A DNA stretch of 64,000 nucleotides from Pseudomonadota bacterium (lineage in GTDB: Bacteria > Pseudomonadota > Gammaproteobacteria > Burkholderiales > Gallionellaceae). A model generated the notes under the pieces. That model searched no databases and was not told where the DNA came from. It saw only the letters and a list, made by a program, of their open reading frames with translations. A program made the position numbers and the translations under genes. The DNA lies in assembly GCA_021800795.1 (NCBI GenBank), contig JAJYYO010000010.1, positions 80 through 64,079 on the forward strand. The letters run 5' to 3'. Numbering within the stretch: the first letter of the stretch is position 1; the number at the start of each line of letters is the position of its first letter. Of this stretch, positions 1-64,000 are shown piece by piece.

Positions 1-200
1 TTAGCTTTCGCTTACACAATCAATGTGAGTCGGCCGGACGCTTACAGTGAATACAAGCCACCGTACGAAACGGTGGCTTGTTTCGGCGAGACTTTAAAAC
101 CAAATATAGATTCTCGCCAAAGTAGGTCATTCCTGGATCAAGTCCAGGACAGGCTTAGACTCCTTACAAACAACCCCCTCCGGAAACGGTGGGGGTTTTT
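1..200 (+). ncRNA. candidate structured non-coding RNA (3' part; may begin before the window)
   Basis: Consecutive hairpins: caagccaccgt-acgaa-acggtggcttg, ggcgaga...tctcgcc and tcctgga-tcaag-tccagga. They end in a GC stem plus T tract. The 60-aa ORF here looks non-coding. No family recognised. Confidence 0.3.
172..200 (+). terminator. Rho-independent terminator
   Basis: aaccccctccg-gaaa-cggtgggggtt followed by a T tract. Confidence 0.7.
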
Positions 201-277
201 GCTTTAAACCAAAAAATTCTCGACTTGAATTTTCGTTGGTCTGCGATAATTACATACATTGTGTAAATTTTCTTTTC

Positions 278-2488
278 ATGCCCATCGTTCGTGTCGCGCT
301 TGATGTACCAATTTCCACCCTGTTTGATTACACGGTGGATGAAACTGTTGTAACTGGCATGAGGGTGGTCGTGCCATTTGGACGCCGTCAGATGGTCGGT
401 GTGGTGATGGAATGCGTTGAAAGTTCGGATTTATCGATTGAGCGCATCAAGCCGGTTATGCAGGTTTTGCACGACAGTGCACCGCTGTCGGCCAAACTGC
501 TCGAACTGCTGCAATTTTGCAGCGATTATTATCACTATCCTATCGGGCCAACGGTTTTGTCGGCCTTGCCGACAAGATTGCGTTCCGATAAGCCCATATC
601 GGTGAAACCGGTTCTGAATTATCGCCTGATCGACGGCGCACCGAATATAGACTCTTTACCGAAACGAAAGGTAATTGCGCGACGCATCGTTGAGAAGTTG
701 CACGAACAAATTTGCAGCCTTGCGCAACTTAGAGCCCTGTCTGCGACGGCGGGCGTACAGCTCAAATGGCTGGAAGAGGCAGGCTGGGTCGAGCAATGCG
801 ATGCTTCCCTCCTCCCCCTCGCCAGCGAAGGAGGGGAGAAAATTTCGGCGCATACTTTTGCCAACGCGCATCCGTTGACGAAAGAGCAGCAGCAGGCGGT
901 TGATGCGGTCACCCAGTCTGCGGGTTATGGCTGTTTTTTGCTGCACGGGATTACCGGCAGCGGCAAAACGGAAGTGTATGTGCATCTCATGGATCACATG
1001 TTGCAGCACTGTCCTGAGCATGGTCGAAGGGGAGGCGGCCAGGTGTTGTTGCTGGTGCCTGAGATCAATCTAACGCCGCAACTGGAAGGATATTTCCACA
1101 GCCGGTTTCCGGATGCAGTGCTTGTGAGTTTGCACAGCGGTCTTTCTGAAAACCAGCGTTTGCATAACTGGCAACTTGCGCAGACAGGTTGTGCTCAGAT
1201 CGTGCTGGGTACCCGTCTGTCGGTATTCGCCGAGTTACCGAGGCTTGCGCTCATCATCGTGGATGAGGAGCACGACAGCTCCTTCAAACAGCAGGACGGA
1301 CTGCGTTACTCTGCCAGGGACGTGGCTATCTTTCGTGCAAACCAGAGCGGCGTGCCTATCGTGTTGGGTTCTGCAACCCCTTCACTTGAGAGTTATCACA
1401 ATGCAACGAGCGGGCGTTACCGGATGCTCAAACTGACCGGTCGTGCGCAAGTCGATGCACGCCTGCCAACAGTCGGTTGCATCAATACCAGCCAGTCGAT
1501 ATTGACGGAAGGCATCAGCGAAAAGCTGTTGCGTGAAGTGGGATTGCGTATAGCACGCGGAGAACAAAGCCTGCTGTTCATAAACCGCCGTGGCTATGCG
1601 CCCGTGCTGATGTGCACCGAATGCGGCTGGTTGTCCGATTGCAAGAACTGTGCGGGAAAGATGGTGCTGCATCTCAGGGACAGGCGGTTAAGGTGTCATC
1701 ATTGCGGTTTTCAGCTACGTGTGCCGACTGCATGCCCGGATTGTGGTCATGCTGAATTAAAGCCGGTGGGTAACGGCACGCAACGCGTAGAGAGTGTATT
1801 GCAGGCGCGCTTTCCCGATGCGCGCATCCTGCGGGTGGACAGTGACAGTACGCGCAACAAGCGCGCCTGGCAGAAGATGCGCGAGCAGATTCATGCGAAT
1901 GAAGTCGACATTCTGGTTGGCACACAAATGCTCGCCAAGGGGCACGATTTTCCCGCGCTGACGCTGGTGGGGGTGCTGGACCCTGACAGCGCGTTGTACA
2001 GCAGCGACTTTCGCGCGGCCGAAAAACTGTTCGCCCAGCTGATGCAGGTATCCGGGCGTGCGGGTCGTGCGGATAAGCCGGGCGAAGTGCTGATCCAGAC
2101 AGCCTTTCCAGATCATCCCCTGTTTCGCTGCTTGCAGAGTCACGACTTTGACGGCTGGGCGGCATTGCTGCTGGCCGAGCGGCAGATGGCAGGTTTTCCG
2201 CCGTTCGTATTTCAGGCCATGTTGCGCGCAGAAGGCATGAACGAAGGCGAAGTTTATGCGTACCTGAATCTGGCAAGGCAGGCGGCGCTGAAATTGAAAC
2301 ACCCTGTTGAGATATTCAGTGTCGTTCCCGCATCACTGGCACGCAGGGCTAATCATTTTCGTGCGCAACTGTTGATTCAGGCCACGTCGCGAAAAGCTTT
2401 GCAGCAATTCCTGCGCGCCTGGCATCTGGATGAAATGCCAGCCCGTAAATTGCGCTGCTCGCTGGATGTCGATCCGCTGGAATTCTAA
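278..2488 (+). CDS. priA: primosomal protein N' (replication restart helicase)
   Basis: GITGSGKTEVY, DEEH, CxxC zinc motifs, QVSGRAGR; start taken at MPIVRVALDVP (278). Confidence 0.97.
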   Translation: MPIVRVALDVPISTLFDYTVDETVVTGMRVVVPFGRRQMVGVVMECVESSDLSIERIKPVMQVLHDSAPLSAKLLELLQFCSDYYHYPIGPTVLSALPTRLRSDKPISVKPVLNYRLIDGAPNIDSLPKRKVIARRIVEKLHEQICSLAQLRALSATAGVQLKWLEEAGWVEQCDASLLPLASEGGEKISAHTFANAHPLTKEQQQAVDAVTQSAGYGCFLLHGITGSGKTEVYVHLMDHMLQHCPEHGRRGGGQVLLLVPEINLTPQLEGYFHSRFPDAVLVSLHSGLSENQRLHNWQLAQTGCAQIVLGTRLSVFAELPRLALIIVDEEHDSSFKQQDGLRYSARDVAIFRANQSGVPIVLGSATPSLESYHNATSGRYRMLKLTGRAQVDARLPTVGCINTSQSILTEGISEKLLREVGLRIARGEQSLLFINRRGYAPVLMCTECGWLSDCKNCAGKMVLHLRDRRLRCHHCGFQLRVPTACPDCGHAELKPVGNGTQRVESVLQARFPDARILRVDSDSTRNKRAWQKMREQIHANEVDILVGTQMLAKGHDFPALTLVGVLDPDSALYSSDFRAAEKLFAQLMQVSGRAGRADKPGEVLIQTAFPDHPLFRCLQSHDFDGWAALLLAERQMAGFPPFVFQAMLRAEGMNEGEVYAYLNLARQAALKLKHPVEIFSVVPASLARRANHFRAQLLIQATSRKALQQFLRAWHLDEMPARKLRCSLDVDPLEF
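806..840. repeat. small imperfect palindrome in frame in priA (SLLPLASEGGEK)
   Basis: tccctcctccccctcgccagcgaaggaggggagaa resembles the CCCTCTCCC...GGGAGAGGG cores of the intergenic repeats. Confidence 0.5.
1011..1030 (+). repeat. CCTGAGCTTGTCGAAGG-type repeat half-site in frame in priA (CPEHGRR)
   Basis: gtcctgagcatggtcgaagg matches the arms of the element in recG (12774-12871). Confidence 0.55.
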
Positions 2489-2526
2489 AGCTGCGCCGGC
2501 GTCGTGAAGCGAATAGGAAAATATGA

Positions 2527-2702
2527 TCGCGACTCCTGATTAGCCATAAAGTTCAGCGCGCGTCATTGCGAGGAGCGAAGCGACGTGGCAATCCAGGTGC
2601 TTATATTCAAAATGTCCTTTGACTAACTGGATTGCTTCGCTACGCTCGCAATGACAGCTCATTTTTTTCGCAGCTGAACTTGGTGGCTAATCAGGTCGCG
2701 AC
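2527..2702. mobile_element. nested palindromic MITE-like element (RPE-like core)
   Basis: Outer IR tcgcgac(tc)ctgattagcca..aagttcagc / gctgaactt..tggctaatcaggtcgcga; inner gtcattgcgaggagcgaagcgacgtggcaatcca / tggattgcttcgctacgctcgcaatgac. Confidence 0.8.
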
Positions 2703-3089
2703 TTGATTTGCATCAATAAGCATAATCTTATTTTCCGGCATAATGAAAACCGGTGGCAATGATTTAGTCGTGCCCCAAGGCAATTTAGGGATGGAGCGCT
2801 GGCAGACATCGAAAAGCCATCAAGGAAGGCAAGGTTCAGGGCGGCGGGCAGGAATTATCCAAGACCATGAAGGGGCTGCCGGCCTTCTTGGCGGAGATGT
2901 TCGGGGGCGAGAGTTTGTTCGTGGCCGGCATCATTTTCATCTGTCCTTATGTTGTGGCTGGCGAGCAAGCAGCCGTCACTCTGGGCAGACGGCAGAAAAG
3001 CCATCGTCTGAACCTGTTTTCGGGTCAGCGTGGTTCGGAGTACACTGCGTACTGAAGTGTGGATCAACCACGATGCGAACAGGAAATAA

Positions 3090-4484
3090 ATGAGTTATCC
3101 AGATTTGATTCACTCCTTGTCACTGATCGTCGGAGATGATGCCGTGCTGACAGGTGAACCGGCGGCATCCTATTGCAAAGACTGGCGCGGTCGCTATACG
3201 GGCGATGCGCTGGCTGTTGTTTTTCCATCCAACACGGGGCAGGTTGCGGAAGTCGTCAAGCTGTGCGCCGCGCAGCAAGTCGGCATCGTTCCGCAGGGCG
3301 GCAATACCAGTCTGTGCGGCGCTTCCGTGCCTTTGCCTCTGGTGCGGCAAATCGTGTTGAATCTGTCGCGTATGAATCGGATATGCGCAATCGATGCAAT
3401 CAATTACACCATGACGGTCGAGGCGGGTTGCAAGCTGGCCGCAGTGTATGAGGCGGCAGAAGGGATCAATCGCCTGTTCCCCCTCGGATTGACGGCGATC
3501 GCGCCGCATTGCGAAATCGGCGGCAATCTTTCCACCAATGCAGGGGGGATCGGCGTGTTGCGCTACGGCAGTGCGCGCAATCTGGTGCTGGGACTGGAAG
3601 TGGTGCTGCCGGACGGACGCATCTGGAACGGGCTGCGCAGCTTGCGCAAGGACAATACCGGCTATGATTTGAAACAGCTGTTCATCGGGGCGGAGGGCAC
3701 GCTGGGCATCATCACGGCGGCTGTGCTGAAGTTGTTTCCGCGCCCGCAGACAACTTGCACGGCCTGCGTGGCTATCGCTTCGCCTGAAGTTGCGGTGCGT
3801 TTGCTCGCCTATCTGCGATCGGCTTGCGGGCCTGCGTTGAGCGCTTTTGAAATCATGTCGCGCAACTGTCTGGACCTGGTATTCAAGCATATCGAAAATA
3901 CGCAGGAGCCTTTCAAGAAGCCGTATGAATGGTATCTGCTGATCAAGATGGACGATGTGCCGCAAATCGAGGTGCGCAACGCGCTGCTCGGTTTCGGAGA
4001 TGAGATATTGGCGGTGGGGCTCGCCTGCGATGCACGGCAGGCTGAACTCTGGTGGAATCTGCGCAAAAATATCAGCGAGGCCCAAAAGCGGGAGGGTGTG
4101 AGCATCAAGCACGACATTGCCGTGCCGGTGAGCCGCATCGCGGATTTCATCGCAGGAGCGAATATCGCGCTGCGCGACAGATTCACAGGGATACGCATTG
4201 TCGCGTTCGGTCATATGGGCGATGGCAACGTCCACTATAACGTGTCCATGCAGGATGCCTCCGTCAATACTGACTTTATCGCTCAGCATGAGAATGAGGT
4301 GAACCACATCGTTTACGGGGTGGTGCGCAAGCTAAACGGCAGCATCAGCGCCGAACACGGTCTGGGACAACTCAAGCGTACAACCATCCGCGATTACAAA
4401 GACCCGCTGGAGCTGGAAATGATGCGCACCATCAAACAGGCGTTTGACCCTGAGGGACTGATGAACCCGGGTAAAGTCATTTAA
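3090..4484 (+). CDS. FAD-binding oxidoreductase (D-2-hydroxyacid dehydrogenase / GlcD-like family)
   Basis: PQGGNTSLCG, IGGNLSTNAGG, FGHMGDGNVH, SISAEHGLG, MNPGKV. Confidence 0.9.
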   Translation: MSYPDLIHSLSLIVGDDAVLTGEPAASYCKDWRGRYTGDALAVVFPSNTGQVAEVVKLCAAQQVGIVPQGGNTSLCGASVPLPLVRQIVLNLSRMNRICAIDAINYTMTVEAGCKLAAVYEAAEGINRLFPLGLTAIAPHCEIGGNLSTNAGGIGVLRYGSARNLVLGLEVVLPDGRIWNGLRSLRKDNTGYDLKQLFIGAEGTLGIITAAVLKLFPRPQTTCTACVAIASPEVAVRLLAYLRSACGPALSAFEIMSRNCLDLVFKHIENTQEPFKKPYEWYLLIKMDDVPQIEVRNALLGFGDEILAVGLACDARQAELWWNLRKNISEAQKREGVSIKHDIAVPVSRIADFIAGANIALRDRFTGIRIVAFGHMGDGNVHYNVSMQDASVNTDFIAQHENEVNHIVYGVVRKLNGSISAEHGLGQLKRTTIRDYKDPLELEMMRTIKQAFDPEGLMNPGKVI

Positions 4485-4628
4485 CCGGTCCATTTGGTTT
4501 GCTGTCTGAATAAGGCGGGGCGGTTCTTACATTCCAACGTTGGTTTCGCGGCTCACGCGGGCGGTCAGAGTTGCAGTATTTGGCATAATGTCCTCACTAT
4601 TTGAACGTTCGCAATAATAACTGCAGCA

Positions 4629-4934
4629 TCAACCGTGTAGCGGGTGCTCAGTAATAAACTGGCGCAGGGCTGAATCCAGACGGGTCTGCCAGCCGTCGCC
4701 TGTGTCGCGGAATTGCGTTACCACGTCACGCGACAGGCGAATGGTGATGCGTTCCTTGGTTACTGCTGACTTCGGTCGGCCAACACGAACCAATGGTTTT
4801 ACCTTTGCCCACTCCTCGTCGGTGTATGGCATGGCATCCGGGTCTGACATGGCTGCCGCCGTAATGATGGCATCCTCTTCAGGCGTGGGTAGTATGAGTG
4901 TGCGCCCTGAGCGCGTTTTAATCGTTTGCGGCAT
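4629..4934 (-). CDS. brnA: BrnA-family antitoxin
   Basis: GRPK...KERITIRLSRDVVTQFRDTGDGWQTRLDSALR ribbon-helix-helix tail; overlaps the toxin end. Confidence 0.85.
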   Translation of the reverse strand: MPQTIKTRSGRTLILPTPEEDAIITAAAMSDPDAMPYTDEEWAKVKPLVRVGRPKSAVTKERITIRLSRDVVTQFRDTGDGWQTRLDSALRQFITEHPLHG

Positions 4935-5308
4935 AGTCTTTCACCTCTTTGTTGTTGGCCTTGCGTAAGCTGATAATTCGCCGACTGTCGGCGCGATATA
5001 CGAATGCGGCGAAGTACAGACGATCACCCAGCGGTACCAAAGCAGATAGTCGCTCTTCACCATATTCATATCGCGTGTCTGTCCAGATCATGGCGCTTTC
5101 CCAATCCAGTTTAGATGCAACCGCCAGTGAGACGCCATGCTTATCGAGGTTACTTGCGTCATTAACGTGAAGCTCGCGTAGCGATTCGTTTGTCCTTTCC
5201 CTCGCTTGCGGGGGAAAGTTTGAAAGGGGGAAACGGGCATGGCGAGCTTCATTATCAGGGATGGCATCATTGTCATGCCCGTTAGGTTGGATCGAATGTG
5301 ATGTCCAT
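4918..5308 (-). pseudogene. brnT: BrnT-family toxin interrupted by a repeat element
   Basis: Native start ATG GAC ATC ACA TTC GAT CCA ACC (MDITFDPT, 5308) hits TAA. The body NDASNLDKHGVSL...RRIISLRKAN resumes 121 nt later in another frame. Confidence 0.8.
5162..5285. mobile_element. family-A modular palindromic element, copy 1 (in brnT)
   Basis: ttaacgtgaagctcgcg...ggcatggcgagcttca...catgcccgttag; homologs at 11815, 16424, 40247, 44885, 52939 and 58955. Confidence 0.85.
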
Positions 5309-5540
5309 GTACTTATTGTATGCACAAAAATAACAGAGCGCAAGCACTTGTTGTGCGATTATCGACTTGCCGTGGCGCTACGACATCAGAAATAAGTGAT
5401 TTTTTCAGAATGAGGCTGACAAAATCCGTCACATCGCTGCCAGAATCCGGCAGTTGCTGTTTGCGAGATATCCGCGCTTTTTAGGTCGTCCGCGTGACAC
5501 AAAAAAATAAATCCGGCTGCCAAGCCGCACCAACACTGAC

Positions 5541-5566
5541 ATCCTCAATCCTCAATCCTCGATCCT
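5541..5566. repeat. heptamer tandem repeat (ATCCTCA/ATCCTCG)
   Basis: atcctcaatcctcaatcctcgatcct. Confidence 0.8.
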
Positions 5567-5574
5567 GTATTCTC

Positions 5575-5590
5575 TGGCACGGCTATTGCT
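5575..5590 (+). promoter_or_regulatory. sigma-54 promoter of pilA
   Basis: TGGCAC-GGCTA-TTGCT is a perfect -24/-12 consensus. TGAC-N7-GTCA at 5417-5431 could be an activator (PilR-type) site. Confidence 0.85.
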
Positions 5591-5670
5591 CTATAATCAT
5601 CAAGGCGAATCGGTGACCGAACCAGTTTTGCCGAATGACCGGATTAACACACTTTAAACAGGAGCTTAGA

Positions 5671-6183
5671 ATGAAAAAAGTACAAATGGTTCAAGCAGGG
5701 ATGACACGTGCACGTGTCAACTCGCAACAAGGTTTTACCCTTATCGAATTGATGATTGTCGTGGCGATTATCGGTATTCTGGCCGCGGTTGCGATTCCGA
5801 GTTACCAGAACTATACCCGTAAGGCGGCATACACCGAAGTGATCATGGCTGCCGACCCCTACAAAATTGGCATTGCAGACTGCTTCTCCAGTCTGGGCGA
5901 TTTGGGTTCATGTACCGCAGGCAGTAACGGTGTTCCGGCAGCTATCACTACCGGTTCCGGTGCAGTTGGTTCCATTGCTGTTACAGCGCCAGCCACTGGT
6001 AGTACTTCGTCAGGTGTAATAAAGATTAATGTTATCCCGACAAACAACTACAAAGGCCTTCTAACTGGAGATAATTTTATGATTGATGGAACTATCACCG
6101 CAGCAGGCACTACGAACACCTATAATCTTATCTGGACTACCGATTCAACCAGTGGCTGTCTGACCAAGAACTACTGCAAGTAA
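5671..6183 (+). CDS. pilA: type IV major pilin
   Basis: QQG|[27 protein letters not shown] prepilin cleavage/methylation site, C-terminal Cys pair, RBS caggag. Confidence 0.95.
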
Positions 6184-6225
6184 TGTACTGCCGGGCCTGA
6201 GTGAAAATCTTCAGGTCTGAAACCG

Positions 6226-6255
6226 AACCCCTCCCTTCTCGGGGAGGGGTTTTTT
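6226..6255 (+). terminator. Rho-independent terminator after pilA
   Basis: aacccctccc-ttctc-ggggaggggtt followed by tttt. Confidence 0.8.
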
Positions 6256-6270
6256 CATGAGGGGTGTTTC

Positions 6271-7902
6271 ATGAAGACGCTGCTTAAAAAAAATATTACG
6301 TTTCTGTATATATTGGCCATCCTTGTCGCGGCAGGCGGTCTGTACGGGCGGTTTTTGTCGAGTCCCATCGTCTTTGACGATTTTTACATGTTCGCCGGGA
6401 ACACGCTGGCGGATTACGGACATTCCTATTTTTCCTTCACGCTGCGCTGGCTTCCCTATGCCACTTTGGGCTGGACCTGGAATACCTTCGGCGAAAACCT
6501 GATCTGGTTCCGTCTGGGTAATCTTTTATTGCACGCGGCAACAGCCGTTGCGCTGTTTTTTTTCCTGAACAGCCTGTTCGAGACGGTTTTACCGCAGGAA
6601 AAAGACCGTTTATCCCATGCAGCTTATGCGTTCTTCGGCGCGCTGCTGTTCGCCTTGCATCCGGTCGCAGTTTTTGCCGCAGGGTATCTGGTGGAGCGCA
6701 GCATCGTAATGGCGACGCTGTTCGGCCTGCTGACACTGTATGCCTATCTGCAAGGGCTGCTGCTGAAAAATAACCGCTGGTTCGTCGCCTCGGCCTGCTT
6801 CTATTTTCTCGCGGTGTTCTCCAAGGAACATGCGGTGATGATCCCAGCTGTGGCGCTCGCATTAACTGTATTGGTGGAATCTCCCTCGAAGGCGCTGTTC
6901 AAGCGCATCGCCCTGCCGTTCATATTTTTTGCGCTGATCGGCATTCTGATCATTTTAAAAAGCAAAGGCGTTCTCGGTGCTTCCTACGAGCCTTTTGCGC
7001 TCGATATGCTCAAGGACTTGTCGGATTCCGGAGAAAAAATCGATCGCGCGCAAGCCTATCCGTTGAGCATCGCAACGCAAAGCCTGCTTTTCTTCAAATA
7101 CCTGGGCTTGTGGCTGCTGCCCAACCCGATCTGGATGTCGGTGGATATGCGCGAGCCCTTCGCATCCAGCCTGCTGGACTGGCATTATCTGCTGGCGATG
7201 GCGGGCTTTCTGGCTTATGGCGGTATCGCGTTATGGCTTTTGCTGCAAAGAGGCAAAAAAGGGCTTGCTGGTTTCGCGATGCTGTTCCCCTGGCTGCTGT
7301 TTGCCACGGAGTTTTCCACGGTGCGCATCCAGGAATCCTTCGTGCTTTATCGCAGTTACCTGTGGATGTCAGGCATTTTTGCAGCGCTGCCGGTATTGTT
7401 TTGTCTCGTTTCCGCCCGCAAGGCGGCGATCTGGCTGGTGTTGCTCTGTTTATTCTACGTTCCGCTGTCGCTCGACCGATTGCAGGACTTCTCGAATCCG
7501 CTTTACCTGTGGGACGATGCCGCGCGGCTGGTGGAACGCAAGCAGGATTTGCCCGGCGTGGCAAGAATCTACCATAATCGAGGCATCTCATTTGCCCATG
7601 TATTCATGAAAACGAAAGCGCTTGAGGATTACAACACGGCGTTAAGGCTCAAGCCCGATGACAGTTATACCTATAATGATCGTGGCGCGCTTTTTTACGA
7701 CTGGGGAAAGTATCCTGAGGCGATGCGCGACTTCGACAAGGCGATCTCGCTGGAAGCGGATGTCGGGCATTTTTACTGGGCGCGCGGCAAGGTTTTCGAG
7801 GCGACCGGAGATATGAGCTCCGCCCAAACTAATTACCGGCAGGGTTGCCAGTTAGGCGAAAAACGCGCCTGCGACAAGCTGGCTGGAATGAAGGGCAAGT
7901 AG
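6271..7902 (+). CDS. polytopic membrane protein with C-terminal TPRs; TMTC-like GT-C glycosyltransferase
   Basis: PIVFDD motif after TM1, HPV...ERS, SKEHA, about 10 TM segments, then TPRs (YHNRG, YNDRG, YWARG). Confidence 0.7.
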   Translation: MKTLLKKNITFLYILAILVAAGGLYGRFLSSPIVFDDFYMFAGNTLADYGHSYFSFTLRWLPYATLGWTWNTFGENLIWFRLGNLLLHAATAVALFFFLNSLFETVLPQEKDRLSHAAYAFFGALLFALHPVAVFAAGYLVERSIVMATLFGLLTLYAYLQGLLLKNNRWFVASACFYFLAVFSKEHAVMIPAVALALTVLVESPSKALFKRIALPFIFFALIGILIILKSKGVLGASYEPFALDMLKDLSDSGEKIDRAQAYPLSIATQSLLFFKYLGLWLLPNPIWMSVDMREPFASSLLDWHYLLAMAGFLAYGGIALWLLLQRGKKGLAGFAMLFPWLLFATEFSTVRIQESFVLYRSYLWMSGIFAALPVLFCLVSARKAAIWLVLLCLFYVPLSLDRLQDFSNPLYLWDDAARLVERKQDLPGVARIYHNRGISFAHVFMKTKALEDYNTALRLKPDDSYTYNDRGALFYDWGKYPEAMRDFDKAISLEADVGHFYWARGKVFEATGDMSSAQTNYRQGCQLGEKRACDKLAGMKGK

Positions 7903-7908
7903 ATTTTG

Positions 7909-8107
7909 CTAAGCCATCGCTAGCCTTGCCGGGCCTTGATACTGTGCCACGGTCGCGTCATCAGTCAGCAATGTAATCCCTTCGACCATTGCCTGCGCAA
8001 TCAGCAGCCGGTCGAAGGGGTCTTTGTGTATCGGTGGCAAGACATCAATCGCAACGGTATGCTCACTGAGTATCGGGAGTTCGCAATATCCGTTGTCGAT
8101 CAGCACA
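7909..8107 (-). pseudogene. C-terminal fragment of PIN-domain (VapC-like) toxin
   Basis: LPPIHKDPFDRLLIAQAMVEGITLLTDD; the 5' half is missing and replaced by REP DNA. Confidence 0.8.
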
Positions 8108-8299
8108 GTAGGATGCGGTGACAACCGCATCGCTCACGTCATTCCCCAAGCTGCGTTCATATCGCCACCGCGAACGATGCGGTTGTCACCGCATCCTACG
8201 CCGCATCAACGTACCAACTCCTGTATCTTGCGGTTCGCACCCTGCAGTTTTTTGAACAGCGCCAGCACCGCGAATGATGCGGTTGTCACCGCATCCTAC
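8108..8299. repeat. GTAG-type REP cluster (3 copies)
   Basis: GTAGGATGCGGTGACAACCGCATC at 8108-8131 (+), 8176-8199 (-) and 8276-8299 (-). Confidence 0.9.
8206..8267 (-). pseudogene. displaced duplicate of the last 19 codons of the cNMP-binding protein gene
   Basis: LALFKKLQGANRKIQELVR* versus ...ELIR* at 9084-9145. Confidence 0.85.
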
Positions 8300-8346
8300 C
8301 GGGTTTATATGGCGGTTTTCTTGGTAAAGGGGACGCTACCCTTTTA

Positions 8347-8628
8347 CTATAGCCCCAGCTCACTATGGGAACCGAGCCGCACAAGTCGCATATTGTCGGC
8401 GTCTGGTTTGTGGTAAATCAATACCAGGTCAGGCTTGATGTGGCAGTCGCGGTGATCCTTCCAGTCGCCAGTGAGCGGATGGTCACGAAAACGCGGTTCA
8501 AGAGGTTGATCGTTCGCAAGACAATCTACAACGGGAAACAAGTCATCATCAAGCGAAGAGCGGTGCCGGCCTTTGGCTTCGCGCTTGTAGTCTCGCTTAA
8601 ATTGGCCGGTCCATTCAATCGTCCGCAC
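8347..8628 (-). CDS. yafQ: YafQ-family (RelE superfamily) toxin
   Basis: FKRDYKR, DHPLTGDWKDHRDCHIKPDLVLIY, LVRLGSHSEL. Confidence 0.9.
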   Translation of the reverse strand: MRTIEWTGQFKRDYKREAKGRHRSSLDDDLFPVVDCLANDQPLEPRFRDHPLTGDWKDHRDCHIKPDLVLIYHKPDADNMRLVRLGSHSELGL

Positions 8629-8878
8629 GGAGTGCTTTTTTCAATTCCGCAATACTGTTGGCGCGAGGCAGATTTCCGGCGCGAGCCTCCATCATGGCCG
8701 CAATAGTGACGGCATTGGGAACCAGAGGGTCAAATGGCAGTGCGTGTTCATGTGCAATTCTTGTTAGCAGCATTCGCACTGCATCGGACACAGTGAGACC
8801 CATAGCGGCCAGCACGCTCGCTGCCTCTTCTTTGATGGCTCCATCAATGCGGGTTTGTACCAGTTGGTTTGCAGCCAT
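8615..8878 (-). CDS. dinJ: RelB/DinJ-family antitoxin
   Basis: VQTRIDGAIKEEAASVLAAMGLTVSDAVRMLLTRIAHEHALPFD; overlaps the toxin start. Confidence 0.88.
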   Translation of the reverse strand: MAANQLVQTRIDGAIKEEAASVLAAMGLTVSDAVRMLLTRIAHEHALPFDPLVPNAVTIAAMMEARAGNLPRANSIAELKKALRADD

Positions 8879-8902
8879 GATCACTTCTCCTTGTTAATTT
8901 GA

Positions 8903-8915
8903 ATTACATTGTAAT
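8903..8915. promoter_or_regulatory. palindromic operator upstream of dinJ-yafQ
   Basis: ATTACA-T-TGTAAT. Confidence 0.55.
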
Positions 8916-8985
8916 GCATTGCGAGTGGCAGCACAAACATTGGGACGCAAATTGGGGCGCAATATTGGTAAAGGGGTAAAGCGCG

Positions 8986-9076
8986 GTAGGATGCGGTGAC
9001 AACCGCATCGCTCGCGTCATTCCCCGGTTGAGTTTATATCGCCACCGCGAACGATGCGGTTGTCACCGCATCCTAC
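8986..9076. repeat. inverted REP pair (REPIN-like)
   Basis: Same 24-bp REP at 8986-9009 (+) and 9053-9076 (-); spacer is homologous to the 8108-8199 pair. Confidence 0.9.
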
Positions 9077-9083
9077 TACAGCA

Positions 9084-9599
9084 TCAACGTATCAATTCCT
9101 GAATCTTGCGGTTCGCGCCCTGCAGTTTTTTGAACAGCGCCAGCAGCAGTGCTTTATCCATATAGGATTTGACTGTGGCATTGCTTTGCAATCGCGCGAT
9201 GCCGGTTTTGTCGATTTCTGCAACGATCAGCTCTCCATCGGCGACGACGGTCGCCGAGCGTGAAATGCTTCCGCTGGCAAAGAAAGTCCCCTCGCCTATG
9301 CATTCTCCGCTGACTATTTTACCGACTATTTTTTTGTCGCAGTAAACGGTGACCGTGCCGAACAGCACGACGTAGAAGGTATTTGAATCATCTCCTTCCG
9401 AGGTGAGGCAGTCATTAGCGGTAAATTTGCGGATTTCGGCCTGTTCGGAGATGAGCTTCAGCCATTCGCCGGGAACGGGATCGAAAAAAGAACACTTGCG
9501 TAATTCTCGCAAACGTTCGCTTGCATCGTCGTCAAGGCGCTTGGTGAAATTGGCAAGACTGGCCTCGATGGATAGCATGGCGTCGTCGAAGTTGTTCAT
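9084..9599 (-). CDS. cyclic-nucleotide-binding domain protein
   Basis: FYVVLFGTVTV, GECIGE, RSATVVA; start taken at MNNFDD. Confidence 0.8.
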   Translation of the reverse strand: MNNFDDAMLSIEASLANFTKRLDDDASERLRELRKCSFFDPVPGEWLKLISEQAEIRKFTANDCLTSEGDDSNTFYVVLFGTVTVYCDKKIVGKIVSGECIGEGTFFASGSISRSATVVADGELIVAEIDKTGIARLQSNATVKSYMDKALLLALFKKLQGANRKIQELIR

Positions 9600-9677
9600 T
9601 TTTGTCCCCTGTGCTGATCTATCCGTAATCTGTGCGTAACTTATCACAAGCCGCAACCGGCGTATATTAATTCGCGC

Positions 9678-10352
9678 TCAAACCGCAGTCACGCCTTTCG
9701 GCGAGATAGCTACGCGGTCATCATGAGCTGCCAGTACGCTCATTTTACGCAATACGATTTTCCGGAACCAGCCGCTTGCCAGCAGCGGCTCATCGCTGAT
9801 GACTTCGAGTTCCGGCGTGGCGAGCAAGACTTCCTCGAATACCACATCCATGCGGGTGGCGATGCGGCGAGAGAGAGGGTTAAGCAAGCGGCGCAGGGGC
9901 GCAGATTGCCCGGGCCGCAGGAATTTGTCGAGCAGGATGATGCCGCCGCCGGGCTTCAAGACGCGTGCGGCTTCAGTCAGGCATCGCGCGGGTTCCGGCA
10001 CCACGGCGGTAATCAGGTGCAGCACGACATGGTCGAAGTGCTCGTCGCTAAAGGGTAAGGCCATGCTGTCGCCCAGCACCCAGTCCACCTGCAAATGGGC
10101 GCCGCGAGGGCGGGCTCGGGAGAGCATCGCCGCATTGAAATCGAGCGCGGTATAGTGATGCAGGGCAGGCAAGAAAGGCAGATCCAGACCCGTGCCGACA
10201 CCGCTCAATAACACCTTTCCAGCCGTGTCGACCGGCAAGGCGCGCAGCGATTGTTTGCGCGGTTCTCGCATCGCGCGTTCGATGACGGCATCGTAGATCG
10301 GCGCGATCAGGCTGTAGCTGCTGCGTAACCGGGGATTGCGAAGATAACTCAT
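9678..10352 (-). CDS. class I SAM-dependent methyltransferase (PmtA-like)
   Basis: [34 protein letters not shown]. Confidence 0.8.
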
Positions 10353-11209
10353 GTCGTGTAATCCAGGGCGATGCCGGCGAAGACAGCAGCGCCGAACCAG
10401 TTGTTATGCAGGAATGCCTTGAAGCAGGCTTCGCGGTTTCTGTTTTTGATGAGCGAGTAGTGATACAGCGCGATGGCGGATGCGATTGCCAGTCCGGCGT
10501 AATACAAGCCGCCCAGATGCGCAATTTTACCTGCCCAGGCCAATAATGCCAGCGTCGCGGCATAACAGCCCATCACCGCCGTCACGTCGTATTTGCCGAA
10601 AAACAGCGCCGATGAGTGGATGCCCAGATGAATGTCGTCATCCCTGTCCACCATCGCGTATTCGGTATCGTAGGCGATCGACCAGAACATGTTCGCGCTT
10701 AAAAGTATCCACGCTACAGGCGGTACGGCATTCAGCTGGGCGGCAAAGCTCATCGGGATGCCGAAGCCGAACGCGATGCCCAGATAGGCTTGCGGAATGG
10801 CCAGAAAGCGCTTGGTGAACGGATAGCTGCCGGCCAGAAAGACCGCCGGAACAGACAGCAACAGAGTCAGCGTATTGAGCGGCAGTATCAGCAGGAAGGA
10901 AATAACGGCAAGCGTCGCTGCCAGCCACAAGGCTTCGCGTGGCGTAATGCGTCCGCTGGTGACGGGGCGGTTTTGTGTGCGTTCGACATGACGGTCTATG
11001 TCGCGGTCGGCATAGTCGTTGATCGCGCAACCTGCCGAGCGCATCAGCAGGGTACCCAGCGTAAAGATCAGCACGATGTGCCAGGCCGGTGTGCCGCCGC
11101 CTGCGATCCATATTCCCCACAGCGTCGGCCATAACAAGAGCAGGATGCCGATGGGGCGATTCAGCCGGGTGAGCTGCATATACAGCGATAAGCGTTCAAT
11201 AAAAGTCAT
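10349..11209 (-). CDS. ubiA: 4-hydroxybenzoate octaprenyltransferase
   Basis: [16 protein letters not shown]...[19 protein letters not shown]. Confidence 0.96.
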
Positions 11210-11922
11210 TTCAGGATCGAGGATCGAGGATCGAGGATCGAGGATCGAGCGTGAGGCGGCGCTGTCACACGATCCTCAATCCTCAATCCTAGATTTAATA
11301 TGCCGGGCAAAAACACTTCCGTGACCAGCAGCGGTTTATTGTGCAGATAAAACAGGGATCTGCGCGCCCAAAGCCTGCCAGGCGGATAGGACAATATGCC
11401 AGCTGCGCGCCGGTACAGCGGATGATGCGGGTGCAAGGCCTTGTAATGCAATGGCAGACGGGCAACCATCGGATGCGAGAACAGCAGCGCGCCCAGCGGT
11501 TTGTTGCCAAGGTTGCGCAAACCCTGCCAAGCTCCGCGCAACGCTGTGGCAGCGCAGGCGCTGTGCGCAAATACCACGGGTTGCTTATCGGCGCACAGGA
11601 AAACTTCGCGCGACCAGGCAAGCTGCCTGGTGGCGATCCCCAGCAGTGCCGATTCATCCGGTGCAATGAGCGCCAGGCCGCTCTTCACGTTGCGCACGGA
11701 AAAATGCTCGCAGTGCTGCATAATGCGCTGCGTCAGCGAACCGCGGTCACGCAGCCAGGGCAGCAATTCTGCTCCGGCTCCCAATGTCGCGCTGCTCCAG
11801 AATGTGTCGTTCATGTGAAACTCGCGCAAGCGTTCGTTTGCCTCCTCGCCCTTTGGGAGAGGGTTGGGGTGAGGGAAGCGGGCATCATGGTTTTTATTAT
11901 CAGAGGTTGCATACTTTTTCAT
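11206..11922 (-). CDS. ubiC: chorismate pyruvate-lyase with repeat-derived termini (core may start at 11814)
   Basis: [48 protein letters not shown]. Confidence 0.92.
11214..11290. repeat. inverted heptamer arrays in the ubiC C-terminus
   Basis: (GGATCGA)x5 at 11214-11248 facing gatcctcaatcctcaatcct at 11271-11290. Confidence 0.9.
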
Positions 11923-11930
11923 GCTCGCTA
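11815..11930. mobile_element. family-A element, copy 2 (recG-ubiC junction)
   Basis: gtgaaactcgcgcaagcgttcgtttg...gggagagggttggggtgaggg...attatcag...catgctcgcta; contains the recG stop and an in-frame ATG. Confidence 0.8.
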
Positions 11931-14087
11931 TACGTGCAAATAGTCATGTTTGTTTGCCATCCAGCGATGCAAGTAGCCGCGCGCAGCCTCCGGATAGTCG
12001 CGCAGCAACTGATCGGCGACATCCCTTGCCATGTTCAATAAATCTTCGTCAGTTTCTATATTGGCAAAACGCAACATCGCCATGCCGCTTTGCCGTGCGC
12101 CGAGCAGTTCGCCCGGACCCCGCAATTGTAAGTCCTGTTGGGCAATCGCGAAGCCGTCCGTGTTCTCGAAAATGACTTTCAGGCGTGTACGGGCCAGTTC
12201 GGACAGCGGTTTCTGATAAAGCAGGATGCACAGGCTTTGCGCCGCGCCGCGTCCCACGCGTCCGCGCAACTGATGCAGCTGTGCCAGCCCCATGCGTTCG
12301 GCATGATCGATCACCATCAGGCTGGCATTCGGTACATCCACGCCGACTTCGATGACGGTGGTTGCGACCAGCAACTGGAGTTCGCCGGTCTTGAATGCGG
12401 CCATCACGCGCACCTTTTCGCTGCTGTCCATCTTGCCGTGTACCAGGCCCACGCGCAGTTCGGGGAAAGTCCCGGTGAGCATTTGGTGTGTTTCCAGCGC
12501 ATTTTGCAATTGCAGCACTTCGGATTCGTCGATCAACGGGCACACCCAATAGGCCTGCTGTCCGGTCATGCAGGCGGCGCGCACCCGCTCGAATACCTCG
12601 TCGCGGCGCGCTTCGCTGACCAGTTTGGTAATCACCGGGGTGCGACCCGGCGGCAATTCGTCTATCACCGATACGTCCAGATCGGCGTAATAGCTCATCG
12701 CCAGCGTGCGCGGAATCGGCGTGGCGCTCATCATCAGCTGATGCGGTTCGGCGGATTTAAATTGTTCATCAGGCCGTTCGTGGTGAGCTTGTCGAACCCT
12801 CTGCGCAGTAAATTCATTCCCTTCGACTAGCTCAGGCGGGTGTCCGACCACCAGGTTTATGGGGCGAACGGATTTTTCGGTCTTGCCTTTGGCATGAAGG
12901 GCCAGGCGCTGCTGTACGCCGAACTTGTGCTGCTCGTCCACGATCGCGAGCCCCAGTTTGTGGAAACTGATCTGTTGCTGGAACAGCGCATGCGTGCCGA
13001 TGGCAAGCAGCGTTTCGCCCGATGCGATTTTGTCTGAGGCTACCCGCTTGTCTTTTTTCTTCAGGCTGCCGGACAGCCAGACCGGCGTCACGCCTAGCGG
13101 CGCCAGCCAGTCACCGAGTTTCAGGTAATGCTGCTCGGCCAGAATTTCGGTGGGTGCCATGAAGGCGACCTGATAGCCGTTCTCGATGGCTTGCAAGGCT
13201 GCGAGTGCGGCGACGATGGTCTTGCCGCTGCCCACATCGCCCAGCAGCAGACGTTGCATCGGATGCGGTTTTGCCAGATCGCGGCTGATTTCGCTGAATA
13301 CTTTCTGCTGTGCGCCGGTCAGTTTGAACGGCAGGTTTTTCAGGAGTGCCGCGGTGTAACGGCCCGTCTGTTTGAGAGCAGGCGCCACGCGATTGCTGCG
13401 TTCACGATGATGCACGCGCATCGAGAGTTGCTGGGCCAGCAACTCGTCGAACTTGATGCGTCGCCAGGCGGGATGCGTGCGTTCTTCCAGAGAACTCGCA
13501 GCAATATCCGGCATAGGGTTATGCAGCACATTAAGGCTCTCTGAAAACCCGAGCAAATTCAAGTTGTTGCAAATTTCCTCAGGCAGGTAGTCCGGCGTAG
13601 GCAGCACTTCGAGTGCGTTGGCGATCAGTTTGCGCAACGCGGTTTGCGACAGTCCGGCTGTGGCAGGATATACCGGCGTCAGACTGGTTTGCAACGGTGT
13701 CTCGTCGTTCACCGCACGGCATTTCGGATGCACCATCTCCAGTCCGTAATAACCCATGCGCACCTCGCCGACGGCGCGTATCTGATTATCCACGGCCAGC
13801 AGTTTTGTCTGGCTGGGATAGAAATTAAGAAAGCGCAGATACAGCTCGCCGCTTGCGTCCTGCAGGCGGCAGATCAGCGTGCGGCGCGGGCGGTGGGTAA
13901 TCCCGGCGTGCGTGATGACGCCCTGTACCTGTGCGGTTTCGCCGGGTTCCACGGCCGCAATCGGCGCGAGATGGGTTTCGTCCTCGTAACGGATCGGCAG
14001 ATGCAGCAACAGATCGGCACGATGGTGGATGCCCAGCTTCGCGAGATTCGCCAGCGTGGCAGGAGAGATTTTCGCGGGGGAGGTCAA
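11928..14087 (-). CDS. recG: ATP-dependent DNA helicase RecG
   Basis: GDVGSGKT, DEQH, MSATPIPRT, QLHQLRGRVGRG. Confidence 0.97.
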   Translation of the reverse strand: MTSPAKISPATLANLAKLGIHHRADLLLHLPIRYEDETHLAPIAAVEPGETAQVQGVITHAGITHRPRRTLICRLQDASGELYLRFLNFYPSQTKLLAVDNQIRAVGEVRMGYYGLEMVHPKCRAVNDETPLQTSLTPVYPATAGLSQTALRKLIANALEVLPTPDYLPEEICNNLNLLGFSESLNVLHNPMPDIAASSLEERTHPAWRRIKFDELLAQQLSMRVHHRERSNRVAPALKQTGRYTAALLKNLPFKLTGAQQKVFSEISRDLAKPHPMQRLLLGDVGSGKTIVAALAALQAIENGYQVAFMAPTEILAEQHYLKLGDWLAPLGVTPVWLSGSLKKKDKRVASDKIASGETLLAIGTHALFQQQISFHKLGLAIVDEQHKFGVQQRLALHAKGKTEKSVRPINLVVGHPPELVEGNEFTAQRVRQAHHERPDEQFKSAEPHQLMMSATPIPRTLAMSYYADLDVSVIDELPPGRTPVITKLVSEARRDEVFERVRAACMTGQQAYWVCPLIDESEVLQLQNALETHQMLTGTFPELRVGLVHGKMDSSEKVRVMAAFKTGELQLLVATTVIEVGVDVPNASLMVIDHAERMGLAQLHQLRGRVGRGAAQSLCILLYQKPLSELARTRLKVIFENTDGFAIAQQDLQLRGPGELLGARQSGMAMLRFANIETDEDLLNMARDVADQLLRDYPEAARGYLHRWMANKHDYLHV
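12774..12871. repeat. palindromic element in frame in recG
   Basis: ccgttcgtggtgagcttgtcgaacc...ccttcgactagctcagg...gcgaacgg, read as PELVEG...VRQAHHER. Confidence 0.85.
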
Positions 14088-14120
14088 TGCACTCTCTTGC
14101 CTGATGAGCGGCGGTGCAAG

Positions 14121-14507
14121 TCAGCTCTGAATGACCAGCACGCCGTCCATTTCCACCAGTGCGCCACGAGGAAGCGCTGCGACACCCACCGCAGCACGCG
14201 CAGGGTAGGGTTGCTGGAAATAGCCCGCCATGATTTCGTTCACCTTGGCGAAATTCTTGAGATCGATCAGAAACACATTCAGTTTTACAAGGTCGCTCAG
14301 ACTCCCGCCGGATGCGGCGGCTACGGCGCGCAGGTTCTGGAATACGCGGTGTATCTGTTCGTCTATGCCTTCCACCATCTGCATGGTGGCGGGATCGAGG
14401 CCGATCTGGCCTGAAAGATACACGGTGTCCTTTACGCGTATCGCCTGAGAATAGGTGCCGATTGCGGCGGGGGCGTCAGGGGTCTGGATGAATTGTCTGT
14501 TTGGCAT
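14121..14507 (-). CDS. RidA/Rid family enamine deaminase
   Basis: [31 protein letters not shown]. Confidence 0.9.
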
Positions 14508-14591
14508 GTTGAAAATCCTGTCTGTATGATGGTTGATCTCAGACGGCGATTATAACCGACGCGCGTATTTCAGCGGCTAACGCAAGCTTCG

Positions 14592-15038
14592 CTACACGGC
14601 AATCTTGAAGATCACCTTTCGAATAAAGCTATCGCTGACCAGCGGTGCGTGGGCATCTTCGGGGAAAAAGAGGCAGAAATGATCCGGCGGCGTGGCGACC
14701 CAGATTGACGGCGCATCGTTGAAGAATCGTATGTCGCGCTCCGCGCTGTATTCATCCACCGGGTCGTTGCAATCGGCCAGCGTCTTCCAGCCCATCTCGT
14801 CCGTTCCATCCAGCACCAGCTGAATGTCTATGTAACGGCGGTGACATTCCAGCTTTGCATCGTCGCGCGTGCGCCCCGGCACATGCTCCACGATGGCGAA
14901 CAGATCGTCGCCGACAATCTGATAAACGCCCGGCATCAGCGCATGCAGGTCCGTGTTGCGCATATACTCGAACGCGCGCGGAAACAGCGGATGCAGCGCC
15001 GCATAGCGGTCGGACTGGGAGAGGGTGGAGAAGATCAT
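14592..15038 (-). CDS. YhcH/YjgK/YiaL family protein
   Basis: LECHRRYIDIQ, FFPEDAHAP, KVIFKIAV. Confidence 0.88.
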   Translation of the reverse strand: MIFSTLSQSDRYAALHPLFPRAFEYMRNTDLHALMPGVYQIVGDDLFAIVEHVPGRTRDDAKLECHRRYIDIQLVLDGTDEMGWKTLADCNDPVDEYSAERDIRFFNDAPSIWVATPPDHFCLFFPEDAHAPLVSDSFIRKVIFKIAV

Positions 15039-15071
15039 GGATTAGGCGCTTCCAATCAGGTTGGGTTATGC

Positions 15072-16421
15072 TTATAAAAACCTTGCAATCATGCCTTTAG
15101 ATAAATCGCCCTGCAACGGTATCTGAACTTTATGGCCGCTGCCGGGGGCGGTCGTGATGGATTCGCCCTTTGCGCTTTTCATATTGGAAAGTTCGATGAT
15201 CCGGTTGCCGGAAGGGTGGATGATCTCCAGCCTGTCGCCGACCTGAAACCGGTTTTTCACATCGATCTCCGCATAGCCGCCTGCGCAGGATACGATATCG
15301 CCGACATATTGCTGGCGGGTGCTCTCGGAGTGACCGCGCATATAGTTCTGCTGTTCGTGAGTATGATGTCGCTCGTAAAAACCGTCGGTGTAGCCGCGGT
15401 TCGCCAGCGCATCCAGCGCACCCAGCAGGTTCAAATTGAATGGACGGTTGGCTACCGCATCGTCGATCGCCTGACGATACACCTGAGCGGTGCGCGCAAC
15501 GTAATAGATGGATTTGGTGCGGCCTTCGACTTTCAAGGAATCGATGCCGATCTTTGTCAATCGTTCGACATGTTCCACCGCGCGCAGGTCCTTGGAATTC
15601 ATGATGTAGGTGCCGTGCTCGTCTTCCATCACCGGCATCAGCTCGTCCGGGTGATCCTGGCGCGAGATCACATACACGCGGTCGGCCATCGGATGACGCG
15701 GTTGTCCGCCGCAATCGGACAGCGCGGACTGGCTCAGTGCCTTGTCGAAATCGAAGTCCAGCTTTTCCACATCGCCGGTACCGTTCTCCTCGGCATTGTC
15801 CATCTTGTAATCCCAGCGGCAGGAGTTGGTACAGGTGCCCTGATTGGCATCGCGATGATTGAAGTAACCGGACAGCAGGCAGCGCCCCGAATAGGCGATG
15901 CACAGCGCACCATGCACAAACACTTCGAGTTCCATGTCCGGGCATTGCTGGCGGATTTCCTCGATCTCGTCCAGCGACAACTCGCGCGACAAAATCACGC
16001 GGGTGAGTCCCAGCGACTGCCAGAATTTCACCGCCGCGTAATTGACGGTATTGGCCTGTACGGACAAGTGCACCGGAATTTCCGGCCAGCGTTCGCGCAC
16101 CATTGCGATCAGCCCCGGATCGGCCATGATCAGTGCGTCGGGGCGCATGCTGATCACGGGCTCCATGTCGGCCATGTAAGTCTTCACCTTGGCGTTGTGC
16201 GGCATCAGGTTGCTGGCGACGAACAGTTTCTTGCCCAGCGCATGAGCCTCGGCTATGCCGGTTTGCAATTCTTCGAGCTTGAATTCGTTGTTCCTTGCCC
16301 TGAGTGAATAGCGCGGCTGTCCGGCATACACGGCGTCCGCGCCGAAAGCATAGGCGGCGCGCATCTTGTCCAAGGTGCCTGCCGGCAACAACAGTTCGGG
16401 TGCGCGCAAGGTGTTCATCAA
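15072..16421 (-). CDS. trhP: U32-family tRNA 5-methoxyuridine hydroxylation protein (YegQ/TrhP)
   Basis: PELLLPAG, HGALCIAYSGRCLLSGY, NQGTCTNSCRW, SLKVEGR. Confidence 0.88.
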   Translation of the reverse strand: MMNTLRAPELLLPAGTLDKMRAAYAFGADAVYAGQPRYSLRARNNEFKLEELQTGIAEAHALGKKLFVASNLMPHNAKVKTYMADMEPVISMRPDALIMADPGLIAMVRERWPEIPVHLSVQANTVNYAAVKFWQSLGLTRVILSRELSLDEIEEIRQQCPDMELEVFVHGALCIAYSGRCLLSGYFNHRDANQGTCTNSCRWDYKMDNAEENGTGDVEKLDFDFDKALSQSALSDCGGQPRHPMADRVYVISRQDHPDELMPVMEDEHGTYIMNSKDLRAVEHVERLTKIGIDSLKVEGRTKSIYYVARTAQVYRQAIDDAVANRPFNLNLLGALDALANRGYTDGFYERHHTHEQQNYMRGHSESTRQQYVGDIVSCAGGYAEIDVKNRFQVGDRLEIIHPSGNRIIELSNMKSAKGESITTAPGSGHKVQIPLQGDLSKGMIARFL

Positions 16422-17332
16422 TTTGAAACTCGCGTAAGCGTTCGTTTGTCCCCTCCCCCCTCGGGGGAGGGTTGGGGTGAGGGAAGTGTGCTATGCACGT
16501 TGGATAATCCCAGTCTTTCGCATATCGCCAGGCAGGGTTTCGCCTGATTGAGCGTGTAGAAATGCAGACCGGGTGCGCCGCCGGTAAGCAGTTTTTCGCA
16601 CAGGCGGGTTACCACGTCCAGACCGAAGGCTTGCACGGATTCATTGTCGTCGCCAAAACCCTCCATGGTCTTGCGCATCCAGCGCGGGATTTCCGCACCG
16701 CAGGCATCCGAAAAACGCGCCAGTTGCGAATAGCGCACGATGGGCATGATGCCCGGAACGATGGGCGCAGTGACGCCCAGTTTCCGGCATTCGTCGACAA
16801 AGTGGAAATAGCTGTCGGCGTTGTAGAAGTACTGCGTGATCGCGGAATCGGCGCCCGCATCGATCTTGCGCTTGAAATTGAGAATATCGTCGCGAGCAGA
16901 TTTTGCCTGCGGGTGAAACTCGGGGTAGGCGGCGACTTCCAGATGGAATTGCTCGCCGGTCTCGCTGCGGATGAATTGTACCAGTTCGTTGGCATACTGA
17001 AATTCACCGGCGGTTGCCATGCCGGAGGGCAGGTCGCCACGCAATGCGACGATGCGGCGGATTCCAGCATCGCGATAAGTCTTGAGTATGGTGCGGATAT
17101 TCTCGCGGGTGGAGCCGACGCAGGACAGGTGCGGCGCCGCCTGAAAACCTTCTGCCTTGATTTGTATCACGGTTTCCAGCGTGCGGTCGCGTGTCGAACC
17201 GCCTGCGCCGAAGGTTACCGAGAAGAATTCGGGATGCAGCGTCGCCAGTTGTGTGCGGGTGCTGGCGAGTTTTTCCACGCCTTCATCGGTCTGGGGCGGA
17301 AAAAATTCAAAACTGATATGTGAGTTGCTCAT
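16418..17332 (-). CDS. metF: 5,10-methylenetetrahydrofolate reductase with repeat-derived C-terminal tail
   Basis: SFEFFPP, SVTFGAGG, ALRGD, ITQYFY, HFYTLN. Confidence 0.96.
   Translation of the reverse strand: MSNSHISFEFFPPQTDEGVEKLASTRTQLATLHPEFFSVTFGAGGSTRDRTLETVIQIKAEGFQAAPHLSCVGSTRENIRTILKTYRDAGIRRIVALRGDLPSGMATAGEFQYANELVQFIRSETGEQFHLEVAAYPEFHPQAKSARDDILNFKRKIDAGADSAITQYFYNADSYFHFVDECRKLGVTAPIVPGIMPIVRYSQLARFSDACGAEIPRWMRKTMEGFGDDNESVQAFGLDVVTRLCEKLLTGGAPGLHFYTLNQAKPCLAICERLGLSNVHSTLPSPQPSPEGGGDKRTLTRVSN
16424..16502. mobile_element. family-A element, copy 3 (truncated, forms metF 3' end)
   Basis: tgaaactcgcgtaagcgttcgtttgtcc...gggggagggttggggtgaggg. Confidence 0.8.
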
Positions 17333-17682
17333 TATTTTCTCATCAATTGTGCTGCGGCTGCGGACAGTGCCCAGGAAAACACGCTGTAGAGCAATGCGCC
17401 CAGTACGCCGTGCCAGAAGCTGTCGACCAGAAAGCCGCGTAATACCGAACCTACCAGCCAGAACAGCAGGCCGTTGATCACGAAGATGAACAGGCCCAGG
17501 GTGAGCAGCGTGACCGGCAGGGTGAGCAGCAGCAGGACGGGGCGGATCAGCGTATTGACCAGCCCCAGCAGGAATGCAGCCATCAGTGCGGCGGCAAAGC
17601 CGTCAACATGGATGCCCGGCACGTAATTCGCCACGGCGATCAGCGCCAGTGCGTTCAGTATCCAGATCAGTAGAAGCTTCAT
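17332..17682 (-). CDS. four-TM membrane protein (YvlD / 'phage holin family')
   Basis: GLVNTLIRPVL, LLTLGLFIFVING; usual position between ahcY and metF. Confidence 0.8.
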   Translation of the reverse strand: MKLLLIWILNALALIAVANYVPGIHVDGFAAALMAAFLLGLVNTLIRPVLLLLTLPVTLLTLGLFIFVINGLLFWLVGSVLRGFLVDSFWHGVLGALLYSVFSWALSAAAAQLMRK

Positions 17683-17685
17683 GTA

Positions 17686-17757
17686 GGATTGAGGATTGAG
17701 GATTGAGGATTGAGAGAAAACCGGTTGTTTTTATCTCAATCCTCGCTCCTCGATCCT
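17686..17757. repeat. inverted heptamer arrays
   Basis: (GGATTGA)x4 facing ctcaatcctcgctcctcgatcct. Confidence 0.85.
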
Positions 17758-17760
17758 GTT

Positions 17761-19173
17761 TTAGTATCGGTAGTGGTCCGCCTTGTACGGGCCTTCCTTG
17801 GGTACGCCGATGTAGGCCGCCTGCTGGTCGGTCAACTCGGAAAGCTGCGCATTGAGCGTCGTCAGTTGCAGACGCGCGACTTTCTCGTCCAGGTGCTTGG
17901 GCAGCGTGTATACGCCGATCGGATATTCGGCCGTGCGTGTAAAGAGTTCGATCTGCGCGATGGTCTGGTTGGCGAAGGAGGAAGACATCACGTAGGACGG
18001 ATGACCGGTGCCGCAACCCAGGTTTACCAGACGACCTTCGGCCAGCAACAGGATACGGCGGCCAGACGGGAAGATCACGTGATCGACCTGCGGCTTGATG
18101 TTTTCCCACTGATATTGCTTCAATGAGGCAACATCGATTTCGTTGTCGAAGTGGCCGATGTTGCAGACAATAGCCTGGTTTTTCATCTTTACCATGTGGT
18201 CGTGGGTGATCACATGGTAGTTGCCGGTGGTGGTGACAAAGATGTCGCCGTGCTCGCAGGCGTAATCCATGGTTACCACGCGATAGCCTTCCATCGCCGC
18301 CTGCAGTGCGCAGATCGGGTCGATTTCCGTGACCCATACCTGGGCGGACAGCGCGCGCATGGCTTGTGCACAACCTTTGCCCACATCACCGTAACCGATA
18401 ATGACAGCGACCTTGCCCGCGATCATCACATCGGTGGCGCGTTTGATGCCGTCTACCAGCGATTCGCGGCAGCCGTACAGGTTGTCGAACTTGGACTTGG
18501 TCACCGAGTCGTTTACGTTGATCGCAGGGAATTTCAACTCGCCGCGTTCGTGCATCTGGTACAAACGATGTACGCCGGTGGTGGTCTCTTCGGTCACGCC
18601 CTTGATGGCGGCAAGACGGGTGGAATACCAGGTTTTGTCGACAGCCAGCTTGGCCTTGATTGCGTTATACAGGCAGATTTCTTCTTCGGAACCCGGGTTG
18701 TTCAGCAGCGATGCGTCTTTTTCAGCGCGCGCGCCCAGATGCAGCAACAGCGTTGCATCGCCGCCGTCGTCCAGGATCATGTTGGACAGACCGCCGTCTT
18801 TCCATTCAAAGATGCGGTGGGTGTAATCCCAGTATTCGGCAAGCGTCTCGCCCTTGACCGCGAACACCGGCACGCCGGTCGCGACGATGGCGGCGGCGGC
18901 GTGATCCTGTGTGGAGTAGATGTTGCAGGAAGCCCAGCGCACTTCGGCGCCCAGCGCGGTCAGCGTTTCGATCAGCACGCCGGTCTGGATGGTCATGTGC
19001 AGCGAGCCTGTGATGCGTGCGCCTTTGAGGGGTTGGCTGGCGGCGTATTCCTTGCGGATGGCCATCAGGCCAGGCATTTCGATTTCGGCGATAGCCAGTT
19101 CCTTGCGTCCCCAGGCAGCCAGGGACATGTCGGCGACGATATAGTCGGTGAATCCGTTTGCAACAGCGTTCAT
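17761..19173 (-). CDS. ahcY: adenosylhomocysteinase
   Basis: [38 protein letters not shown]; RBS GGAG before 19173. Confidence 0.98.
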
Positions 19174-19205
19174 AAAAACTCCATTCATTGTGTTGGTTAA
19201 TGAAT

Positions 19206-19277
19206 AGGTGCCGTTGAAACAAAATCATTACTCCGAGCCTGACGGGGCGTTCAGAACCGCTGCAGCACCTCTCGGAG
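19206..19277 (-). promoter_or_regulatory. SAH riboswitch
   Basis: Minus strand ctccgagaggtgctgcagcgg...ccgtcaggctcggag...aacggcacct matches the SAH aptamer layout, directly upstream of ahcY. Confidence 0.9.
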
Positions 19278-19412
19278 GAGGCGGATTATAAACGCAAAAA
19301 ATATTTTTGGCTAAGTACTCAAATAATAGAATGATTCCAAATGCACAAAACCGTACTCAGACCAAAGTCCGGGTACGGTTTTGTGTGTGGAACAAGCGCC
19401 GCAGGCGTAGCC

Positions 19413-19442
19413 TTACAGGCCAGCGTCATTTAAGGTGTTTTG
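19413..19442 (-). pseudogene. recoded, internally deleted duplicate of the metK 3' end
   Basis: CAA AAC ACC TTA AAT GAC GCT GGC CTG TAA (QNT-LN-DAGL*) versus [15 protein letters not shown]. Confidence 0.65.
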
Positions 19443-19512
19443 GCTACAGCGCACATCTGCTACGCAGATATGTGCCTACGCCGAAATACTGACAAACCCC
19501 TACGGGGCGGGC

Positions 19513-20676
19513 TTATAGCCCGGCATCCGCGCGGAGCGCGGCTGCTTTGTCAGTATTTTCCCAGGTGAATTCGGGTTCTTCGCGGCCGAAGTGACCGTAG
19601 GCAGCGGTTTTTTCATAGATGGGGCGCAACAGGTCGAGCATTTGCACGATGCCTTTCGGGCGCAGATCAAAATGACGCAACACCAGTTCGGTCAGTTTTT
19701 CATCGGAAATTTTGCCTGTTCCATAAGTGTCGACCATCACGCTGGTGGGTTTTGCAACGCCGATTGCATAGGAAACCTGCACCAGGCACTTGCTGGCAAG
19801 GCCCGCCGCAACGATGTTCTTGGCGACGTAACGACCGGCATAGGCAGCCGAACGATCCACCTTGGAGGGGTCCTTGCCGGAAAATGCGCCGCCGCCATGA
19901 GGCGCTGCGCCGCCATAGGTGTCCACGATGATCTTGCGACCGGTCAGTCCGCAATCGCCTTGCGGGCCGCCGACAACGAAACGACCGGTCGGGTTGACCA
20001 GAAAGTTGATATTGCCCTTGATGAGTTCTTTAGGCAACATCGGCATGATGATGTCTTCGATCGCCGCTTCGCGGATCGCTTCCAGGGTCATCTCCGGCGC
20101 ATGTTGCGTGGAGAGCACCACGGTGTCGATGCAGTGCGGTTTGCCGTCTATGTAGCGGATGGTGACCTGTGACTTGGCGTCAGGGCGCAGCCAGGGCAGA
20201 CGGCCATCGTGGCGCAATTGCGCCTGACGCTGTACAACCTGATGTGCCAGGTAAATGGCCACCGGCATCAACGTCGGCGTTTCATCGCAGGCGTAACCGA
20301 ACATCAGCCCCTGGTCACCCGCACCCTGATTTAAAAAGTCATCCGAGGCACGATCCACGCCCTGAGCGATGTCCGGGCTTTGCTTGTCGTAAGCGACCAG
20401 TACCGCGCAACCCTTGTAGTCGATGCCGTATTCGGTGTTGTCATAGCCGATGCGCTTGATGGTGTTGCGTGCGACCTGGATGTAATCGACATTGGCAGTG
20501 GTGGTGATTTCGCCGGCCAGAACCACCAGCCCGGTGTTGGTCAGCGTCTCGGCAGCTACCCGTGCATACGGATCTTGCGCTAGAATTGCATCCAGAATCG
20601 CATCGGAAATTTGATCCGAAACCTTGTCGGGATGGCCTTCGGACACGGATTCGGAGGTAAACAGAAATTCACTCAT
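19513..20676 (-). CDS. metK: S-adenosylmethionine synthetase
   Basis: [26 protein letters not shown]. Confidence 0.98.
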
Positions 20677-20746
20677 GGGTTGCCCGCTTGTTTGTCAATA
20701 AAAATGCATTCTATCAAATTCCCTAAAACTTGGTAGCATTGCGCCT

Positions 20747-21619
20747 ATGACTACTTTTATATTTAATGTATTTTTCAAATTGCTCTCGTCGTTGCCGCTG
20801 AGTGTGTTGCATCGCATGGGTGCGCTGCTCGGTCGGCTGACCTATGCGTTATCCGGGCAGTATGCGGCGCGCATGAGGGAAAATTTGCTGCAGGCGGGCT
20901 TTTCTTTGGATGAAGAGCGGGGCCAACGCCTGTTGTCGGCCAGTATTGCCGAGGCTGGCAAGGGCATCATGGAATTGCCCTGGGTGTGGGGTCGATCCTA
21001 CGAGGAAGTGTTGAGCCGCGTGCTGGCGTGTCGCGGGCTGCAGCATGTGCAAGCCGCTCAGGCGAGTGGCAAGGGCATTATTTATCTGACCCCGCATCTG
21101 GGATGCTTCGAAATGTGCGCATTGTATCTGGCAAAGCAGGCGCCGATCACGGTGCTGTATCGTCAGCCCCGGCTGCTCTGGCTGGAAGGGGTGATGCGCC
21201 GGGGGCGCGAGAGGGGGCAGGCCAGACTGGCGAAGGCGGATTTAAGCGGCGTGCGACTGATGTATAAGGCATTGAAACGCGGCGAGGCCATCGGCCTGCT
21301 GCCCGATCAGGTGCCCAGTCAGGGCGAAGGGGAGTGGGCAAATTTTTTCGGGCGGCCCGCCTACACCATGACGCTGGTGGGCAGGCTGGCACAGTCAAGC
21401 GATGCGACCGTGGTGCTGGTCAGCGCCGAACGGGTGGCGGGCGGGGCAGGTTACGTGATTCATTTTGAACCGTTGTTGCTCGATTATTCGCTGTCGGTCC
21501 CGCAACAGATCAATACGGCGCTGGAGAAGATGATACGGGCCTATCCTGCGCAATACCTGTGGAGTTATAACCGCTATAAAGTCTTGCACGGTATGCAGCC
21601 GGCGGTCAAAGAGCTTTGA
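20747..21619 (+). CDS. lipid A biosynthesis / lysophospholipid acyltransferase
   Basis: TPHLGCFE, LLPDQVP, FFGRPA, QYLWSYNRYK. Confidence 0.88.
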   Translation: MTTFIFNVFFKLLSSLPLSVLHRMGALLGRLTYALSGQYAARMRENLLQAGFSLDEERGQRLLSASIAEAGKGIMELPWVWGRSYEEVLSRVLACRGLQHVQAAQASGKGIIYLTPHLGCFEMCALYLAKQAPITVLYRQPRLLWLEGVMRRGRERGQARLAKADLSGVRLMYKALKRGEAIGLLPDQVPSQGEGEWANFFGRPAYTMTLVGRLAQSSDATVVLVSAERVAGGAGYVIHFEPLLLDYSLSVPQQINTALEKMIRAYPAQYLWSYNRYKVLHGMQPAVKEL

Positions 21620-22488
21620 TGCTGATGCGATTCGGCATTTTCATCTTGTGGCTGATACATTTTCTGCCGTTTCGTGTCATCGTCTCCATAGGCAATGGAC
21701 TCGGATCGTTGCTCTACCTGATGGCAACCGACAGGCGTCGCGTGGGCGAGATCAACCTGAAACTGTGTTTTCCCGAGAGGGACAACAAGGCGCGCGAGCA
21801 GCTTCTGAGAGATCATTTCAGGATGTTTGCGCGTGGATTGATTGAGCGCAGCATCCTGTGGTGGGCGAGTGCCGAGCGCATAAATGGTCTGATCCGCGTC
21901 GAGGGAATCGAACATTTTGAAGCGATCAAGGGCCAGCCTGCCATCCTGCTCACGCCGCATTTTGTCGGCATGGATGCGGGCGGACAGTGGATAGCTCAAC
22001 ATACCGATACGGTGTGCATGTATGCGAATCAAAAGAGCGTCTACATGACGGAGCTGTTGCTGAAAAAGCGCGCGCGTTTCGGCAAACAACTGCTTTATTC
22101 GCGCCAGCAGGGGCTGCGTGCCATCATCAAGGGCATGCGATCAGGCATGCCGTTCATCTATCCCCCGGATCAGGATCAGGGTGTCAAGGATGGCGTGTTT
22201 ATCCCGTTCTTCGGTGTGCCTGCCGCGACCATGACCTCGGTGTCACGCATTGCGCAGATGACGGGTGCGATCGTTGTGCCCAGCATCACGCGCGTGTTGC
22301 CGGGCGGCGCAGGTTATATTCTGACCTTCTATCCTGCATGGGAGAATTATCCGAGCGGTGACGATGCTCAAGATGCGCGGCGCATGAACGAATTCATCGA
22401 GTGTCGTGTGCGGGAAATGCCGGAGCAGTATTTCTGGCTGCACAGGCGGTTCAAAACCAGGCCGCAAGGCGAAGAAAAATTTTATTAG
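21616..22488 (+). CDS. lipid A biosynthesis acyltransferase (LpxL/HtrB family)
   Basis: TPHFVGMD, PPDQD, FFGVPA, QYFWLHRRFKTRP. Confidence 0.9.
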   Translation: MMLMRFGIFILWLIHFLPFRVIVSIGNGLGSLLYLMATDRRRVGEINLKLCFPERDNKAREQLLRDHFRMFARGLIERSILWWASAERINGLIRVEGIEHFEAIKGQPAILLTPHFVGMDAGGQWIAQHTDTVCMYANQKSVYMTELLLKKRARFGKQLLYSRQQGLRAIIKGMRSGMPFIYPPDQDQGVKDGVFIPFFGVPAATMTSVSRIAQMTGAIVVPSITRVLPGGAGYILTFYPAWENYPSGDDAQDARRMNEFIECRVREMPEQYFWLHRRFKTRPQGEEKFY

Positions 22489-22545
22489 CTGGTAGCCTGT
22501 AGCTTGTAGCCGTCGAAGTACCTTTTTTGCTACTAGCTACTAGCT
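22486..22545. repeat. inverted heptamer arrays (TAGCTNG / GCTACTA variant)
   Basis: tagctgg tagcctg tagcttg tagc ... gctacta gctacta gct. Confidence 0.75.
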
Positions 22546-22559
22546 CGAATGGAGTTGTG

Positions 22560-24023
22560 ATGAAATATAAAGATCTGCGAGACTTTATCGCGCAGCTTGA
22601 AAAAATCGGCGAGCTCAAGCGCGTCAGCCTGCCAGTCTCTACGCATCTGGAAATGACGGAAATCTGCGACCGCGTGCTGCGTGTACAGGGTCCGGCGATA
22701 CTGTTCGAGAAACCGGCAGGACAAACCATGCCGGTGCTGGCCAATCTGTTCGGCACGCCGCGCCGCGTGGCATTGGGCATGGGCGAGGAATCGATTGCGG
22801 CGCTGCGCGAGGTGGGAAAATTGCTCGCCTATCTCAAGGAGCCTGAGCCTCCCAAAGGATTGAAGGATGCCTGGGAAAAATGGCCGGTGTTGAAACAGGT
22901 GCTCAACATGTCGCCCAAAATATTATCCAGCGCGCCCTGTCAGGATGTGGTGTGGGAAGGCGCGGAGGTGGATTTGAGCAAGTTACCCATTCAGCATTGC
23001 TGGCCTGGCGACGTTGCACCCTTGATCACCTGGGGGCTGGTGGTCACCCGTGGCCCTGACAAGGCACGCCAGAATCTGGGCGTCTATCGCCAGCAGGTGA
23101 TCGGACACAACAAGGTCATTATGCGCTGGCTGGCGCATCGCGGCGGTGCGCTGGATTTTCGCGATCATTGCCTGAAGCACCCCGGCGTGCCGTTCCCGGT
23201 TGCGGTGGTGATCGGCGCCGATCCTGCCACGATACTGGGGGCGGTAACTCCCGTGCCGGATTCGTTGTCCGAATACCAGTTCGCCGGACTGTTGCGCGGC
23301 AGCAAGACCGAGCTGGTGAAATGTCTGGGCAGCGATTTGCAGGTGCCGGCCAGCAGCGAAATCGTGCTGGAAGGCGTGATTCATCCGGATGAGATGGCCA
23401 TGGAGGGGCCTTACGGCGACCATACCGGTTACTACAACGAGCAGGATAAATTCCCTGTGCTGACCATACAGCGCATCACGATGCGCCGCGATCCCATCTA
23501 TCACTCCACCTACACCGGCAAGCCGCCGGACGAACCCGCGATGCTGGGCGTGGCGCTCAACGAAGTGTTTGTGCCGCTGCTGCAGAAGCAGTTCCCGGAG
23601 ATAGTGGATTTTTATCTGCCGCCCGAAGGATGCAGTTATCGCATGGCGATCGTGTCGATCAAGAAACAGTATGCCGGGCATGCCAAGCGGGTGATGTTCG
23701 GCATCTGGTCTTTTTTGCGGCAATTCATGTATACCAAATTCATCATCGTGGTGGACGAGGATATCGACATACGCAACTGGCAGGAAGTGATCTGGGCGAT
23801 TACCACTCGTGTCGATCCGGTCAGGGATACTTTGCTGGTGGAAAACACGCCGATAGACTATCTTGATTTCGCCAGTCCCGTGTCGGGACTGGGCGGCAAG
23901 ATGGGGCTGGATGCGACCAACAAATGGGTAGGTGAGACGCAGCGCGAATGGGGTACGCCTATTGTGATGGATGAGGCGGTCAAGCGCCGTGTGGATGCGA
24001 TGTGGGGTGAATTGGGGCTGTAG
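22560..24023 (+). CDS. ubiD: 3-octaprenyl-4-hydroxybenzoate carboxy-lyase
   Basis: [30 protein letters not shown]. Confidence 0.96.
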
Positions 24024-24048
24024 AGAAGCCGATAAAAGCAAAGCCTTG

Positions 24049-25860
24049 TTAGCGTTTTTCCAGCCATTCGATCAGTGCATCCTGCGCGGGTTGGCCGTAT
24101 TTCGCGTTGGGGTGATTGATGATGAAAACCATGATCCATTGCTTGCCGCTTGCGGCGTGAACATATCCGGCGATGGATTTCACGCCTTCCAGCGATCCCG
24201 TCTTGAGATGGGCGTGCCCGGCAATTTCCCCGTCCTTGAAACGCCTCTTTACCGTGCCGTCCATGCCGAGTATCGGTAAGGACGCTTCCAGTTCAGCGGA
24301 ATAAGGGCTGAGTGCGGCGCGATTGAGAATGTCGGCGAGGTGATGCGCACTGATGCGTTCCGTGCGCGACAGGCCCGCACCGTTTTCCAGTACGAGTTCG
24401 GGAAATTGCCGGTTGCCCAGCCATCGCGCGATGGCTGAAACGCTGCGTGCAATGCTGGCAGTTCCTCCGTCAGTCGCACCCAAAGTCAGAAACAGTTGCC
24501 GTGCCATCGTGTTGTTGCTGAACTTGTTGATGTCGCGAATTATTTCCGACAAGGGCGGCGAGAGGTGGGTGGAAAAAACGGGCAGGGAGTCTGGTGCGAA
24601 CCCCGTTTTTACATGACCTTGAATCTGCCCGCCGAGCTCTTGCCATAATGCGGCAAACACGGCGAAAAAATAGTCATCAGGCGGCAAGAGAGAAAAATAA
24701 TCCTGCGCTTCGCCGCACAGAGCGGGGATTTTGCCTTCCAGCACGATGTTGCGCCCTTCCAGATGCGACTGGTAGGCGTCTTCGCCGTTGCACGGTAGGC
24801 GGGCGTCGGTGGTGATCCGGTTGATCAGGTGATAGCCATGCAATTCGGGTTCCAGCAGTGCGGTGGTTTGATTGCCGTCCGGCAGTAAACGCAAGTGCAG
24901 GGCGTTCAGATTGAGCAGCAGGGCGTCAGGGCCGACGTTGTAGGCGCGATTTGGCTTGTTGTCGAATGCAGAAGGATCATAGTGATCGTCTTGGAAAAAG
25001 CTGTTATCGAGCACGATATCGCCGCGAATCTCGCGCAATCCGCGCTGGCGAAGCTCATGCAGCCACAGCCAGAATTCTTCTATGGTCAGCTTGGGATCGC
25101 CATAGCCTTTAAAGACAACATTGCCGTGCAAAACGCCGTTCTCCAGTTTGCCGTCAAGATAGGCTTCGGTCTTCCAGCGATAGGCAGGCCCTAAAATTCC
25201 CAGTCCGGCATAGGTTGTCAGCAGCTTCATGGTTGAGGCGGGATTCATTGCCTGCGTGGCGTTCAGACTGATGAGCGGACGAGGTTTGCCTGCTTCGCGC
25301 ACTTCCACTGCGACGGCATTAAGCGGGATGTTTGCTTTTTCGAGTTCAGTTCGGACTGAGTCCGGCAATGGAATTGCATTTGCATTCAAAACGGACGATA
25401 ACAATATGCAGAGTAAAAGTGCGCAAGGCCAAAAAACAGCGTCATTCCCGCGCAGGCGGGAATCCAGTAGAAAAAAACATTCCGCGTAGCGGTCGAAATA
25501 TTTATGTTGTCCCGCGTTGCGGGAGCGTTTTAAATTATCTGGATTTCCGCATGCGCGGGAATGACGTTCAAATAAAATAGCTAGGAGCCTGTCGGACTTC
25601 TTTCGCGAGTGCGACGGGGATGATTTTTTTGTAGTGCAAGGAACGGTAAAGCGCCGTTTGGTCATTCCAAACAAGCAAGCCGCAACGCAGCAATACGTAA
25701 AAATCACCCCGTCCCGGAGGGTTGTCAGCAAAAATGGCGTCTGCGGCGTTACAAATCTTGACAATGGAATAACCATTGTCTGCAATTTGTGCCTTGCATC
25801 CATCCATTTTTTGCCGACAACGCATCTCGCGAAAGAAGTCCGACAGGCTCCTAGATTCAT
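24049..25860 (-). CDS. dacB: D-alanyl-D-alanine carboxypeptidase/endopeptidase PBP4 with ~130-aa repeat-derived N-terminal insert
   Basis: PASTMK (SxxK), SNN, KTGSL; ATG overlaps the bioA stop (ATGA); signal-peptide-like segment lies downstream of two repeat elements. Confidence 0.88.
   Translation of the reverse strand: MNLGACRTSFARCVVGKKWMDARHKLQTMVIPLSRFVTPQTPFLLTTLRDGVIFTYCCVAACLFGMTKRRFTVPCTTKKSSPSHSRKKSDRLLAILFERHSRACGNPDNLKRSRNAGQHKYFDRYAECFFLLDSRLRGNDAVFWPCALLLCILLSSVLNANAIPLPDSVRTELEKANIPLNAVAVEVREAGKPRPLISLNATQAMNPASTMKLLTTYAGLGILGPAYRWKTEAYLDGKLENGVLHGNVVFKGYGDPKLTIEEFWLWLHELRQRGLREIRGDIVLDNSFFQDDHYDPSAFDNKPNRAYNVGPDALLLNLNALHLRLLPDGNQTTALLEPELHGYHLINRITTDARLPCNGEDAYQSHLEGRNIVLEGKIPALCGEAQDYFSLLPPDDYFFAVFAALWQELGGQIQGHVKTGFAPDSLPVFSTHLSPPLSEIIRDINKFSNNTMARQLFLTLGATDGGTASIARSVSAIARWLGNRQFPELVLENGAGLSRTERISAHHLADILNRAALSPYSAELEASLPILGMDGTVKRRFKDGEIAGHAHLKTGSLEGVKSIAGYVHAASGKQWIMVFIINHPNAKYGQPAQDALIEWLEKR
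25441..25565. mobile_element. GTCATTCCCGCG-type palindromic element in frame in dacB
   Basis: gtcattcccgcgcaggcgggaatccag ... ctggatttccgcatgcgcgggaatgac (LLDSRLRGND). Confidence 0.88.
25581..25854. mobile_element. CTAG-flanked MITE in frame in dacB
   Basis: Perfect 29-bp TIR ctaggagcctgtcggacttctttcgcgag; 270 bp net (90 codons, no stop). Confidence 0.92.
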
Positions 25861-27185
25861 GTCAGTGTCTCGATGATGTTTTTCGTGCGCGTGAGCAGAA
25901 TATGCATTTCTTCATCAGAGATAACGTAGGGAGGCATGAAGTAAACCGTGTTGCCCATCGGGCGCAACAGCAGCTCGTGCTGTAATCCAAGCTGAAAGCA
26001 GCGCTGTGCAAAATCCGCATGCGGAGACACCACTTCAAACGCCCAGATCATGCCGGTGTTGCGCCAGTTTTTAACGAAGGGCAGTTCGCGCAGCGGTTGT
26101 GCGATGCTGTTGAGAAAGGCGGCCTTTTGCCGATTGGCAGCCAGCACATTGTCCTGTTCAAAAATATCCAGCGTTGCAAGAGCTGCGCGGCAGGCCAGCG
26201 GATTGCCTGTATAGGAATGCGAATGCAGAAAGCCGCGCGCGGTCTCTGTGGCATAGAAAGCCTGATAGATTTTGTCGGTCGTCATCACGATCGACAGGGG
26301 GAGGTAACCGCCGGTGATGCCTTTGGAAATCAGCAGGAAGTCGGGCGCGATCCCGCCCTGTTCGCAGGCGAACATCGTGCCTGTTCTGCCCATGCCGACG
26401 GCAATCTCGTCGGCGATCAGATGTACGTCATATTTATCGCAAAGCTGGCGTGCCAGCTTGAGGTAGATCGGGTGAAACATCGCCATGCCGGCGGCACCCT
26501 GAACCAGCGGCTCGATGATGAAGGCGGCAAGCTGTGCGTGATGTTGCTGCAAATGTGTTTCAAGCGCCTCTGCGCAGCGCAGCGCGCAGGTTTCACTTGT
26601 TTCGCCTTCTGCAGCATTGCGCGAGTCAGGGCTCGCGATGGTTGCCTGTTGGCGGATCAGCATGCCATAAGCATCGCGGAACAGGGCTACATCGGTCACT
26701 GATAAAGCGCCCAGGGTTTCGCCGTGATAGCTGTTTTGCAAACTGATGAACTGCACTTTGTCAGGCTGTCCGGTATTGCGCCAGTAGTGTGCGCTCATCT
26801 TGAGTGCGATTTCGGTGGCCGATGCACCGTCCGAACCGTAGAAGCAGTGACCGAGGCCTGGCGGTGCAAGTTCACGCAGACGCTCGGACAGCTCGATCAC
26901 GGGCTCGTGGGTAAAGCCTGCAAGCATCACGTGTTCCAGTTTTTCCAGTTGGCAGCGGATGGCGGCATTGATGCGCGGGTTGCTGTGACCAAACAGATTG
27001 ACCCACCATGAGCTGACTGCATCCAGATATTTGTTTCCGTCGTAGTCATGCAGCCATACCCCCTGTCCGCGCGCAATGGGCATCAGTGGAAACGTTTCAT
27101 ATTGTTTCATCTGCGAGCAGGGGTGCCAGACGGCGGACAGCGAGCGACTGATCAGATCGGCATTGGTTGGCGTGTTTTTTTGCAT
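25857..27185 (-). CDS. bioA: adenosylmethionine-8-amino-7-oxononanoate aminotransferase
   Basis: VWHPCSQM, SSWWVN, SYHGET, DEIAVG, SKGITGG, HSHSY. Confidence 0.96.
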   Translation of the reverse strand: MQKNTPTNADLISRSLSAVWHPCSQMKQYETFPLMPIARGQGVWLHDYDGNKYLDAVSSWWVNLFGHSNPRINAAIRCQLEKLEHVMLAGFTHEPVIELSERLRELAPPGLGHCFYGSDGASATEIALKMSAHYWRNTGQPDKVQFISLQNSYHGETLGALSVTDVALFRDAYGMLIRQQATIASPDSRNAAEGETSETCALRCAEALETHLQQHHAQLAAFIIEPLVQGAAGMAMFHPIYLKLARQLCDKYDVHLIADEIAVGMGRTGTMFACEQGGIAPDFLLISKGITGGYLPLSIVMTTDKIYQAFYATETARGFLHSHSYTGNPLACRAALATLDIFEQDNVLAANRQKAAFLNSIAQPLRELPFVKNWRNTGMIWAFEVVSPHADFAQRCFQLGLQHELLLRPMGNTVYFMPPYVISDEEMHILLTRTKNIIETLT

Positions 27186-27469
27186 CGGTGAATCATAGCG
27201 AATTTTGCGGCCTGTGCGCAGAACTTCAGTTTATTCGACAGACGAATTGATCGTCGAAAAAGAAGGCTTATGTTATTGGAATCATGCCGGCTGGCCGGCT
27301 TTGCAACGGTGAATAAAGTATCTGCGAAAAATGAATATTTTAACAATATCGTGACAACTACACCCGCTTCGCTTTGAGTATTGCTCCATCTGTGGCATTC
27401 TTCGCTCTTTAATATGCACTAAATGTATCGCCCCGGTGTTTGAGGCGCGGCAGTTGGAGGATGGCAGTA

Positions 27470-28720
27470 ATGAAATGTGTAGATGATTTCCGCCTGCGCT
27501 TAGGTTCGCGCGAGTTGGTGCCGATTATGATAGGTGGGATGGGGGTGGATATTTCTACCGCCGAATTGGCTCTGGTGGCAGCGCGCCTGGGCGGCGTCGG
27601 GCATATTTCCGACGCCATGCTGCCGACGGTGACCGATAAGCGTTACAAGACAAAGTTTGTCAGCGACAAGCAAAAACAATATAAATTGAACATCTTGCAG
27701 GCGGATAAATCGATCGTGCAATTCGATTTGGCACAGGTCGCGGAAGCTACGCGTCTGCATGTGCGCAGCACGATGGAGGCCAAGCGCGGCGATGGCATGA
27801 TTTTCGTCAATTGCATGGAAAAGCTGACCATGAACGCGCCGCGCGAAACCCTGCGTACGCGTCTGGTTACCGCGCTGGACGAGGGCATAGACGGCATCAC
27901 CCTGGCAGCCGGATTGCATCTGGGTTCTTTTGCCATGATGCAGGATCACCCGCGCTTCCGCGATGCGCAATTGGGCATCATCGTTTCGTCAGTGCGCGCC
28001 CTGCAATTGTTTCTGCGCAAGAATGCCAGGCTGAACCGTCTGCCTGATTATATCGTGGTGGAGGGGCCGCTGGCCGGTGGGCATCTGGGCTTCGGCATGG
28101 ACTGGGCGCAATATGATCTGCGCAGCATTGTTGCCGAGATGCAGTTGTTTCTCAAGACTGAACATCTGGATATCCCGGTCATCGCGGCAGGCGGCATTTT
28201 CACCGGCAGCGACGCGGTAAGCTATCTGGAGACAGGCTCAGCGGCCGTGCAGGTGGCGACACGTTTTACGGTTGCCGATGAGTGCGGCATTCCTGAAAAG
28301 GTGCAGCAGGAGTATTTCAAGGCCAGTGAAGAAGATATCGAAGTAAATATGCTGTCACCCACCGGTTATCCGATGCGCATGTTGAAAAATTGCCCGGCGA
28401 TCGGTTCGGGGATACGCCCGAACTGCGAGGCTTTCGGTTATCTGCTGGACGGTAACGGCGGATGTGCCTACATCGACGCCTATAACCGGGTCGTTGCGGC
28501 AAATCCTGACGCCAAGAAAATTTCCGTTCCCGACAAGACCTGCTTGTGCACGCACATGCGCAATTATGATTGCTGGACTTGCGGGCACTATACCTATCGG
28601 CTCAAGGACACGACCCATCGCAACGAGGATGGTAGCTACCAGATTTTGTCCGCCGAGCATGTCTTTCACGACTATCAGTTCAGTAAGGATAACAGGGTGG
28701 CGCTGCCGCCGAGGAAATAA
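27470..28720 (+). CDS. nitronate monooxygenase family FMN oxidoreductase
   Basis: IGGMGVDIS, EGPLAGGHLG, IAAGGI, QVATRF. Confidence 0.85.
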   Translation: MKCVDDFRLRLGSRELVPIMIGGMGVDISTAELALVAARLGGVGHISDAMLPTVTDKRYKTKFVSDKQKQYKLNILQADKSIVQFDLAQVAEATRLHVRSTMEAKRGDGMIFVNCMEKLTMNAPRETLRTRLVTALDEGIDGITLAAGLHLGSFAMMQDHPRFRDAQLGIIVSSVRALQLFLRKNARLNRLPDYIVVEGPLAGGHLGFGMDWAQYDLRSIVAEMQLFLKTEHLDIPVIAAGGIFTGSDAVSYLETGSAAVQVATRFTVADECGIPEKVQQEYFKASEEDIEVNMLSPTGYPMRMLKNCPAIGSGIRPNCEAFGYLLDGNGGCAYIDAYNRVVAANPDAKKISVPDKTCLCTHMRNYDCWTCGHYTYRLKDTTHRNEDGSYQILSAEHVFHDYQFSKDNRVALPPRK

Positions 28721-28734
28721 ATTTTACCTCTGCC

Positions 28735-28761
28735 CTTGAAATTGCAAGCCGCTATCCCCAT
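28735..28761 (+). promoter_or_regulatory. sigma-32 heat-shock promoter
   Basis: CTTGAAA-N14-CCCCAT upstream of groES. Confidence 0.85.
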
Positions 28762-28838
28762 TGTTAGCGCTTGCAGGCGGAGCATCTTGCGTTTCGCCTC
28801 TGCATTTAATTTAACCCATTGATTCAGGAGAAATAAGT

Positions 28839-29129
28839 ATGAAAATTCGTCCTTTGAACGATCGCGTCATCGTCAAGCGTATGGAAGAAGAGCGTAAAAC
28901 CGCTTCTGGTATCGTGATTCCCGATGCGGCTACCGAAAAGCCGGATCAGGGCGAAATCATCGCCGTGGGTAAAGGCAAGGTCGGTGACGACGGCAAGTTG
29001 CTGGCGATGACCGTTAAGGTAGGCGACCGTGTGCTGTTCGGAAAATATGCCGGTCAGGCCTTCAAGATGGACGGTCAGGAATACATGACCATGCGCGAAG
29101 ATGACATCATCGGCATCGTCGAAGCCTAA
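28839..29129 (+). CDS. groES: co-chaperonin GroES
   Basis: [31 protein letters not shown]. Confidence 0.98.
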
Positions 29130-29130
29130 T

Positions 29131-30920
<1,790 letters not shown>

Positions 30921-30948
30921 ATAGTCAATCGTTGCTGGATTGATCTCG

Positions 30949-30972
30949 CAAACCCCGCTCCGGCGGGGTTTG
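30949..30972 (+). terminator. terminator after groEL
   Basis: caaaccccgc-tccg-gcggggtttg. Confidence 0.75.
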
Positions 30973-30981
30973 TCATTTGTA

Positions 30982-31009
30982 TTGCTGTTCTCGGTAAAGT
31001 AGGTATAAT
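30982..31009 (+). promoter_or_regulatory. sigma-70 promoter of tRNA-Phe
   Basis: TTGCTG-N16-TATAAT. Confidence 0.6.
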
Positions 31010-31065
31010 GCGCGGCTCTCAAGCTTGAAAGCGTTGTTTTCAGGTGCTTGCAGAATGTTAAAAAT

Positions 31066-31141
31066 GGCCTGGTAGCTCAGTCGGTAGAGCAGAGGATTGA
31101 AAATCCTTGTGTCGGTGGTTCGATTCCGCCCCGGGCCACCA
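31066..31141 (+). tRNA. tRNA-Phe (GAA)
   Basis: 76-nt cloverleaf; anticodon arm aggat-tGAAa-atcct, GGTTCGATTCC T-arm, encoded CCA. Confidence 0.97.
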
Positions 31142-31212
31142 AATAAATAAAAGGCTTGCAGCGATGCAGGTCTTTTTGCTTTTCTACAATTGCAGATGTT
31201 TTTCTACAATTC

Positions 31213-32193
31213 TCATTTCAGAGGCTCAACTTTCTCGCCTTTTCTGTTCCGTGTGTAGTGCTCAGTCATGGCGCGTGTCTTGTGTCCAAGCAGCTGCTGT
31301 GAGCGTGCCAGATCATCCGTGTCAGTTGCAGTCTTGGCGCGAATGTCCCGAAACTGAAAGTCAACTCCTGCCGCTTTTCTGGCATTGTCAAAACGCGAGC
31401 GCAACGTGGCATAGCTCAATCGCTGGCCGTTCCCGTTCTGCAACATGGCATCACCACCCATGACGCTGTGCTGACGCCCCAGGATGCGCTGTATCAGCGT
31501 TGCCAGTTCGCCCACAATGTTGATGCGCAGTTTCTTGCCTGTTTTATTTTGGGTGAATAACAGAGATCCTTCACGAATGTCGCTTCTGTTCAGTTTTAGC
31601 AAGTCTGCCGGCCGCTGTCCGGTGAGATAGGCTAAATCCATCGCGTCCTGCACGGTGTAGTGTGCTTTTTCCCAAACATCGAAAAATTCAGTATCTTCGA
31701 TATATCGGTCTCGGCCTGTTTCGCGGTGGCCTTTGACGCCGGCGCAAGGGTTTGGCGCATCGGTGTAACCCCATGCCCTGGCGCAGTTGAAAATATGGCT
31801 GAACAGGGCTTTTTCGCGGTTGGCGCGAGTTGGTGCAACTTGGCCGCGTTGGTCCAGGTAGCGTTTGACATGGTGCGGCTTGATTGCATCTATCGGCATA
31901 GTGCCGAACACCGCTTCAAGCCTGCTCAATTCCTTCTCGTTGTCACGCTGGGTCTGTGGTGCTTTGGTTGGGAATACTTCCTTGCGGTAGCGTGCGGCCA
32001 CGTTCCTGAATTCGCTGCTGTTACGGTCAAACGGTTCGCATTCGATTTCAGCCCAAAGGCGTTTTGCAATGGACAAGTCCTGATCGAGCTTCGTCCACTT
32101 GCGCGGCATGTCGGTTGAGACGTGGTAATACATTTTGCCTTTGAGATTCATCCTCGGTGGCAGGTTGTGATTGATTGTGCGCTTGCGTCCCAT
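31213..32193 (-). CDS. tyrosine recombinase (phage integrase)
   Basis: LTGQRPADL, FRDIRAK, LLGH...TEHY; start MGRKRTINHNLPPRM. Confidence 0.95.
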   Translation of the reverse strand: MGRKRTINHNLPPRMNLKGKMYYHVSTDMPRKWTKLDQDLSIAKRLWAEIECEPFDRNSSEFRNVAARYRKEVFPTKAPQTQRDNEKELSRLEAVFGTMPIDAIKPHHVKRYLDQRGQVAPTRANREKALFSHIFNCARAWGYTDAPNPCAGVKGHRETGRDRYIEDTEFFDVWEKAHYTVQDAMDLAYLTGQRPADLLKLNRSDIREGSLLFTQNKTGKKLRINIVGELATLIQRILGRQHSVMGGDAMLQNGNGQRLSYATLRSRFDNARKAAGVDFQFRDIRAKTATDTDDLARSQQLLGHKTRAMTEHYTRNRKGEKVEPLK

Positions 32194-32201
32194 GAGTGGT
32201 G

Positions 32202-32420
32202 TTACATCGCGCCCCAGTTCGGCTCCGGTGCTGCCGGCGCAGTGTTCGTGATTGCGCTGCCGCATAGACGCGCCTGCACGTGTTCACGCGATACCCTGGC
32301 GTGTCCGTTTGCACCGGTGGCGAAGAGGAAACCGTTAGCCTTCAGCCAGGCGATCTGCTCGGCTTTGCGCTTGCGTTCGGTCAGTTCTGCCAGTTCTGAT
32401 TGAGTAAGGAAGATCATCAT
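32202..32420 (-). CDS. excisionase-like protein (DUF4224 type)
   Basis: FLTQSELAELTERKRKAEQIAWLKANG...NGHARVSR...PNWGAM, directly upstream of int. Confidence 0.8.
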   Translation of the reverse strand: MMIFLTQSELAELTERKRKAEQIAWLKANGFLFATGANGHARVSREHVQARLCGSAITNTAPAAPEPNWGAM

Positions 32421-32421
32421 T

Positions 32422-32613
32422 TCACCTTACGATACCAGGACGTGTACGGCGTGCAGATCGTTTGTACATCAGGCGCGATTGATAGAGGCTGGCGTGTTTG
32501 TATGTTGGGTCAATTTGGCGGATACGATTGTGCAATCTCATGAGCGTGATACTTGCATTGATGCTCATGTCAGCGTTGCTCGTGTGAGGGCTGATAAAAC
32601 GTCTTGGTTTCAT
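32422..32613 (-). CDS. small basic hypothetical protein
   Basis: 63-aa ORF tightly packed between neighbours. Confidence 0.45.
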   Translation of the reverse strand: MKPRRFISPHTSNADMSINASITLMRLHNRIRQIDPTYKHASLYQSRLMYKRSARRTRPGIVR

Positions 32614-33284
32614 GCTGTTTTCTCCTTGAGTTGTTCGGTTGCTGGTGAAAAAGGAATAATTCTGGCTGTGGCAATTCGGGACATCAGGCCGATGATCGTG
32701 TCCTGCATGGCGGCGAGTTCATCCACCACGCCCTGGGCGACATACATCTGCCGCAGCTTGGTGTTTTCTGCCTGTGCTTCATCGAGCAGGGCTTGCAGGC
32801 GTGCATTCTCTATTCGCAGCTCAGGCGCTTCGCCGCGCTGGAACGACAGGACATTCAGCTGCCCAGGTGAAAACCCTTCGCCGCCCACGTCCGGCGACAT
32901 CAGGTTGCCGGTTTCGCTGACGAACCAGCCATCCCAGTCTGCATGTGTGAATTTGAATCTCATGCTTTCGAGTACCAGGCGCAGCAGTTCGAAGGCGATG
33001 AAAGGTATCTGGGTGTCGCCGTTCTCCCATCTGTCAAGCGTGCGCAGTGATACGCGCATATAGGCGGCGCACTGTTTTGGTGTCATGCGAAGCATCGTGC
33101 GCATGTGTTTGAAGTTTTCCGGCGAAACTGTGAAGCATTGCGATAGCTGCACCCATTGCGGGTGATAGCCCGGGAAAGCCTCGTTGATTGCTTGCGAGCT
33201 GGGCTCAATGGCCTGCATCCAGTACGCCCAGCTGGTTTTGTCGCTGGGTTGGTGCTTCTTGGTCTTTTTAGTGGTATTCTTCAT
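32610..33284 (-). CDS. HTH + DUF3653-like + coiled-coil protein (XafT/VC1465-like)
   Basis: MTPKQCAAYMRVSLRTLDRWENG HTH, WDGWFVSETGNLMSPD segment, heptad-rich C-terminus. Confidence 0.65.
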   Translation of the reverse strand: MKNTTKKTKKHQPSDKTSWAYWMQAIEPSSQAINEAFPGYHPQWVQLSQCFTVSPENFKHMRTMLRMTPKQCAAYMRVSLRTLDRWENGDTQIPFIAFELLRLVLESMRFKFTHADWDGWFVSETGNLMSPDVGGEGFSPGQLNVLSFQRGEAPELRIENARLQALLDEAQAENTKLRQMYVAQGVVDELAAMQDTIIGLMSRIATARIIPFSPATEQLKEKTA

Positions 33285-33348
33285 TCAGCCTTCTCCTATC
33301 AAGGCGAGTTGCGCGCCGGTGCTTGGCGGTTCCGGCGCGTAACGCTTT

Positions 33349-34614
33349 CTAAGCGTCCAATAAGTGCCAATTCCCGCTGAAATGCCCCTTGTAGAAATAC
33401 ACACCCTGGTGTGATGCTGGGCGTTGTGCAAGGTCTGCCAGCAGTTCTTCCACAGCTTCCCTTCCGAACTCGGCCGCTTGCAGCACATTCCAGCGTGCAT
33501 TGCGGCTCAGTACCAGCTTCCACATGTCGTGATTCAGGATAATTACCAGCTCGCGTTCCGGCATTTCCTCGGCGGCGATTTCTTCGTCTGTTTTTTCTTC
33601 TTCAGGCAGTACCAGCGCCTTGCGCAACTTGGGCGACCAGAACAGCTGACGCTTCCCCTTGAACTGCTTGGCGTACTCGATGAACAGTTCGCCGGCGCCC
33701 GTATCGCCTTCTGCGAAATCTCGCAGCAGCGTGAAGGGAGTCCGTCCACTGAGACGGCGGCCAATTTTGGCGTTTCCCTTGGTGAGTTCGTGTGATGCGC
33801 CCCAGTGCGAGTCCGTCAACGTCTTGGATGCGGTGCTTGGCTCATGTCCGAACTTGGCGACGTACTCGGCGGCGTAATCGCCCGCCTGAACGTCAAAGGC
33901 ATACAACAGCATTTCATTCACCTGGTCACGATCTGCCAGCCCGATCTTGATGAGGGTATTGATCCATACCATATCCAACCGCTTGAGCAGTTCCAGCTGA
34001 TCGGGTGAGGCGAACACCAGCGTATGGGTGTGTGGATGCCAGCCGTTCGCGCCGTGAGTGACTTCCAGCGCGCGGATGCTGCCCAGGCAGCCAGCTTGTT
34101 CCAAGATGCCTTTGTATGACCTGCTGTTCTTGAACTTGGTTTGAGCTGTTGAAAACAGCTTGAGGTTATCGGCCAGCAGGTGATTCAACTGGTGAGGAAA
34201 TGTCTGGCTCATCAGGTAAACCTTGCCGCCCGTCTTCGCCCAGGCGCTGATTGCGTTCTGTAGCTCGATGCGGCGTTGTTCTGTGATCTTGGCGGCACAT
34301 ATTGGGCAGTGCCACACGCTACCGCAGGTGGACAGGTTGCCAAATGATGCGCCCTTGTCGCCCGTGCGGAACACGCTCACGCCGTTTTCATTCATGCAGC
34401 TGCGCTGACAGTGCTTGACCCGTTCGCCCGGGAGCAGGCCTTGTGCTGTGCGCTGCAACTGGTAACGCATCCGGCGCGGTGCATCTAAGGCTTCGCTGCC
34501 TGTTTTCCGTTTTGGTTTTTGGCTATCCGGAGCGTGTACAGTATTCGCATATATACCAAGAGAAGCACGGCCTGCTGGTTTTGCCTCCTGCTGGCGGTTG
34601 TAACCGGGGTTCAT
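33349..34614 (-). CDS. rolling-circle replication initiator (HUH, Rep_1-like)
   Basis: CGSVWHCPICAAKI, GWHPHTHTL (HUH), AAEYVAKFG (catalytic Tyr). Confidence 0.9.
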   Translation of the reverse strand: MNPGYNRQQEAKPAGRASLGIYANTVHAPDSQKPKRKTGSEALDAPRRMRYQLQRTAQGLLPGERVKHCQRSCMNENGVSVFRTGDKGASFGNLSTCGSVWHCPICAAKITEQRRIELQNAISAWAKTGGKVYLMSQTFPHQLNHLLADNLKLFSTAQTKFKNSRSYKGILEQAGCLGSIRALEVTHGANGWHPHTHTLVFASPDQLELLKRLDMVWINTLIKIGLADRDQVNEMLLYAFDVQAGDYAAEYVAKFGHEPSTASKTLTDSHWGASHELTKGNAKIGRRLSGRTPFTLLRDFAEGDTGAGELFIEYAKQFKGKRQLFWSPKLRKALVLPEEEKTDEEIAAEEMPERELVIILNHDMWKLVLSRNARWNVLQAAEFGREAVEELLADLAQRPASHQGVYFYKGHFSGNWHLLDA

Positions 34615-34823
34615 AGCGTCACTCCGCGCTTTATCAGCTCACGGTTGATGACCAGTGCGCGCTTGATTTCTTTTTGTGCAGCTTCGAGCTTTTCCAAGCC
34701 TTTGGGCATGCCAAGGAAAAAACAGGCGCCATCGATCAGCCTTCCGGCTTCAGAGTTGCGCTCCTTGAATTCTTGTAGCAGTTCATCATCAGATAGTCTG
34801 GGATGGGGTTGGCGGTTTGTCAT
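34611..34823 (-). CDS. hypothetical protein
   Basis: 70-aa ORF whose stop overlaps the rep start. Confidence 0.55.
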   Translation of the reverse strand: MTNRQPHPRLSDDELLQEFKERNSEAGRLIDGACFFLGMPKGLEKLEAAQKEIKRALVINRELIKRGVTL

Positions 34824-34849
34824 GATTTTCCTATCAGGTGTTGAAGGCG

Positions 34850-35062
34850 TTACGCGAGGGGCACCACGGCGCAGACACAGTCAGTGCTGTCTGACAGCTT
34901 CTGGGAGCGGCGTAGGGCATCCTGGTGGCGCGCATAGCGGCGTGCAAAGGTCGGCAGGATGCTGGTGCAATCCCAGCGCCTTCCGGTTAGCTTGGCTTCC
35001 CGCTTGAGTGCGGGCGACTCCGAATAGAAGTCGCCGGTTTCGATATTGAGGACGGCGTACAT
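34850..35062 (-). CDS. hypothetical protein
   Basis: 70-aa ORF in the same operon. Confidence 0.5.
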   Translation of the reverse strand: MYAVLNIETGDFYSESPALKREAKLTGRRWDCTSILPTFARRYARHQDALRRSQKLSDSTDCVCAVVPLA

Positions 35063-35067
35063 GGCGG

Positions 35068-35211
35068 CTACACCTGGCGAGGCTGGGCAGGTGCTGCGGG
35101 CTTTTTGCTTTGCGCTGCTGCGATTGCCAGGACGACCAGCGTTGCCAGCACGAAAACAGCAGCCTTACCGCCGCCGCCAGAAAGCATAGATACAGGGCAG
35201 GGGGCGCTCAT
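35068..35211 (-). CDS. 47-aa single-TM peptide (not in the ORF track)
   Basis: MSAPCPVSMLSGGGGKAAVFVLATLVVLAIAAAQSKKPAAPAQPRQV; ATG overlaps the upstream stop. Confidence 0.55.
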   Translation of the reverse strand: MSAPCPVSMLSGGGGKAAVFVLATLVVLAIAAAQSKKPAAPAQPRQV

Positions 35212-35849
35212 TCTTCACCATCCGTTTCTTCGTCGGTGGATTGCTCATCTGCTTGCTGGTCGGCCAGCAGTGCAGTGCTATACAGGCTGCCAATCAAATC
35301 GGCCTGTGTTTTTGGTTCTGCTTTTTCAGGCAATGGAGCCAAGATGTTCCGGCCTTGCAGTGTTCTGAAAAGCAGGTAGTTTTCAGCCATCAAACCGTAA
35401 AGCTCTTTCGTGTCGGTATCAGTCTTTTCTGAATAGGTCGAAAGGAAGCCGCTTTCCAGCGTGTGTTTCATCAGTTCGGCTATGCGCGCATCGTTACTGT
35501 CCATGCGTTCCAGGATTGAATCGACCTGATCCTGTGGCAATGACTGGTCAACTACAAACCGGCAGGTTTGCAATGGCGTGACGATGCCGACGCCTGGCTG
35601 TGATTTTGGTGTGTTGGGTGTGTCTGGCTTGGCCTCAATGTCGTTGAAGTCGATTCCGTTGCCTTCATAGAACATGCGAAGGTTTTCAAGAAAGGCCATA
35701 TCCGGGATAAACCGGCCCGTCTCAAAATTCTTGAGTTTGTGGCCTGGTAGCTGACTTTGCTCGATAACGTTGGCTTGAGTTAAGCCGAGTTGAAAACGGG
35801 CTGCGCGGGATTGCTCAGCCGTGATTGGTAGTTTTGATGGGATTTTCAT
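35208..35849 (-). CDS. XRE-type HTH protein
   Basis: RAARFQLGLTQANVIEQSQL...LKNFETG. Confidence 0.75.
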   Translation of the reverse strand: MKIPSKLPITAEQSRAARFQLGLTQANVIEQSQLPGHKLKNFETGRFIPDMAFLENLRMFYEGNGIDFNDIEAKPDTPNTPKSQPGVGIVTPLQTCRFVVDQSLPQDQVDSILERMDSNDARIAELMKHTLESGFLSTYSEKTDTDTKELYGLMAENYLLFRTLQGRNILAPLPEKAEPKTQADLIGSLYSTALLADQQADEQSTDEETDGEE

Positions 35850-35955
35850 TTGCAGCTCCTTTGCTATTAAACGTAGCTATTTGCTACGATGGTTTAACTC
35901 TAGCAAAGGCTATCAAAAAAAGCAACATGCTTTTTTAAGTAGCATGTAATGACGT

Positions 35956-35985
35956 AAAAAAACCGGGCTGATTCCTCACCCGGTT
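35956..35985 (-). terminator. terminator after the repressor gene
   Basis: Minus strand aaccgggtgaggaatcagcccggtt followed by ttttt. Confidence 0.7.
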
Positions 35986-36005
35986 AATAAAAGACTGAAA
36001 TTTAA

Positions 36006-36614
36006 TTAAAGCTTTTTGTCTGAATTCTTACTTTCTAGTATTAAACGAAGGTCATCAGCTACGTCCAAAAAAGTCCGATCTGCATGTGCTTCCATCAGCT
36101 TATCAAAACTCTTACGTTCGCCGCGCAGCATTCCAATCATGATCTGCACAAGCGCAATACTTTGTTCCGGTTCCAAAGAACGAAGGCAATAAACTGCCCG
36201 AGCTAAAAACTCAGGTTCTGATTCGGCAACACCGCCATAGTGTAAAGAATCGGCCTTAATGTCGAATGGGTCGTCATCACCATAAATAAAATAAGAAGGA
36301 GAAACTCTGAGCACTTCGGACAAAAGTCGTATTTCTTTAACTCCAGGTCGATTGATGCCAAGCTCATACAATGAAATCACACCTCTGGATAATCCCTTAC
36401 CATCCTTGTCGGCAAGTTTGGTTGAAGAAGCTAGTTGATCCTGTGTTAGGCCTTTAGCTTTGCGCTGGTACTCAAGACGCTTCCCTATTTCGCTTTCTGG
36501 CTCAGATGTGCTAACCCCCAACCCTCCGTCCACTTCATTAGCTAACCGTTCCAGACGGCGCCAGCTTTTCAGCTTATCTAGATCTAAAGGTTCTGGTTCT
36601 TGTTTTTTTGACAT
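36006..36614 (-). CDS. XRE/cI-like repressor
   Basis: RKAKGLTQDQLA...SRGVISLYELG..PG...RLLSEVLRVSPSYFIYG. Confidence 0.8.
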   Translation of the reverse strand: MSKKQEPEPLDLDKLKSWRRLERLANEVDGGLGVSTSEPESEIGKRLEYQRKAKGLTQDQLASSTKLADKDGKGLSRGVISLYELGINRPGVKEIRLLSEVLRVSPSYFIYGDDDPFDIKADSLHYGGVAESEPEFLARAVYCLRSLEPEQSIALVQIMIGMLRGERKSFDKLMEAHADRTFLDVADDLRLILESKNSDKKL

Positions 36615-36981
36615 GGCGGTTTTTAAGTTGAAACGTGTTGGTTGTCTTGGTAAAACTAGCTGGAAGGCCTCTAGTTTATTGGCTTCCAGCTGGTTGCCGT
36701 TATTCTTATCAAGCGCATTATTGCAGGGTTGTGGACAGTGCGCCAGTGCCGGCAATCTGGCCGGCCAGCATTGCCATGAATGCCGGTGATCGATGCGGTG
36801 TTTTGTCCAGGTACAGGCAGAAGCACATCAAACCAAAACCGTTTTGCAGAAGGGTGATCTACGCTGATTTACAGTGTGGCGATGGGGTGGACTCCAGAAA
36901 TTCACCGTAGGCCATGGGCGTTCCGCTCTTCATGCCGGACAGACTTCGCGGGGTGACCGCTCAGCCCCGAAAATGCGTAAC

Positions 36982-37413
36982 TTACGTGCCGGAAATCAGC
37001 GCGGTGTACACCCTAAAAAATCGCAGTATCTTTGGTGATGCGTGGCGAGAGATTGTCAGCCCAGCACAGATTTGGTCGACGATCTTGCCATCCATTAGAT
37101 CCTTTGCAATGAATTCTCCCGTTGCGACACCGTTGACAAGCTTAGTGGCTTCCTCAATTCGGGAGTGAGCATAGCTCACGTAGCTGGTGCGGGTAACGAA
37201 AGGGTGATCGCCTGGATTCAGAATGAAAGTGGGATCATGCGGAAGTGCCGGATTCAACGTGGATAAGCTGGTTAACAGTACGCAGACTTTTCCGTTCTCA
37301 GGATTGTTAACTGGATCAGTGAGAAGGATGAAAAGGTGGTTCCTATTGATGTCGTGCGCTGGGCCCGATGGATAAAGCAGCGTTGCCCGCCGAAGGGGCT
37401 GGAACAAACTCAT
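36982..37413 (-). CDS. putative toxin of a Panacea TA pair (PemK/MazF-like by eye)
   Basis: HLFILLTDP...VLLTSLST...ILNPGDHPFV..TSYVSY; start overlaps the antitoxin stop. Confidence 0.55.
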   Translation of the reverse strand: MSLFQPLRRATLLYPSGPAHDINRNHLFILLTDPVNNPENGKVCVLLTSLSTLNPALPHDPTFILNPGDHPFVTRTSYVSYAHSRIEEATKLVNGVATGEFIAKDLMDGKIVDQICAGLTISRHASPKILRFFRVYTALISGT

Positions 37414-37964
37414 AGTCTGGCAAAAAGCCTGTCTAGTGAGCGCTCCGTTTCAATACGTGCACCGAGTTCGATTGCGGTTTCATCTGACTTGCCTAACGCA
37501 CGGAACACAGCCTCGTAGGGGATGGGCAACGATGAGCCGTTCGGATCTTGCCACTCAGGGCAGGATTTGTGAGTGTAGTCACGAATTGCCCACTGGTTCA
37601 TGTGACCAAATTCCTTCCAGACAGAGTCAAGCGTTTCTATATCTGCAGCGCTTAATTCATCCAGTGCGTCTGGCAAGGCTGGGCGTTTCAGTGTAACTTT
37701 GTGATTTGCCTTGTCAGAAATCCACGATTCCCATCCGTTCTCACATGACTCAACATCGCCATCGATTAGGTTCAATGTCATAGAAAGAACTGGGCCGTGT
37801 GGCATGGCAACGATGCAGTCACCAGAAATCGGGAAGCCATAAAGCTCCATTGACTGACGATCGGCAAGGTAGAGAAGCTTCATGAGCTTCAGATGAGGCA
37901 TGCATTTCTCCCCTCTGTCTAACAGGTAGGCAGCCATCTGAGCTACTTTGCGCTCATTAAACAT
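37410..37964 (-). CDS. Panacea-domain (DUF4065/SocA-like) antitoxin
   Basis: LKLMKLLYLAD, AMPHGPV, THKSCPEW. Confidence 0.85.
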   Translation of the reverse strand: MFNERKVAQMAAYLLDRGEKCMPHLKLMKLLYLADRQSMELYGFPISGDCIVAMPHGPVLSMTLNLIDGDVESCENGWESWISDKANHKVTLKRPALPDALDELSAADIETLDSVWKEFGHMNQWAIRDYTHKSCPEWQDPNGSSLPIPYEAVFRALGKSDETAIELGARIETERSLDRLFARL

Positions 37965-38260
37965 GGTTTACTCCTTGTGTGGTGACAGAAAGTTGATGTG
38001 GGATATAACGGCATAACATGCACGTAGTTTAACGCATTTTTGCAGGTTGAAAATTTTTGATGCAATTTTGCAACAAGTGTCATGCAAATTCTCGTCTACT
38101 AAGGCAAAAAAGCTGGAATTACTACATCATCGCTTTTATGCGGCTGTTGTTCTACAATGCGCGCGATCAATGAGCAATGACGGGCCTTACAAGCAGGCTG
38201 TTTTTTGTGATTTGTAGAACAGGCAGGACGTAACTGCTTGTATTAATTTGGCTTGGGTTC

Positions 38261-38334
38261 GGATTGAAAATCCTTGTGTCGGTGGTTCGATTCCGCCCCG
38301 GGCCACCAAATAAATAAAAGGCTTGCAGCGATGC
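38261..38334 (+). repeat. attR: duplicated tRNA-Phe 3' part
   Basis: Identical to 31094-31167. Confidence 0.95.
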
Positions 38335-38363
38335 GAGCCTTTTTGCTTTGTGGTGTAAACGAA

Positions 38364-40010
38364 ATGATTCAAACTTCAGAAGAAATCCGCACCGGCGAGA
38401 CACCGGTCAGCGCCGATGGAATCGTGCGCGAGGTGAAACGCCGTCGCACCTTTGCGATCATCTCTCACCCTGATGCGGGTAAAACCACGCTGACCGAGAA
38501 GCTGTTGCTGTTCGGCGGGGCGATTCAGATGGCGGGTACCGTGAAGGCGCGAAAGAGCGGGCGGCATGCCACCTCGGACTGGCTGGAAATCGAGAAACAG
38601 CGCGGCATTTCCGTCGCGAGTTCGGTGATGCAGTTCACCTTTGACGATTGCGTGATCAATCTGCTCGACACGCCGGGTCACCAGGATTTTTCTGAAGATA
38701 CCTACCGCGTGCTGACCGCCGTGGATGCGGCGGTGATGGTGGTGGATGCGGCCAAGGGCGTCGAGGAACAGACCATCAAGTTGCTGGAAGTGTGCCGTTT
38801 GCGCAACACGCCCATCATTACCTTCATCAACAAGATGGATCGCGAAGTGCGCGAACCGCTGGAAGTGCTGGACGAAATCGAATCCGTCCTCAAAATCAAG
38901 TGCGCGCCGGTGACCTGGCCGATCGGTATGGGTAAGCGCTTTCAGGGCGTGTATCATCTATTGAACGATCAGGTGCTGCGATTCATGCCGGGTGAGGCCA
39001 AGGCGGGGCAGGAAGTCGAGACCTTGCAGGGTGCGGAGATCGATCAGCTGGCTGCGCAGTGCCCGTCCGAGATGCAGACCATGCGCGATGAAACCGAACT
39101 GGTGATGGGGGCAGGTGCTTCGTTCGATTTGCAGGAGTTTTTGCGCGGTCAGCAAACGCCGGTGTTCTTTGGTTCCGGTGTGAACAATTTCGGCGTGCGT
39201 GAAATATTGCGCGCGCTGGTGGACTGGGCGCCTGCGCCCTTGCCGCGTGCGACCGATGTGCGCATGGTGCTGCCAACCGAATCCGCCTTTACCGGTTTCG
39301 TGTTCAAGATTCAGGCCAACATGGACCCGAATCACCGCGACCGCATCGCTTTCATGCGCGTCTGCTCGGGGCGTTACTCCTCGGGAATGAAGGTCAAACA
39401 TCGCCGTACCGGTAAGGAAATGAAGCTGGCCAACGCGGTGACCTTCATGGCCAATGAGCGCACGCGCATGGATGAGGCTTATGCGGGCGATATTATCGGC
39501 GTTCACAATCACGGCCAGTTGCAGATCGGCGACGTGCTCACCGAAGGCGAAGCGCTCACTTTCAAGGGTATTCCTTATTTTGCACCTGAGCTGTTCAGTC
39601 GGGCGCGGCTGCGCGACCCGATGAAGGCCAAGCAATTGCAAAAGGGTTTGCGCCAGTTGGGTGAAGAGGGTGCGGTTCAGGTTTTTGAACCATTGACAGA
39701 CACCAGCAATCCGCTGATCGGCGCGGTAGGGCAGTTGCAGTTCGAAGTGGTCGAGCATCGCCTGAAAGCTGAATACGGCGTGGATGCGGTGTTCGAGCGC
39801 GCCGGGATACACACGGCGCGTTGGGTGACCTGTAGCGACGCGGCGCATCTGGCCGAATTCGTCAAAGCCAACCAGAGTCGTCTGGCGAAGGACGTGGACG
39901 GCAACTATGCCTATCTGGCCGACAGCGGGGTAAACCTGCGTCTGGCACAGGAGCGCTGGCCCAAGGTACAGTTTCATGCAACCCGAGAGCACGGTCAGCA
40001 ACTGAGTTGA
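38364..40010 (+). CDS. prfC: peptide chain release factor 3
   Basis: [35 protein letters not shown]. Confidence 0.97.
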
Positions 40011-40027
40011 GCATCAGCCGCAGTCAC

Positions 40028-40175
40028 TGGGGGTCGAGAAATAATAAGTTGAACATTCGCTGCTGCACATCCCTTTGTCGCAAGCCTGTGAATAACACAA
40101 CGGCGCGTCGTGCTTCGCGGGCTGCATCGTAAATAAACCCCGGCGATTCTCCAACTTATTATTTCTCTGCCCCTA
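40028..40175. mobile_element. MITE-like element
   Basis: TIR ggggtcgagaaataataagttg / caacttattatttctctgcccc (2 mismatches). Confidence 0.75.
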
Positions 40176-40246
40176 AGGATATGTAATTTGGCTGTAATAA
40201 GTTTACAGTATCGTTGAGCCGCTTATTTACCCGGATTGTCTCTGTG

Positions 40247-40462
40247 TTAACGTGAAACTCGCGTAAGCGTTCGTTTGTCCGGCTCCGCCCCCCTCGCTAC
40301 GCTCTCCCCTCCGGGAGATAACCAGCGACTTAGGCATCGTTCTCAGATGCCTTAGGCGATGGTTAGTTGTTCTATCAGGGTTTGGGTGAGGGAGAGCGCA
40401 GCGAGGGTGCCCGGGCATGGCGAGTTTCATTATTGGGGGTGGCTACATGCCATGCCCGTTAG
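40247..40462. mobile_element. family-A element, copy 4 (triple nested palindrome)
   Basis: ttaacgtgaaactcgcg...catgcccgttag with inner ccctcgctacgctctccc/gggagagcgcagcgaggg and taaccagcgacttaggcatc/gatgccttaggcgatggtta. Confidence 0.9.
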
Positions 40463-40475
40463 GTGCTCTTTGCAT

Positions 40476-41144
40476 ATGGCTGTCGTTATATCTGTCCTGC
40501 TTGTTGAAGATGACCCGATGATAGGCCAGAGCCTGGTTCGAGCGCTCAATGATGCCGCGATGGTGGTCGACTGGGTTAAGGATGGAATTAAAGGCCAGCA
40601 GGCAATCGAGTCCGGAAGCTATACGCTTGTTTTGCTTGATTTGGGACTTCCCGGCAAATCGGGATTGGACATCCTGCAATCGATGCGCACTCGGGGCGAT
40701 CGCACTCCCACTTTTATTATCACGGCCCGGGAGAAAATTGATGATCTTGAGACCGGGCTGGATATGGGCGGTGACGATTATCTCATCAAGCCATTCAGCT
40801 TTAATGAACTGTTGGCAAGAATTCGCAGGGTTTTGCGCTGGCACGGTAAAGACACAACGATTAGCAACGGTGAAATCGCGATAGAGTTGGCGACGCACAA
40901 AGTGACTTACCGAGGAACAGCGCAGTTGGTGTCCGTTAAGGAGCTGGCGCTGCTGAATGCCCTGCTTGAATATCCCGGGATGATTCTTTCTCGCAGCCAG
41001 CTTGAGAGGCACTTGTATGGGTTGAATGAAGAGGTGGAGAGTAATGTCGTCGAAGTGTTGATTCACGCTTTGCGTAAAAAATTCGACAGTGAAATGATAC
41101 GCAACGTGCGTGGCATCGGATGGATGGTAGTAAAACACGTGTGA
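40476..41144 (+). CDS. OmpR-family response regulator (QseB-like)
   Basis: LLVEDD, VLLDLGLP, DDYLIKPF, VEVLIHALRKK. Confidence 0.92.
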   Translation: MAVVISVLLVEDDPMIGQSLVRALNDAAMVVDWVKDGIKGQQAIESGSYTLVLLDLGLPGKSGLDILQSMRTRGDRTPTFIITAREKIDDLETGLDMGGDDYLIKPFSFNELLARIRRVLRWHGKDTTISNGEIAIELATHKVTYRGTAQLVSVKELALLNALLEYPGMILSRSQLERHLYGLNEEVESNVVEVLIHALRKKFDSEMIRNVRGIGWMVVKHV

Positions 41145-42475
41145 TGATCTCTCTGAAGAAACAACTCATCGTCTGGTCAGTCGGACTGTTGACTGTGGTA
41201 GGGTTGCTTGCGGGCGGTTTTTCCTATTTGCTTGCACGAGAAGGCGCGAGTATTTTTCTGGATTACCAGTTGCGTTTGTTCGCAGGAAGTGTTGACGAAG
41301 GCTCGCAGTTGCCGGCAATGCAGGCAAAATTCCTCAGGGAAAACCGGAAAGAGCAGAGAAACAGTTTTGTGATACAAGTATGGACTGCAAGAGAACCGGT
41401 ACGTTCGTCTCGTCCCAACTTTGAACTTCCGATAGAAAAATCTACCGGGTATGCAGATGTCTCATATCGAGGCGAAAAGTGGCGCGCTTACACTATCGTC
41501 TATCCTGAACGCACGGTACAGATTTCCCAGTCTGACGAAGTGCTTCGCGAAATTGCAGCGGATGCTGCGCTGTGCGCGTTGCTTCCTATTTCAGTGTTGT
41601 TTCCCCTGTCATGGGTACTTGTGGTGTTCGGAGTCGGTCGAATTTTAAAGCCGCTTGCCGATGTGACTTGTGCGGTAACGCTGCGGGATGCATCGAGTTT
41701 AACGCCTATTTCCAGCAGATGTATCCCGACAGAAGTCGCTCCTTTAATCACCGAGATCAATGGTTTGCTTTTGCGTATTCGAGAATCGATCGAATCGCAG
41801 CGTCATTTCGTCCTCGATGCGGCGCATGAATTGCGCAACCCTCTCGCCGCGCTTCAATTGCAAATGGAGAATCTGTCCCAGAGCCGATCGCAGGAGGACA
41901 TGGATAATCGCATCAGTGAGTTGAGAGCCGGCATACAGCGGGCTTCGCATATTGTCGGGCAATTGCTGAAAATGGCCCGTTATGAAGCGGAAGTCAGGAC
42001 GGTCAGGGAACGGACGGATTTGGGTGCAATAGTTAAACGCTGCATCAGCGGTTTTGTTCCTGTTGCGGAAAAATCCAGGATAGACCTGGGAATGATACGC
42101 GACGAAACTGTATTCATATGGGCCAGTCCGGATGACCTTCACGTGCTGTTCGACAACCTCCTGGACAATGCGATTCGCTACACGCAACAGGGAGGGCAGA
42201 TTGATGTCAGTGTCGAAGTTTCGGGACAAAAGGCGCTGGTTACCATTACGGATAATGGCCCGGGAATTCCCGATTCTTTGTTGCCGCGTGTTTTTGATCG
42301 TTTTTTCCGTGTTGGATGCCATGAGGCTGAGGGGAGCGGCATCGGGCTCGCCATTGTGAATGCGATAGCGAAGCGTGAATCCGCCGAAGTCAAGCTGACC
42401 AACAGGGAAGACGCACATGGCCTGGTTGCAGTCGTTTCCTTTAACCTTTTTGAATCTTCTCCCCAGTCGGTTTGA
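41144..42475 (+). CDS. sensor histidine kinase (QseC-like)
   Basis: AAHELRNPL, NLLDNAIRY, DNGPG, GSGIGL; two TM segments. Confidence 0.92.
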   Translation: MISLKKQLIVWSVGLLTVVGLLAGGFSYLLAREGASIFLDYQLRLFAGSVDEGSQLPAMQAKFLRENRKEQRNSFVIQVWTAREPVRSSRPNFELPIEKSTGYADVSYRGEKWRAYTIVYPERTVQISQSDEVLREIAADAALCALLPISVLFPLSWVLVVFGVGRILKPLADVTCAVTLRDASSLTPISSRCIPTEVAPLITEINGLLLRIRESIESQRHFVLDAAHELRNPLAALQLQMENLSQSRSQEDMDNRISELRAGIQRASHIVGQLLKMARYEAEVRTVRERTDLGAIVKRCISGFVPVAEKSRIDLGMIRDETVFIWASPDDLHVLFDNLLDNAIRYTQQGGQIDVSVEVSGQKALVTITDNGPGIPDSLLPRVFDRFFRVGCHEAEGSGIGLAIVNAIAKRESAEVKLTNREDAHGLVAVVSFNLFESSPQSV

Positions 42476-42626
42476 TTTGACCGCGCGCTTCTTCAGTTGT
42501 AACAAAAAGTTCATCTTTATTTCACGCTGACTTAAGTCTGTCTGCTTAACCTTCTGCATGCGAAAAATTTAGCCATTGAGCGCTTTGCTTGATGTCTGTT
42601 TTAATCAAACTAATCAGGGGATAGGA

Positions 42627-44822
42627 ATGCAAATCGGATTTGATTTCAAAATGAAACAACTCGCTCGACTCATGTTAAGCGGTGCGTTGATCGCGACGGC
42701 TCAGGCATCTTTAGCTCAGGATGCAGTTGATCTGGGAACGGTGCAGAGCAGCGGTGGCGTTGATGAAGCAGCAACTCAAGGCAAGGCTGCCGCAAGCTAT
42801 CAGGCGCCCACGAAGGGGTCTTTAGTGGCGACTGAGCCGCAGTCCATCATCAATCAGCATTACATCCAGGAAAACGCAGCACCGGGTTCCAATTATTCAG
42901 ATATCGCGTCGATTGCGCCCAGTGTGATGAGCATAGATCCAAACGGCCCCGGCATGATGGAAACACAGGCCCTGTCGATGAGGGGCTTCCAGAACGGTCA
43001 GTACAACGTGACTTTTGACGGCATTCCCTGGGGCGATTCGAATGATTTCTCGCAACATTCGACTTCGTATTTCATGCAACAGGACACGGGGAGCATCGTC
43101 GTTGATCGCGGCCCGGGCGATGCCAGCAATATCGGCAATGCAACTTTTGGCGGAACGATAGCGGTCTCTTCCAAGGATGTCAGTTCAAAGGGCGGCGTCA
43201 CGCCCTATGCGACAGTGGGAAGTTACAATACCAGGCTGTTTGGAGCGGAGCTGGACACAGGCGTGATGAAAGACGCCGGGGACAGCAGCGCCTTTATCGA
43301 CTACAAGAATTTTCAATCCGATGGCTATCTGACCAATGCAGCTCAGCGTCGCGAGAATCTGTTCTTCAAATACATCAGGCCTGTAGGCGACGACTCGGTG
43401 CTGACCTTGGTCACCATGCAAAACAAAATTAAACAAAATGTGGCTTTGGGCACAACTGCCGCGAATATGCAGAAATTCGGCACTAACTTCGGTCTCAACA
43501 ACGACCCGACCAGCCAGGATTATGCCGGTTACAACATCGACAACATCACTTCCGATTTTGAGTACGTCGGCTTGAAAAGCCAGCAGGGCAGCTGGGCGAT
43601 AGACGATAAGCTTTACACCTATGCCTACTATCACAATGGGTCCAATGGCGTGGACCCCGGTCTTGGGCAGGCAAATGGCACCAGTTACGGCGCAAATAAC
43701 GTCCCGGGCCAGTTGATGACCATGAATTACCGGTCGGTCGGCAATACGCTGCGCCTGTCCAAGCCTGTGGGGTCAGGGCTGCTTGATTTGGGGCTGTGGG
43801 TTGACCACCAGTCCAACAACCGCTCCCAGATTGAGGTCGATATGACGCTGGGTGGTGCAATAAACCCGATGGGCGGCGGTGTTAACGGGATAGACCGGTT
43901 AATGACCGATACACTGACCACCATACAGCCCTATCTGCAATATGAATGGAAGCCGACGAACGATTTAACCGTGACACCCGGAATGAAGTATGTGTCTTTT
44001 ACCCGAACGCTGGATGCGACGGTTAATCAGGGCGCAACCGGTGCACCGTTGAATACTTCACAGACCTGGACTAAGGCATTGCCTACATTGACGGCGCGTT
44101 ACATGGTTCAGCCGGATCTGTCCGTCTATGCGCAATATGCGCAGGGTATGCTGGCGCCGAATATTAACGCCTTTTATCCGACCAAGGGTACGGTTGCCAC
44201 CAATCCGTCCACGCTGGAACCTGCTCAGTCAACCAATTATCAGGTGGGTTCGACCTGGAACAGTAATCGGTTGACGCTGTCCGGTGATATCTATCTGATC
44301 GATTTCTCGAATCAAAATACCCCGGTGCCGTGCGGGATTTATACCTGCTATAACAATACGGGCGGCGTGAAGTACAGTGGCATTGAGGGCGAGGGTACTT
44401 ATGTGGTCGGTGCGGGCGTCAGTCTTTATGGCAACTATGCCATCAACAATTATTCTGTAAGCACAGCCGGCACGGTATTGCAGAACATACCCAAGAATAC
44501 CGCTTCGGCTGGCCTGATTTATAACCAGGGTCCGGCGTATGCTTCGCTGATTGCCAAGGAAGTCGGAAAACGTTACAGCGGTGTTGATGTCAACAACAAT
44601 GCGATCCCTATGTCTAGCTATACCATCGTGAACTTTGCCTCAAGTTATGCACTTAACAAGAGCGATATGCTCGGTAAAGACGCCAGGGTTGGATTTCAAA
44701 TCAATAACTTGCTGAACAGGAATTCTATCTACGCGTCGTTTGCCAATGATGCAAATGGCAACCCGATGTTCTATGCGATACCGACCCGCGGCTTCATGCT
44801 GAGCCTGTCCGTCGATATGTGA
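42627..44822 (+). CDS. TonB-dependent receptor
   Basis: Signal peptide, plug region (IVVDRGPG...GG), beta-barrel pattern, FQINNLLN. Confidence 0.9.
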   Translation: MQIGFDFKMKQLARLMLSGALIATAQASLAQDAVDLGTVQSSGGVDEAATQGKAAASYQAPTKGSLVATEPQSIINQHYIQENAAPGSNYSDIASIAPSVMSIDPNGPGMMETQALSMRGFQNGQYNVTFDGIPWGDSNDFSQHSTSYFMQQDTGSIVVDRGPGDASNIGNATFGGTIAVSSKDVSSKGGVTPYATVGSYNTRLFGAELDTGVMKDAGDSSAFIDYKNFQSDGYLTNAAQRRENLFFKYIRPVGDDSVLTLVTMQNKIKQNVALGTTAANMQKFGTNFGLNNDPTSQDYAGYNIDNITSDFEYVGLKSQQGSWAIDDKLYTYAYYHNGSNGVDPGLGQANGTSYGANNVPGQLMTMNYRSVGNTLRLSKPVGSGLLDLGLWVDHQSNNRSQIEVDMTLGGAINPMGGGVNGIDRLMTDTLTTIQPYLQYEWKPTNDLTVTPGMKYVSFTRTLDATVNQGATGAPLNTSQTWTKALPTLTARYMVQPDLSVYAQYAQGMLAPNINAFYPTKGTVATNPSTLEPAQSTNYQVGSTWNSNRLTLSGDIYLIDFSNQNTPVPCGIYTCYNNTGGVKYSGIEGEGTYVVGAGVSLYGNYAINNYSVSTAGTVLQNIPKNTASAGLIYNQGPAYASLIAKEVGKRYSGVDVNNNAIPMSSYTIVNFASSYALNKSDMLGKDARVGFQINNLLNRNSIYASFANDANGNPMFYAIPTRGFMLSLSVDM

Positions 44823-44884
44823 AGGTTGGCAAGTTGTTTAATGTGAAATTGTTTAACGATTCGTGCGTCCTCCAACGCTTCATG

Positions 44885-45128
44885 AACGTGAAACTCGCGA
44901 AAGCGCTCGATTGTCCGGCTCCGCCCCCCTCGCTACGCTCTCCCCTACGGGAGATAACCAGCGACTTAGGCATCGTTCTCAGATGCCTTAGGCGATGGTT
45001 AGTTGTTCTATCAGGGTTTGGGTGAGGGAGAGCGCAGCGAGGGTGCCCGGGCATGGCAAGTTTGCGAGTTGATGCCCGCAGGGCCGAGAATCTTTACATT
45101 ATTCGGGGTGGCTACTGCCATGCCCGTT
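44885..45128. mobile_element. family-A element, copy 5
   Basis: About 175 bp nearly identical to copy 4, direct orientation. Confidence 0.9.
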
Positions 45129-45164
45129 TGATTAACCCTTATATGGCTATCATCTACCACTATT

Positions 45165-45836
45165 ATGAATATTAACCATATCTTTGCACTTGCCAACGAA
45201 TCGGGCGGAACGCTCTATTTGATGGTTTTGCTGCTGTTGGTCGCCTTGACGGTGATCATTGAACGAAGCCGCTATCTGTCCAATATGCTGGAGGGTGGAA
45301 CAGAACTGATCAAAATGCTAAAAGAGGGAGAAGGGAAGATTTCCGGTTTAATCCTGCCCGGCAAACTCGCGCAGTTGCCTCATGCCCGCCTTTTCGAAAT
45401 ATTGAGTGCTGAAGCCACCAGTGTTGACCGAGCCAGTCTGGATGGACATCTCGAAGAGGCCATCATGCACGAAGTGCCGACACTGGATCACTCGCTGTGG
45501 ATGCTGGACACCGTGATCACGCTGGCTCCGCTGCTGGGGTTGTTTGGCACGATTATCGGCATGTTCAATGCGTTTCATGCGCTAGGCGACGTCGCGAATG
45601 ACGCGACACAGGTCACGGGCGGCATTGCCGAGGCGCTGATTGCGACGGCTTCCGGGCTGTTCATCGCAATGATCGGACTGGTGTTCTTCAATGCCTTGTA
45701 CACGCGCGTTCGTGTCATCATGCATCAGCTTGAAACAATCAAGATCATGTTGTTAAACCGTTATGAGCAGTTCGACGGGAAGTTGCCGTCCGGGCAAGGC
45801 GCGATCGGCGTAATCCGCGCTCAGGCGAGGGGTTGA
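45165..45836 (+). CDS. exbB: MotA/TolQ/ExbB proton channel
   Basis: APLLGLFGTIIGM, GGIAEALIATA. Confidence 0.9.
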   Translation: MNINHIFALANESGGTLYLMVLLLLVALTVIIERSRYLSNMLEGGTELIKMLKEGEGKISGLILPGKLAQLPHARLFEILSAEATSVDRASLDGHLEEAIMHEVPTLDHSLWMLDTVITLAPLLGLFGTIIGMFNAFHALGDVANDATQVTGGIAEALIATASGLFIAMIGLVFFNALYTRVRVIMHQLETIKIMLLNRYEQFDGKLPSGQGAIGVIRAQARG

Positions 45837-45837
45837 T

Positions 45838-46230
45838 ATGAGGTATATGGCAACCCGCAAGGCGCGCATCGAGATCATCCCGATGATCGATATCATGCTT
45901 TTCCTGCTGGTGTTTTTTGCAATGCTTACGCTGCGCATGATTCCCACCTCGGGTCACGTGACGAAATTGCCGACAAGTTCAACGGCCGTCGCCATCCCGC
46001 CGGCGAAATTGCTGGTTGAAATCAGTCAGGACGGCTCGCTTCTGGTGGAAGGCCGCGTCCTGACGCCGGCGCAATTGACCGGTCTGCTGCGTCAGCGCGG
46101 CAGCAATAAAACCGCCGTGACCATTGCGGGCAACGACACTTCTTCGCTGCAGCAGGTGATGAGCGTCATCGACGCGGTCAAGGCAGGGGGCGCAACCGAG
46201 ATCGGCCTTGCCGCACGTACGGCTAAATAA
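45838..46230 (+). CDS. exbD: ExbD/TolR
   Basis: IEIIPMIDIMLFLLVFF. Confidence 0.9.
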   Translation: MRYMATRKARIEIIPMIDIMLFLLVFFAMLTLRMIPTSGHVTKLPTSSTAVAIPPAKLLVEISQDGSLLVEGRVLTPAQLTGLLRQRGSNKTAVTIAGNDTSSLQQVMSVIDAVKAGGATEIGLAARTAK

Positions 46231-46235
46231 CCGCA

Positions 46236-46886
46236 ATGCCTATACAGTATAGTCGTCATCCATGGCAGGCTTTCAGTCTGGCAGTCCTCGTTGAAGTGAT
46301 TCTGCTGGTTGGTGCAGGCGTCCTGCTGGCCGGGGTTGCCGTGAAAAAGCCCGTGCCGGAACCTGTAACCATCACGTTGCTAAATGCAGAAAAACAACCA
46401 GTGAAGCCGCTCGAAAAACCGCACGCCGAGCGGCCGAAACCGAAAGTGATGCAGCCCAAAGCGCATCCGCAAATGCCAACGCCGCCAGTGACGCCCCCGC
46501 TCCCTGCGCAGCCAGTGCCGGCGACACAGATGCCAACTGCATTCACCCAGCCTGTGCCGCCGGAACCAGCTCCTACGCCTGTCGCTGACACGAGCAAGGC
46601 CAAGGCAAGCGAACTTTATGCGGCGAAAGTACACGCGGCAGTGCAGGCTGCCCATCACTATCCGCCTGCTGCGGCTGCGCTGGGATATACCGGACGAGTG
46701 CGCGTTGAGTTCAACTTGCGCGACGGCATCCCGGGTAATCCGCGTATCCTGGTTCCAAGCAAAATCGGCATGATAGATCGGGCTGCTTTGAGTGCAGTAC
46801 AAAACGCGCACTATCCGGCGCCGCCTGCTGAGCTGCGGGGGCAAGATATGCTTTATCAGGTGTGGGTCGAATTCAATCGCGAATAG
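46236..46886 (+). CDS. tonB: TonB family protein
   Basis: N-terminal TM, Pro-rich linker, YPPAA...GRVRVEF, DRAALSAV. Confidence 0.85.
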   Translation: MPIQYSRHPWQAFSLAVLVEVILLVGAGVLLAGVAVKKPVPEPVTITLLNAEKQPVKPLEKPHAERPKPKVMQPKAHPQMPTPPVTPPLPAQPVPATQMPTAFTQPVPPEPAPTPVADTSKAKASELYAAKVHAAVQAAHHYPPAAAALGYTGRVRVEFNLRDGIPGNPRILVPSKIGMIDRAALSAVQNAHYPAPPAELRGQDMLYQVWVEFNRE

Positions 46887-46900
46887 AGGAGTTCAATTCA

Positions 46901-48274
46901 TTGAGACGTTTAACGCTCGCTTCGCTTATCCTGCTTGCGAGTGCCGGTGCGGCACAGGCAGGCACGGCTTTCGTCGTGCTGGGGGAAAACGGCAAGCCGG
47001 TGGCCAGGCTGGTGACGGCGGATGCGCATTGTCCGCTGATCCGCTTCGATGCACGTGAAGTGCGGATGGATGTGCGCGCGCGACCGGCACTTCTGCCATT
47101 GCGGCCTACAGGTTCCTCGCCTGCCGACTCCAAGCCATCCGTATTTCCTCTGCTGACTTGTGAGAAAAACATCCCGTCCGGCACGCGACGCGCCATGATA
47201 GGCGATCTTCTCCTGCCCTTGCCTGCCAGGGAATTCAAACGGATCGTGGTGATCGGCGATACGGGCTGTCGCCTGAAAAAAGCTGACGGAGCCTATCAGG
47301 CGTGCAATGACGAGAGCCTATATCCATTTGCCAGGGTTGCGGCGGCGGCTGCGAACTGGAAGCCTGATCTGGTTGTACATGTGGGGGATTATCATTACCG
47401 TGAAAATGCTTGTCCTGAGGGTAATCCAGGCTGTGCAGGCAGCCCATGGGGATACGGTTGGGATGCATGGCAGGCCGATTTCTTTACGCCCGGCGCAACG
47501 TTGTTGAAAGCGGCGCCCTGGGTCATGGTGCGCGGCAATCATGAATCTTGTGCGCGAGCAGGGCAGGGCTGGTGGCGCATGATGGATTCGCGTCCGCTGC
47601 TTGCGGGGCGCGATTGTAACGATGCGGCCAACGACGACCGGGGAGACTTCAGCGATCCCTATGCTGTCCCGTTGGGCGGCGGTGCACAATTGATTGTCAT
47701 GGATACGTCGAACACCCTCAACGGCGCCCTTACGCAAGGCGACATTCGGCGGATCAAATATCGCGATTTGTATAAAAAGCTCGAAACATTATCGCGTCAG
47801 GCGGATTTCAATATTGTTGCTAATCATCATCCGATACTGGGCTTTGGCGCCTATCGGGACAAGCAGGGCAGGGTGAACCTGTATCCCGGCAATCAGGGTA
47901 TTCAATCTGCATTCAGCGCCATTAACCCTCTGATTCTACCGCCGCGTATTGATGTGTTGCTGTCCGGGCATGTCCATGCATGGCAGGAAGTGAGTTTTTC
48001 GAGCCCGCATCCTACGCAGTTTGTGGCGGGTTTTTCGGGCACGATGGAAGACCTGGTGCCGCTGCCTGAACAGTTGCCGGAAGGTGCTGCGCCGGCACCC
48101 GGCGCCATGGTTGAGCACATGAGTTCATGGGTCAATGGATTCGGCTTCATGACGATGGAGCGAAAAGGATACCGGCAATGGGATGTCAAGGTGCGGGACA
48201 CGGAGGGGAAAATACGCAATACCTGTGCCATTGACGGCAACCGTTCCGTCTGCGATCTGACGCAAGTCAAATAG
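46901..48274 (+). CDS. secreted metallophosphoesterase (calcineurin-like)
   Basis: Signal peptide from TTG; GDTG, VGDYHY, GNHE, HHP and GHVH motifs. Confidence 0.85.
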   Translation: MRRLTLASLILLASAGAAQAGTAFVVLGENGKPVARLVTADAHCPLIRFDAREVRMDVRARPALLPLRPTGSSPADSKPSVFPLLTCEKNIPSGTRRAMIGDLLLPLPAREFKRIVVIGDTGCRLKKADGAYQACNDESLYPFARVAAAAANWKPDLVVHVGDYHYRENACPEGNPGCAGSPWGYGWDAWQADFFTPGATLLKAAPWVMVRGNHESCARAGQGWWRMMDSRPLLAGRDCNDAANDDRGDFSDPYAVPLGGGAQLIVMDTSNTLNGALTQGDIRRIKYRDLYKKLETLSRQADFNIVANHHPILGFGAYRDKQGRVNLYPGNQGIQSAFSAINPLILPPRIDVLLSGHVHAWQEVSFSSPHPTQFVAGFSGTMEDLVPLPEQLPEGAAPAPGAMVEHMSSWVNGFGFMTMERKGYRQWDVKVRDTEGKIRNTCAIDGNRSVCDLTQVK

Positions 48275-48409
48275 AAATTTCCGGCACGATTACACCCTCC
48301 TGACTGGAATGTCGGCCAGTATCGGTCATGAACTCAATGCTGATTTTCAGGCCTAAAAACCTTGCGCAACTGACAGGCTTGCTGAAACCGGTACTGATGG
48401 TGCGCGGTC

Positions 48410-48500
48410 AAAAAAATGCCCCTGAACCGTCAAGGCCAGGGGCGAAGTTCTTAACAATTTAGGGAGAGTTAAGATACCCATCCAGGGGGGGAGATGGGTG
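48410..48500 (-). ncRNA. candidate small RNA with intrinsic terminator
   Basis: Minus strand: acccatc-(C-rich loop)-gatgggt, ttaac-(tctccctaaatt)-gttaa, then a cccctg/cagggg stem and T6. Confidence 0.35.
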
Positions 48501-48585
48501 ATAGCTTGCGCTAACTGAATACTCAGGCAAGCATATTTGCAAAAAGTTCATCAAAATATAAAAATATTTAACAGATCACCACAAG

Positions 48586-49488
48586 CTACTTGCCGATGAC
48601 TTCACCGCCCAGCGCGCAGGTCAGGTCGGTCAGCATTTTTGCCAGTTCGCCGGTCATCAGCGTGAAATCGAGCTCGAACATCTCGTCGGCAGAGTCGGCC
48701 AGCGCGGTCGACTCTTCCTTGATGATGTCCAGGAATTCCAGCCGCTTGATTTGCAGTTGTTCGGTCAGCACGAAAGAAATTCTGCTGTTCCAGGTGAGCC
48801 CCAGACGGGTTGCGCGTTTGCCTGCCGCAATATGGGATCGAATCTCTTCACCCTCCAGCGCATGGTGGGCATAACGGACGGTCGCGCGGCTCTCCCCGGT
48901 GGCGCGCAGTTCCAGCTCGCGGTCTATGGTGAAACCTGCCGGAGCATTATCGCCGACAAGCCAGTCAGTCATGGCGGAAATAGGGGAGAGTTCGGTGTGC
49001 AGCGCTCTGAGAGGCAAATCATCCAGCGTCTTGTTTAAAAACTCCAGCAATTCTTCGGCGCGTGCGATGGATGCGGCGTCGATGATCAGGCGTCCATTGA
49101 CAGGATCCAGCCAGACATAGGTTGTGCGCAATAGTGTAAAGGCTTTGGGGAGCAGTTCTTCGGTGACGGCTTCCTTGATGTTTTTAAGTTCACGGCGGCC
49201 GACTTTGTAGCCCTGTTGTGCTTCGATGTCGGTGATGCGCTCTTTGGTAAAGCGGTTGATGACGGAGGCAGGCAATAATTTTTGCTCGACCCCAAGCGCA
49301 AACAGGATTTGCCCGTTGGCTGCGTGAACCAGGCGGTCGTCGCCGCGGCAGGAAATCCAGCCGAGATTCTGTTTGTCCAGGCCGCTGCAAGGCTGTAGCG
49401 GTTTGAGCGCCAGTTTTTCCGCCAGCGTCTCGGCGGTAATCGCGCAATCGGCGGGCAGACGATAGATGAAGATGTTTTTAAACCACAT
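48586..49488 (-). CDS. rdgC: recombination-associated protein RdgC
   Basis: MWFKNIFIYRL, QKLLPASVI, ATRLGLTW, DFTLMTGEL. Confidence 0.95.
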   Translation of the reverse strand: MWFKNIFIYRLPADCAITAETLAEKLALKPLQPCSGLDKQNLGWISCRGDDRLVHAANGQILFALGVEQKLLPASVINRFTKERITDIEAQQGYKVGRRELKNIKEAVTEELLPKAFTLLRTTYVWLDPVNGRLIIDAASIARAEELLEFLNKTLDDLPLRALHTELSPISAMTDWLVGDNAPAGFTIDRELELRATGESRATVRYAHHALEGEEIRSHIAAGKRATRLGLTWNSRISFVLTEQLQIKRLEFLDIIKEESTALADSADEMFELDFTLMTGELAKMLTDLTCALGGEVIGK

Positions 49489-49632
49489 GTTGGAATTCCT
49501 TAGTGAAACTGCCGATTATACAGAGCAAATAAACCGCAAGTCCTGATTTGATAAATTGAATGTCTGCACGGAGCCGGTGTCCGTCGGCGATATGGTATGC
49601 TCATCGGAAGTTCAGTTAGCAATGATTCATTG

Positions 49633-51555
49633 ATGAAATTCCTTTTGCTGTTTTTTATGTTGCTTGTCAGCAACGCGTGGGCCGATCAGGATGACGATTT
49701 TCTGGCTGCTCGCGATGCGTTTCGCACAGGCGATGCGGCCAGATTGGCTACCCTGGCGCTGCGCCTGCAACACACCCCGCTGGAAGTTTATACTGCCTAT
49801 TACCAGTTAAGGTTGAATCTGGAAACGGCGGATGTCGGTGTCATCAGAGATTACCTCGCGCGCCCCGATGATACGCCGCTGATCGACAGAATGCGTGCGG
49901 AGTGGCTGAGGATGCTGGGCAGGAAACAGCAATGGGAGCTGTTTGACAGCGAGTATCCGCGTCTGATCGGCGACGATACCGAACTGAACTGTTATGCATT
50001 GCAGTCGCGCATGAGAACACAGGAGTCATCCGTGTTGCGTGAAGCGCATGATTTGTGGTTCAGCGCCAGGGATTTCCCCCAGAGTTGCACTGTGCTGTTT
50101 GATGCGGCGATACAGACCGGCGCGATCAGCAGTCAGGATATCTGGCTGCGGCTGCGGCTGGCATTGGAGGCGGGCAACCTGTCGCTGGCCAAGTCGCTGG
50201 CCGGACGGCTTACGGGGAATCATGCGGTGTCGGCAGCGTCATTGGAACACGCGATGGACAATCCCGCGCGTTATCTTGAGCGCGCCTCTTTTGCGAGCGC
50301 GGGCCAGCGGGTCGCAGCCTTGTTCGCCCTGCAACGGCTTGCCAAACAATCGCCCGATACGGCTTTCTCGCATTGGGAAAAAATCCGCATGCGCTTTCCG
50401 GAAAGTGAACAGCGCTACTTATTCGGTTGGCTGGCTTTTGAAGCGGCGCGCAAACATGATGGCCGCGCACTGCAATGGTACAGCCAGGCGGCCCAGTTGA
50501 ACGAGCAACAATCCGCCTGGCGGGTGCGCGCTGCGCTGCGTGCAGTGGATTGGCCTGCGGTGCTGTCTGCGGTTGAGGCGATGACCGACGCCCAGCAGGG
50601 CGATGCCACCTGGCGATACTGGAAGGCACGCGCGCTGCAAGCCACGGGCCGCCGTGCAGAAGCGTTGGAAATTTTCGCGCCCCTGAGTGCGGAACATACC
50701 TTTTACGGGCAACTGGCCGGCGAGGAATTGTCCGATACGCCAGTGCTCAGCACCACGCCAACTGCTTATCAGCCCGACAAGCAGGATATTGCGACAATAG
50801 AAAATTTGCCCGGGGTGCGTCGCACGCTGGCCTTGTATCGCATGAATCTTCGCACCGATGCGCTGCGCGAATGGGCATGGGTGACGCGCAATTTCAACGA
50901 TCATGAGTTGCTGGCTGCCGCGGAAATTGCCAGACGAAATGAGATGTACGACAGGGCCATCAATACCGCCGAAAAAACCGTGCTGGTGCATGATTTCAGT
51001 CTGCGTTATCTGGCGCCTTATCGCGCTGCCATGCGCGCGCATATTCGCGAGAATGGCCTGGAAGAGGCCTGGGTTTATGGTTTGATGCGTCAGGAAAGCC
51101 GTTTTGTGACATCTGCAAAGTCCGGCGTAGGAGCGTCAGGGTTGATGCAGATCATGCCGACGACGGCGCTGTGGATCGCAAAAAAGCTTGGGCTGAAAGA
51201 TTATCGCGCATCCTTGCTTCATCAACTGGATACCAATTTGACTTTGGGCACGTATTACATGAAGAATATGCTGTCGTCGCTGGACGGCAGCCCGGTGCTG
51301 GCGTCGGCCGCGTATAACGCAGGGCCGGGCAGGGCGCGGCGCTGGTGTGCAGAGACGCCACTGGAAGGCGCAATTTATATCGAGACGATCCCTTTCGATG
51401 AAACGCGTGATTATGTGAAGAAGGTGATGAGCAACACCATGTATTACGCCCGGGAATTCGGCACGCCATCCCGTTCGCTGAAGTTGCGTCTGGGCGTCAT
51501 CGCCGCTAAAACGTCGGCTGTTCCGGATGACAACTCGCCGGGTGTGACGCCATGA
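49633..51555 (+). CDS. slt: soluble lytic murein transglycosylase (Slt70-like)
   Basis: GLMRQESRF, GASGLMQIMP, AAYNAGPGR, ETRDYVKKV. Confidence 0.92.
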   Translation: MKFLLLFFMLLVSNAWADQDDDFLAARDAFRTGDAARLATLALRLQHTPLEVYTAYYQLRLNLETADVGVIRDYLARPDDTPLIDRMRAEWLRMLGRKQQWELFDSEYPRLIGDDTELNCYALQSRMRTQESSVLREAHDLWFSARDFPQSCTVLFDAAIQTGAISSQDIWLRLRLALEAGNLSLAKSLAGRLTGNHAVSAASLEHAMDNPARYLERASFASAGQRVAALFALQRLAKQSPDTAFSHWEKIRMRFPESEQRYLFGWLAFEAARKHDGRALQWYSQAAQLNEQQSAWRVRAALRAVDWPAVLSAVEAMTDAQQGDATWRYWKARALQATGRRAEALEIFAPLSAEHTFYGQLAGEELSDTPVLSTTPTAYQPDKQDIATIENLPGVRRTLALYRMNLRTDALREWAWVTRNFNDHELLAAAEIARRNEMYDRAINTAEKTVLVHDFSLRYLAPYRAAMRAHIRENGLEEAWVYGLMRQESRFVTSAKSGVGASGLMQIMPTTALWIAKKLGLKDYRASLLHQLDTNLTLGTYYMKNMLSSLDGSPVLASAAYNAGPGRARRWCAETPLEGAIYIETIPFDETRDYVKKVMSNTMYYAREFGTPSRSLKLRLGVIAAKTSAVPDDNSPGVTP

Positions 51556-52784
51556 GCAAGGTTGCAGAAATTTACTGCGTGGGCGGTGCGGTGCGCGATC
51601 GGCAGCTTGGATTGCCGGTTGTCGATCATGACTGGGTGGTGGTCGGCAGCACGCCGCAAGCCATGGCGGAGCAGGGTTTTTTGCCGGTGGGGCGCGATTT
51701 TCCGGTATTTCTGCATCCGGAAACGCATGAGGAGTATGCACTGGCGCGTACCGAGCGCAAAACAGCAAGCGGCTACAAGGGTTTTTCCGTCTATGCCGCG
51801 CCCGAGGTCACGCTTGAAGAAGACTTGTTGCGCCGCGATTTTACGATCAATGCCATCGCGGAAGACTCAGAGGGAAATCTGATCGATCCGTATCACGGCA
51901 TGGATGATTTGCGTGCCGGGATTTTGCGCCATGTAAGCGCTGCATTCAACGAAGATCCGGTACGTATATTGCGGGGAGCCCGTTTTGCGGCGCGCTTCGG
52001 TTTTGCCATTGCACCTGAGACGCTGGCGCTGATGCGCGACATGGTGAACAACGGCGAAGTGGATGCGCTGATTCCCGAGCGTGTCTGGCAGGAGCTGGCG
52101 CGCGGACTGATGGAGAAAACCCCTTCGCGATTTTTTGAGACTTTGCGTAGTTGCGGCGCGTTGCGGAAGATCATGCCCGAAGTGGATGCGCTGTTTGGCG
52201 TGCCGCAGCCTGAAAAATATCATCCGGAAATCGACTGTGGAATCCACACCATGCTGGTGGTGGATGATGCGGCGCGCCACGATTATGCGCTGGAAGTGCG
52301 TTTCGCCGCACTGACTCATGATCTGGGCAAGGCCACTACGCCCGGGGATATTTTGCCGCGCCATATCGGTCATGAAGTGCGCGGGGTGGATCTGGTAAAA
52401 ACACTCACGCAGCGTTTGCGCGCGACGGGCGAGTGTCGCGATCTGGCGCTGCTTGCCGCGCGTTATCACGGGGATATTCATCGCGCACAGCAATTGCGCA
52501 GCGACACCATCATCAGATTGTTTCAATCGACCGATGCATGGCGTCGCCCGGCTCGTTTCGAGCAGTTGCTGCAAGCATGCGCTGCGGATGCGCGCGGAAG
52601 ATGGGGGCATGAGCAGGATGCCTATCCGCAAGCCGACTACCTGCTGCAGTTGCTGGCGGTCGCACGCGCGGTTAATGCGGGGGAGATTGCCGGTGCGTGC
52701 CTGGATAGCGCTGCAATTCCGGCAGCGGTGCAACAGGCGCGTATCAGCGCAATCGAAAATCTGGTGAATCAGCAACACGCGTAA
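51552..52784 (+). CDS. cca: multifunctional CCA tRNA nucleotidyltransferase
   Basis: VGGAVRD, DHDWVV, RRDFTINA, EDPVRILR, HD domain. Confidence 0.96.
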   Translation: MSKVAEIYCVGGAVRDRQLGLPVVDHDWVVVGSTPQAMAEQGFLPVGRDFPVFLHPETHEEYALARTERKTASGYKGFSVYAAPEVTLEEDLLRRDFTINAIAEDSEGNLIDPYHGMDDLRAGILRHVSAAFNEDPVRILRGARFAARFGFAIAPETLALMRDMVNNGEVDALIPERVWQELARGLMEKTPSRFFETLRSCGALRKIMPEVDALFGVPQPEKYHPEIDCGIHTMLVVDDAARHDYALEVRFAALTHDLGKATTPGDILPRHIGHEVRGVDLVKTLTQRLRATGECRDLALLAARYHGDIHRAQQLRSDTIIRLFQSTDAWRRPARFEQLLQACAADARGRWGHEQDAYPQADYLLQLLAVARAVNAGEIAGACLDSAAIPAAVQQARISAIENLVNQQHA

Positions 52785-52806
52785 CGATCGAGGTCGCGCA
52801 GCACTT

Positions 52807-52932
52807 GAAGAGGTGAAAACGAAAGAGCAGTGGCAACTGCTGCTGAATGAGGGTTGCACCCACTTTCAGGGGTATTTATTCAGCAAGCCGTTACCGATAG
52901 CGCAGTTTGAGGCGCTATTGAAGCGGGGTTGA
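52807..52932 (+). pseudogene. orphan C-terminal fragment of an EAL-domain protein
   Basis: EEVKTKEQWQLLLNEGCTHFQGYLFSKPLPIAQFEALLKRG*. Confidence 0.8.
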
Positions 52933-52938
52933 CGCTTT

Positions 52939-53040
52939 TTAACGTGAAGCTCGCGTAGCGATGTCCGGCTTCGCCTCCGCGCTCTCCCCTCCGGGAAATA
53001 ACCCGTTTCGCCTCATCTCACGGGGAGAGGAGGCGAACGA
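52939..53040. mobile_element. family-A element, copy 6 (truncated)
   Basis: ttaacgtgaagctcgcgtagcg...gctctcccctccgggaaataacc...ggggagagg. Confidence 0.8.
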
Positions 53041-53075
53041 TAATAGCACACCCGAATCGCCGCGCAAGTTTTCCG

Positions 53076-54242
53076 TTAATCCGCCTGTTTGCGCAAAAAA
53101 GAGGGGATGTCATAGGTATCCACACCGGATTTTTCCATCGCATCCACTGCGGCACGGCGGCCGCTGCGCATGATGGTGGGCGTTTCCAGTTCCATGTAAT
53201 TGACATTGGTCATCGGCTGATCGTGCGTGCCGGTTCTTTTGTAGTCCTGATCCACATAGACAATTGCGGGCTTGGCCATTTTGCGTTCCAACGGCAAACC
53301 GAGACCCGTTGCAACCACGGTGACGCGCAACTCATCTCCCATCGATTCGTCAAACACCGAACCCAGGATGACCGTCGCTTCTTCGGCGGCGAATTGTACG
53401 CAAGCCATCACTTCTTCCATTTCCCTGACCTTCAAAGAACTGGTGGACGTGATGTTCACCAGCACGCCGCGCGCACCGGTCATATCTACGTCTTCCAGCA
53501 AGGGACTGGCGATGGCGCGTTCAGCCGCCATCCTTGCGCGATCCGGCCCTGAGGCTACGGCGGAACCCATCATCGCCATGCCGTTTTCCGACATCACCGT
53601 GCGCACGTCGGCAAAGTCGACGTTGATCAGGCCAGGTACATTGATGACTTCGGCGATACCCGCAACCGCCCCCTGCAACACGCCGTTTGCCGCCTTGAAT
53701 GCTTCAGGCACCGTGACATCGTTGCCCAGCACTTCCATCAGCTTGGAGTTAGGCACGATGATCAGCGAGTCCACATGCTCATGCAGCGCCTTGATGCCTT
53801 CGGCGGCGAAGCGCATGCGATTGCCTTCGTAAATGAACGGCTTGGTCACCACCGCTACGGTCAGGATATTCATTTCGCGGGCAATTTGCGCAACGATAGG
53901 CGCAGCACCGGTGCCTGTTCCACCGCCCATTCCGGCTGTGATAAACACCATGTTTGCGCCGGTGATTATCTCCTTGATGCGTTCGCGATCTTCCTCTGCG
54001 GCAGCCCGACCTACCGACGGCTTGGCGCCTGCGCCCAGACCCTTGGTGATCGCAGCACCGATTTGCAGCTGTGTGCGCGCCTTGCTGCGATTCAATGCCT
54101 GCGCATCGGTGTTGATGGCGATAAATTCCACGCCCTGCACGCCCTGCTCGATCATGTGATCGACCGCATTGCCCCCGCAGCCGCCGACACCGATCACCTT
54201 GATGACCGCATCCTGAGATTGTGCTTCCATGATTTCAAACAT
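53076..54242 (-). CDS. ftsZ: cell division protein FtsZ
   Basis: GVGGCGGN, GMGGGTGTG, DFADV, DIPSFLRKQAD. Confidence 0.99.
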   Translation of the reverse strand: MFEIMEAQSQDAVIKVIGVGGCGGNAVDHMIEQGVQGVEFIAINTDAQALNRSKARTQLQIGAAITKGLGAGAKPSVGRAAAEEDRERIKEIITGANMVFITAGMGGGTGTGAAPIVAQIAREMNILTVAVVTKPFIYEGNRMRFAAEGIKALHEHVDSLIIVPNSKLMEVLGNDVTVPEAFKAANGVLQGAVAGIAEVINVPGLINVDFADVRTVMSENGMAMMGSAVASGPDRARMAAERAIASPLLEDVDMTGARGVLVNITSTSSLKVREMEEVMACVQFAAEEATVILGSVFDESMGDELRVTVVATGLGLPLERKMAKPAIVYVDQDYKRTGTHDQPMTNVNYMELETPTIMRSGRRAAVDAMEKSGVDTYDIPSFLRKQAD

Positions 54243-54313
54243 CTCTGTCTCCTTTTTATGACAAAATTTTAATTGATCAGACTCTGACCGCTCTTAACCT
54301 AAAAACTGAATCC

Positions 54314-54368
54314 TTCACGCAACAACTTGGGGCATAGCCCCTTAGTTGTGTGGGGAATGCCCTTGCGG
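54314..54368 (+). repeat. family-B 55-bp element, copy 1 (ftsA-ftsZ)
   Basis: ttcacgcaacaacttggggcatagccccttagttgtgtggggaatgcccttgcgg. Confidence 0.9.
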
Positions 54369-54381
54369 CATGGATCTTTTT

Positions 54382-55605
54382 CTAAAACCACGACTTCATT
54401 CTTGCCAGGACATCGCTAAACGAACTTGATTGTTTGCGTGTCTCTTCATTGTTCTTGTAGTGCTCCAGGCCGTATAACAACAGGCCTACCCCGGTCGCCA
54501 TGCGTGGCGTTTTCACCACATCCGACAAACCGCCGACATACCTGGGGATACCCAGCCTGACCGGCAGATGGAAAATTTCCTCGCCCAATTCGACCATGCC
54601 CTGCATGGCGCTGCTGCCACCCGTAATGACAATCCCCGAAGACAGCAAATCATCGAAACCGCTGCGTCGCAGTTCCGCCTGCACCAGTGAATAAAGTTCT
54701 TCCACGCGCGGCTCTATTACTTCAGACAGGGTTTGCCTGGACAACATGCGCGGGCCGCGTTCGCCCACGCCCGGCACTTCGATCACGCCGTCATCCGCCA
54801 GCTGGCGCAGTGCGCAGCCGTGTCTGATCTTGATGTCTTCGGCATCCTGGGTCGGCGTGCGCAGCGCCATCGCGATGTCGTTGGTGATCTGATCTCCGGC
54901 AATCGGTATCACCGCGGTGTGGCGTATCGAACCTCCGGTAAACACCGCGATGTCGGTGGTGCCGCCGCCGATATCCACCAGACACACGCCCAGATCCATT
55001 TCATCCTCGGCCAGCACCGCACGACTGGAAGCCAGTGGTTGCAGGATCAGCTCGTTCACCTCAAGTCCGCAGCGGTGTATGCATTTCATGATGTTCTGCA
55101 CCGCCGCTACGGCCCCCGTGACGATGTGCACTTCCACGTCCAGCCGCATCCCGCTCATGCCCAGCGGCTTCTTGATGCCGTCCTGTCCGTCTATGCTGAA
55201 TGCCTGCTCAAGCACGTGCAATATCTGCTGATCGCCCGCCAGACTGATGGAGCTGGCCGTCTCAAGCACCCGCTCTATGTCGGCCTGGGTGACTTCCTTT
55301 TCCTTGATTTTCACCATGCCGCGAGAATTCGTGCTGCGTATATGGCTGCCCGCGATCCCGGTATGCACCGCACTGATCTTGCAATCTGCCATCAGCTCGG
55401 CTTCCTCCAGTGCGCGCTGAATTGCCCCCACCGTCGCCTCGATGTTGACCACCATGCCTTTCTTTAAACCGGAGGATTCGTGCATCCCCATGCCGATCAC
55501 TTCCAGCAAGCCGTCATCCCTGACTTCGCCTACGATGACCACAATCTTGGACGTGCCGATGTCCAGGCCGACCACCAGATTTTTAGCATCCCTGTTTCTG
55601 CTCAT
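54382..55605 (-). CDS. ftsA: cell division protein FtsA
   Basis: GLDIGTSK, DIGGGTTD, TGGSS; ends MKSWF*. Confidence 0.97.
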   Translation of the reverse strand: MSRNRDAKNLVVGLDIGTSKIVVIVGEVRDDGLLEVIGMGMHESSGLKKGMVVNIEATVGAIQRALEEAELMADCKISAVHTGIAGSHIRSTNSRGMVKIKEKEVTQADIERVLETASSISLAGDQQILHVLEQAFSIDGQDGIKKPLGMSGMRLDVEVHIVTGAVAAVQNIMKCIHRCGLEVNELILQPLASSRAVLAEDEMDLGVCLVDIGGGTTDIAVFTGGSIRHTAVIPIAGDQITNDIAMALRTPTQDAEDIKIRHGCALRQLADDGVIEVPGVGERGPRMLSRQTLSEVIEPRVEELYSLVQAELRRSGFDDLLSSGIVITGGSSAMQGMVELGEEIFHLPVRLGIPRYVGGLSDVVKTPRMATGVGLLLYGLEHYKNNEETRKQSSSFSDVLARMKSWF

Positions 55606-55619
55606 CGCATGATCTCCAC

Positions 55620-55740
55620 ATCAGAAGACAGAGGACAGGGGGCAGAGGACAGCCGTCTATTCCCCGTCAGCGCTCCGGTGTCCTTAACTTTTAATATTTT
55701 CATCCCTCAGTCCTCCGATTTCTGTCTTCTTGTCTGACGG
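55620..55740. repeat. inverted heptamer arrays (GACAGAG variant) across the ftsQ 3' end
   Basis: cagaagacagaggacaggggcagaggacag ... cagtcctccgatttctgtcttcttgtctg. Confidence 0.7.
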
Positions 55741-56419
55741 CAAATCCGTTGCGATAGCGCATATCCACATATTTCACTCCCTCTGTATTCCGCCATGCAT
55801 CTGTCTTCTGAACAGCCACGAATCTGGCCAGGCGTTCATCCATCGCTTCACGTCCCAATTCCACCACCATGTCATTGCTCAAATGCAGCTGCCAGGCATG
55901 ACGCGGCGACAGGGACAACTGGGTCACCTGCAAATGCAACGGCGCGAGTTGTTCGCTGAACTTTGCATATCTTTGCGCCACTTCCGCAGAGCTGCCATCC
56001 GTTCCGATGAATCTTGGCAGTTTCTGCGTCGTTTCAGCCACAAACACTACGCCCTGGCTGTTTATCAGCGCTTCGTCATTCCAGTGCGCGATCGCCTTGT
56101 ATTCTTCTAACTGCACCGCCAGCCGGTTCGGGAATTCGCGGCGTATGCTGACGCGGCGCACCCAGGGCAGCTTCTCCAATGTCTGCCTGAGACTGTCTAT
56201 ATCCACCGTAAAGAAATTACCCCGCACTTCATGTCTTACTGATTCCAGCACCGCAGCGGCTGCCACATGTTCGGGTGCGGCACTCAGGCGCACGCTCTTG
56301 ATGGGCAGCAATTTCGGCATATGCACTGCGTAATGCACCGCGCCGTACAGCGCCGCCAACACACTGCAAGCAAACAGTGCATTAGCGATACTGCGCAGCA
56401 GGGGGGCGTTATCCCACAT
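55700..56419 (-). CDS. ftsQ: cell division protein FtsQ
   Basis: [34 protein letters not shown]. Confidence 0.93.
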
Positions 56420-57419
56420 GGGCCAGCTCCAGCACACGCAACACCAGTTGCTCGAAGCTGATGCCCGCCTTGCGCGCCGCCATCGGCACCAGGCTGTGAT
56501 CCGTCATGCCGGGCGAGGTGTTCGCTTCCAGCACGTAAGGCTGCCCTGACTCGCTCATCAGAAAGTCCACCCGTCCCCAGCCTTGTCCGCCTATCAAGGC
56601 AAATGCCAGCTTCGCAAGTCTCTGCATTTCCGCTTCCTGAGTCGCAGCCAAACCGCTCGGGCACAGATAACGCGTGTCATCGCGCAGATATTTCGCCTCA
56701 TAGTCATAGAACTCATTGACAGGCTCAATCTTGATGACCGGCAAAGCTTGTTCTCCCAGTATCGCCACGGTGTATTCGCCGCCGCCGATAAAGCGCTCCG
56801 CGATCACCAAAGGGTCGTGCTTCGCAGCGCTCGAATAGGCCGATTGCAATTCGACTGTCGCCTTGACCTTGCTGATGCCGACGCTGGACCCTTCATTGGC
56901 AGGTTTCACGAACAGCGGCAGCCCCAGTTGTTGCACGACGTCGGCACCGTTGCTTTGCTCGGTCAACATCACGAAATCCGGGATAGGCAAGCCACCTGCC
57001 TGCCAGACCAGCTTGCTGCGCCATTTGTCCATGCCCAGCGCGGAAGCCATCACGCCGCTGCCGGTATACGGAATCCCCAGCAACTCCAGCGCCCCCTGTA
57101 CCGTACCGTCTTCACCAAAGCGTCCGTGCAGCGCGATGAAAACGCGATCGAATCCTTCGTCCAGCAGCGCCTGCAAATTTCTCGTGGCCGGATCAAACGC
57201 ATGGGCATCCACACCGCTGCGCTGCAAGGCAGCCAATACCGCGGCGCCGCTTTTAAGCGAAACTTCACGCTCGGCGGAACGACCGCCTAACAGCACCGCA
57301 ACCTTGCCGAAAGAACCAGGATCGAGGATCGAGACCGCAAGGGTCTTCCCCGCACAACTAAGGGGCTGCGCCCCAAGTTGTTGCGTGAAGGATTGAGGAT
57401 TGAGATTCTGGTTATCCAT
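56409..57419 (-). CDS. ddl: D-alanine--D-alanine ligase with repeat-derived N-terminal insert
   Basis: [32 protein letters not shown]. Confidence 0.96.
57335..57389 (-). repeat. family-B 55-bp element, copy 2 (in frame in ddl)
   Basis: Reverse-complement homolog of 54314-54368, flanked by heptamers. Confidence 0.9.
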
Positions 57420-58557
57420 GTTTCGCATACTCGCCGATAATTTTTACTTCAGGGTGCAGCAGCACCCCGGTCTGTTTTTCCACTGTCTCACGCACCAGAA
57501 TGATCAGGTTTTCAATATTTGCCGCCGTGGCGTTGCCGACATTGACAATAAAGTTCGCGTGCTTGTCAGATACCTGCGCACCTCCGATACGTCTGCCTTT
57601 CAGCCCGCACATTTCGATCAGGCGCGCCGCATGATCGCCAGGCGGATTGCGGAACACCGAGCCTGCATTCGGCAAACTCAGCGGCTGGCTCACGATTCGT
57701 TTTGCCAGCAGCTCCTTGATTTGCCTGCGCGCCGTTTCACCATTTCCCTGCTCGAATGAAAGCCATGCGCCGACAAAAAACTCTTCAGAGGAATGAGGAG
57801 CGAGGAACGAGGAATGAGAAAAACCAGCCAATTCCCCGCGATCCTCAATCCTCAGTCCTCGATCCTGAATTCTGGCCACGCTTCTGTAGCCAATTTCGTA
57901 TTCCTGCGGCGTACGCTCGATCAATTCGCCGCTGCGCGTCATCACCTGCACCTTCACCACGTGCTGCCAGGTTTCTCCCCCATAGCATCCCGCGTTCATC
58001 GCCAGCATGCCGCCCAGCGTGCCGGGAATACCGGCAAAGAACTCGGCACCGCTGCGCCCGTGCAAGGCGGCAAAGCGTGCCAGTTTCGCACCCGGCACAC
58101 CGGCCTGTGCGTAGATCAGGCCATCTTCCTGAACGGCCAATTCTTTCAGCGCGCCGTGCAGCAGCAAAACCGAACCACCGACTCCGCCGTCGCGCACCAG
58201 CAGATTGCTGCCCAGCCCGACGACCAGCAAAGGCTCATCGGGTGGCAGGCTGCACAAAAACACCCGCAAATCATCCAGGTCGACAGGCTGATAAAACCGC
58301 GCCGCCATTCCGCCGGCGCGCCAGCTGGTGTGGCGGCTCATGGGCTCGTCGAAACTCAACTTGCCCCGCAAACCAGAGGACAGAGGACGGAGGACGGAGG
58401 ACAGGCGTGTTGTTGCCGCTACGCGGCAATCTATTGATGCAGGCGCAGCAATGCTGCCCACCGCCTCTGTCTTCTGTCTTTCACGCAACAACTCGGGGCT
58501 TAGCCCCTTAGTTGTGCGGGGAAGACCCTTGCGGTCTCTGTTCTCTGTTACGTTCAT
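57412..58557 (-). CDS. murB: UDP-N-acetylmuramate dehydrogenase with two repeat-derived inserts
   Basis: [38 protein letters not shown]; ATG overlaps the murC stop. Confidence 0.95.
57788..57867. repeat. inverted heptamer arrays in frame inside murB
   Basis: gaggaat gaggagc gaggaac gaggaat ... atcctca atcctca gtcctcg atcctg. Confidence 0.85.
58480..58534 (+). repeat. family-B 55-bp element, copy 3 (in frame in murB N-terminus)
   Basis: ttcacgcaacaactcggggcttagccccttagttgtgcggggaagacccttgcgg. Confidence 0.9.
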
Positions 58558-60062
58558 GTCTGCGCCATCTGTTTGATTGCACCCGGCACGTTGCCGATAG
58601 AGCCCGCACCCATGGTCAGCACCACATCGCCGTCCTTTACCAGTTGCAGTATGGTCTTCGGCATGTCGGCAATCTGCTCGACAAATATCGCCTCGCTTTG
58701 TCCCGCCAGTCGCAACGCGTGCATCATTGCGCGGCCATCCGCTGCCACCAGCGGTATCTCTCCTGCCGCATACACTTCCGCCAGCACCAGTACGTCCACG
58801 CCGCACAGGATTTTCACGAAGTCCTCGAAAAGGTCGCGCGTACGGGTATAGCGATGCGGCTGGAATGCCAGCACCAGACGGCGGCCCGGAAACGCGCCGC
58901 GTACCGCCGCCAGCGACGCCGCCATTTCGACCGGGTGATGACCGTAGTCATCGATTAACGTAAAGCTACCTCGTCCGCCAGAGGACGAGGTGACGTTTGC
59001 TCTTTCACCCTCCGGGGGATAACCAGTGACTTGCCCGTTTACGGGCTTAGTCAAATGGCTAGTAGTTTCATCAAAGTTGGATAGAGGGAGCGCAATTTCT
59101 CCGTAGCGCTGGAAACGCCTGCCCACACCCTCGAATTCACCCAGGGCGGCAACAATGGCTTCATCCGCCACGCCGATTTCCAGCCCGATAGCAATGGCAG
59201 CCAGCGCATTCAATACATTATGGTTGCCCGCCAGATTGAGGGTAATGTCGAGATCCTTGGGTGTGCCGTTTTGTCGACATTGCGCGGTAAACAACATCCG
59301 GCCCCCCTGTGGGCGCACGTTTACCGCACGGATCTGCGCCGCCTCGCTGAACCCATAGGTGGTCACCGGCTTGGTGATGCGCGGCAAAATTTCCTGCACA
59401 TGGATGTCGTCCACACACAGCATGGCGCGACCATAGAACGGCAGATGTTCGACGAAATCCACGAAGGCCTGCTTGAGGCGCGAAAAATCATGACCGTAGG
59501 TTTCCATGTGATCCGCATCGATATTGGTAATCACCGCGAGTATCGGTTGCAGATACAAAAAAGACGCATCCGATTCATCTGCTTCCACCACGATGAATTC
59601 TCCGGTGCCGAGCTTGGCATTGGTGCCGCTGCTGTTGAGTTTGCCGCCGATCACGAAGGTCGGGTCAAACCCGCCTCTGGCCAACACGCTGGCAGCCAGC
59701 GAAGTCGTCGTGGTCTTGCCGTGCGTACCGGCGACCGCAATCCCCTGACGCAGACGCAGCAGTTCGGCCAGCATCATCGCGCGCGGCACCACCGGAATAT
59801 GGCGCGTGCGAGCAGCCTGCACTTCCGGATTGTCCTGGCCCACAGCGGTGGATACCACCACGACATCGGCGTTCTTTACATTTTGCTCGTCATGACCGAC
59901 GGATACCGCGGCGCCCAACTGGCTCAGGCGTTTGGTCGCCGCGTTTTCGCTCAGATCAGAACCGCTCACGGCGAATCCCAGATTGAGCAATACCTCGGCA
60001 ATGCCGTTCATCCCCGAGCCGCCGATGCCAACAAAATGGATGTGCTTGATTTTATGTTTCAT
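58554..60062 (-). CDS. murC: UDP-N-acetylmuramate--L-alanine ligase with internal repeat-derived insert
   Basis: [38 protein letters not shown]. Confidence 0.97.
58955..59093. mobile_element. family-A element, copy 7 (degenerate, in frame in murC)
   Basis: ttaacgtaaagct...ccctccgggggataaccagtgactt...atggctagtagtttcatc...gagggagcgc aligns with copies 4 and 5. Confidence 0.75.
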
Positions 60063-60073
60063 TTTGTCTGCAT

Positions 60074-60097
60074 GGGCGCGATTAATCGCGCTCCTAT
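60074..60097. repeat. REP-like palindrome overlapping the murG stop
   Basis: gggcgcgattaatcgcgctcctat. Confidence 0.6.
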
Positions 60098-61170
60098 GCT
60101 TCTCCTTTCTCGACTATTTCGGCACATATCCCAGCCACCGTATCTGCTGCATGGCTCTTGGCCGCATTGCGCGCCTGTTGCGCCATCGCCATTAATTTTT
60201 CCCGGACAAGTTCTCTCAATAACTGTGCGAGCCTGTCCGCATTCAGTTCTGACTGCGGCAGCAAAATAGCCGCTCCTCGTTCGCTCAAGAAACGTGCGTT
60301 ATGCGTCTGGTGATCGTCCACCGCAAACGGAAACGGAATCAACAGGCCGGCCACGCCGGCTGCCGCCAGCTCAGCCACGGTCAGCGCACCGGATCGGCAA
60401 ATCACCAGATCAGCTGCTGCGTAACTTGCCGCCATATTTTCGATGAAGGGCTGGATGTCAGCCTGTATGCCCAGCTGGTTGTACAAAGCTACAACCGCGG
60501 TGTGATGAGCACGGCCTGTCTGATGCACTACATTGGGACGCACATCTGCCGGCATTTTCGCAAGTGCTTCCGGTACGGCGTCATTGATGGCCTTCGCCCC
60601 CAGACTGCCGCCCACCACCAGCAGGTTTAGGCGGCCTGTGCGTTTTGCATAGCGCAACTCGGGCGGGTCAATATTCACAATTTGACCGCGCACCGGATTG
60701 CCGCACCACAGCGCGCCGGGCAACACATCCGGAAAACCCGTCAGTACGCGGTTCGCTACATGTGCCAGCACCTTGTTGCTCAGACCCGCAATTGAATTTT
60801 GCTCGTGTATCACCAGCGGAATCCTCAGCGCGGCGGCCATCAAGCCGCCCGGAAATGTGATATAGCCGCCCATCCCCAGCACCAAGTCGGGTCTGACGCG
60901 CATCATCGCAATCAGGCTCTGCCACAACGCTACCGCAAGATTCAGCGGCAGCAGCAGCTTGCGCAATATACCCTTGCCGCGCAGACCCGAAAAACGCACT
61001 GTCTCCATACGGTAGCCGTGTTTCGGCGCCAGATCGGCTTCCATGCTGTTCGGCGCGCCCAGCCAGGTCACCTGCCAGCCTTCACCACGCAACACGTCGG
61101 CCACCGCAAGAGCCGGGAATATGTGCCCGCCCGTGCCTCCGGCCATAATTAATATAGAGCGGCTATTCAT
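60094..61170 (-). CDS. murG: undecaprenyl-PP-MurNAc-pentapeptide GlcNAc transferase
   Basis: [34 protein letters not shown]. Confidence 0.97.
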
Positions 61171-61258
61171 GGCATTTCTCTGAGATGGGCACATTTCTGC
61201 CGAAGGCAAAAATATGGCCCCCGGTTCCACCTGCCATAATTAAAATGTTTCGGCTCAC
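61163..61258 (-). other. 31-codon mini-ORF: recoded duplicate of the murG N-terminus
   Basis: GTG-start [40 protein letters not shown]; stop lies just inside the murG start. Confidence 0.8.
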
Positions 61259-61282
61259 GAAGCACCTCCTGAGTCAGAGGAA

Positions 61283-61403
61283 TAAGGATTGAGGATTGAG
61301 GATTGAGGATACAAGTCGTTGTGTGCCGCGTCGCGGCACACTTTATCAAAGACGCGGCGCAGCCGCGACAATGCTTCTGTCCTCCGCCCTCTGTACTCTG
61401 TCG
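61283..61403. repeat. heptamer arrays enclosing two small palindromes
   Basis: (GGATTGA)x3; gtgtgccgcgtcgcggcacac; cgcggcgcagccgcg; ttctgtcctccgccctctgtactctgtcg. Confidence 0.75.
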
Positions 61404-61409
61404 CCTGAT

Positions 61410-61588
61410 TCATATTGGCAACCCCCGTGCAATCCTGCGATTTTGGCTACGCCTTAAAGAAAGATTGGAGATTATAATTTTCACAATGGCAAGCAACGGG
61501 CAAGTCGACGGTTTTGGCTGCGCCGAAACAGAAGGTTGGAAATTATTGAATTTCATATTGGCAACCCTCTGGCCAACCTTCTGTTTTC
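61410..61588 (-). repeat. ~72-bp tandem units carrying recoded ftsW C-termini
   Basis: Stops at 61553, 61481 and 61410; [30 protein letters not shown]. Confidence 0.85.
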
Positions 61589-62773
61589 ATAATCCACTCT
61601 GAGCAGCACAGCGGCGGCGATGCAATTGACCACCACGCCACTGCCGCCAAAGCTCAGGAAAGGCAAAGTCAAGCCCTTGGTGGGCAGTACGCCCATATTC
61701 ACGCCGATGTTGATCGTCGCCTGCACGCCTATCCATACGCCGATGCCCTGCGCCACCAGTGCGGAAAAGTTGCGCTCCAAAAACGCGGCGTGACGACCGA
61801 TCTGGAATGCGCGTATCACTACCAGCGCAAACAGCAGAATGACGCAAACCACACCAGCCAGCCCCAGCTCTTCTGCGATGACCGCCATCAAAAAGTCGGT
61901 ATGCGCTTCCGGCAGATAGAACAGTTTCTCCACACTGGCGCCCAGCCCCACGCCGAACCACTCGCCACGACCGAAGGCGATCAGCGCATGACTGAGCTGA
62001 TAACCCTTGCCATACGGGTCTGCCCAGGGGTTCATGAAGCCGATCACACGCTGCATACGGTAGGGCGATGAAAATATCAGTGCGGCAAACGCCAAAGGCA
62101 GCGCCACCAGCAATGCGCCGAACACCTTGACGTTGAAACCGCCCAGCCATAAGGTACAAATGGCGATAGACAAGACCACCACAAACGCGCCCATGTCCGG
62201 TTCCTGCAACAACAAACCGCCTATCACCACCATGACCACGAACATCGGCATAAATGCCCTGATGAACAAATGCGCTACCGCACCCTTGCGCACCGTGTAA
62301 TCGGCGGCATACATCACGGCAAACAGTTTCATCAACTCGGAAGGCTGTAAATTGATCACAAACAGCGACAGCCAGCGGCGGCTGCCGTTCACTTCACGAC
62401 CGATATGCGGGATCAGGACCAGCAGCAGGAGGACTGAGCCTGCCAGAAACAGATAAGGCGCATAGGTCTGCCATAATTGCACCGGCAGCTGAAACGCGAA
62501 CACGCCGGCTATCAGGCCGACGGCGATGAACATGCTGTGGCGCGTCAGATAATAGGTAGCCTGGTGAGCCGTGAACTTGCTGCCCTCGGCGGTGGCGATG
62601 GATGAGGAATACACCATCACCAGCCCGATGGAGAGCAGTGCAATGAATACCCAGATCAGCAGGTTGTCGTACTGAGCCTGCGGCGGCGGGGTTCGCGTCC
62701 GGACAGCGAAAGGGTGGGGGTGCAACCCCCGGGTACCCATCGGCGTACTCCTTGCGGGTGCTAACGAGGCCAT
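61553..62773 (-). CDS. ftsW: peptidoglycan polymerase FtsW
   Basis: [44 protein letters not shown]. Confidence 0.97.
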
Positions 62774-64000
62774 GTCGACTCCTTGGTCAGCTTTCGCACT
62801 TCGGCAATGAAAACTTCGGCGCGGTGCGCGTAATTGCGGTACATGTCGAAACTTGCGCAAGCCGGAGATAACAGCACGGCGTCTCCCGGCAATGCCAGCA
62901 TGGCGGCCTGTCCGACGGCCTCATTCATGTCTTTTGCATGCACCACCGGTACTTCGCAGTCCTGCAACGCCGCCGCTATCTTTGGCGCATCGCGGCCTAT
63001 CAGCACAACTGCGCGTGCGTGTTGAATCACGGCAGACTTTAAGGGGGAAAAATCCTGTTCCTTGCCCACGCCGCCGGCAATCAGCACCGATTTACAACCC
63101 ATGCCTTCCAGTGCGGCGACGGTCGCGCCTACATTGGTTCCCTTGGAGTCGTCATAAAAGCTCACCCCATGCAGTTTTTCGACCAGTTCTACGCGATGCG
63201 GCAAGCCCTTGAAGCTCTTCAAGGCTTCCAGCAATACCGGCATCGGTAAATCAATTGCCCGGCACAAGGCCAGCGCGGCCTGGGCATTGGCAAGATTGTG
63301 CAGCCCGGCGAGTTGCAGTTCGGAGGCCCTGATCAGGCGCCGACTACCCTGCACCAGCCAGATTTCTCCGCCATCTCTTTCAATGCCAAAATCAACTTCA
63401 CGCCCGGGCAGGCCCAGGCCAAAGGTGATGTGGTTGTCGCGCAGCATTGCCATGACGCGCGGGTCGTCCCGGTTCAACACCTGCACGCCGCAATCCTTGA
63501 ATATCCTTTGTTTCGCTGCCGCGTACTCATCCATGTCTGCATAGCGATCCAGATGATCTTCGCTGATGTTCAGCACCGTGGCCGCATCCGCCTTCAAGCT
63601 GAATGTCGTTTCCAGCTGAAAGCTGGACAACTCCAGCACCCATATTTCAGGCTGTTGCTTACCCCGTGCCAGCACCGCATCCAGCACCGCAGGCGATATA
63701 TTGCCCGCCGCCACCGCATCACGGCCCGCTGCCCTGCACAGGTGTTCCACCAGGCTGGTGACGGTCGTCTTGCCGTTCGAGCCGGTAATCGCGATAACAC
63801 GAGGATTGAGGATGGTGGATTGAGGATTGAGTTGTTGCGCGAATAGCTCGATGTCGCCGATCACGGGAATGCCGGCTGCCACAGCACGTGACACGAACGG
63901 GTCGCGCAGCGGCACACCCGGACTGATCGCGATCAGATCGATGCCGGCAAATAATGCATCATTGAATGCCCCGCAAAATACTTGTTCAGGGGAAACCAAT
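62761..64000 (-). CDS. murD: UDP-MurNAc-L-Ala--D-glutamate ligase (5' end outside the window)
   Basis: [43 protein letters not shown]. Confidence 0.96.
63801..63831. repeat. heptamer array in frame in murD ([10 protein letters not shown])
   Basis: gaggattgaggatggtggattgaggattgag immediately before the P-loop strand. Confidence 0.8.

Follow-up and report, generated by a model that had tools for sequence, protein, structure and literature searches.

Cyanobacterial STRR heptanucleotide arrays carry small dispersed repeats nested within them. Tandem heptamers are also found in Beggiatoaceae, as TAACTGA repeats (PMC4679880), and hairpins are targeted by some IS elements and by PATEs, as when IS1397 and ISKpn1 insert into REP loops (PMC1525189). 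REPs themselves are mainly found downstream of ORFs between co-directional genes, where they sometimes supply the stop codon (PMC3733652; for REPIN/RAYT systems, PMC3116915), and in-frame GTAG and CGTC REPs were described in Opitutus, Thauera, Thioalkalivibrio and Xanthomonas, free-living hosts whose genes for replication and repair can contain such copies (Di Nocera et al. 2013, PMC3733652). Rickettsia palindromic elements (RPEs) form several families of small palindromes that have entered unrelated housekeeping genes with the frame kept (Ogata et al. 2000; summaries in PMC10969869 and PMC3733652).

Here, we analyzed a window of 64,000 nucleotides, meaning the whole stretch of DNA under study, from the 3.2-Mb genome (99.99% complete) of a Gallionella, a free-living iron oxidiser. 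Gene identities were taken from NCBIfam profiles, which showed that the gene names first given were correct, and insert limits were set by alignments with about 20-80 relatives; the genome-wide counts below are approximate, since the gene calls came from a crude home-made caller. The original prediction was that at least six repeat families had invaded about ten housekeeping proteins in frame, in the manner of RPEs, and we indeed found repeat copies in open frames at every gene named: PriA, UbiC, RecG, MetF, PBP4/DacB, FtsQ, Ddl, MurB, MurC and MurD (Table 1). At least eight small families are in frame within the window (A, A', B, N, C, E, F and H), and these palindromic insertions keep the frame in single-copy essential genes. 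That such a pattern would be unusual outside endosymbionts is not supported, given the published in-frame REPs of free-living bacteria (Di Nocera et al. 2013, PMC3733652).

Repeat families and their nested design

The main host class consists of hairpins with two arms of tandem heptamers, the units being mainly AGGATTG (family A, AGGATTG/CAATCCT, about 100 tracts or 41 hairpins in the genome), but also CAGAGGA (family A'), AGTCGTT and others. The purine-rich arm stands 5' in 41 hairpins and the reverse order was found in none. Hairpins at dispersed tracts have common ends (CAGGAT...ATCCTG) and a loop-proximal motif (GAGAAAAACC), and their centres are unique sequences. The second host class is family B, a roughly 100-nt element with an 11-letter peptide signature (about 78-89 genomic copies). 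Two mini-elements are nested in these hosts: family N, a 54-nt module (54-60 nt; about 21-24 copies), occupies the B hairpin apex, between ..CCCTCT and CCCGGAGGG.., and in one case that of an F hairpin, while family C, a 55-nt module (about 20 copies), always lies between pyrimidine heptamer tracts, irrespective of their unit. The other families are a CGTC-tagged REP dimer (E, about 65-75 copies), a 'PELVEG..' palindrome (F), a 270-bp MITE with terminal inverted repeats of about 30 bp (H) and GTAG-tagged REP pairs (D), of which 10/10 copies are intergenic.

Like the RPEs as summarised in the sources above, each family encodes a conserved peptide, occupies fold-compatible sites and also has copies between genes. 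Compared with what those summaries describe, the host is a free-living chemolithotroph and not an obligately intracellular species; its elements, of 54-110 nt versus about 100-150 nt, are shorter and have no sequence relation to RPEs, and they show tandem heptamer arms, mostly intercistronic copies and empty-site alleles that indicate current activity.

Family E matches CGTC REPs (8-bp stem, 4-nt loop, head-to-head dimers; PMC3733652) and encodes 'VIPAQAGIQ' or 'RHSGAGRNP' in its 5-6 in-frame copies; family D is a GTAG REP and, as in REPIN/RAYT systems (PMC3116915), flanks a RAYT gene outside the window. Y1 transposases of RAYT-like type are encoded by two intact genes in this genome, next to additional Y1 fragments. 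In contrast to intragenic GTAG REPs, however, the GTAG family is never intragenic in this genome, and families A, B, C, N and F, which account for most in-frame cases, lack both the GTAG or CGTC tags and an identified transposase; no transposase could be tied to A, B, C or N.

With STRR arrays and TAACTGA repeats, the heptamer families share tandem 7-nt units concentrated in intergenic DNA adjoining start or stop codons, and with STRR arrays also tiny stem-loop modules, tens of nucleotides long, nested in other repeats. They differ in having inverted hairpin arms of fixed order placed past stop codons and not before starts, lineage-specific units and many copies in frame inside essential genes. 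Lastly, families C and N recall the hairpin-targeting IS elements and PATEs (IS1397/ISKpn1 and the Y1-transposase elements IS200/IS605): they enter the hairpin or tract of another repeat at a set point, without obvious target duplication, they are hairpins themselves, and the genome has Y1/HUH transposase genes. Unlike such IS elements and PATEs, they are only 54-60 nt long and encode nothing, and their link to a transposase is only a candidate one.

Table 1. Repeat copies and reference genes in the window
Feature	Position	Strand	Remarks
PriA mini-palindrome, CTCCTCCCCC..GGAGGGGAG, peptide 'SLLPLASEGGEK'	806..850	+	short, degenerate B-core-like remnant
PriA 8-aa insert 'CPEHGRRG'	1007..1036	+	half of family F, CCTGAGCATGGTCGAAGGG vs CCTGAGCTTGTCGAAGGG
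CAATCCT heptamer tract	5541..5573		intergenic, upstream of pilin-like gene
GTAG REP pairs (family D)	8102..9076		intergenic; same type as RAYT-flanking REPs
UbiA	10349-11209		gene, NCBIfam
UbiC C-terminus, heptamer-armed hairpin	11212..11291	-	last 22 codons; +22 aa
recG/ubiC junction, family B	11801..11928	-	open frame upstream of ubiC
RecG, family F palindrome	12762..12875	-	about 30 extra aa, between helicase motifs II and III
MetF C-terminus, family B	16409..16508	-	26-aa extension
Heptamer hairpin	17685..17757		directly after ahcY stop codon, outside CDS; typical intercistronic
AhcY	17761-19188		gene, NCBIfam
DacB/PBP4	24049-25860		gene, NCBIfam
DacB, family E (CGTC REP dimer)	25439..25566	-	open frame upstream of signal peptide
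DacB, family H (270-bp MITE)	25583..25853	-	90 stop-free codons in dacB frame
Family C copy	54314..54368		ftsA/ftsZ spacer, intergenic
FtsQ, CAGAAGA/CAGAGGA heptamer hairpin	55623..55730	-	spans ftsQ stop codon
Ddl N-terminus, family C (57335-57389)	57304..57404	-	between direct CAATCCT/CGATCCT tracts; +25 aa
MurB internal heptamer-armed hairpin	57782..57873	-	24 extra aa vs orthologs (28-letter peptide)
MurB N-terminal insert	58374..58534	-	about 50 aa following conserved start MNxxE
CAGAGGA hairpin of MurB N-terminus	58374-58480	-	hairpin part common to relative G009
Family C in MurB N-terminus	58480-58534	-	adjoins CAGAGGA hairpin
MurC, family B with N module (59019-59072)	58968..59090	-	N at B apex; about 35 extra aa
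AGGATTG tract	61278..61321		expanded ftsW/murG spacer
MurD, CAATCCT-type tract	63795..63831	-	10-aa peptide; loop length as in orthologs

Inserts within protein frames

Alignments with orthologs showed extra residues in MurB (two inserts), MurC, RecG, the Ddl N-terminus and the C-termini of UbiC and MetF, while the MurD loop kept its length. Surface loops had been expected for the inserts, and AlphaFold models of MurB and MurC place them in loops predicted to be disordered: pLDDT drops below 50 only in the inserts, at residues 1-59 and 235-257 of MurB (the latter between two strands) and 329-362 of MurC. In RecG, the NCBIfam profiles split at 413/444, and the F palindrome is also found in the metagenome strains of runs X4 and X9.

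The MurB loop, ancestrally 10 aa long according to the ortholog alignment, holds an insert or remnant in 13/13 Gallionella-clade rows and, among the 38 rows of the Sideroxydans/Sideroxyarcus clade, in 8 scattered ones, and the heptamer units used are of six kinds; three Gallionella rows have decaying remnants (inserts of 12, 13 and 19 aa). The MurC loop received B-type inserts in at least five lineages, and true insertions occur in the MurD loop of relatives G016 and G013. In PriA, where the first site has about 5-7 extra residues compared to most orthologs and the run X4 strain shares the remnant, larger repeats occupy that position in relatives G010 and G008, and the second insert is common to G009 and missing from the other 18 orthologs. 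Thus, the same loops have been struck repeatedly in different lineages.

It is very unlikely that most of these in-frame cases are illusions of annotation, with stop-free UTR or spacer DNA ahead of true downstream starts, and with the internally hit genes being decaying pseudogenes. The claim that frames are kept as protein does weaken at several N-termini, which may be untranslated: the family B element upstream of UbiC can be bypassed, as the conserved start position behind it holds an ATG (11814), and the DacB leader is uncertain, as the signal peptide could not function with 165 residues ahead of it, the frame being open for 165 codons across E and H. Stop codons are intrinsically scarce in MITE H, whose dacB-type frame is open in 10/11 genomic copies that are mostly intergenic, so that an open dacB frame through H needs no selection, and Di Nocera et al. 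give a like caution on N-terminal REPs (PMC3733652). However, the MurB, MurC and RecG inserts have conserved catalytic segments on both sides, in genes that lack a second copy (murB is single-copy), leaving no bypass. Neither does Ddl have a usable start past its element: its ATG overlaps the murB stop, its profile begins at residue 36-39, and from the element onward to the conserved FGKVAVL the only ATG, GTG or TTG found is a GTG that belongs to the conserved strand. In UbiC, where the stop is shifted, and in MetF (whose profile stops at residue 274-277 of 304), the extensions reach stop codons that keep the overlap with the next gene, an ATGA with ubiA in the case of UbiC, and flanking sequences are highly conserved in a nearly complete genome. 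RNA evidence is thin and consists of one metatranscriptome contig (run X28) that extends into the first arm of the MurB hairpin, together with some contigs of doubtful RNA origin. The weaker cases are MurD, FtsQ (whose last 9-10 or so residues come from the first hairpin arm, with a similar tail in G016 and G010), PriA (both sites being short, decayed remnants) and the N-termini of UbiC and DacB.

Placement at gene junctions

Most copies are intercistronic. When in-frame and intergenic copies were counted genome-wide, those inside coding sequences turned out to be a minority, about 13% of elements against 54% expected at random. Heptamer hairpins outside genes lie between co-directional genes in 32/33 cases, at a median of 2 nt from the stop codon and about 22 nt from the next start, and no T-run was found at these intergenic hairpins. 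Because hairpins begin about 2 nt past the stop codon, overlapping junctions absorb them into a frame; in tight operons, whose genes abut or overlap, every insertion must land in the frame of one neighbour or the other. Copies at such sites keep both an open frame and stop/start coupling, and they extend a protein at its N- or C-terminus (Ddl, MurB N-terminus, UbiC, MetF, FtsQ and probably DacB), while a minority of elements lies within permissive enzyme loops (MurB, MurC, RecG, MurD and PriA). A concentration in cell-wall genes, as first suggested, was not found, since the families are also in frame in LeuRS, MetRS, ValRS, AroA, DnaE, PurL and others genome-wide; the dcw cluster is just a long, packed operon with many overlapping junctions, and the elements favour junctions.

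As with STRR arrays and TAACTGA repeats, heptamer copies inside ORFs are constrained because forward arrays close all three frames. The arms in coding sequences carry AGGATCG or AGGACTG exactly where AGGATTG would give an in-frame TGA (in the UbiC arm, as judged by reading the sequence), and in-CDS hairpins have 2-4 open frames compared to mostly 0-2 for intergenic ones.

Such strict intercistronic placement and the genus-wide MurB hairpin could mean that the hairpins are functional RNA structures instead of neutral selfish DNA. They would then be selected mainly as operon RNA or DNA structures (3'-end protectors, RNase processing sites or modulators of translation coupling), and the in-CDS copies would be functional too, tuning segmental mRNA stability or ribosome traffic within long operons such as dcw. 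Besides the stereotyped position, which is 2 nt past stops and shortly before the ribosome-binding site that follows, with co-directional genes on both sides in nearly every case, this would fit the fixed arm order, the strong predicted folding of the MurB-loop hairpin (-27 to -56 kcal/mol) in all Gallionella-clade genomes despite complete sequence change, and the UbiC arms, which by inspection of their letters pair better as RNA, with G-U pairs, than as DNA. Yet folding energy is no evidence of function, as palindromes fold well by construction, the MurB hairpin is missing from most Sideroxydans relatives and decays in three Gallionella rows, loops and units are not conserved, and presence varies among near-identical strains. 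We find a mainly functional role quite improbable.

Recent mobility and a possible origin

Four elements are exactly missing in near-identical metagenome strains, indicating recent movement and supporting the activity suggested earlier. MurC lacks exactly the N module (59019-59072) in alleles from DNA runs X5 and X9 as well as from runs X25 and X27; the recG/ubiC family B element is replaced by 'TTTT' in runs X4 and X5, and the one at the metF end by 13 nt in run X9; MITE H at dacB is precisely absent in run X5. Larger changes were also seen: 123 nt replaces 25348-25902 in runs X4 and X9, so that E and H are both missing, and 21 nt replaces the ftsW/murG spacer (61149-61417) in near-identical strains. 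For heptamer hairpins, we found no clean whole-element presence/absence allele, only this larger replaced segment and a one-heptamer (7-nt) deletion allele of the UbiC arm at 11213 in run X4.

Heptamer palindromes may alternatively have been written in place instead of being transposed: slippage would expand a 7-nt seed and intrastrand template switching would make the inverted arm, with local seeds and tolerance explaining loop recurrence and a common mutational bias explaining lineage-specific families. The UbiC indel would fit this, as would the many units sharing one architecture, both within the genome and at one orthologous site, the unique hairpin centres and the fact that neither terminal duplications nor a cognate transposase came to light. 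The MurD tract overlays its loop without any gain in length, for which in-place rewriting fits better than insertion. Against this stand the presence of one unit at about 100 dispersed tracts with common ends and a loop-proximal motif, which exceeds mutational bias, the multi-copy and lineage-specific nature of unit families (CCTTTCA is multi-locus in G006 and G002 only), the absence of a conserved heptamer seed at empty MurB sites, and the behaviour of families B, C, N and H, which are clearly inserted as discrete units, their empty sites being exact. Altogether, we consider in-place writing unlikely.

What we find probable is a nested community of very small non-autonomous hairpin repeats. 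These would spread by a hairpin- or ssDNA-directed mechanism, for which the Y1/HUH transposases of the genome are candidates, and replication slippage may additionally remodel the heptamer arms. Inserts would be translated as disordered, nearly neutral segments, and selection would purge the other genic copies, so that only those with open frames are seen.

In-frame hairpin repeats are thus Rickettsia-like and already known. New are the designs of the elements, namely the heptamer-armed architecture and two nested mini-elements targeting hairpins, the repeated colonisation of the same protein loops and the fact that the elements were caught while still mobile, and the phenomenon extends across the whole genome and the whole family.

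Repeat families and their genomic census

The genome carrying the window (3.195 Mb, 63 contigs, 55% GC) has Gallionella, Sideroxydans and Sideroxyarcus metagenome-assembled genomes as its nearest public relatives. Direct and inverted repeat searches, together with a census of 16-mers occurring at least 4 times, detected ~740 repeat loci genome-wide, corresponding to roughly 1.5% of the genome; a 12-mer census was dropped, being too noisy. Single-linkage clustering was abandoned as well, as the nested, mosaic nature of the elements made it fuse 708 loci into a single cluster, and families were delimited by seed-based searches instead. BLAST copy numbers were ~78-89 for B, ~65-75 for E, ~30 for H, ~21-24 for N, ~20 for C and ~10 for D, and family A comprised 41 complete hairpins and ~100 tracts above chance in the whole genome. 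A separate 127-nt sequence is common to twelve contig ends, including positions 1-45 of the window, and probably marks the terminus of an IS whose many copies break the assembly.

Genes, repeat families and neighboring features (window positions unless a contig of the same genome, C9 to C47, is named)
Feature	Position	Strand	Basis or description
PriA	278-2488	+	NCBIfam
Family D pairs		8108-8199 and 8986-9076		GTAGGATGCGGTGACAACCGCATC
Duplicated 160-bp block	8108-9145		GTAG REP pair + neighbor gene 3' end
UbiA	10349-11209	-	NCBIfam
UbiC	11206-11814/11922	-	NCBIfam
RecG	11928-14087	-	NCBIfam
MetF	16418-17332	-	NCBIfam
AhcY	17761-19188	-	NCBIfam
PBP4/DacB	24049-25860	-	NCBIfam
Family E inverted pair	25440-25566
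MITE H	25583-25853
89-nt direct repeat	31094-31182 and 38261-38349		tRNA 3' end + terminator-like hairpin
179-nt composite repeat	40249-40427 and 44885-45063		B-like end + N-like hairpin
MurB	57412-58557	-	ortholog alignments
MurC	58554-60062	-	ortholog alignments
ftsW/murG spacer	61146-61593
FtsQ, Ddl, MurD			NCBIfam
LeuRS gene	C9:80975-82232
MFS-type transporter	C11:3038-4589
RAYT-like ORF	C27:11653
CRISPR-like array	C47:29720 onward		~34 copies of CGGTTCATCCCCACGCCTGTGGGGAACAC, ~61-nt spacing
Family A			(AGGATTG)n-loop-(CAATCCT)n; hairpin arms are tandem heptamers
Family A'			A-type design, units CAGAGGA/CAGAAGA
Family B			about 100 nt
Family N			54-60 nt
Family C			55 nt
Family D			GTAG REP
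Family E			CGTC REP
Family F			palindrome of 'PELVEG...FDKL' type
Family H			270-bp MITE; further MITE-like units also in window
Window cases at gene junctions (n=7)			murC/murB, murB/ddl, ftsQ/ftsA, ubiC/ubiA, recG/ubiC, metF/next gene, bioA/dacB

In-frame inserts and their tolerance

Since repeat families had been proposed to sit in frame in about ten housekeeping proteins, each of these proteins was aligned with 20-80 orthologs. These alignments delimited extra residues in MurB, MurC, RecG, Ddl, MetF and the C-terminus of UbiC, confirming that in-frame repeats are real. The single-copy murB gene contains three elements: the loop that follows GYR(S/H)V, which is ancestrally 10 aa long, reaches 34 aa through a heptamer hairpin of 72-84 nt, and ~50 residues corresponding to a CAGAGGA hairpin and a C element are added behind the conserved MNxxE start. 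In MurC, 38 aa encoded by a B element with an N element nested inside replace a 3-aa turn ('PxG'), and an F palindrome gives RecG ~30 additional aa between motifs II and III. Other inserts are terminal: a B element adds 26 aa to the C-terminus of MetF, and a hairpin adds 22 aa to that of UbiC, where the relocated stop preserves the ATGA overlap with ubiA. The last ~9 aa of FtsQ, a tail common to two relatives, are encoded by the first arm of a hairpin straddling the stop codon. PriA carries a mini-palindrome of 45 nt and a half-F remnant of 8 aa, both of which are old and degenerate. MurD falls under a refuting condition named with the original prediction, as its heptamer tract lies in a loop of the same length as in orthologs; true inserts are found at that loop in two relatives.

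Bypass by alternative starts, another possibility raised with the original prediction, may apply to some of these genes. At the N-terminus of UbiC, a B element follows the recG stop and precedes an ATG that occupies the conserved start position, and translation of this element is therefore not required. The start ATG of Ddl overlaps the murB stop and is followed by a CAATCCT tract, a C element and a CGATCCT tract (25 aa added in total), and no usable start was found 3' of the element. In DacB, the original start and the n-region of the signal peptide are replaced by an E dimer and MITE H; 165 stop-free codons extend to an ATG overlapping the bioA stop, and no canonical start was found close to the hydrophobic core. 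The frame of MITE H used by dacB is stop-free in 10 of its 11 full-length copies (88-100% identity), although the remaining ten copies are intergenic, and two further frames are often open as well. H may have arisen from an ORF, or its sequence may have been shaped to permit read-through.

When the inserts were mapped on AlphaFold2 models built with ortholog alignments, as had been suggested, the protein cores were confidently modeled, with pLDDT <50 confined to the inserts in MurB (residues 1-59 and 235-257, the latter between strands 228-230 and 260-267) and MurC (residues 329-362, between strands 318-324 and 366-372). The coding copies also differ in their open frames: three consecutive AGGATTG units put a TGA in all three frames, and in MurB and UbiC precisely the unit that would otherwise give an in-frame TGA reads AGGATCG or AGGACTG. 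Out of six frames, 2-4 are open in hairpins located inside coding sequences, compared to mostly 0-2 in intergenic hairpins. A metatranscriptome contig passes from the murB coding sequence into a hairpin arm.

Removal of inserts at the RNA level, which would undermine the original prediction, was rejected for the N module: MurC without this 54-nt module (59019-59072) was found in two DNA runs and in two further runs, and the N-less form is thus an allele rather than a product of RNA processing. Other exact alternatives were read from public-metagenome contigs of near-identical strains, discounting joints with short sides or undefined intervening sequence as cross-matches among repeat copies. 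In such strains, 'TTTT' replaces 11801-11928 at the recG/ubiC junction, 13 nt replace 16409-16508 at the end of metF and the UbiC arm is one heptamer shorter. One strain has dacB without MITE H (net 270 nt), and two others have it without both E and H (123 nt versus 555). The ftsW/murG spacer is ~400 nt longer here than in near-identical strains; in three sequencing runs (X4, X5 and X9), 21 nt stand for 267 nt and 7 nt for 150 nt. Within this spacer lie a heptamer tract and gene termini that are present in duplicate.

Junction preference, recurrence and nesting

Intergenic A hairpins are found almost exclusively between co-directional genes (32/33 versus a baseline of 80%, p = 0.006). They begin a median of 2 nt past the upstream stop codon, which often lies inside the first unit, and they end a median of ~22 nt ahead of the next start, directly before the ribosome-binding site; no T-run was found after them. 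Since hairpins prefer junctions and many gene pairs abut or overlap (~28% of co-directional pairs), seven of the window cases lie at junctions, and an element entering an overlapping junction would necessarily be read as part of one of the two neighboring genes.

Elements internal to coding sequences are depleted (~13% observed versus 54% expected under random placement). A first screen for internal inserts also took conserved protein motifs (MCP, P-loop, GGDEF), which were excluded by requiring family membership, and 14-nt 'A' matches were discounted as chance. The final count was ~41 robust internal in-frame copies genome-wide (14 A, 14 B, 2 B+N, 5 E, 5 N and 1 F); as several window cases are absent from this screen, the true in-frame number exceeds 41. 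Each family contributes its own peptides: nearly all B copies in coding sequences encode 'PHPNPLPxGEGxNE', E copies encode 'VIPAQAGIQ' or 'RHSGAGRNP', and A copies encode 'LRIEDRG' or 'ILNPQSS'. A special concentration in cell-wall genes, as originally put forward, does not hold, given that in-frame hosts genome-wide include LeuRS (three inserts), MetRS, ValRS, AroA (two), DnaE and PurL; the apparent concentration results from operon architecture. The three separate LeuRS elements are an A hairpin, a GGGAAGA-type hairpin and a B+N composite, and an MFS-type transporter has a ~45-aa N-terminal extension from CAATCCT-type tracts ('PQSSIPNSRASIPAPQSSILNPQS').

The same loops are occupied repeatedly within the family. 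In an 81-row MurB tree, the loop insert or a decayed remnant was present in 13/13 rows of the Gallionella clade, and the insert was scattered over 8 of the 38 rows of the Sideroxydans/Sideroxyarcus clade. At least six units were found in this loop (GAGGATT, GTGAAAC, AAGTGGA, GGATTTn, GGGATAC and GGGAAGA), always with the purine arm first, and the MurC turn repeatedly holds B-type inserts, in at least 5 lineages. A GTGAAAG/CCTTTCA unit occupies multiple loci in two relatives' genomes (G006 and G002) and none in 14 others. The recurrence may stem from repeated insertions, from transfer of alleles or from rewriting in place. A TCCTC/GAGGA seed palindrome at the empty MurB site was dropped as a candidate, being found in one relative only.

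The smallest modules are themselves nested. Every C copy has a pyrimidine heptamer tract on both sides, whatever the unit, with three different units observed (..caatcc-C-tctcaatcc.., ..tctgtct-C-tctctg.. and ..ctccct-C-tctctccc..). N sits at the B hairpin apex, between ..CCCTCACCCCAACCCTCT and CCCGGAGGGAGAGGG.., and in one case at an F hairpin apex; its flanks are fixed (..CCCTCT on the left, CCCGG.. on the right), with an empty-site ambiguity of at most 1 nt. No element with a gene in its loop, such as an IVSp-like gene, was found in this genome. The two copies of the 179-nt composite repeat, which are 97% identical, flank a 4.5-kb gene block.

Relation to known elements and significance

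The analogy with Rickettsia palindromic elements (RPEs) proved apt, as these are palindromic families with in-frame copies in functional ORFs, each family encoding its own peptide; unlike for RPEs, the host is Gallionella and not a member of the Rickettsiales. We take the units and consensus sequences to differ from those of RPE-1..10, the elements being presumably an RPE analogue rather than a member. In-frame RPEs have been summarised for Rickettsia [PMC10969869], and in-frame GTAG/CGTC REPs, including in replication and repair genes, are described in free-living bacteria, with a translation caveat for N-terminal copies [PMC3733652].

A 5' GTAG tag, a short imperfect palindrome and inverted pairs, which define GTAG REPs, were found in family D only, and not in A, B, C, N or F. 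The 160-bp block that includes a D pair occurs twice, 878 bp apart, with two small ORFs in between. The genome encodes two intact 182-aa RAYT-like Y1 transposases (PF01797 matches) in addition to IS200-like fragments, and one of the 182-aa ORFs is bracketed by D-type GTAG REPs (GATGCGGTTCG..CATCCTAC). These transposases are candidate machinery, their REP flanking concerning the D-type family only. Family E, with its (G)CGTCATTCCCGC-GCAG-GCGGGAATCCAG structure and 5-6 of ~65-75 copies in frame, matches CGTC REPs, which are characterized by a CGTC tag, an 8-9 bp stem, a 4-5 nt loop, head-to-head dimers and no dedicated transposase (Di Nocera 2013). Family H has the properties of a MITE (a non-coding, multi-copy unit of 70-300 bp with terminal inverted repeats): it is 270 bp long, ends in GCTAGGAGCCTGTCGGACTTCTTTCGCGAG / CTCGCGAAAGAAGTCCGACAGGCTCCTAG, has 11 full copies out of ~30, and is exactly missing in run X5, where 1 nt lies between the flanks; the CTAG at both of its ends may be a duplicated target.

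Tandem heptanucleotide arrays with nested small stem-loop modules resemble cyanobacterial STRR/SDR repeats, a likeness of architecture only, and Beggiatoaceae as well as cyanobacteria are known to carry heptamer arrays beside start and stop codons [PMC4679880]. PATEs of the IS200/IS605 type have subterminal hairpins, are mobilised by a Y1 TnpA and insert on the 3' side of a short, specific target without duplicating it; N, with its fixed flanks, may be comparable. Our literature search found no description of heptamer-armed hairpins, nor of these elements in Gallionellaceae. Among larger features, the 89-nt direct repeats bracket a ~7.2 kb segment that looks like an element integrated at a tRNA gene.

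RPE-like in-frame insertion is already known, and what is added here are empty sites that vary among strains, mini-modules that seek out hairpins and nest in them, and repeated colonisation of particular protein loops. A broader reading, which we regard as speculative and rather unlikely, is that heptamer-armed hairpins would form an undescribed, widespread class of self-propagating intercistronic element, whose arms would be continually rewritten by a hairpin-directed or replication-coupled process. The hairpins would serve as landing pads for the even smaller C and N, and this three-tier nested system would keep writing new disordered peptides into the same permissive loops of essential enzymes. 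Continual arm rewriting would then account for units at orthologous sites being lineage-specific.

To our knowledge, what moves very small repeats is a question that has stood since REPs and SDRs were described, and the heptamer-armed design, together with C and N, offers good candidates for finding the responsible enzyme or process. Junction targeting explains the many terminal extensions in tightly packed operons, and it calls for practical caution when start and stop codons are annotated in Gallionellaceae metagenome-assembled genomes. Dozens of hairpin insertions, presumed to be translated, appear to be tolerated in essential enzymes of a free-living iron oxidiser, and filled and empty sites still segregate in nature, so that insertion, fitness cost and peptide birth are directly testable.

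What the first reader, a model, noticed from the sequence alone, without database searches (positions are those of the whole stretch)
8108..9145. DinJ-YafQ module delivered with a replacement C-terminus for its neighbour gene
A 160-bp block (REP pair plus the last 19 codons of the cNMP-binding gene) occurs twice, 878 bp apart (8108-8267 and 8986-9145). The coding parts differ by 3 synonymous changes and 1 I/V change. The intact TA operon lies between them, bracketed by a 12-bp direct repeat ttggtaaagggg (8321-8332 and 8965-8976). The displaced terminus starts right at a REP arm with microhomology. Inference: a REP-bounded piece from a diverged relative integrated at the gene end and swapped in its own terminus. 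This is a cargo-carrying and younger parallel of the ftsW/murG/metK cassettes.
Basis: partly seen in the sequence, partly recalled or inferred. Interest (0 to 1): 0.7.

Follow-up and report, generated by a model that had tools for sequence, protein, structure and literature searches.

The report
Dead gene-end copy at REP hotspot
Between a cyclic-nucleotide-binding gene and a pilin island, this Gallionella-like genome keeps a dead second copy of the gene's last 19 codons plus a hairpin repeat, with a toxin-antitoxin pair in between; it is the scar of repeat-driven recombination at a spot where related strains keep reshuffling small modules, not a new mobile cassette.

Summary
A 160-166 bp block (last 19 codons of the cNMP-binding gene, a spacer and a REP doublet) occurs twice, 878 bp apart and about 92% identical, around an intact dinJ-yafQ pair. 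An independent 66-kb metagenome contig is 100% identical across it. A second, diverged strain (L042) has the same dead copy with the same REP-edge junction, so this is neither an artefact nor recent.

The cassette reading is only partly supported. Close strains show at least five architectures at this locus. The TA pair occurs without the dead terminus on its downstream side (L013/L014/L015), with a different upstream flank (L024, L042), or away from the cNMP gene (L040). One lineage (L025) has no TA here. The 12-bp "bracket" is the arm of a second REP family. The TA unit and the terminus copy are found nowhere else in the genome. No integrase is present.

The REP belongs to a small family (about 15 copies) whose related variants flank a genuine RAYT on contig C27.

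Best reading: one illegitimate joint at the exact inner edge of a REP arm, combined with homologous exchange between alleles, left the former gene end stranded. This is ordinary hotspot plasticity and of moderate-to-low interest.

The parts
7909..8103 (-). Remnant of a vapC (PIN) toxin gene: the last ~64 of 128 codons, cut off by the outer edge of REPIN A.
   Evidence: Pfam PIN, E = 0.0016. 98% identical to the longer fragment in L013. Full-length relatives are 128 aa.
8102..8205 (.). REPIN A: REP arm 8108-8138, loop 8139-8168, inverted REP arm 8169-8199, with 6-nt outer flanks.
   Evidence: Inverted repeat I6, 94% complementary. Folds at -39.6 kcal/mol, z = -8.4.
8203..8267 (-). Dead copy of the last 19 codons plus stop of the cNMP-binding gene (psi-terminus).
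   Evidence: The same relic with the same junction is in L042.
8269..8301 (-). Solo REP arm (Rf'). Its inner edge ...CGTTCGCGGT is fused to codon -19 of the dead terminus; this is the one illegitimate joint.
   Evidence: The same arm with the same outer flank is joined to a different sequence (U126) in L024.
8302..8322 (-). 'seg' (gaaaaccgccatataaacccg): conserved outer flank of the solo REP arm.
   Evidence: 98% identical over 56 nt to L024 6959-7014, where it lies upstream of the TA.
8323..8346 (-). Hairpin of a second REP family (REP-2, AAAGGG-N7-CCCTTT) just after the yafQ stop. It contains 9 of the 12 nt of the downstream 12-mer.
   Evidence: The same hairpin flanks the RAYT pseudogene on C16 and the C20 copy; 15 copies in the genome.
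8347..8628 (-). yafQ toxin gene, 93 aa, GTG start.
   Evidence: PF15738, 2e-31. TIGR02385, 5e-26.
8615..8884 (-). dinJ/relB antitoxin gene (87 aa from the ATG at 8878); overlaps yafQ by 14 nt.
   Evidence: PF04221, 6e-20. TIGR02384, 3.5e-21.
8885..8979 (-). TA upstream region with a palindromic operator-like sequence and the upstream 12-mer (8965-8976, a half REP-2 arm).
   Evidence: Homology with L024/L042 runs through the 12-mer.
8980..9082 (.). REPIN B, starting 7 nt after the live stop codon. Its loop centre (aaactcaacc) was seen in no other strain's allele (only in the window and the identical contig L026).
   Evidence: Inverted repeat I5, 97% complementary. Folds at -40.5 kcal/mol, z = -10.3. 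Loop comparison.
9084..9599 (-). Live cNMP-binding gene (171 aa); its last 19 codons are 9084-9145.
   Evidence: PF00027, 8e-13. Identical to P0122.

Best explanation
The spacer between the core gene block recG-ubiC-ubiA-methyltransferase-cNMP and the variable TPR/pilin island is a recombination hotspot. It is built from two REP families and small selfish modules: dinJ-yafQ, a decayed vapC and, in other strains, orf81 and MITE-like repeats.

In an ancestor of the window and L042 alleles, one illegitimate joint fused the exact inner edge of a solo REP arm lying downstream of dinJ-yafQ (...CGTTCGCGGT|) to codon -19 of the cNMP gene. On the other side, the exchange was completed by ordinary homologous recombination, either in the gene body or in REP copies of another allele or sister chromosome. 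The result is [gene body - live end - REPIN - TA - REP-2 - seg - REP arm | old end - REPIN - vapC remnant]. The old gene end with its REPIN was left stranded as a relic.

Shown: the structure, its presence in two diverged alleles, the single shared junction, and the separability of TA and relic. Inferred: the order of events and the catalyst, which could be RecA plus microhomology joining, a template switch at a stalled hairpin, gyrase or RAYT.

The TA pair is a long-term resident of this hotspot, about 96-99% identical across strains. It is not cargo of a self-mobile cassette.
For: The structure is real and reproducible. The same REP-arm|codon -19 junction occurs in L042, whose dead copy differs at 3/60 nt and whose flanks differ (U126 instead of loop plus arm upstream; no vapC downstream). 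L042's dead block shares the 'gtagcacg' spacer and a 21-nt REP deletion with the live block of L023, so the dead block is allelic to a live gene end. The same 'seg + REP arm' is followed by U126-TA in L024 but by the dead terminus in the window and L042, so the REP inner edge is a recurrent breakpoint. The outer REP edge abuts vapC at three different truncation points: L013 long, window short, L042 none. TA alleles are 95.9-99.2% identical against a core identity of 98-100%, so the TA is as old as the strain divergence. TA occurs without the relic in L013/14/15 and in L040. L025 has no TA at this site. No integrase lies between or beside the repeats. The TA unit and terminus copy are single-locus in the genome.
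Against: No allele with both flanks visible shows the plain empty state (gene - REPIN - vapC/TPR); L023 ends inside the REPIN loop. Direction cannot be proven, meaning which copy was resident. The live copy looks more like other live termini than the dead one does, which is also expected if the event is old or if gene conversion occurs between copies. The L023/L042 shared deletion could itself be gene conversion. Contigs are short, and the strains are mixed in the metagenomes. Reads could not be examined.
Confidence: 0.5

Rival explanations
1. Purely local two-step origin. First, a ~108-bp tandem duplication of [last 65 nt + spacer + REP arm] arose by slippage or template switching at the REP hairpin. 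Later, the TA segment was inserted, or moved, between the two REP arms by REP x REP homologous recombination. On this reading the terminus duplication and the TA are unrelated events.
For: It needs the same single illegitimate joint. TA and relic are separable in the population. REP arms in direct orientation flank the TA segment. The 6.7% divergence between copies is compatible with neutral drift since before the window/L042 split.
Against: No allele shows the 108-bp tandem form without the TA. The two spacers derive from the long ancestral spacer by different deletions (5 nt versus 8 nt). Both dead copies share GGT, which is absent from every live close allele, so the copies look like two allelic lineages rather than a copy of the resident end.
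Confidence: 0.25
2. An 878-bp REP-bounded, RAYT-mobilised (or circle-forming) cassette carrying dinJ-yafQ plus its own copy of the gene end integrates at the cNMP 3' end and replaces the terminus. This would be analogous to e14/phage 21 at icd, but without an integrase.
For: The geometry is exactly that of a Campbell-type insertion with a ~160-bp attL/attR made of the gene end; e14 leaves a 163-bp pseudo-icd (PMC6379469). The unit's right end is a REP hairpin edge. A RAYT of the related REP family is intact on C27.
Against: The unit is not conserved: the TA flanks differ between strains on both sides. The genome holds no second copy. No RAYT is flanked by this exact REP. The 12-bp 'bracket' is a REP-2 arm. 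The event is old, not recent.
Confidence: 0.12
3. Assembly artefact: collapsed or chimeric strain variants joined at REP repeats.
For: The metagenomes contain several co-existing strains, and short contigs break at REPs.
Against: The REP arms (31 nt) are shorter than the assembler k-mer implied by the contig names (k141). The two copies differ by 8%. An independent 66-kb contig is identical. L042 independently shows the same order with its own SNPs.
Confidence: 0.03

Closest known systems
REP/REPIN-RAYT systems (Bertels & Rainey 2011, PMC3116915; PMC3337134) and REP sequences at the join-point of tandem duplications (Shyamala, Schneider & Ames 1990, PMC551756, cited from the reference list of PMC7661048)
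   Same: GTAG-headed hairpins occur as inverted doublets just after stop codons. A RAYT gene is flanked by related REPs. A REP sits exactly at the novel joint of a direct duplication.
   Different: The family is very small (about 15 copies, a third of them at this one locus). The joint links a REP edge to the inside of an ORF rather than REP to REP. Whether RAYT, gyrase or replication made the joint is unknown.
Homology-facilitated illegitimate recombination (one homologous anchor plus one microhomology joint; the term is used in PMC8116780 and PMC6382021, and the classic Acinetobacter/pneumococcus work is from my own knowledge)
   Same: One side of the rearrangement is homologous (gene body or REP) and the other is a 1-2 nt microhomology joint. 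This accounts for a foreign or allelic segment entering with duplication of the overlap.
   Different: Not demonstrated here. Competence of this organism and the donor allele are unknown.
e14 / phage 21 integration into icd, with a prophage-borne replacement 3' end and a 163-bp pseudo-icd (PMC6379469)
   Same: A live gene end is followed by an insert and then a diverged, dead copy of the same gene end of almost the same length (160 versus 163 bp). The differences are mostly synonymous.
   Different: There is no integrase, no conserved element, no att core and only 0.7 kb of unique sequence between the two copies (878 bp copy-to-copy); the insert content varies between strains.
Type II toxin-antitoxin DinJ-YafQ (RelB/RelE superfamily)
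   Same: Antitoxin-first overlapping pair with full-length matches to YafQ_toxin and RelB/DinJ models.
   Different: Activity is untested. The pair sits in a TA-rich hotspot next to a decayed vapC.

Membership tests
REP/REPIN-RAYT system | Short palindromic hairpin with a conserved 5' GTAG head | tested here: met
   GTAG + GATGCGGT-GACA-ACCGCATC at 8108, 8199(-), 8299(-), 8986 and 9076(-).
REP/REPIN-RAYT system | Inverted doublets (REPINs) that fold as long hairpins | tested here: met
   Two doublets fold at -40.5 and -39.6 kcal/mol, z = -10.3 and -8.4.
REP/REPIN-RAYT system | Dispersed extragenic copies in the genome | tested here: met
   About 15 family copies on C22, C27, C29, C48, C55 and C57, plus degenerate ones on C12 and C9. 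This is low for a REP family.
REP/REPIN-RAYT system | Cognate RAYT gene flanked by the same REP | tested here: inconclusive
   C27:11666-12202 matches NF047646 (206 bits, cut-off 80). It is flanked by GTAGGATGTGGTGAGGCACGAACCGCATC, a variant with the same head and stem that pairs with the exact REP in the REPINs on C48. No RAYT is flanked by the exact 24-mer.
Type II TA DinJ-YafQ | Adjacent small antitoxin and toxin genes with family-level matches above the cut-off | tested here: met
   PF15738 108 bits (cut-off 30). PF04221 71 bits (22.4). TIGR02384 75 bits (45.65). 14-nt overlap.
Type II TA DinJ-YafQ | Toxicity neutralised by the antitoxin | not testable with these tools
   Needs expression in a laboratory E. 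coli strain.
Integrase-driven island with replacement gene end (e14/phage 21-icd type) | Element-encoded site-specific recombinase | tested here: not met
   Only dinJ and yafQ lie between the repeats. The neighbours are a TPR/GT-like gene, a pilin gene and a methyltransferase.
Integrase-driven island with replacement gene end (e14/phage 21-icd type) | Direct repeats made of the gene's 3' end at both element borders | tested here: met
Integrase-driven island with replacement gene end (e14/phage 21-icd type) | Same element with the same ends in other strains, and a clean empty site | tested here: not met
   Flanks and content differ among L013, L024, L042, L043 and L040. No clean empty site was seen.
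Self-mobile REP-bounded cassette (IS200/IS605-like or PATE-like) | Several copies of the unit at different sites in one genome | tested here: not met
   The TA unit and the terminus copy hit only this locus in G000.
Hairpin mini-cassettes noted at metK/ftsW/murG in this window (earlier AI notes, unverified) | X...X'-TTTC-[GNA hairpin]-AAAA junction at a GAAAA target | tested here: not met
   The joint here reads ...GCATCATTCGCGGT|GCTGGCGCTG. The hairpin is a GTAG-type REP with a GACA loop, and there is no TTTC/AAAA frame (description taken).

The most novel reading that the evidence does not exclude
The REP arms of this small family may act, together with the C27 RAYT, as precise single-strand recombination sites, in the manner of attC sites. 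They would shuffle short modules (dinJ-yafQ, orf81, a gene-end fragment) and chew into neighbouring toxin genes at one chromosomal platform. What I observed: three different partners at the identical inner edge CGCGGT|, three at the edge |TGAACGCAGC, and stepwise vapC truncation at the outer edge.
Probability: 0.12. Interest if true: 0.7.

Novelty: new member of a known kind. Interest (0 to 1): 0.3.

Why it matters
The locus is a clear natural example of how REP hairpins and toxin-antitoxin modules pile up at the boundary between a core gene block and a variable pilin island. It also shows how a gene can keep a working end while an older end is stranded as a relic, without any integrase.

It corrects the idea that this locus is a cargo-carrying version of the gene-end cassettes seen elsewhere in the window. 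The junction chemistry and the repeat family are different.

The recurrent use of exact REP edges as breakpoints gives a concrete, testable substrate set for the genome's RAYT. On present evidence, though, the locus is ordinary hotspot plasticity.

Tried and rejected
- Species-level relatives in GTDB: only one genome (G071 = L021, 'uncultured Gallionella sp.') has an orthologous cNMP gene, 84% aa identical. It has no REP or TA after the gene. The other relatives are too distant.
- Metagenome DNA pattern scan for the terminus: it returned only 72-73% relatives and one known contig.
- Look-ups of the L024 YafQ and the L013 DinJ: nothing new.
- Searching the assemblies behind L023/L024/L042 for their missing flanks: the records are not held.
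- Searching for spurious ORFs spanning the relic in other assemblies: no hits.
- Joining L043/L044 (left flank) to L013/L014/L015 (right flank) into one allele: rejected. The overlaps are only 97.6-99.4% identical, so these are different strains.
- Using the outgroup to polarise the four A/B differences: the split is 2:2 with L021 and other outgroups disagree, so it is not decisive.
- A mosaic breakpoint in the cNMP gene or upstream core: none is visible at this sampling.
- The 12-mer as a target-site duplication: rejected.

Full report
**Observation**

The region reads, on the + strand:
- TPR/GT-like gene, 6271-7902 (+)
- vapC (PIN) remnant, 7909-8103 (-)
- REPIN A: arm 8108-8138, loop, inverted arm 8169-8199
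- dead copy of the last 19 codons of the cNMP-binding gene, 8203-8267 (-)
- a third, solo REP arm, 8269-8299
- a 21-nt segment 'seg'
- a small hairpin, 8323-8346
- yafQ 8347-8628 (-) and dinJ 8615-8878 (-)
- the TA upstream region
- REPIN B, 8986-9076
- the live cNMP gene, 9084-9599 (-)

The repeat 8102-8267 / 8980-9145 is 91.9% identical over 161 columns. It is unique to this locus in the 3.2-Mb genome. The coding parts differ by three synonymous changes and one I/V change. The 12-mer is at the stated coordinates.

**Not an artefact, and not recent**

Contig L026 (66 kb, ENA assembly ERZ27237044) is 100% identical to window 6084-12599. Contig L042 (ERZ27236847) comes from a different strain; its cNMP gene is 99.0% identical and ends ..ILELIR. 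L042 has the same order: live end - REP arm - TA - hairpin - seg - REP arm | dead end - REPIN. The REP-arm|codon -19 joint is identical. L042 nonetheless differs from the window in four ways:
- a 126-bp block (U126) replaces the loop plus second arm upstream of the TA;
- an 11-bp insertion lies after the small hairpin;
- the REP arm next to the dead end carries a 21-nt internal deletion;
- there is no vapC remnant.

The two dead copies differ from each other at 3/60 nt and from their own live copies at 4/60. The live genes differ by only 1%. The joint therefore arose once, before these strains split.

**What the repeats are**

The palindrome is a typical REP: a GTAG head and an 8-bp stem GATGCGGT/ACCGCATC. 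Its doublets fold at about -40 kcal/mol. It is a low-copy family. Seven exact copies exist in the genome, five of them here, with about 15 copies counting variants. On C48 and C57 the exact REP is paired in REPINs with the variant GTAGGATG(T/C)GGTGAGGCACGAACCGCATC. Tandem copies of that variant flank an intact REP-associated tyrosine transposase at C27:11666-12202 (NF047646, 206 bits). A family-level cognate RAYT does.

The small hairpin after yafQ belongs to a second REP family, AAAGGGG-CGCT-ACCCTTT. That family flanks the RAYT pseudogene on C16 and the C20 copy. Nine of the 12 nt of the 'bracketing' direct repeat are this hairpin's arm. The upstream 12-mer lies inside sequence that belongs to the TA unit in L024 and L042 as well. 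The downstream copy is interrupted in L042. So the 12-mer is not a target-site duplication.

**Population comparison**

The organism is Gallionella-like. The nearest species-level genome is an 'uncultured Gallionella sp.' MAG with the cNMP protein 84% identical. That MAG keeps ubiC-ubiA-MT-cNMP synteny and then has unrelated genes, with no REP and no TA.

Within the 90% protein cluster of the cNMP gene, four C-terminal variants exist..ELIR..ELVR..ILELIR and ..ELSKR. The contexts are listed below in gene orientation.

| Contig(s) | Arrangement |
|---|---|
| L025/L022 (~93% core identity) | The last three codons are replaced by the end of a dispersed repeat. Then orf81, bracketed by a ~150-nt MITE-like direct repeat, one REP arm, and a divergent TPR/pilin island. 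No TA. |
| L024 | End - orf81 - seg+REP arm - U126 - dinJ-yafQ - another hairpin |
| L043/L044 | End - long spacer - complete REPIN - TA |
| L023 | End (..ELVR) - 'gtagcacg' spacer - REP arm with the 21-nt deletion - loop, then the contig ends |
| L013, L014/L015 | yafQ - REP-2 hairpin - a solo REP unit starting at TGAACGCAGC - (in L013) a vapC fragment 130 bp longer than the window's. No seg, no solo arm, no dead terminus. |
| L040/L041 | TA 95.9% identical, embedded in REP-2 copies, 72 bp from a divergent TPR/pilin island and not next to the cNMP gene |

The core recG-to-MT region is 98-100% identical among the window, L023 and L024. The TA alleles are 95.9-99.2% identical. The TA has therefore been at this hotspot for as long as the strains have been diverging.

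The insert has no constant ends, there is no integrase, and the genome holds no second copy.

The 'displaced terminus' idea does have real support. The dead block of L042 and the live block of L023 share two rare markers, the 'gtagcacg' spacer and the 21-nt REP deletion. A block that is dead in one strain is therefore allelic to a live gene end in another. Gene conversion between the two copies could mimic this. The SNP pattern is mixed: the live copy B is 1 nt from other live ends, while the dead copy is 3-4 nt away, and both dead copies share GGT, which is seen only in the outgroup. That mix fits an old event plus occasional conversion.

**Mechanism**

Whatever the order of events, exactly one non-homologous joint is required. 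It links the inner REP edge ...CGTTCGCGGT to GCTGGCGCTG at codon -19, with 1-2 nt of overlap. Everything else can be produced by homologous exchange in the gene body, in the 160-bp block or in the 31-33-nt REP arms.

The same inner edge is joined to the REPIN loop, to U126 or to the dead end in different places. The unit edge TGAACGCAGC has three different left partners. The outer edge sits at three different vapC truncation points.

I therefore read the locus as REP-edge-prone illegitimate recombination combined with inter-allelic homologous recombination (confidence 0.5). The rivals are:
- a local 108-bp tandem duplication followed by REP x REP insertion of the TA (0.25);
- a genuinely mobile cassette or circle (0.12);
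- an assembly artefact (0.03).

The catalyst is not identified. It could be RAYT, gyrase at REP (both from the literature) or a template switch at a stalled hairpin.

**Comparison with known systems**

- The geometry equals e14/phage 21 at icd, which leaves a 163-bp pseudo-icd (PMC6379469), but no recombinase and no conserved element are present here.
- REP at a duplication join-point was described by Shyamala et al. 1990 (PMC551756, cited).
- REPIN/RAYT biology follows Bertels & Rainey (PMC3116915).
- Earlier notes of this scan on other genomes reached similar 'hotspot' verdicts for TA pairs bracketed by REP plus gene-end copies.
- The metK/ftsW/murG cassettes noted in this window have a different junction frame as described there, so this is not shown to be a parallel of them.

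**Verdict**

This is a new member of a known kind: a REP-associated rearrangement at a TA-rich hotspot. Interest is 0.3.

Noticed in passing
G000 contig C57:29315-31180 (outside the window): Two tandem pseudopilin-like paralogues are each followed by a REPIN of the same family, 881 bp apart. The second REPIN abuts a truncated VapC N-terminal fragment (30968-31180, -). This is a second case of this REP family cutting a PIN toxin gene.
   Followed up: partly
G000 contig C48:28296-30350 (outside the window): cheA is flanked on both sides by identical ~88-nt REPINs, each made of one exact REP arm and one variant arm.
   Followed up: partly
G000 C27:11666-12202; C30:12478-12995; C16:54283-54950; C20:5470-5720: There are at least three RAYT loci with three different REP families. 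C27 is intact with tandem REP variants downstream. C30 is intact with GTAGGGTGGATAAAG-type REPs. C16 has one in-frame stop and REP-2 flanks. C20 is a contig-end copy.
   Followed up: partly
L025 6500-7400 and L022 1920-2198 (related lineage): The last three codons of the cNMP gene are replaced (..QELSKR*) by the end of a dispersed repeat (gtcatttcgagcaaagcgagaaatc). orf81 (coiled-coil, 81 aa) is bracketed by a ~150-nt direct repeat that is itself a multi-copy MITE-like element in G000.
   Followed up: partly
window 7909-8103: The vapC remnant belongs to a 128-aa VapC family that is 85-94% identical across Acidithiobacillus, Ferrovum and Burkholderiaceae MAGs, so it is a highly mobile TA.
   Followed up: partly
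window 8102-8138: REPIN copy A differs from copy B and from L013 by three CpG-to-TpG changes (cgcgct to tgtgct; cgcgagc to cgtgagc). This may reflect deamination at methylated sites.
   Followed up: no
window 8228-8247 and 9106-9125 (+ strand): The antisense of the cNMP terminus, in both copies, scores as a weak terminator-like hairpin followed by T6, facing the convergent TPR/pilin operon.
   Followed up: no
L040 4600-5640 (JGI 3300037810): In a related lineage the same TA sits in a cluster of at least five REP-2 hairpins with ~70-nt spacer units that resemble 'seg'. This looks like a BIME-like array.
   Followed up: no

Follow-up and report, generated by a model that had tools for sequence, protein, structure and literature searches.

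A putative family of miniature mobile cassettes carrying replacement gene ends in Betaproteobacteria

We analysed a 64,000-nucleotide stretch of a Gallionellaceae genome (GCA_021800795.1, contig JAJYYO010000010.1; hereafter the window) in which metK, ftsW and murG each carry a second copy of one terminus. With moderate confidence, we interpret these loci as miniature mobile cassettes that encode no protein, are site-specific, non-autonomous and self-restoring, and belong to one family of Betaproteobacteria. In this model a cassette (AAAA-X...remaining gene end to the stop or start codon-short spacer-X'-TTTC-E) would land at G|AAAA, a few codons in from the gene terminus, and displace the host's own end (AAAA-X2...) outward, where it would persist as a silent copy. 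Insertion into essential genes would be tolerated because the cassette carries a working gene end. Movement may proceed via folded single-stranded DNA, with E as a hairpin recognised by a protein, presumably an enzyme acting in trans, and with crossover within the A-run. The TTTC (plus X') 5' of the foot of E would pair with GAAA (plus X), defining the left end or the target by analogy with the guide logic of IS200/IS605 or of folded attC and CTX attP sites. The first assembly of a cassette for a new gene, with its X', lies outside the scope of this explanation.

All three loci share the layout gene-G|AAAA-D1 (gene end)-spacer-X'-TTTC-[E]-AAAA-D2 (displaced end), where X' is the reverse complement of the start of D1. 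The duplicated termini had been described from the sequence alone, and their anatomy was reconfirmed by coordinates. All three genes lie on the minus strand. The features at metK are:

19513..19560, minus strand: D1, working terminus, running from GAAAA through the stop codon; starts GAAAATACTGACAAA, ends TAA; its first 15 nt are X
19497-19512, minus strand: spacer between D1 and X'
19483..19496, minus strand: X', TTTGTCAGTATTTC, the reverse complement of GAAATACTGACAAA
19442..19482, minus strand: full-length E, 41 nt, GGCGTAGGC-(ACATATCTGC GTA GCAGATGTGC)-GCTGTAGCC
19413-19441, minus strand: AAAA+D2, ENTLNDAGL*, with an internal deletion
19389..19441, minus strand: AAAA+D2 plus tail GGCTACGCCTGCGGCGCTTGTTCC, the remnant of an older cassette that has lost its E

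The E at metK is entry G000:C22:19517-19565 of our genus survey. A 'nested palindrome' noticed here earlier is real, but turned out to be just the intact inner hairpin of this full-length element. Similarly, the 'displaced' copy is present as AAAA+D2, but together with the adjoining tail (19389-19412) it is what is left of an older second cassette, homologous to cassette 2 of Gallionella contig L131.

At ftsW there are two cassettes and three termini:

61553..61588, minus strand: D1, the working terminus, GAAAAC...TGA
61516..61552, minus strand: cassette A tail (spacer, X' and collapsed E)
61541-61552, minus strand: cassette A spacer
61525-61540, minus strand: cassette A X', TCCAACCTTCTGTTTC
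61516-61524, minus strand: cassette A collapsed E, GGCGCAGCC
61445..61515, minus strand: cassette B, whole (AAAA+D2, spacer, X' and collapsed E)
61481-61515, minus strand: AAAA+D2 of cassette B, NRRLARCLPL*
61454-61480, minus strand: cassette B spacer and degenerate X'
61445-61453, minus strand: cassette B collapsed E, GGCGTAGCC
61410..61444, minus strand: AAAA+D3, the third terminus, NRRIARGLPI*

At murG the layout is the mirror image of that at the 3' ends:

61209..61258, minus strand: displaced 5' end; read on the plus strand it is AAAA+D2
61187..61208, plus strand: cassette tail (X' and E remnant)
61187-61197, plus strand: X', GGGCACATTTC
61198-61208, plus strand: E remnant (hairpin), TGCCGAAGGCA
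61117..61186, minus strand: working 5' end (new leader, ATG and codons up to GGGCACATATTC, which is X)
61171-61186, minus strand: new leader; the working ATG is at 61170

The flipped architecture proposed for murG was thereby borne out, with displaced start, hairpin, X' and working ATG in mirror order. The GNA mini-hairpins reported at ftsW and murG do exist, but as collapsed remnants of an E of 40-70 nt; a full-length E occupies the same murG site in G005 (L020), G053 (L041) and G043 (L044). Most copies in the window genome are decaying, with E collapsed to GNA hairpins of 9-11 nt. Complementarity of X' to the working copy, another early claim, holds at metK, ftsW cassette A and murG, but the X' of ftsW cassette B is degenerate and resembles that of cassette A, not its own D. 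Some other arrays (dksA in G065 and G061) also have a displaced cassette whose X' mismatches its own D. The layout exceeds chance: the pattern TTTCGGCGNAGCCAAAA occurs 2 times in the window, where 0.05 occurrences would be expected.

In full-length E the closing stem reads GGY-GNA-GRC/GYC-GNA-RCC, and the interior holds one or two hairpins; the N of GNAG is freely variable and the stems are kept by compensatory changes. The junction rule G-A4-X ... rc(X)-T3-C-[E]-A4-X2 was obeyed at 44/49 scorable sites (with a G preceding the A-run at 45/49), while the G|AAAA target and a TTTC immediately 5' of E were found at 137/145 sites. The only core that the junctions have in common is AAAA. The whole unit spans 70-150 nt, which leaves room for no ORF; its left end is gene-specific sequence and only the right-end E is conserved. 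The unit ends without TIRs, and the 'duplication' is 10-140 nt long and diverged.

The TTTC>AAAA strand gave the more stable E fold in 138/159 copies, both where it is sense (84/102) and where it is antisense (30/33) to the gene, and the stems hold 168 G.T pairs versus about 9-25 A.C mismatches. A preference for this strand in either gene direction points to a single-stranded DNA step, which fits the hairpin-recognising enzyme suggested at the outset and makes RNA-level skipping of the X-X' stem, an alternative then offered, unlikely. It also bears on a reading that we consider very improbable, in which E and the X:X' stem form a host regulatory or structural element (an mRNA 3' stabiliser, processing site or terminator) and the duplications are by-products. 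Location at the ends of many housekeeping genes and stems conserved by compensatory changes would suit such an element. However, the fold lies on the same DNA strand whether sense or antisense, no T-run follows E, sister species have empty sites, E has decayed to 9-nt remnants in the window genome, and six E-bearing loci searched against Rfam 15 gave chance-level matches only, with no Rfam family.

Four further loci of the window genome have the same layout:

C12:13642: 3' end of an aminotransferase-like gene
C28:33585: 3' end of acs
C43:26842: 3' end of cysH
C46:18541: 3' end of ccmE

Across the genus, the strict full-length E pattern gave about 150 matches in 44/61 genomes (0-9 per genome), against 3 in the reversed control, in line with the recurrence expected by the sequence-only reading. 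Outside the genus the pattern was found in >120 contigs, nearly all from Betaproteobacteria, and in no plasmids or viral contigs. Recurrent sites are the ends of ftsW, murG, metK, acs, argF, cysH, ccmE, hisC and dksA, often with arrays, which in the genus survey have a period of 70-140 nt. What looked like a native ...GTTTC end at hisC of G054 turned out to be a further cassette in a state of decay.

Within the genus, we compared 20 genomes at the ftsW-murG junction. Empty alleles, which the earlier description had suggested looking for, were found in G009, G015 and G002, where the ATGA stop/start overlap is kept; at occupied sites the cassette lies between D1 and D2, and D2 still overlaps the murG start. 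In G006, the ftsW D1 resembles the terminus of G004 and D2 that of G019. The D2 copies of G010 and G017 differ only synonymously, which argues for independent recent insertions. In the L035 array, 1 nt distinguishes D1 from D3; the cassette between them codes for these same 13 residues, but at 11 synonymous differences, and has an X' that matches its own end. Cassette identity across species (0.83-0.87) is about equal to that of the flanking genes, so vertical descent with constraint on E is possible at some loci.

The evidence base is assembled contigs, which revealed neither an excision circle nor active transposition. The window genome itself comprises 63 contigs from a metagenome-type assembly. 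This, and a relative's contig (L013) that ends inside E, could suggest a chimera of two strains. We regard that as practically out of the question: contigs from two independent studies (X1, 226x; X3, 52x) span ftsW-murG with 0 differences over 61100-61750, and the same layout occurs in isolate genomes, e.g. Cupriavidus phytorum, Paraburkholderia lacunae and Azonexus caeni. In run X7, a related strain carries just one ftsW terminus; the D1-type codons of this allele fit deletion via a 16-nt repeat and not clean site-specific excision.

Among 72 D1/D2 pairs (895 codons), pS was 0.58 and pN 0.093, giving a pN/pS of 0.16, where random mutation would give 0.97. Mismatches recur with a period of 3, and the D2 stop is at an unchanged place in 57/72 pairs. 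As had been argued for the window loci, differences that are this predominantly synonymous cannot result from neutral decay of a duplicate without function. The low ratio indicates that the displaced copies diverged while functional, and hence that cassettes move between lineages; D1 and D2 were both functional ends, in different lineages. The ratio also counts against an improbable alternative, that E alone is a tiny transposon making long target duplications (20-140 bp) via wide staggered cuts, so that D1 and D2 start out identical and diverge in place. Identical pairs do occur (L176, 35/35; L124, 78/78; L047), and the phenomenon is described in PMC2853133. However, such divergence beside a dead D2 predicts a pN/pS of roughly at least 0.5 (our own estimate, not a computed control), and empty sites, where ftsW overlaps murG, lack the spacer and X'. 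The decayed cassette at hisC of G054 likewise speaks against this origin.

The idea of gene-specific terminus cassettes moved by a shared recombinase gained one hairpin element and one junction rule, but the enzyme was not found. Among 41 relatives, Y1 HUH/RAYT genes did not co-occur with E: matches to Y1_Tnp (PF01797) were present in 29/41 and did not track E counts (Y1_Tnp matches/E were 7/0 in G003 and 1/9 in G018), and the complete genomes G012 and G015 have E yet no Y1 gene. Six IS200-type tnpA loci had no E-like hairpin in their flanks, IntI scored above cut-off in 18/41 genomes with no relation to E, and IS91 Y2 did not co-occur with E. The HUH/RAYT-like or integrase partner originally suggested thus found no support. 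The dif site of the window genome does not resemble E.

The same null results for Y1, IntI and IS91 Y2 would agree with a reading that we judge unlikely, in which there is no dedicated recombinase today: cassettes would have a rare origin, e.g. hairpin template switching, and spread only by homologous recombination after DNA uptake. The arms would be the gene body and D2 plus the downstream gene, and every transfer between species would reset D2 to the end that had until recently been functional in the recipient. This would accommodate mosaic D copies (in L153, the first 37 nt are identical, followed by synonymous divergence), the X7 allele as a product of recombination via the 16-nt repeat, and some D2 copies (G019, L072, L083) with elevated non-synonymous or scrambled codons beside E. 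Recombination from diverged donors, which had been raised before, may spread cassettes, but it cannot explain the universal junction, with its G|AAAA start and TTTC-E-AAAA end in dozens of genes. It also leaves the strand-specific E fold and the tracking of its own D1 start by X' without explanation, and recombination is inefficient at about 80% identity.

Returning to mobile cassettes, we tentatively raise a more specific possibility: that E-cassettes are a natural guide-programmed single-stranded DNA insertion system, in which a conserved ~50-nt three-way hairpin recruits an enzyme, possibly the host's, the X' arm chooses the left end or target by base-pairing beside GAAA, and the X-X' loop carries the replacement end. 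Elements of ~100 nt would then be able to home to essential genes throughout a bacterial class. They would be smaller than any other self-restoring homing element known, and would give gene termini a new way to pass between species. More generally, if the cassettes are mobile, gene-less elements of ~100 nt can enter essential genes harmlessly by bringing a spare gene end. The engineered look of synonymously 'recoded' duplicate termini would then have a natural explanation, and housekeeping genes would exchange their terminal codons between species more often than the rest of their sequence, which is relevant to phylogenetics and to annotation of gene starts and stops. Mobility would probably also imply an enzyme whose substrate is folded single-stranded DNA and whose site is set by a base-pairing arm, of interest for programmable DNA insertion. 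Displaced pieces yield false small ORFs and false upstream starts, e.g. GTG 61230/61258 upstream of murG.

Literature searches found no described element of this kind. The prophages e14 and phage 21 integrate in icd of Escherichia coli, with an attachment site that carries the end of the target gene. In these, and in tRNA/tmRNA islands, the element supplies a working end and displaces the native one with mostly synonymous differences, as in E-cassettes. However, such integrative elements are kilobases long, encode their own integrase and share an att core at both junctions, whereas E-cassettes are 70-150 nt, carry no gene, use one hairpin family in dozens of genes and share only AAAA. Integron attC and CTX-type attP sites resemble E-cassettes in being folded single-stranded recombination sites, in that a cassette's start is complementary to the 5' part of its own site, and in forming arrays; integrons differ in having RYYYAAC/GTTRRRY boxes and IntI-dependent arrays next to intI/attI, in contrast to TTTC/AAAA borders in housekeeping gene ends. 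Allomyces atp6-ORF360 is a 'gene hybrid' made by a fungal mitochondrial mobile ORF. There too a mobile element brings in a foreign functional C-terminal coding piece that takes the place of the native one, but such elements encode a homing endonuclease and act by double-strand-break repair. MITEs have TIRs and a short target duplication of fixed length, and E-cassettes have neither. In insertion with long target duplication (Kobayashi laboratory), two initially identical target copies arise and nothing else is added; E-cassettes may or may not belong here, since a few pairs are identical, but pN/pS is 0.16 and the spacer and X' are extra. REP/BIME elements share small GC-rich hairpins with a G-N-A-G word, and BIMEs that took in the 3' end of an adjacent rayt gene are reported (PMC2817692). 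REP/RAYT systems differ in having hundreds of copies, a fixed GTAG, no GAAAA target, no X' arm and no gene-end replacement, and in their linked RAYT gene, whereas E-cassettes have no link to Y1 genes. A true, separate GTAG-type REP family is present in the window at 8108-9145. Compared with IS200/IS605 and their gene-less derivatives, the PATEs, which have two subterminal hairpins, E-cassettes have one, at the right end; IS200/IS605 is mobilised by TnpA, none of which lies near or co-occurs with E, and E-cassettes carry a copy of the host gene end and have a low copy number. IS200/IS605 elements and E-cassettes share a strand-specific hairpin and insertion by a fixed 4-5 nt word with no classical short target duplication. 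The TTTC 5' of the foot of E, which is complementary to GAAA, the word at the target or left end, may be likened to the IS608 guide (PMC3201880), and X' would resemble a natural version of the engineered 'extended guides' (PMC5934647).

We re-read the duplicated ends of metK, ftsW and murG in the window, and the coordinates and layout agree with those described in the sequence-only reading. In each case the working gene end (D1) is carried by a cassette, proposed to be a protein-less unit that replaces the end of a gene, and the other ends (D2, D3) are displaced outward. D1 begins at G|AAAA with a stretch X, whose reverse complement, X', precedes TTTC and a hairpin element, E.

19513-19560, minus strand: metK working end D1, ...TGG GAAAATACTGACAAA...CTATAA
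between D1 and X', minus strand: metK spacer, 16 nt
19483-19496, minus strand: metK X', TTTGTCAGTATTTC, the exact reverse complement of GAAATACTGACAAA
19442-19482, minus strand: metK hairpin element E, 41 nt
19413-19441, minus strand: metK second end D2, AAAACACCTTAAATGACGCTGGCCTGTAA
61553-61588, minus strand: ftsW end 1 (10 residues)
61481-61515, minus strand: ftsW end 2, NRRLARCLPL*
61410-61444, minus strand: ftsW end 3, NRRIARGLPI*
61258, minus strand: orphan murG start, GTG, 17 residues

As had been claimed, the metK X' complements the working copy. The three ftsW ends are separated by two units finishing ...TTTC-GGCGCAGCC and ...TTAA-GGCGTAGCC, with AAAA after each. At murG, TTTT-TGCCTTCGGCA-GAAA-TGTGCCC comes after the orphan start, and a short leader then precedes the real ATG at 61170. 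This is the mirror image, the flipped layout already noted for the 5' end; i.e. reading the plus strand gives the metK/ftsW order. The orphan start and an in-frame upstream GTG (61230, 61258) yield misleading longer ORFs, and the ORF listing starts murG at 61230. Two independent studies yielded identical contigs, which excludes an assembly artefact, raised earlier as a chimera of two strains.

E was defined by comparing the ftsW-murG junction across 20 genomes of the genus. In most relatives it occupies 40-70 nt between TTTC and AAAA; its closing stem is GGY-GNA-GRC ... GYC-GNA-RCC, and inside this are one or two hairpins that have C-GNA-G loops. The GNA mini-hairpin of the sequence-only reading is present, but as a remnant of this longer element rather than as the basic unit: GGCGNAGCC is the residue of E once all the sequence separating the two GNA words has been deleted. 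The 'hairpin with nested palindrome' reported at metK is simply an intact E.

The same anatomy holds without variation over 170 distinct E sites: G | AAAA-X...(rest of gene end), a spacer of 0-60 nt, rc(X)-TTT-C, E, and then AAAA-X2.... D1 extends to the stop codon or, where E is antisense, to the start codon. Where X could be placed exactly, the A-run of 4, the T-run of 3 and the post-E A-run of 4 were found in 44 of 49 sites, and a G precedes the first A-run in 45 of the 49; X' is 5-25 nt long. CCTCC is frequent in the spacer of the antisense (5'-end) cassettes, where it provides the restored gene with a new ribosome-binding site. Targets recur (the 3' ends of ftsW, metK, acs, argF, cysH, ccmE, hisC and dksA, the 5' ends of murG and nuoD, and a dps-like gene), and frequently two to four cassettes are stacked in one array, the period being 70-140 nt.

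Three related genomes (G009, G015 and G002) have an empty ftsW/murG site, in which the stop of ftsW and the start of murG overlap (GTATGAGC) and no sequence separates the two genes, and in the occupied genomes it is D2 that retains this overlap. The insert therefore runs from the AAAA of D1 through the end of E. At cassette-free ftsW sites, 6 or 7 of about nine genomes have GAGAAY or GAAAGC, not GAAAAY, which is suggestive of a target requirement, although the comparison falls short of a clean test, since the cassette may be the source of the AAAA in D1. No presence/absence joint for metK was found in metagenome contigs.

To compare working and displaced copies, we aligned 72 sense-type pairs of D1 and D2 by codon, 895 codons in all. 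The pairs gave pS 0.58 and pN 0.093, a pN/pS of 0.16 that was unchanged without the ftsW cases, against 0.97 for a control with an equal number of random changes. The mismatch profile has a period of three, and the stop codon of D2 is at the same position in 57 of the 72 pairs. The copies thus differ mostly at synonymous positions, as first suspected, and a ratio near 1, named at the outset as telling against the proposal, is not seen. A duplicate that was dead from the start and then drifted is expected to give a ratio of roughly at least 0.5 (an estimate, not a computed control). Set against this value, the observed ratio argues that working and displaced copies must each have been functional ends while they diverged, i.e. 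in different lineages.

Individual loci give the same picture. In one genome (G073) the array reads gene-[D1]-[D2]-D3; D1 and D3 differ by one base, and the middle cassette has 11 synonymous changes, so that its 13 residues are the same; its X' fits its own start. The working ftsW end of G006 is like that of G004 and its displaced end like that of G019. Between G010 and G017 the displaced copies have synonymous differences only, a pattern that can hardly be squared with a single ancient insertion that then decayed neutrally. We conclude that cassettes have been gained repeatedly and have passed between related species, with D1 travelling within the cassette. Identity of cassette versus flank was uninformative as a test of recent transfer. 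A transposon generating long target duplications would also leave two gene ends, but the pN/pS speaks against this, as do the spacer and X', additional sequence that empty sites lack. A hisC case with a ...GTTTC boundary had suggested a native GAAA...TTTC target with simple long duplication; it is a three-cassette array ending in a decayed E, and this variant was rejected.

The fold of E is strand-specific. In 138 of 159 distinct copies it is more stable on the TTTC>AAAA strand than on the complement (mean difference 3 kcal/mol), and the GNA words are always on that strand. Such words form very stable DNA loops with sheared G.A pairs, as in d(GCGNAGC) hairpins. In the predicted stems G.T pairs number 168 and A.C mismatches about 9-25; at the third position of the closing stem the pair is C-G in 93 copies, T-A in 26, T.G in 34 and C.A in 16, and the inner stems show compensatory substitutions (e.g. 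TAAC/GTTA, TGAC/GTCA, TCAC/GTGA). RNAalifold on a MAFFT alignment recovered the outer stems only, because the inner hairpins differ in length. The bias is alike where E is sense (84/102) and antisense (30/33) to the gene, and is therefore not an mRNA property. A conserved fold at gene ends could be a host regulatory RNA, but this orientation test contradicts that reading, as does the decay of E in this very genome.

Four further gene ends of this genome have the same layout:

C28:33585: acs
C43:26842: cysH
C12:13642: aminotransferase-like gene
C46:18541: ccmE

Full-length E is found here only at metK (41 nt) and ccmE (56 nt), the rest being 9-11 nt remnants, and the metK D2, which has an internal deletion, is part of an older cassette that has lost its E. 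The copies here look like relics rather than active elements. At acs the junction is GAGAAC in the working copy and AAAAC in the displaced copy, so the working copy has lost the GAAAA word; the displaced end continues into a 7-nt repeat array.

Across the genus, ~150 matches to a strict pattern for full-length E (TTTCGGYGNAG...GNARCCAAAA) were spread over 44 of 61 genomes, compared with 3 matches to the pattern in reverse; the recurrence above control on which the original proposal had been made to depend is therefore borne out. With a still stricter pattern, the matches listed include at least 120 contigs of the species collection, nearly all from Betaproteobacteria, among them Gallionella, Sideroxydans, Ferrigenium, Sulfuricella, Methylophilaceae, Rhodocyclaceae, Thiobacillus, Paraburkholderia, Cupriavidus, Comamonas, Rubrivivax, Bordetella and Pigmentiphaga. 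The strict pattern had no match in 2.9 million viral contigs, nor did blastn with one full-length E copy find any in a plasmid collection, and carriage by plasmid or phage was dropped. Rfam holds no family matching E.

Two loci are unusual. In a Comamonas MAG (L094), a cargo-less unit, GAAAACGGCT-AA-AGCCGTTTC-E-AAAA, lies directly after ...CCTCCTTTCTG, the 3' end of 16S rRNA; E therefore also exists with a bare X:X' hairpin, outside protein genes. At the hisC 3' end of G054 (L024), where an E and the native end, both decayed, lie behind a three-cassette array, the loop of one E copy holds a 56-nt structured insertion, so E can itself serve as a target.

Other repeats were also observed. The interval that separates ftsW end 3 from the orphan murG start (61286-61409) holds a different family, in which 7-nt arrays (ATCCTCA/AATCAGG type) flank a palindromic core, TTGTCGCGGCTGCGCCGCG...GTGCCGCGACGCGGCACACAAC; it occurs on many contigs of this genome and in relatives, and also between ftsW and murG in G024, G023 and G013. 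At 8108-9145, classical GTAG-type REP pairs (GTAGGATGCGGTGACAACCGCATC...) surround a small two-gene module, with the last ~19 codons of the neighbouring gene duplicated on both sides, a 'spare gene end' layout similar to that of the E cassettes but with a different repeat. A ~130-nt repeat with an E-like hairpin (…CAAGACAACGAAG-TTTC-E-AAAA-GTGACTAGC…GGGCTAC…) is found in this genome (C9:4657, C38:19588) and in G014 (L034, 1480-2270), where two inverted copies, 661 nt apart between sucB and the next gene, enclose an (AAAACCC)n array and an 87-aa ORF. This repeat could be a relative or ancestor of E.

The comparisons establish what the unit is and where its junctions lie, that it recurs, that its fold is strand-specific and that it has passed between lineages; how it moves is more conjectural. 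If circularised, the unit would hold a long imperfect hairpin, X'-TTT-(C.A)-E-AAA-X, in which one folded site would be made up jointly of the cassette start and the arm that precedes E, and a crossover in the A-run would separate these halves. Integron attC cassettes follow the same logic. In IS608, the guide that pairs with the target word sits exactly where TTTC and X' lie in the cassette, and X' is similar to the extended guides that have been engineered for sharper targeting by IS608 (PMC5934647). From the attC-like folded site and the IS608-like guide position, we favour by analogy an enzyme that would act on single-stranded DNA and recognise E, with base pairing defining GAAA+X. As for how a new gene's cassette and its X' are first made, our guess is that an upstream GAAA used as left end would capture the flank, with quasi-palindrome correction to follow.

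Searches for such an enzyme among known types were negative. The HUH/RAYT-like recombinase proposed from sequence alone did not hold up: Y1 HUH/RAYT genes are present in some genomes with no co-occurrence with E, and no E was found beside IS200-type tnpA genes. Integron integrases are common in the genus (above the curated cut-off in 18 of 41 related genomes) and unrelated to E counts; IS91/Y2 genes are rare and likewise unrelated. Mimicry of XerCD/dif was rejected, the dif site of this genome (C51, AATACGCATAATGTATATTATGTCAAAT) being unlike E. To look for an autonomous 'master' copy, the upstream sequence (up to 7 kb) of 174 E sites was searched for a distant X that would match X'; this returned only the G014 inverted pair of a larger E-containing repeat, without a transposase. 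In this genome the integron integrase gene (C16:94349-94987) is split into two frames, and in G008, G013 and G014 several Y1_Tnp genes (230-250 aa) lie within a few kb of intI.

The main rival is spread by ordinary homologous recombination alone, a form of which, from diverged donors, had been raised before. It fits the lack of an enzyme, the mosaic D copies at one locus (L153) and the single-terminus allele of a related strain in metagenome run X7, which looks like a deletion via a 16-nt repeat common to D1 and D3; but it leaves the universal junction, the strand-specific fold and the matching X' unexplained.

A full-text literature search found no published description of such cassettes. The nearest observation found is that some BIMEs absorbed the 3' end of a neighbouring rayt gene (PMC2817692). 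The nearest known kinds are elements that regenerate the end of their target gene and hairpin-based single-strand DNA elements; because the defining features of each family were tested and are not those of the cassettes, the cassettes stand outside all of them.

Follow-up and report, generated by a model that had tools for sequence, protein, structure and literature searches.

Why should a gene possess two ends? In the Gallionellaceae genome studied here, the stop codon of the essential gene metK is followed downstream by a hairpin and then by a second, imperfect version of the gene's own last codons. We analysed this locus within a contiguous stretch of 64,000 nt (the window) and asked where the second end came from and whether the arrangement is peculiar to metK. 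It is not: the metK cassette is a member of a family that occupies the ends of numerous housekeeping genes in Betaproteobacteria.

Results

The end of metK is supplied by a cassette

The metK gene (S-adenosylmethionine synthetase, 387 aa; 19513..20676, minus strand) was identified from its open reading frame and three Pfam S-AdoMet synthetase domains. It lies upstream of ahcY (17761-19188, minus strand), and an acyltransferase-like ORF is a neighbour in the metK/ahcY ORF list. In the Pfam search, the C-terminal S-AdoMet synthetase domain stopped at the junction codon (residue 373), and everything beyond it, the final 14 codons (N374-L387) plus the stop, comes from the cassette. The minus-strand sequence of the gene end is TTC ACC TGG G|AA AAT ACT GAC AAA GCA GCC GCG CTC CGC GCG GAT GCC GGG CTA TAA, where the bar marks the junction. 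This junction, G|AAAA (19559..19560, minus strand), lies in the Glu373-Asn374 codons GAA AAT and was located by comparing the live TGG G|AAAAT with the displaced GCC|AAAAC, with the left boundary of the cassette ambiguous by 4 nt inside AAAA. The order of elements on the minus strand is TGG G|AAAATACTGACAAA...TAA, TTTGTCAGTATTT, CGGCGTAG, a palindrome, GTAGCC and |AAAACACC...GACGCTGGCCTGTAA, and 16 nt separate the metK stop from TTTGTCAGTATTT.

The current unit (19442..19559, minus strand) comprises AAAA, a recoded tail, TAA, post-stop hairpins, a right arm and a linker. It was delimited by its single-structure fold and by a layout common to eight other loci of the genome, and it contains no open reading frame. 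The left arm, AAATACTGACAAA (19546..19558, minus strand), is coding (N-T-D-K) and falls within metK codons E373-K377, while its partner, the right arm TTTGTCAGTATTT (19484..19496, minus strand), ends exactly where the linker starts; the corresponding arms of relatives co-vary with the synonymous codons of each unit. The two arms form a 13-nt inverted repeat (I2) with 100% complementarity, as the first-pass annotation had described, and are 49 nt apart. The linker (19442..19483, minus strand) consists of CGGCGTAG, hairpin 1 (19451-19475), GCT and GTAGCC, and was assigned from its fold and from its alignment to the long metK-type linkers of three relatives (L052, L003 and L007). The previously noted junction string, tttcggcgtag[gcacatatctgcgtagcagatgtgcgctgtag]ccaaaa, was read identically here.

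As single-stranded DNA, the stretch 19438-19560 folded with a predicted energy of -42.1 kcal/mol, compared with -19.8 +/- 2.7 for shuffled sequences (z = -8.4). In the predicted fold, a junction from which three small hairpins emerge is closed by the arms, and a separate stem forms in the linker, the linker ends pairing as TTTCGGC/GCCAAAA in the minimum-energy structure. The 25-nt palindrome of the linker (19451-19475) occurred once in the window, where chance would predict 0 hits. This palindrome had been regarded as a private insert nested in the metK junction. Instead, it aligned base for base with hairpin 1 of the L052, L003 and L007 linkers over a segment spanning CGGCG.AGGC.CATATC.GCG.AGC.GATGTG, with compensatory CTGC/GCAG versus CCGC/GCGG pairs, and the sole difference between the metK linker of the window and those of the relatives was a deletion of 14-15 nt that removed hairpin 2. 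Because long linkers throughout the family are bracketed by CG-NAG and CG-YAG repeats, an ancient nested insertion of hairpins 1 and 2 into a minimal linker beside G-Y-A-G is possible, judging from these flanks.

An older unit has been pushed downstream

The displaced tail copy, AAAACACCTTAAATGACGCTGGCCTGTAA (19413..19441, minus strand), carries an 18-nt internal deletion and was recognised from its sequence, from synonymous-difference trials and from its match to a relative. Its frame, CAA AAC ACC TTA AAT GAC GCT GGC CTG TAA, encodes QNTLNDAGL*. As had been proposed, the 3′ end of metK is duplicated with the same junction as at ftsW, where the junction is TTTCGGCGCAGCCAAAA, and the six codons shared by the live and displaced copies differ only at third bases (6 nt differences and 0 amino-acid changes), a pattern reached in 0 of 20,000 random-mutation trials. 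Beyond its stop, the displaced unit keeps its own post-stop hairpin, GGCTACGCCTGCGGCGC, and a degenerate right arm but has lost its linker (19383..19412, minus strand; assigned by its match to unit 1 of L007). Over the segment that starts at TGACGCTGG and includes the stop and post-stop hairpin, this remnant shared 33 of 34 nt with the full-length unit 1 of L007. The first-pass annotation was right that the displaced copy is older and decayed, but this copy belongs to an earlier cassette unit, of a different synonymous type, and is not the native tail of metK.

Comparison of the metK-ahcY regions of relatives, a check that the first-pass annotation had itself suggested, revealed the intermediate states. 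Full-length second and third copies were present in L003, L005, L007, L010 and L026, including arrays of three full units in L005, of the form [B]-L1-[C]-L2-[A] in L007, and of four units in L026; empty metK sites were found in L006 and L011-L020. With these intermediates and the remnant match of 33 of 34 nt, the DAGL* resemblance is not coincidental. Two further elements lie between the cassette and ahcY on the minus strand. One is a terminator-like hairpin 3′ of the cassette region (19344..19385; inverted repeat I1, 19-nt arms, 89% complementary), for which the consensus scan made no call. The other, which belongs to the context and lies outside the cassette, is an SAH riboswitch before ahcY (19199..19279; Rfam RF01057, 46.4 bits, E = 5e-6); it was the sole match when five loci were scanned with Rfam 15 covariance models at E <= 1.

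Related cassettes occur at many gene ends

We searched the whole assembly (3.2 Mb, 63 contigs), first by motif and then by structure. Cassettes were found at at least nine loci, namely metK, ftsW (two), the 5′ end of murG, cysH, ccmE, nrdA, accB and one gene on contig C12, amounting to about 10 units in this genome. At the 3′ end of ftsW, motif and sequence comparison identified two stacked sister cassettes (61445..61587, minus strand) with the short linkers CGGCGCAGCC and GGCGTAGCC, followed by a third tail copy (61410-61444). The ftsW end reads G|AAAACAGAAGGTTGG...TGA...CCAACCTTCTGTTT CGGCGCAGCC|AAAAC..., and one of the three ftsW tail copies in total reads QNRRIARGLPI*. The unit at the 5′ end of murG has the opposite orientation, and the nrdA linker contains further nested repeats.

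A strict linker pattern, TTCGGCGNAG-N(0-60)-GYAGCCAAAA, matched 46 of 101 genomes of the same genus and gave 0 matches with a reversed control. An order-wide search with the spacer widened to N(0-70) matched 22 of 301 genomes, which represented 19 of 142 genera. Matches in a scan of named genomes fell almost entirely in Betaproteobacteria (Gallionella, Sideroxydans, Dechloromonas, Azonexus, Accumulibacter, Methylophilus, Methylotenera, Thiobacillus, Sulfuritalea, Rhodoferax, Paraburkholderia and others); the few outside this group probably reflect chance, about a hundred chance hits being estimated for the collection. The targets include metK, ftsW, murG, mraY, murA, cysH, ccmE, nrdA, accB, argF-like, acs, pyk, rlmN and dksA-like genes, as well as tRNA neighbourhoods, plain terminator hairpins and, at their 5′ ends, galU-like and MFS-like genes. 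Limited literature searches retrieved no published description of gene-terminus hairpin cassettes, and gene-end duplications were not reported in the GTAG-REP survey; the family is apparently undescribed.

All units share one layout built around complementary arms

Each unit consists of N|AAAA, a gene end (stop or start), an arm complementary to the unit's own first 4-16 nt, and a linker of the form TTT-C-hairpin-A-AAA. At metK, ftsW, cysH, ccmE, nrdA, accB and others, the linker is followed by a second AAAA and a displaced gene end, and units stack. Exact arms of at least 7 nt were present in 82 of 166 distinct units, compared with 2 of 166 in a control in which the test site was moved 25 nt upstream. 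Among these 82 units, 72 were preceded by G-A and 67 began with AAA. The arms track the synonymous codon choice of each unit (AAATACAGATAAG/CTTGTCTGTATTT, AAACACTGACAAA/TTTGTCAGTGTTT and AAACACGGATAAG/CTTATCCGTGTTT) and match even at the junction (AAGC/GCTT and GAAT/ATTC).

The linker ends co-vary in a similar manner (GGC/GCC, GAT/ATC, GAC/GTC, GAG/CTC and TGCC/GGCA). In its short form the linker is a mini-hairpin such as GGC-GYA-GCC, and in its long form it runs CGGCG-NAG, hairpin 1 (CTAAC...GTTAAG), hairpin 2 and CGG-YCG-YAG-CC. The apparent sequence conservation of the linker was partly produced by the search pattern, and variant linkers (L005, L008 and the murG 5′ unit) keep the structure only. 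GNA triloops form unusually stable DNA hairpins; they accounted for 75 of 118 predicted triloops.

The stability of these structures raises the question of whether hairpin and linker serve the host as a regulatory module, acting in mRNA 3′ end protection, termination or translational coupling, with the duplicated tails as a by-product. At metK a very stable structure does enclose the stop codon, some units are plain terminator-like hairpins (L077), and the displaced ftsW copies retain an open frame that ends at the murG start. However, 3′-end and 5′-end units have identical polarity relative to G|AAAA, so that the units at the 5′ ends of murG, galU-like and MFS-like genes are oriented opposite to transcription. 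Since the polarity is the same at stop-codon and start-codon ends, the constraint acts on DNA rather than on the transcript. A regulatory role would also leave the foreign synonymous copies unexplained and fits poorly with a distribution that is patchy among close relatives, such as the empty metK sites mentioned above. We consider this explanation improbable.

The distance from arm start to linker was 20-266 nt (median 68 nt; 166 units), linkers were at most about 95 nt long, and none of the 166 units contained cargo or an ORF. These figures bear on the idea that the units are what remains, as attL/attR scars, of larger integrative elements of phage, ICE or SCC-like type that carried a replacement gene end and whose interior was deleted. 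Gene-end direct repeats and stacking beside a gene are features of SCC arrays at rlmH and of tandem islands, and cassettes recall both; elsewhere in the window, moreover, a DinJ-YafQ module is flanked on each side by a copy of the last 19 codons of a gene. That case, however, belongs to a different repeat family. The linker found no match among 72,556 plasmids or 50,697 phage records, and a right arm complementary to the unit's own start is not accounted for by att scars. With neither an ORF in any unit nor a phage or plasmid match, we rejected this identity and regard it as very unlikely.

Displaced and live copies come from different lineages

In nine comparisons of live and displaced copies in this genome, the copies differed at 5-12 nt but at only 0-4 residues, a synonymous bias that random mutation reproduced in no more than 0.7% of trials (P <= 0.007 for each locus). 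The accB copies had 9 nt differences and 0 amino-acid changes, and the patterns of accB and ccmE, like that of metK, appeared in 0 of 20,000 random-mutation trials. A tail that decayed where it stood would gain mostly amino-acid changes; therefore, on the pattern of these differences, both copies must have evolved as working gene ends in different lineages and been joined recently. The most decayed copies of an array are the distal ones, as would be expected if the units had arisen by in-situ tandem duplication followed by neutral decay, or if the resemblance were fortuitous. Against this stand the synonymous differences far beyond random mutation, the remnant match of 33 of 34 nt to the unit of a relative, and the excess of long arms over the shifted control (82 versus 2), and we give such an origin hardly any credence.

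The metK tails of the genus fall into at least three synonymous types, which are mixed within arrays. When close metK bodies were clustered, three different tail types occurred inside clusters. To separate homologous from site-specific exchange, gene-body distances were correlated with tail distances; r was 0.08-0.23, versus 0.44 for adjacent body segments, values that are a rough guide only because the tail is just 48 nt long. Two metagenome strains allowed a closer view of the boundary. The metK gene of strain X4 was identical to that of the window for 197 nt upstream of the junction, but from 7 nt beyond G|AAAA it carried another of the synonymous tail types; this boundary is resolvable only to 'not beyond +7' because the upstream sequence is identical. 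Strain X6 shared the ahcY-side flank up to 19424 and then had about 150 different nt before a diverged metK end. As judged from these two strains, the metK cassette locus is therefore polymorphic, with foreign DNA starting at the junction.

Discussion

Host recombination as an alternative

The main rival to a dedicated exchange system is host recombination alone. Rare template switching at a hairpin linker would make the cassettes, which would then spread, swap and stack without any dedicated enzyme. The routes could include natural transformation, with RecA recombining conserved linkers and gene bodies, as well as unequal crossing-over, deletions caused by slippage between the AAAA repeats on either side of the hairpin, and Holliday-junction resolution at the edge of homology, while arm complementarity would be kept by quasi-palindrome correction. 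Several observations agree with such a process. Mosaic arrays share linkers and combine different tail types ([B]-L1-[C]-L2-[A] in L007 and [A']-L2-like-[A] in L072), and the first copy in L025 is a hybrid, with a native-like GAAAGCAC start and a type-B remainder. RuvC preferentially cleaves (A/T)TT|(G/C), and all three breakpoints, at TTT|C or TTTT|G, fit this preference. Identical tandem units are present (L026, L051 and L047); we counted these against a mobile-enzyme model, as they could come from unequal crossing-over.

Transposase content likewise lends some weight to the host route, as neither Y1 nor Y2 transposases were associated with the cassettes. Among 101 genomes, cassettes were present in 37 of 80 with a Y1 transposase (PF01797) and in 9 of 21 without, and in 18 of 34 with an IS91-type Y2 transposase (PF04986) and in 28 of 67 without. 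The assembled contigs, moreover, contained neither an excision product nor a circle, which also counts against a mobile-enzyme model. On the other hand, more than 20 genes have exactly the same junction geometry, which is too regular for rare illegitimate events. Furthermore, donor tails are diverged by ~20-30% at synonymous sites, a level at which RecA recombination is very inefficient, and X4 has no donor-type tract upstream of the junction. On balance we find it doubtful that host processes alone produced the cassettes.

Proposed junction-anchored exchange guided by structure

The architecture, the target, stacking, order-wide spread, the synonymous (foreign) origin of the copies and the exchange boundary within 7 nt of the junction are best explained by junction-anchored, structure-guided exchange by a putative trans-acting enzyme, to which we assign a probability of roughly 0.5. 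Because a unit brings a functional version of the remaining gene, the gene is kept intact and the former tail moves downstream. The enzyme would act on units folded as single strands, cutting and joining both of their ends 5′ of AAAA; guidance would come from base pairing of the arm and the TTTC segment, through which both cleavage sites and the cognate target would be presented, following the logic of IS608. In a circle or right junction, arm'-TTT-C-GGC...GCC-A-AAA-arm would fold into a single long hairpin whose stem contains the exchange point. At a gene entered for the first time, a nick at N|AAAA could be followed by synthesis with strand displacement, after which the new strand would switch template to the displaced strand; nick and template switch in a single event would yield both the duplication and an arm ending exactly at the nick. 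The present metK locus consists of a type-A unit, its linker lacking hairpin 2, in front of an older, decayed type-B unit.

A more specific version of this reading is that the units form a new class of homing cassettes that encode no protein and are programmable. Their right arm would then serve as a DNA guide of 4-16 nt for a putative single-strand nuclease-ligase, either host-encoded or domesticated, that cuts 5′ of AAAA at a matching site, and insertion itself would duplicate the adjacent gene end by strand displacement and template switching. Essential genes could in this way be entered undamaged and tails exchanged between distant lineages without homology. We put this version forward tentatively, as a possibility that we would not yet favour.

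If the cassettes are active, they would represent an undescribed way into essential genes, in which the insert repairs what it interrupts, and a natural case of site choice by a short complementary arm, relevant to programmable DNA insertion. Active or passive, they mark hot spots of tail swapping (metK, ftsW, accB, nrdA, argF and others) between distant Betaproteobacteria. They also distort estimates of recombination and phylogeny for marker genes, and the spare gene ends that they leave confuse gene calling and create small open frames.

Relation to known elements

The closest parallels come from two groups of hairpin-ended elements. In one-ended transposition of IS801, a fixed end is joined to upstream DNA that begins with the target tetranucleotide (PMC3189936). 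Cassettes resemble IS91 and IS801 (HUH Y2 rolling-circle elements with miniature derivatives) in having one fixed end with hairpins and in carrying flanking gene fragments along (PMC3189936), and their other end is likewise found in the neighbouring upstream DNA, at no fixed distance, and starts with the insertion-target tetranucleotide. The fixed end of the cassettes is ...GYAGCC, and units (length 20-266 nt) start with AAAA and abut a target AAAA, in keeping with the one-ended pattern of IS91/ISCR-type elements; cassettes, with one end set by the linker and the other starting at a variable upstream point with the target tetranucleotide, would mirror one-ended transposition. The differences are that the cassette target is AAAA rather than GAAC/CAAG, that cassettes are 30-270 nt long without transposase-derived sequence, that they have a target-complementary arm, and that the carried fragment restores the gene. 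An IS91/ISCR derivative with a resident partner was rejected: no linker-like sequence was found around the ends of the genome's IS91 copy (C55:61323-63406), and 28 of 67 genomes lacking PF04986 have cassettes.

The second group comprises IS200/IS605 elements (IS608) and REP/REPIN sequences with their RAYT, which likewise have hairpin-defined ends (PMC3333891, PMC8266576, PMC3733652). Cleavage sites presented by pairing with a guide 5′ of the hairpin would be a further likeness to IS608; with IS200/IS605 and REP alike, cassettes share G-N-A-G tags beside the hairpins and would share precise cutting and joining with no classical target duplication. IS608 guides are 4 nt long, whereas a cassette guide would be 4-16 nt long and gene-specific. 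The number of cassettes, 1-10 per genome, also contrasts with the hundreds of REP/REPIN sequences. A REP/REPIN-RAYT identity would require tens to hundreds of units, compared with the ~10 units in this genome and 0-8 strict matches per relative. It was rejected on this ground, and also because the G-N-A-G tag has all four bases at N rather than an invariant GTAG and cassettes occur in 9 of 21 genomes without PF01797.

Other likenesses concern what insertion does to the gene. Integrative elements that regenerate a gene end (phage or island att sites in tRNA or protein genes, and SCC at rlmH/orfX) also supply a synonymous replacement end, displace the old end and stack beside the gene in successive arrivals. 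In contrast to these, cassettes have no integrase or cargo, are about 100 nt rather than kilobases long, use the same linker at more than 20 genes and target 5′ gene ends too. There is a real chance that the cassettes, which combine target-restoring insertion with the form of hairpin-ended miniature elements, are a new class.

Integron attC sites are hairpins conserved in structure and variable in sequence, with new units entering the first position of an array, and hairpin 1 (CTAAC...GTTA(A)G) resembles the RYYYAAC/GTTRRRY cores. However, crossover in cassettes is at GCC|AAAA rather than at G|TT in the core, there is apparently no platform integrase, and the cassette content is the target gene's own end. 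An attC identity was rejected on the position of the core-like CTAAC/GTTAAG, which is inside hairpin 1, yet unit boundaries are at N|AAAA.

In CRISPR adaptation and casposon integration, as in the insertion proposed here, a segment beside the entry point would be duplicated and the oldest distal repeat degenerates, and casposons also sit in gene 3′ ends; cassettes differ in that the duplication varies in length (20-266 nt), there is no linked Cas1-like gene, and the 'spacers' are all the same linker. A diversity-generating retroelement was rejected, since the differences between repeats lie at third codon positions and involve all four bases rather than being confined to template adenines. The candidate dif site of the genome, AATACGCATAATGTATATTATGTCAAAT (contig C51), was unlike the linker, and an Xer/dif identity was likewise rejected.

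Cassettes elsewhere in the window and the source genome

The family of units found at the 3′ ends of metK and ftsW also has a member at the 5′ end of murG (window ~61117-61270), which lies in the opposite orientation. Its displaced copy begins at ~61209 on the plus strand, and its linker is the mini-hairpin TTT-C-TGCC-GAA-GGCA-A-AAA. The ftsW cassettes and the murG 5′ cassette face each other.

Three further cassettes were located outside the window on other contigs of the source genome. The linker of the nrdA tail cassette (C6:58330-58560) contains a 19-bp inverted repeat. Because two copies of the REP that is common in this genome (cccgcgcaggcggga...) sit within this repeat, the arrangement suggests that linker hairpins themselves serve as insertion targets. 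In the accB tail cassette (C9:~88111), the copies differ by nine synonymous nucleotides and no residue changes over 16 codons. The third, at a gene's 3′ end (C12:~13627), has the linker CGGCGCGGAGCC.

The source genome also carries an intact IS91-family Y2 transposase of 395 aa with a 291-aa ORF ahead of it (C55:61323-63406). From its N-terminal sequence, this ORF was read as putatively integrase-like. No linker-like sequence was found around the transposase and the ORF.

Cassettes in other genomes

At locus L093, in a MAG labelled Bordetella parapertussis, the units duplicate the 5′ half of a putative tRNA gene (GGAGAGTTGGCAGAGCGGTTGAATGCAC...) together with the region upstream of it. These units suggest that the cassette family extends beyond protein-coding genes. 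At locus L051, in a genome of a different genus in the same taxonomic family (G184), five near-identical accB tail units form a tandem array that repeats every 144 nt. The array is very young, and it would be a good site at which to seek cassette activity.

A replacement gene end with cargo

A ~160-bp block occurs on both sides of a DinJ-YafQ-like toxin-antitoxin pair (window 8108-9145). This block contains two REPs in inverted orientation (gtaggatgcggtgacaaccgcatcg...) as well as the final codons of a cNMP-binding gene (9084-9656). The block follows the same principle as the metK-type cassettes in that it provides a replacement gene end, but it differs from them in belonging to a different repeat family and in the presence of cargo.

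Variation at metK among strains

The content of the metK cassette differed between strains with near-identical flanks when window positions 19424-19512 were compared with two metagenome runs. A type-C synonymous tail was present at metK in X4, and X6 had ~150 nt where the window has 87 nt. An SAH riboswitch lies upstream of ahcY on the minus strand (19199-19279), with a promoter-like site beside it (19285-19313).
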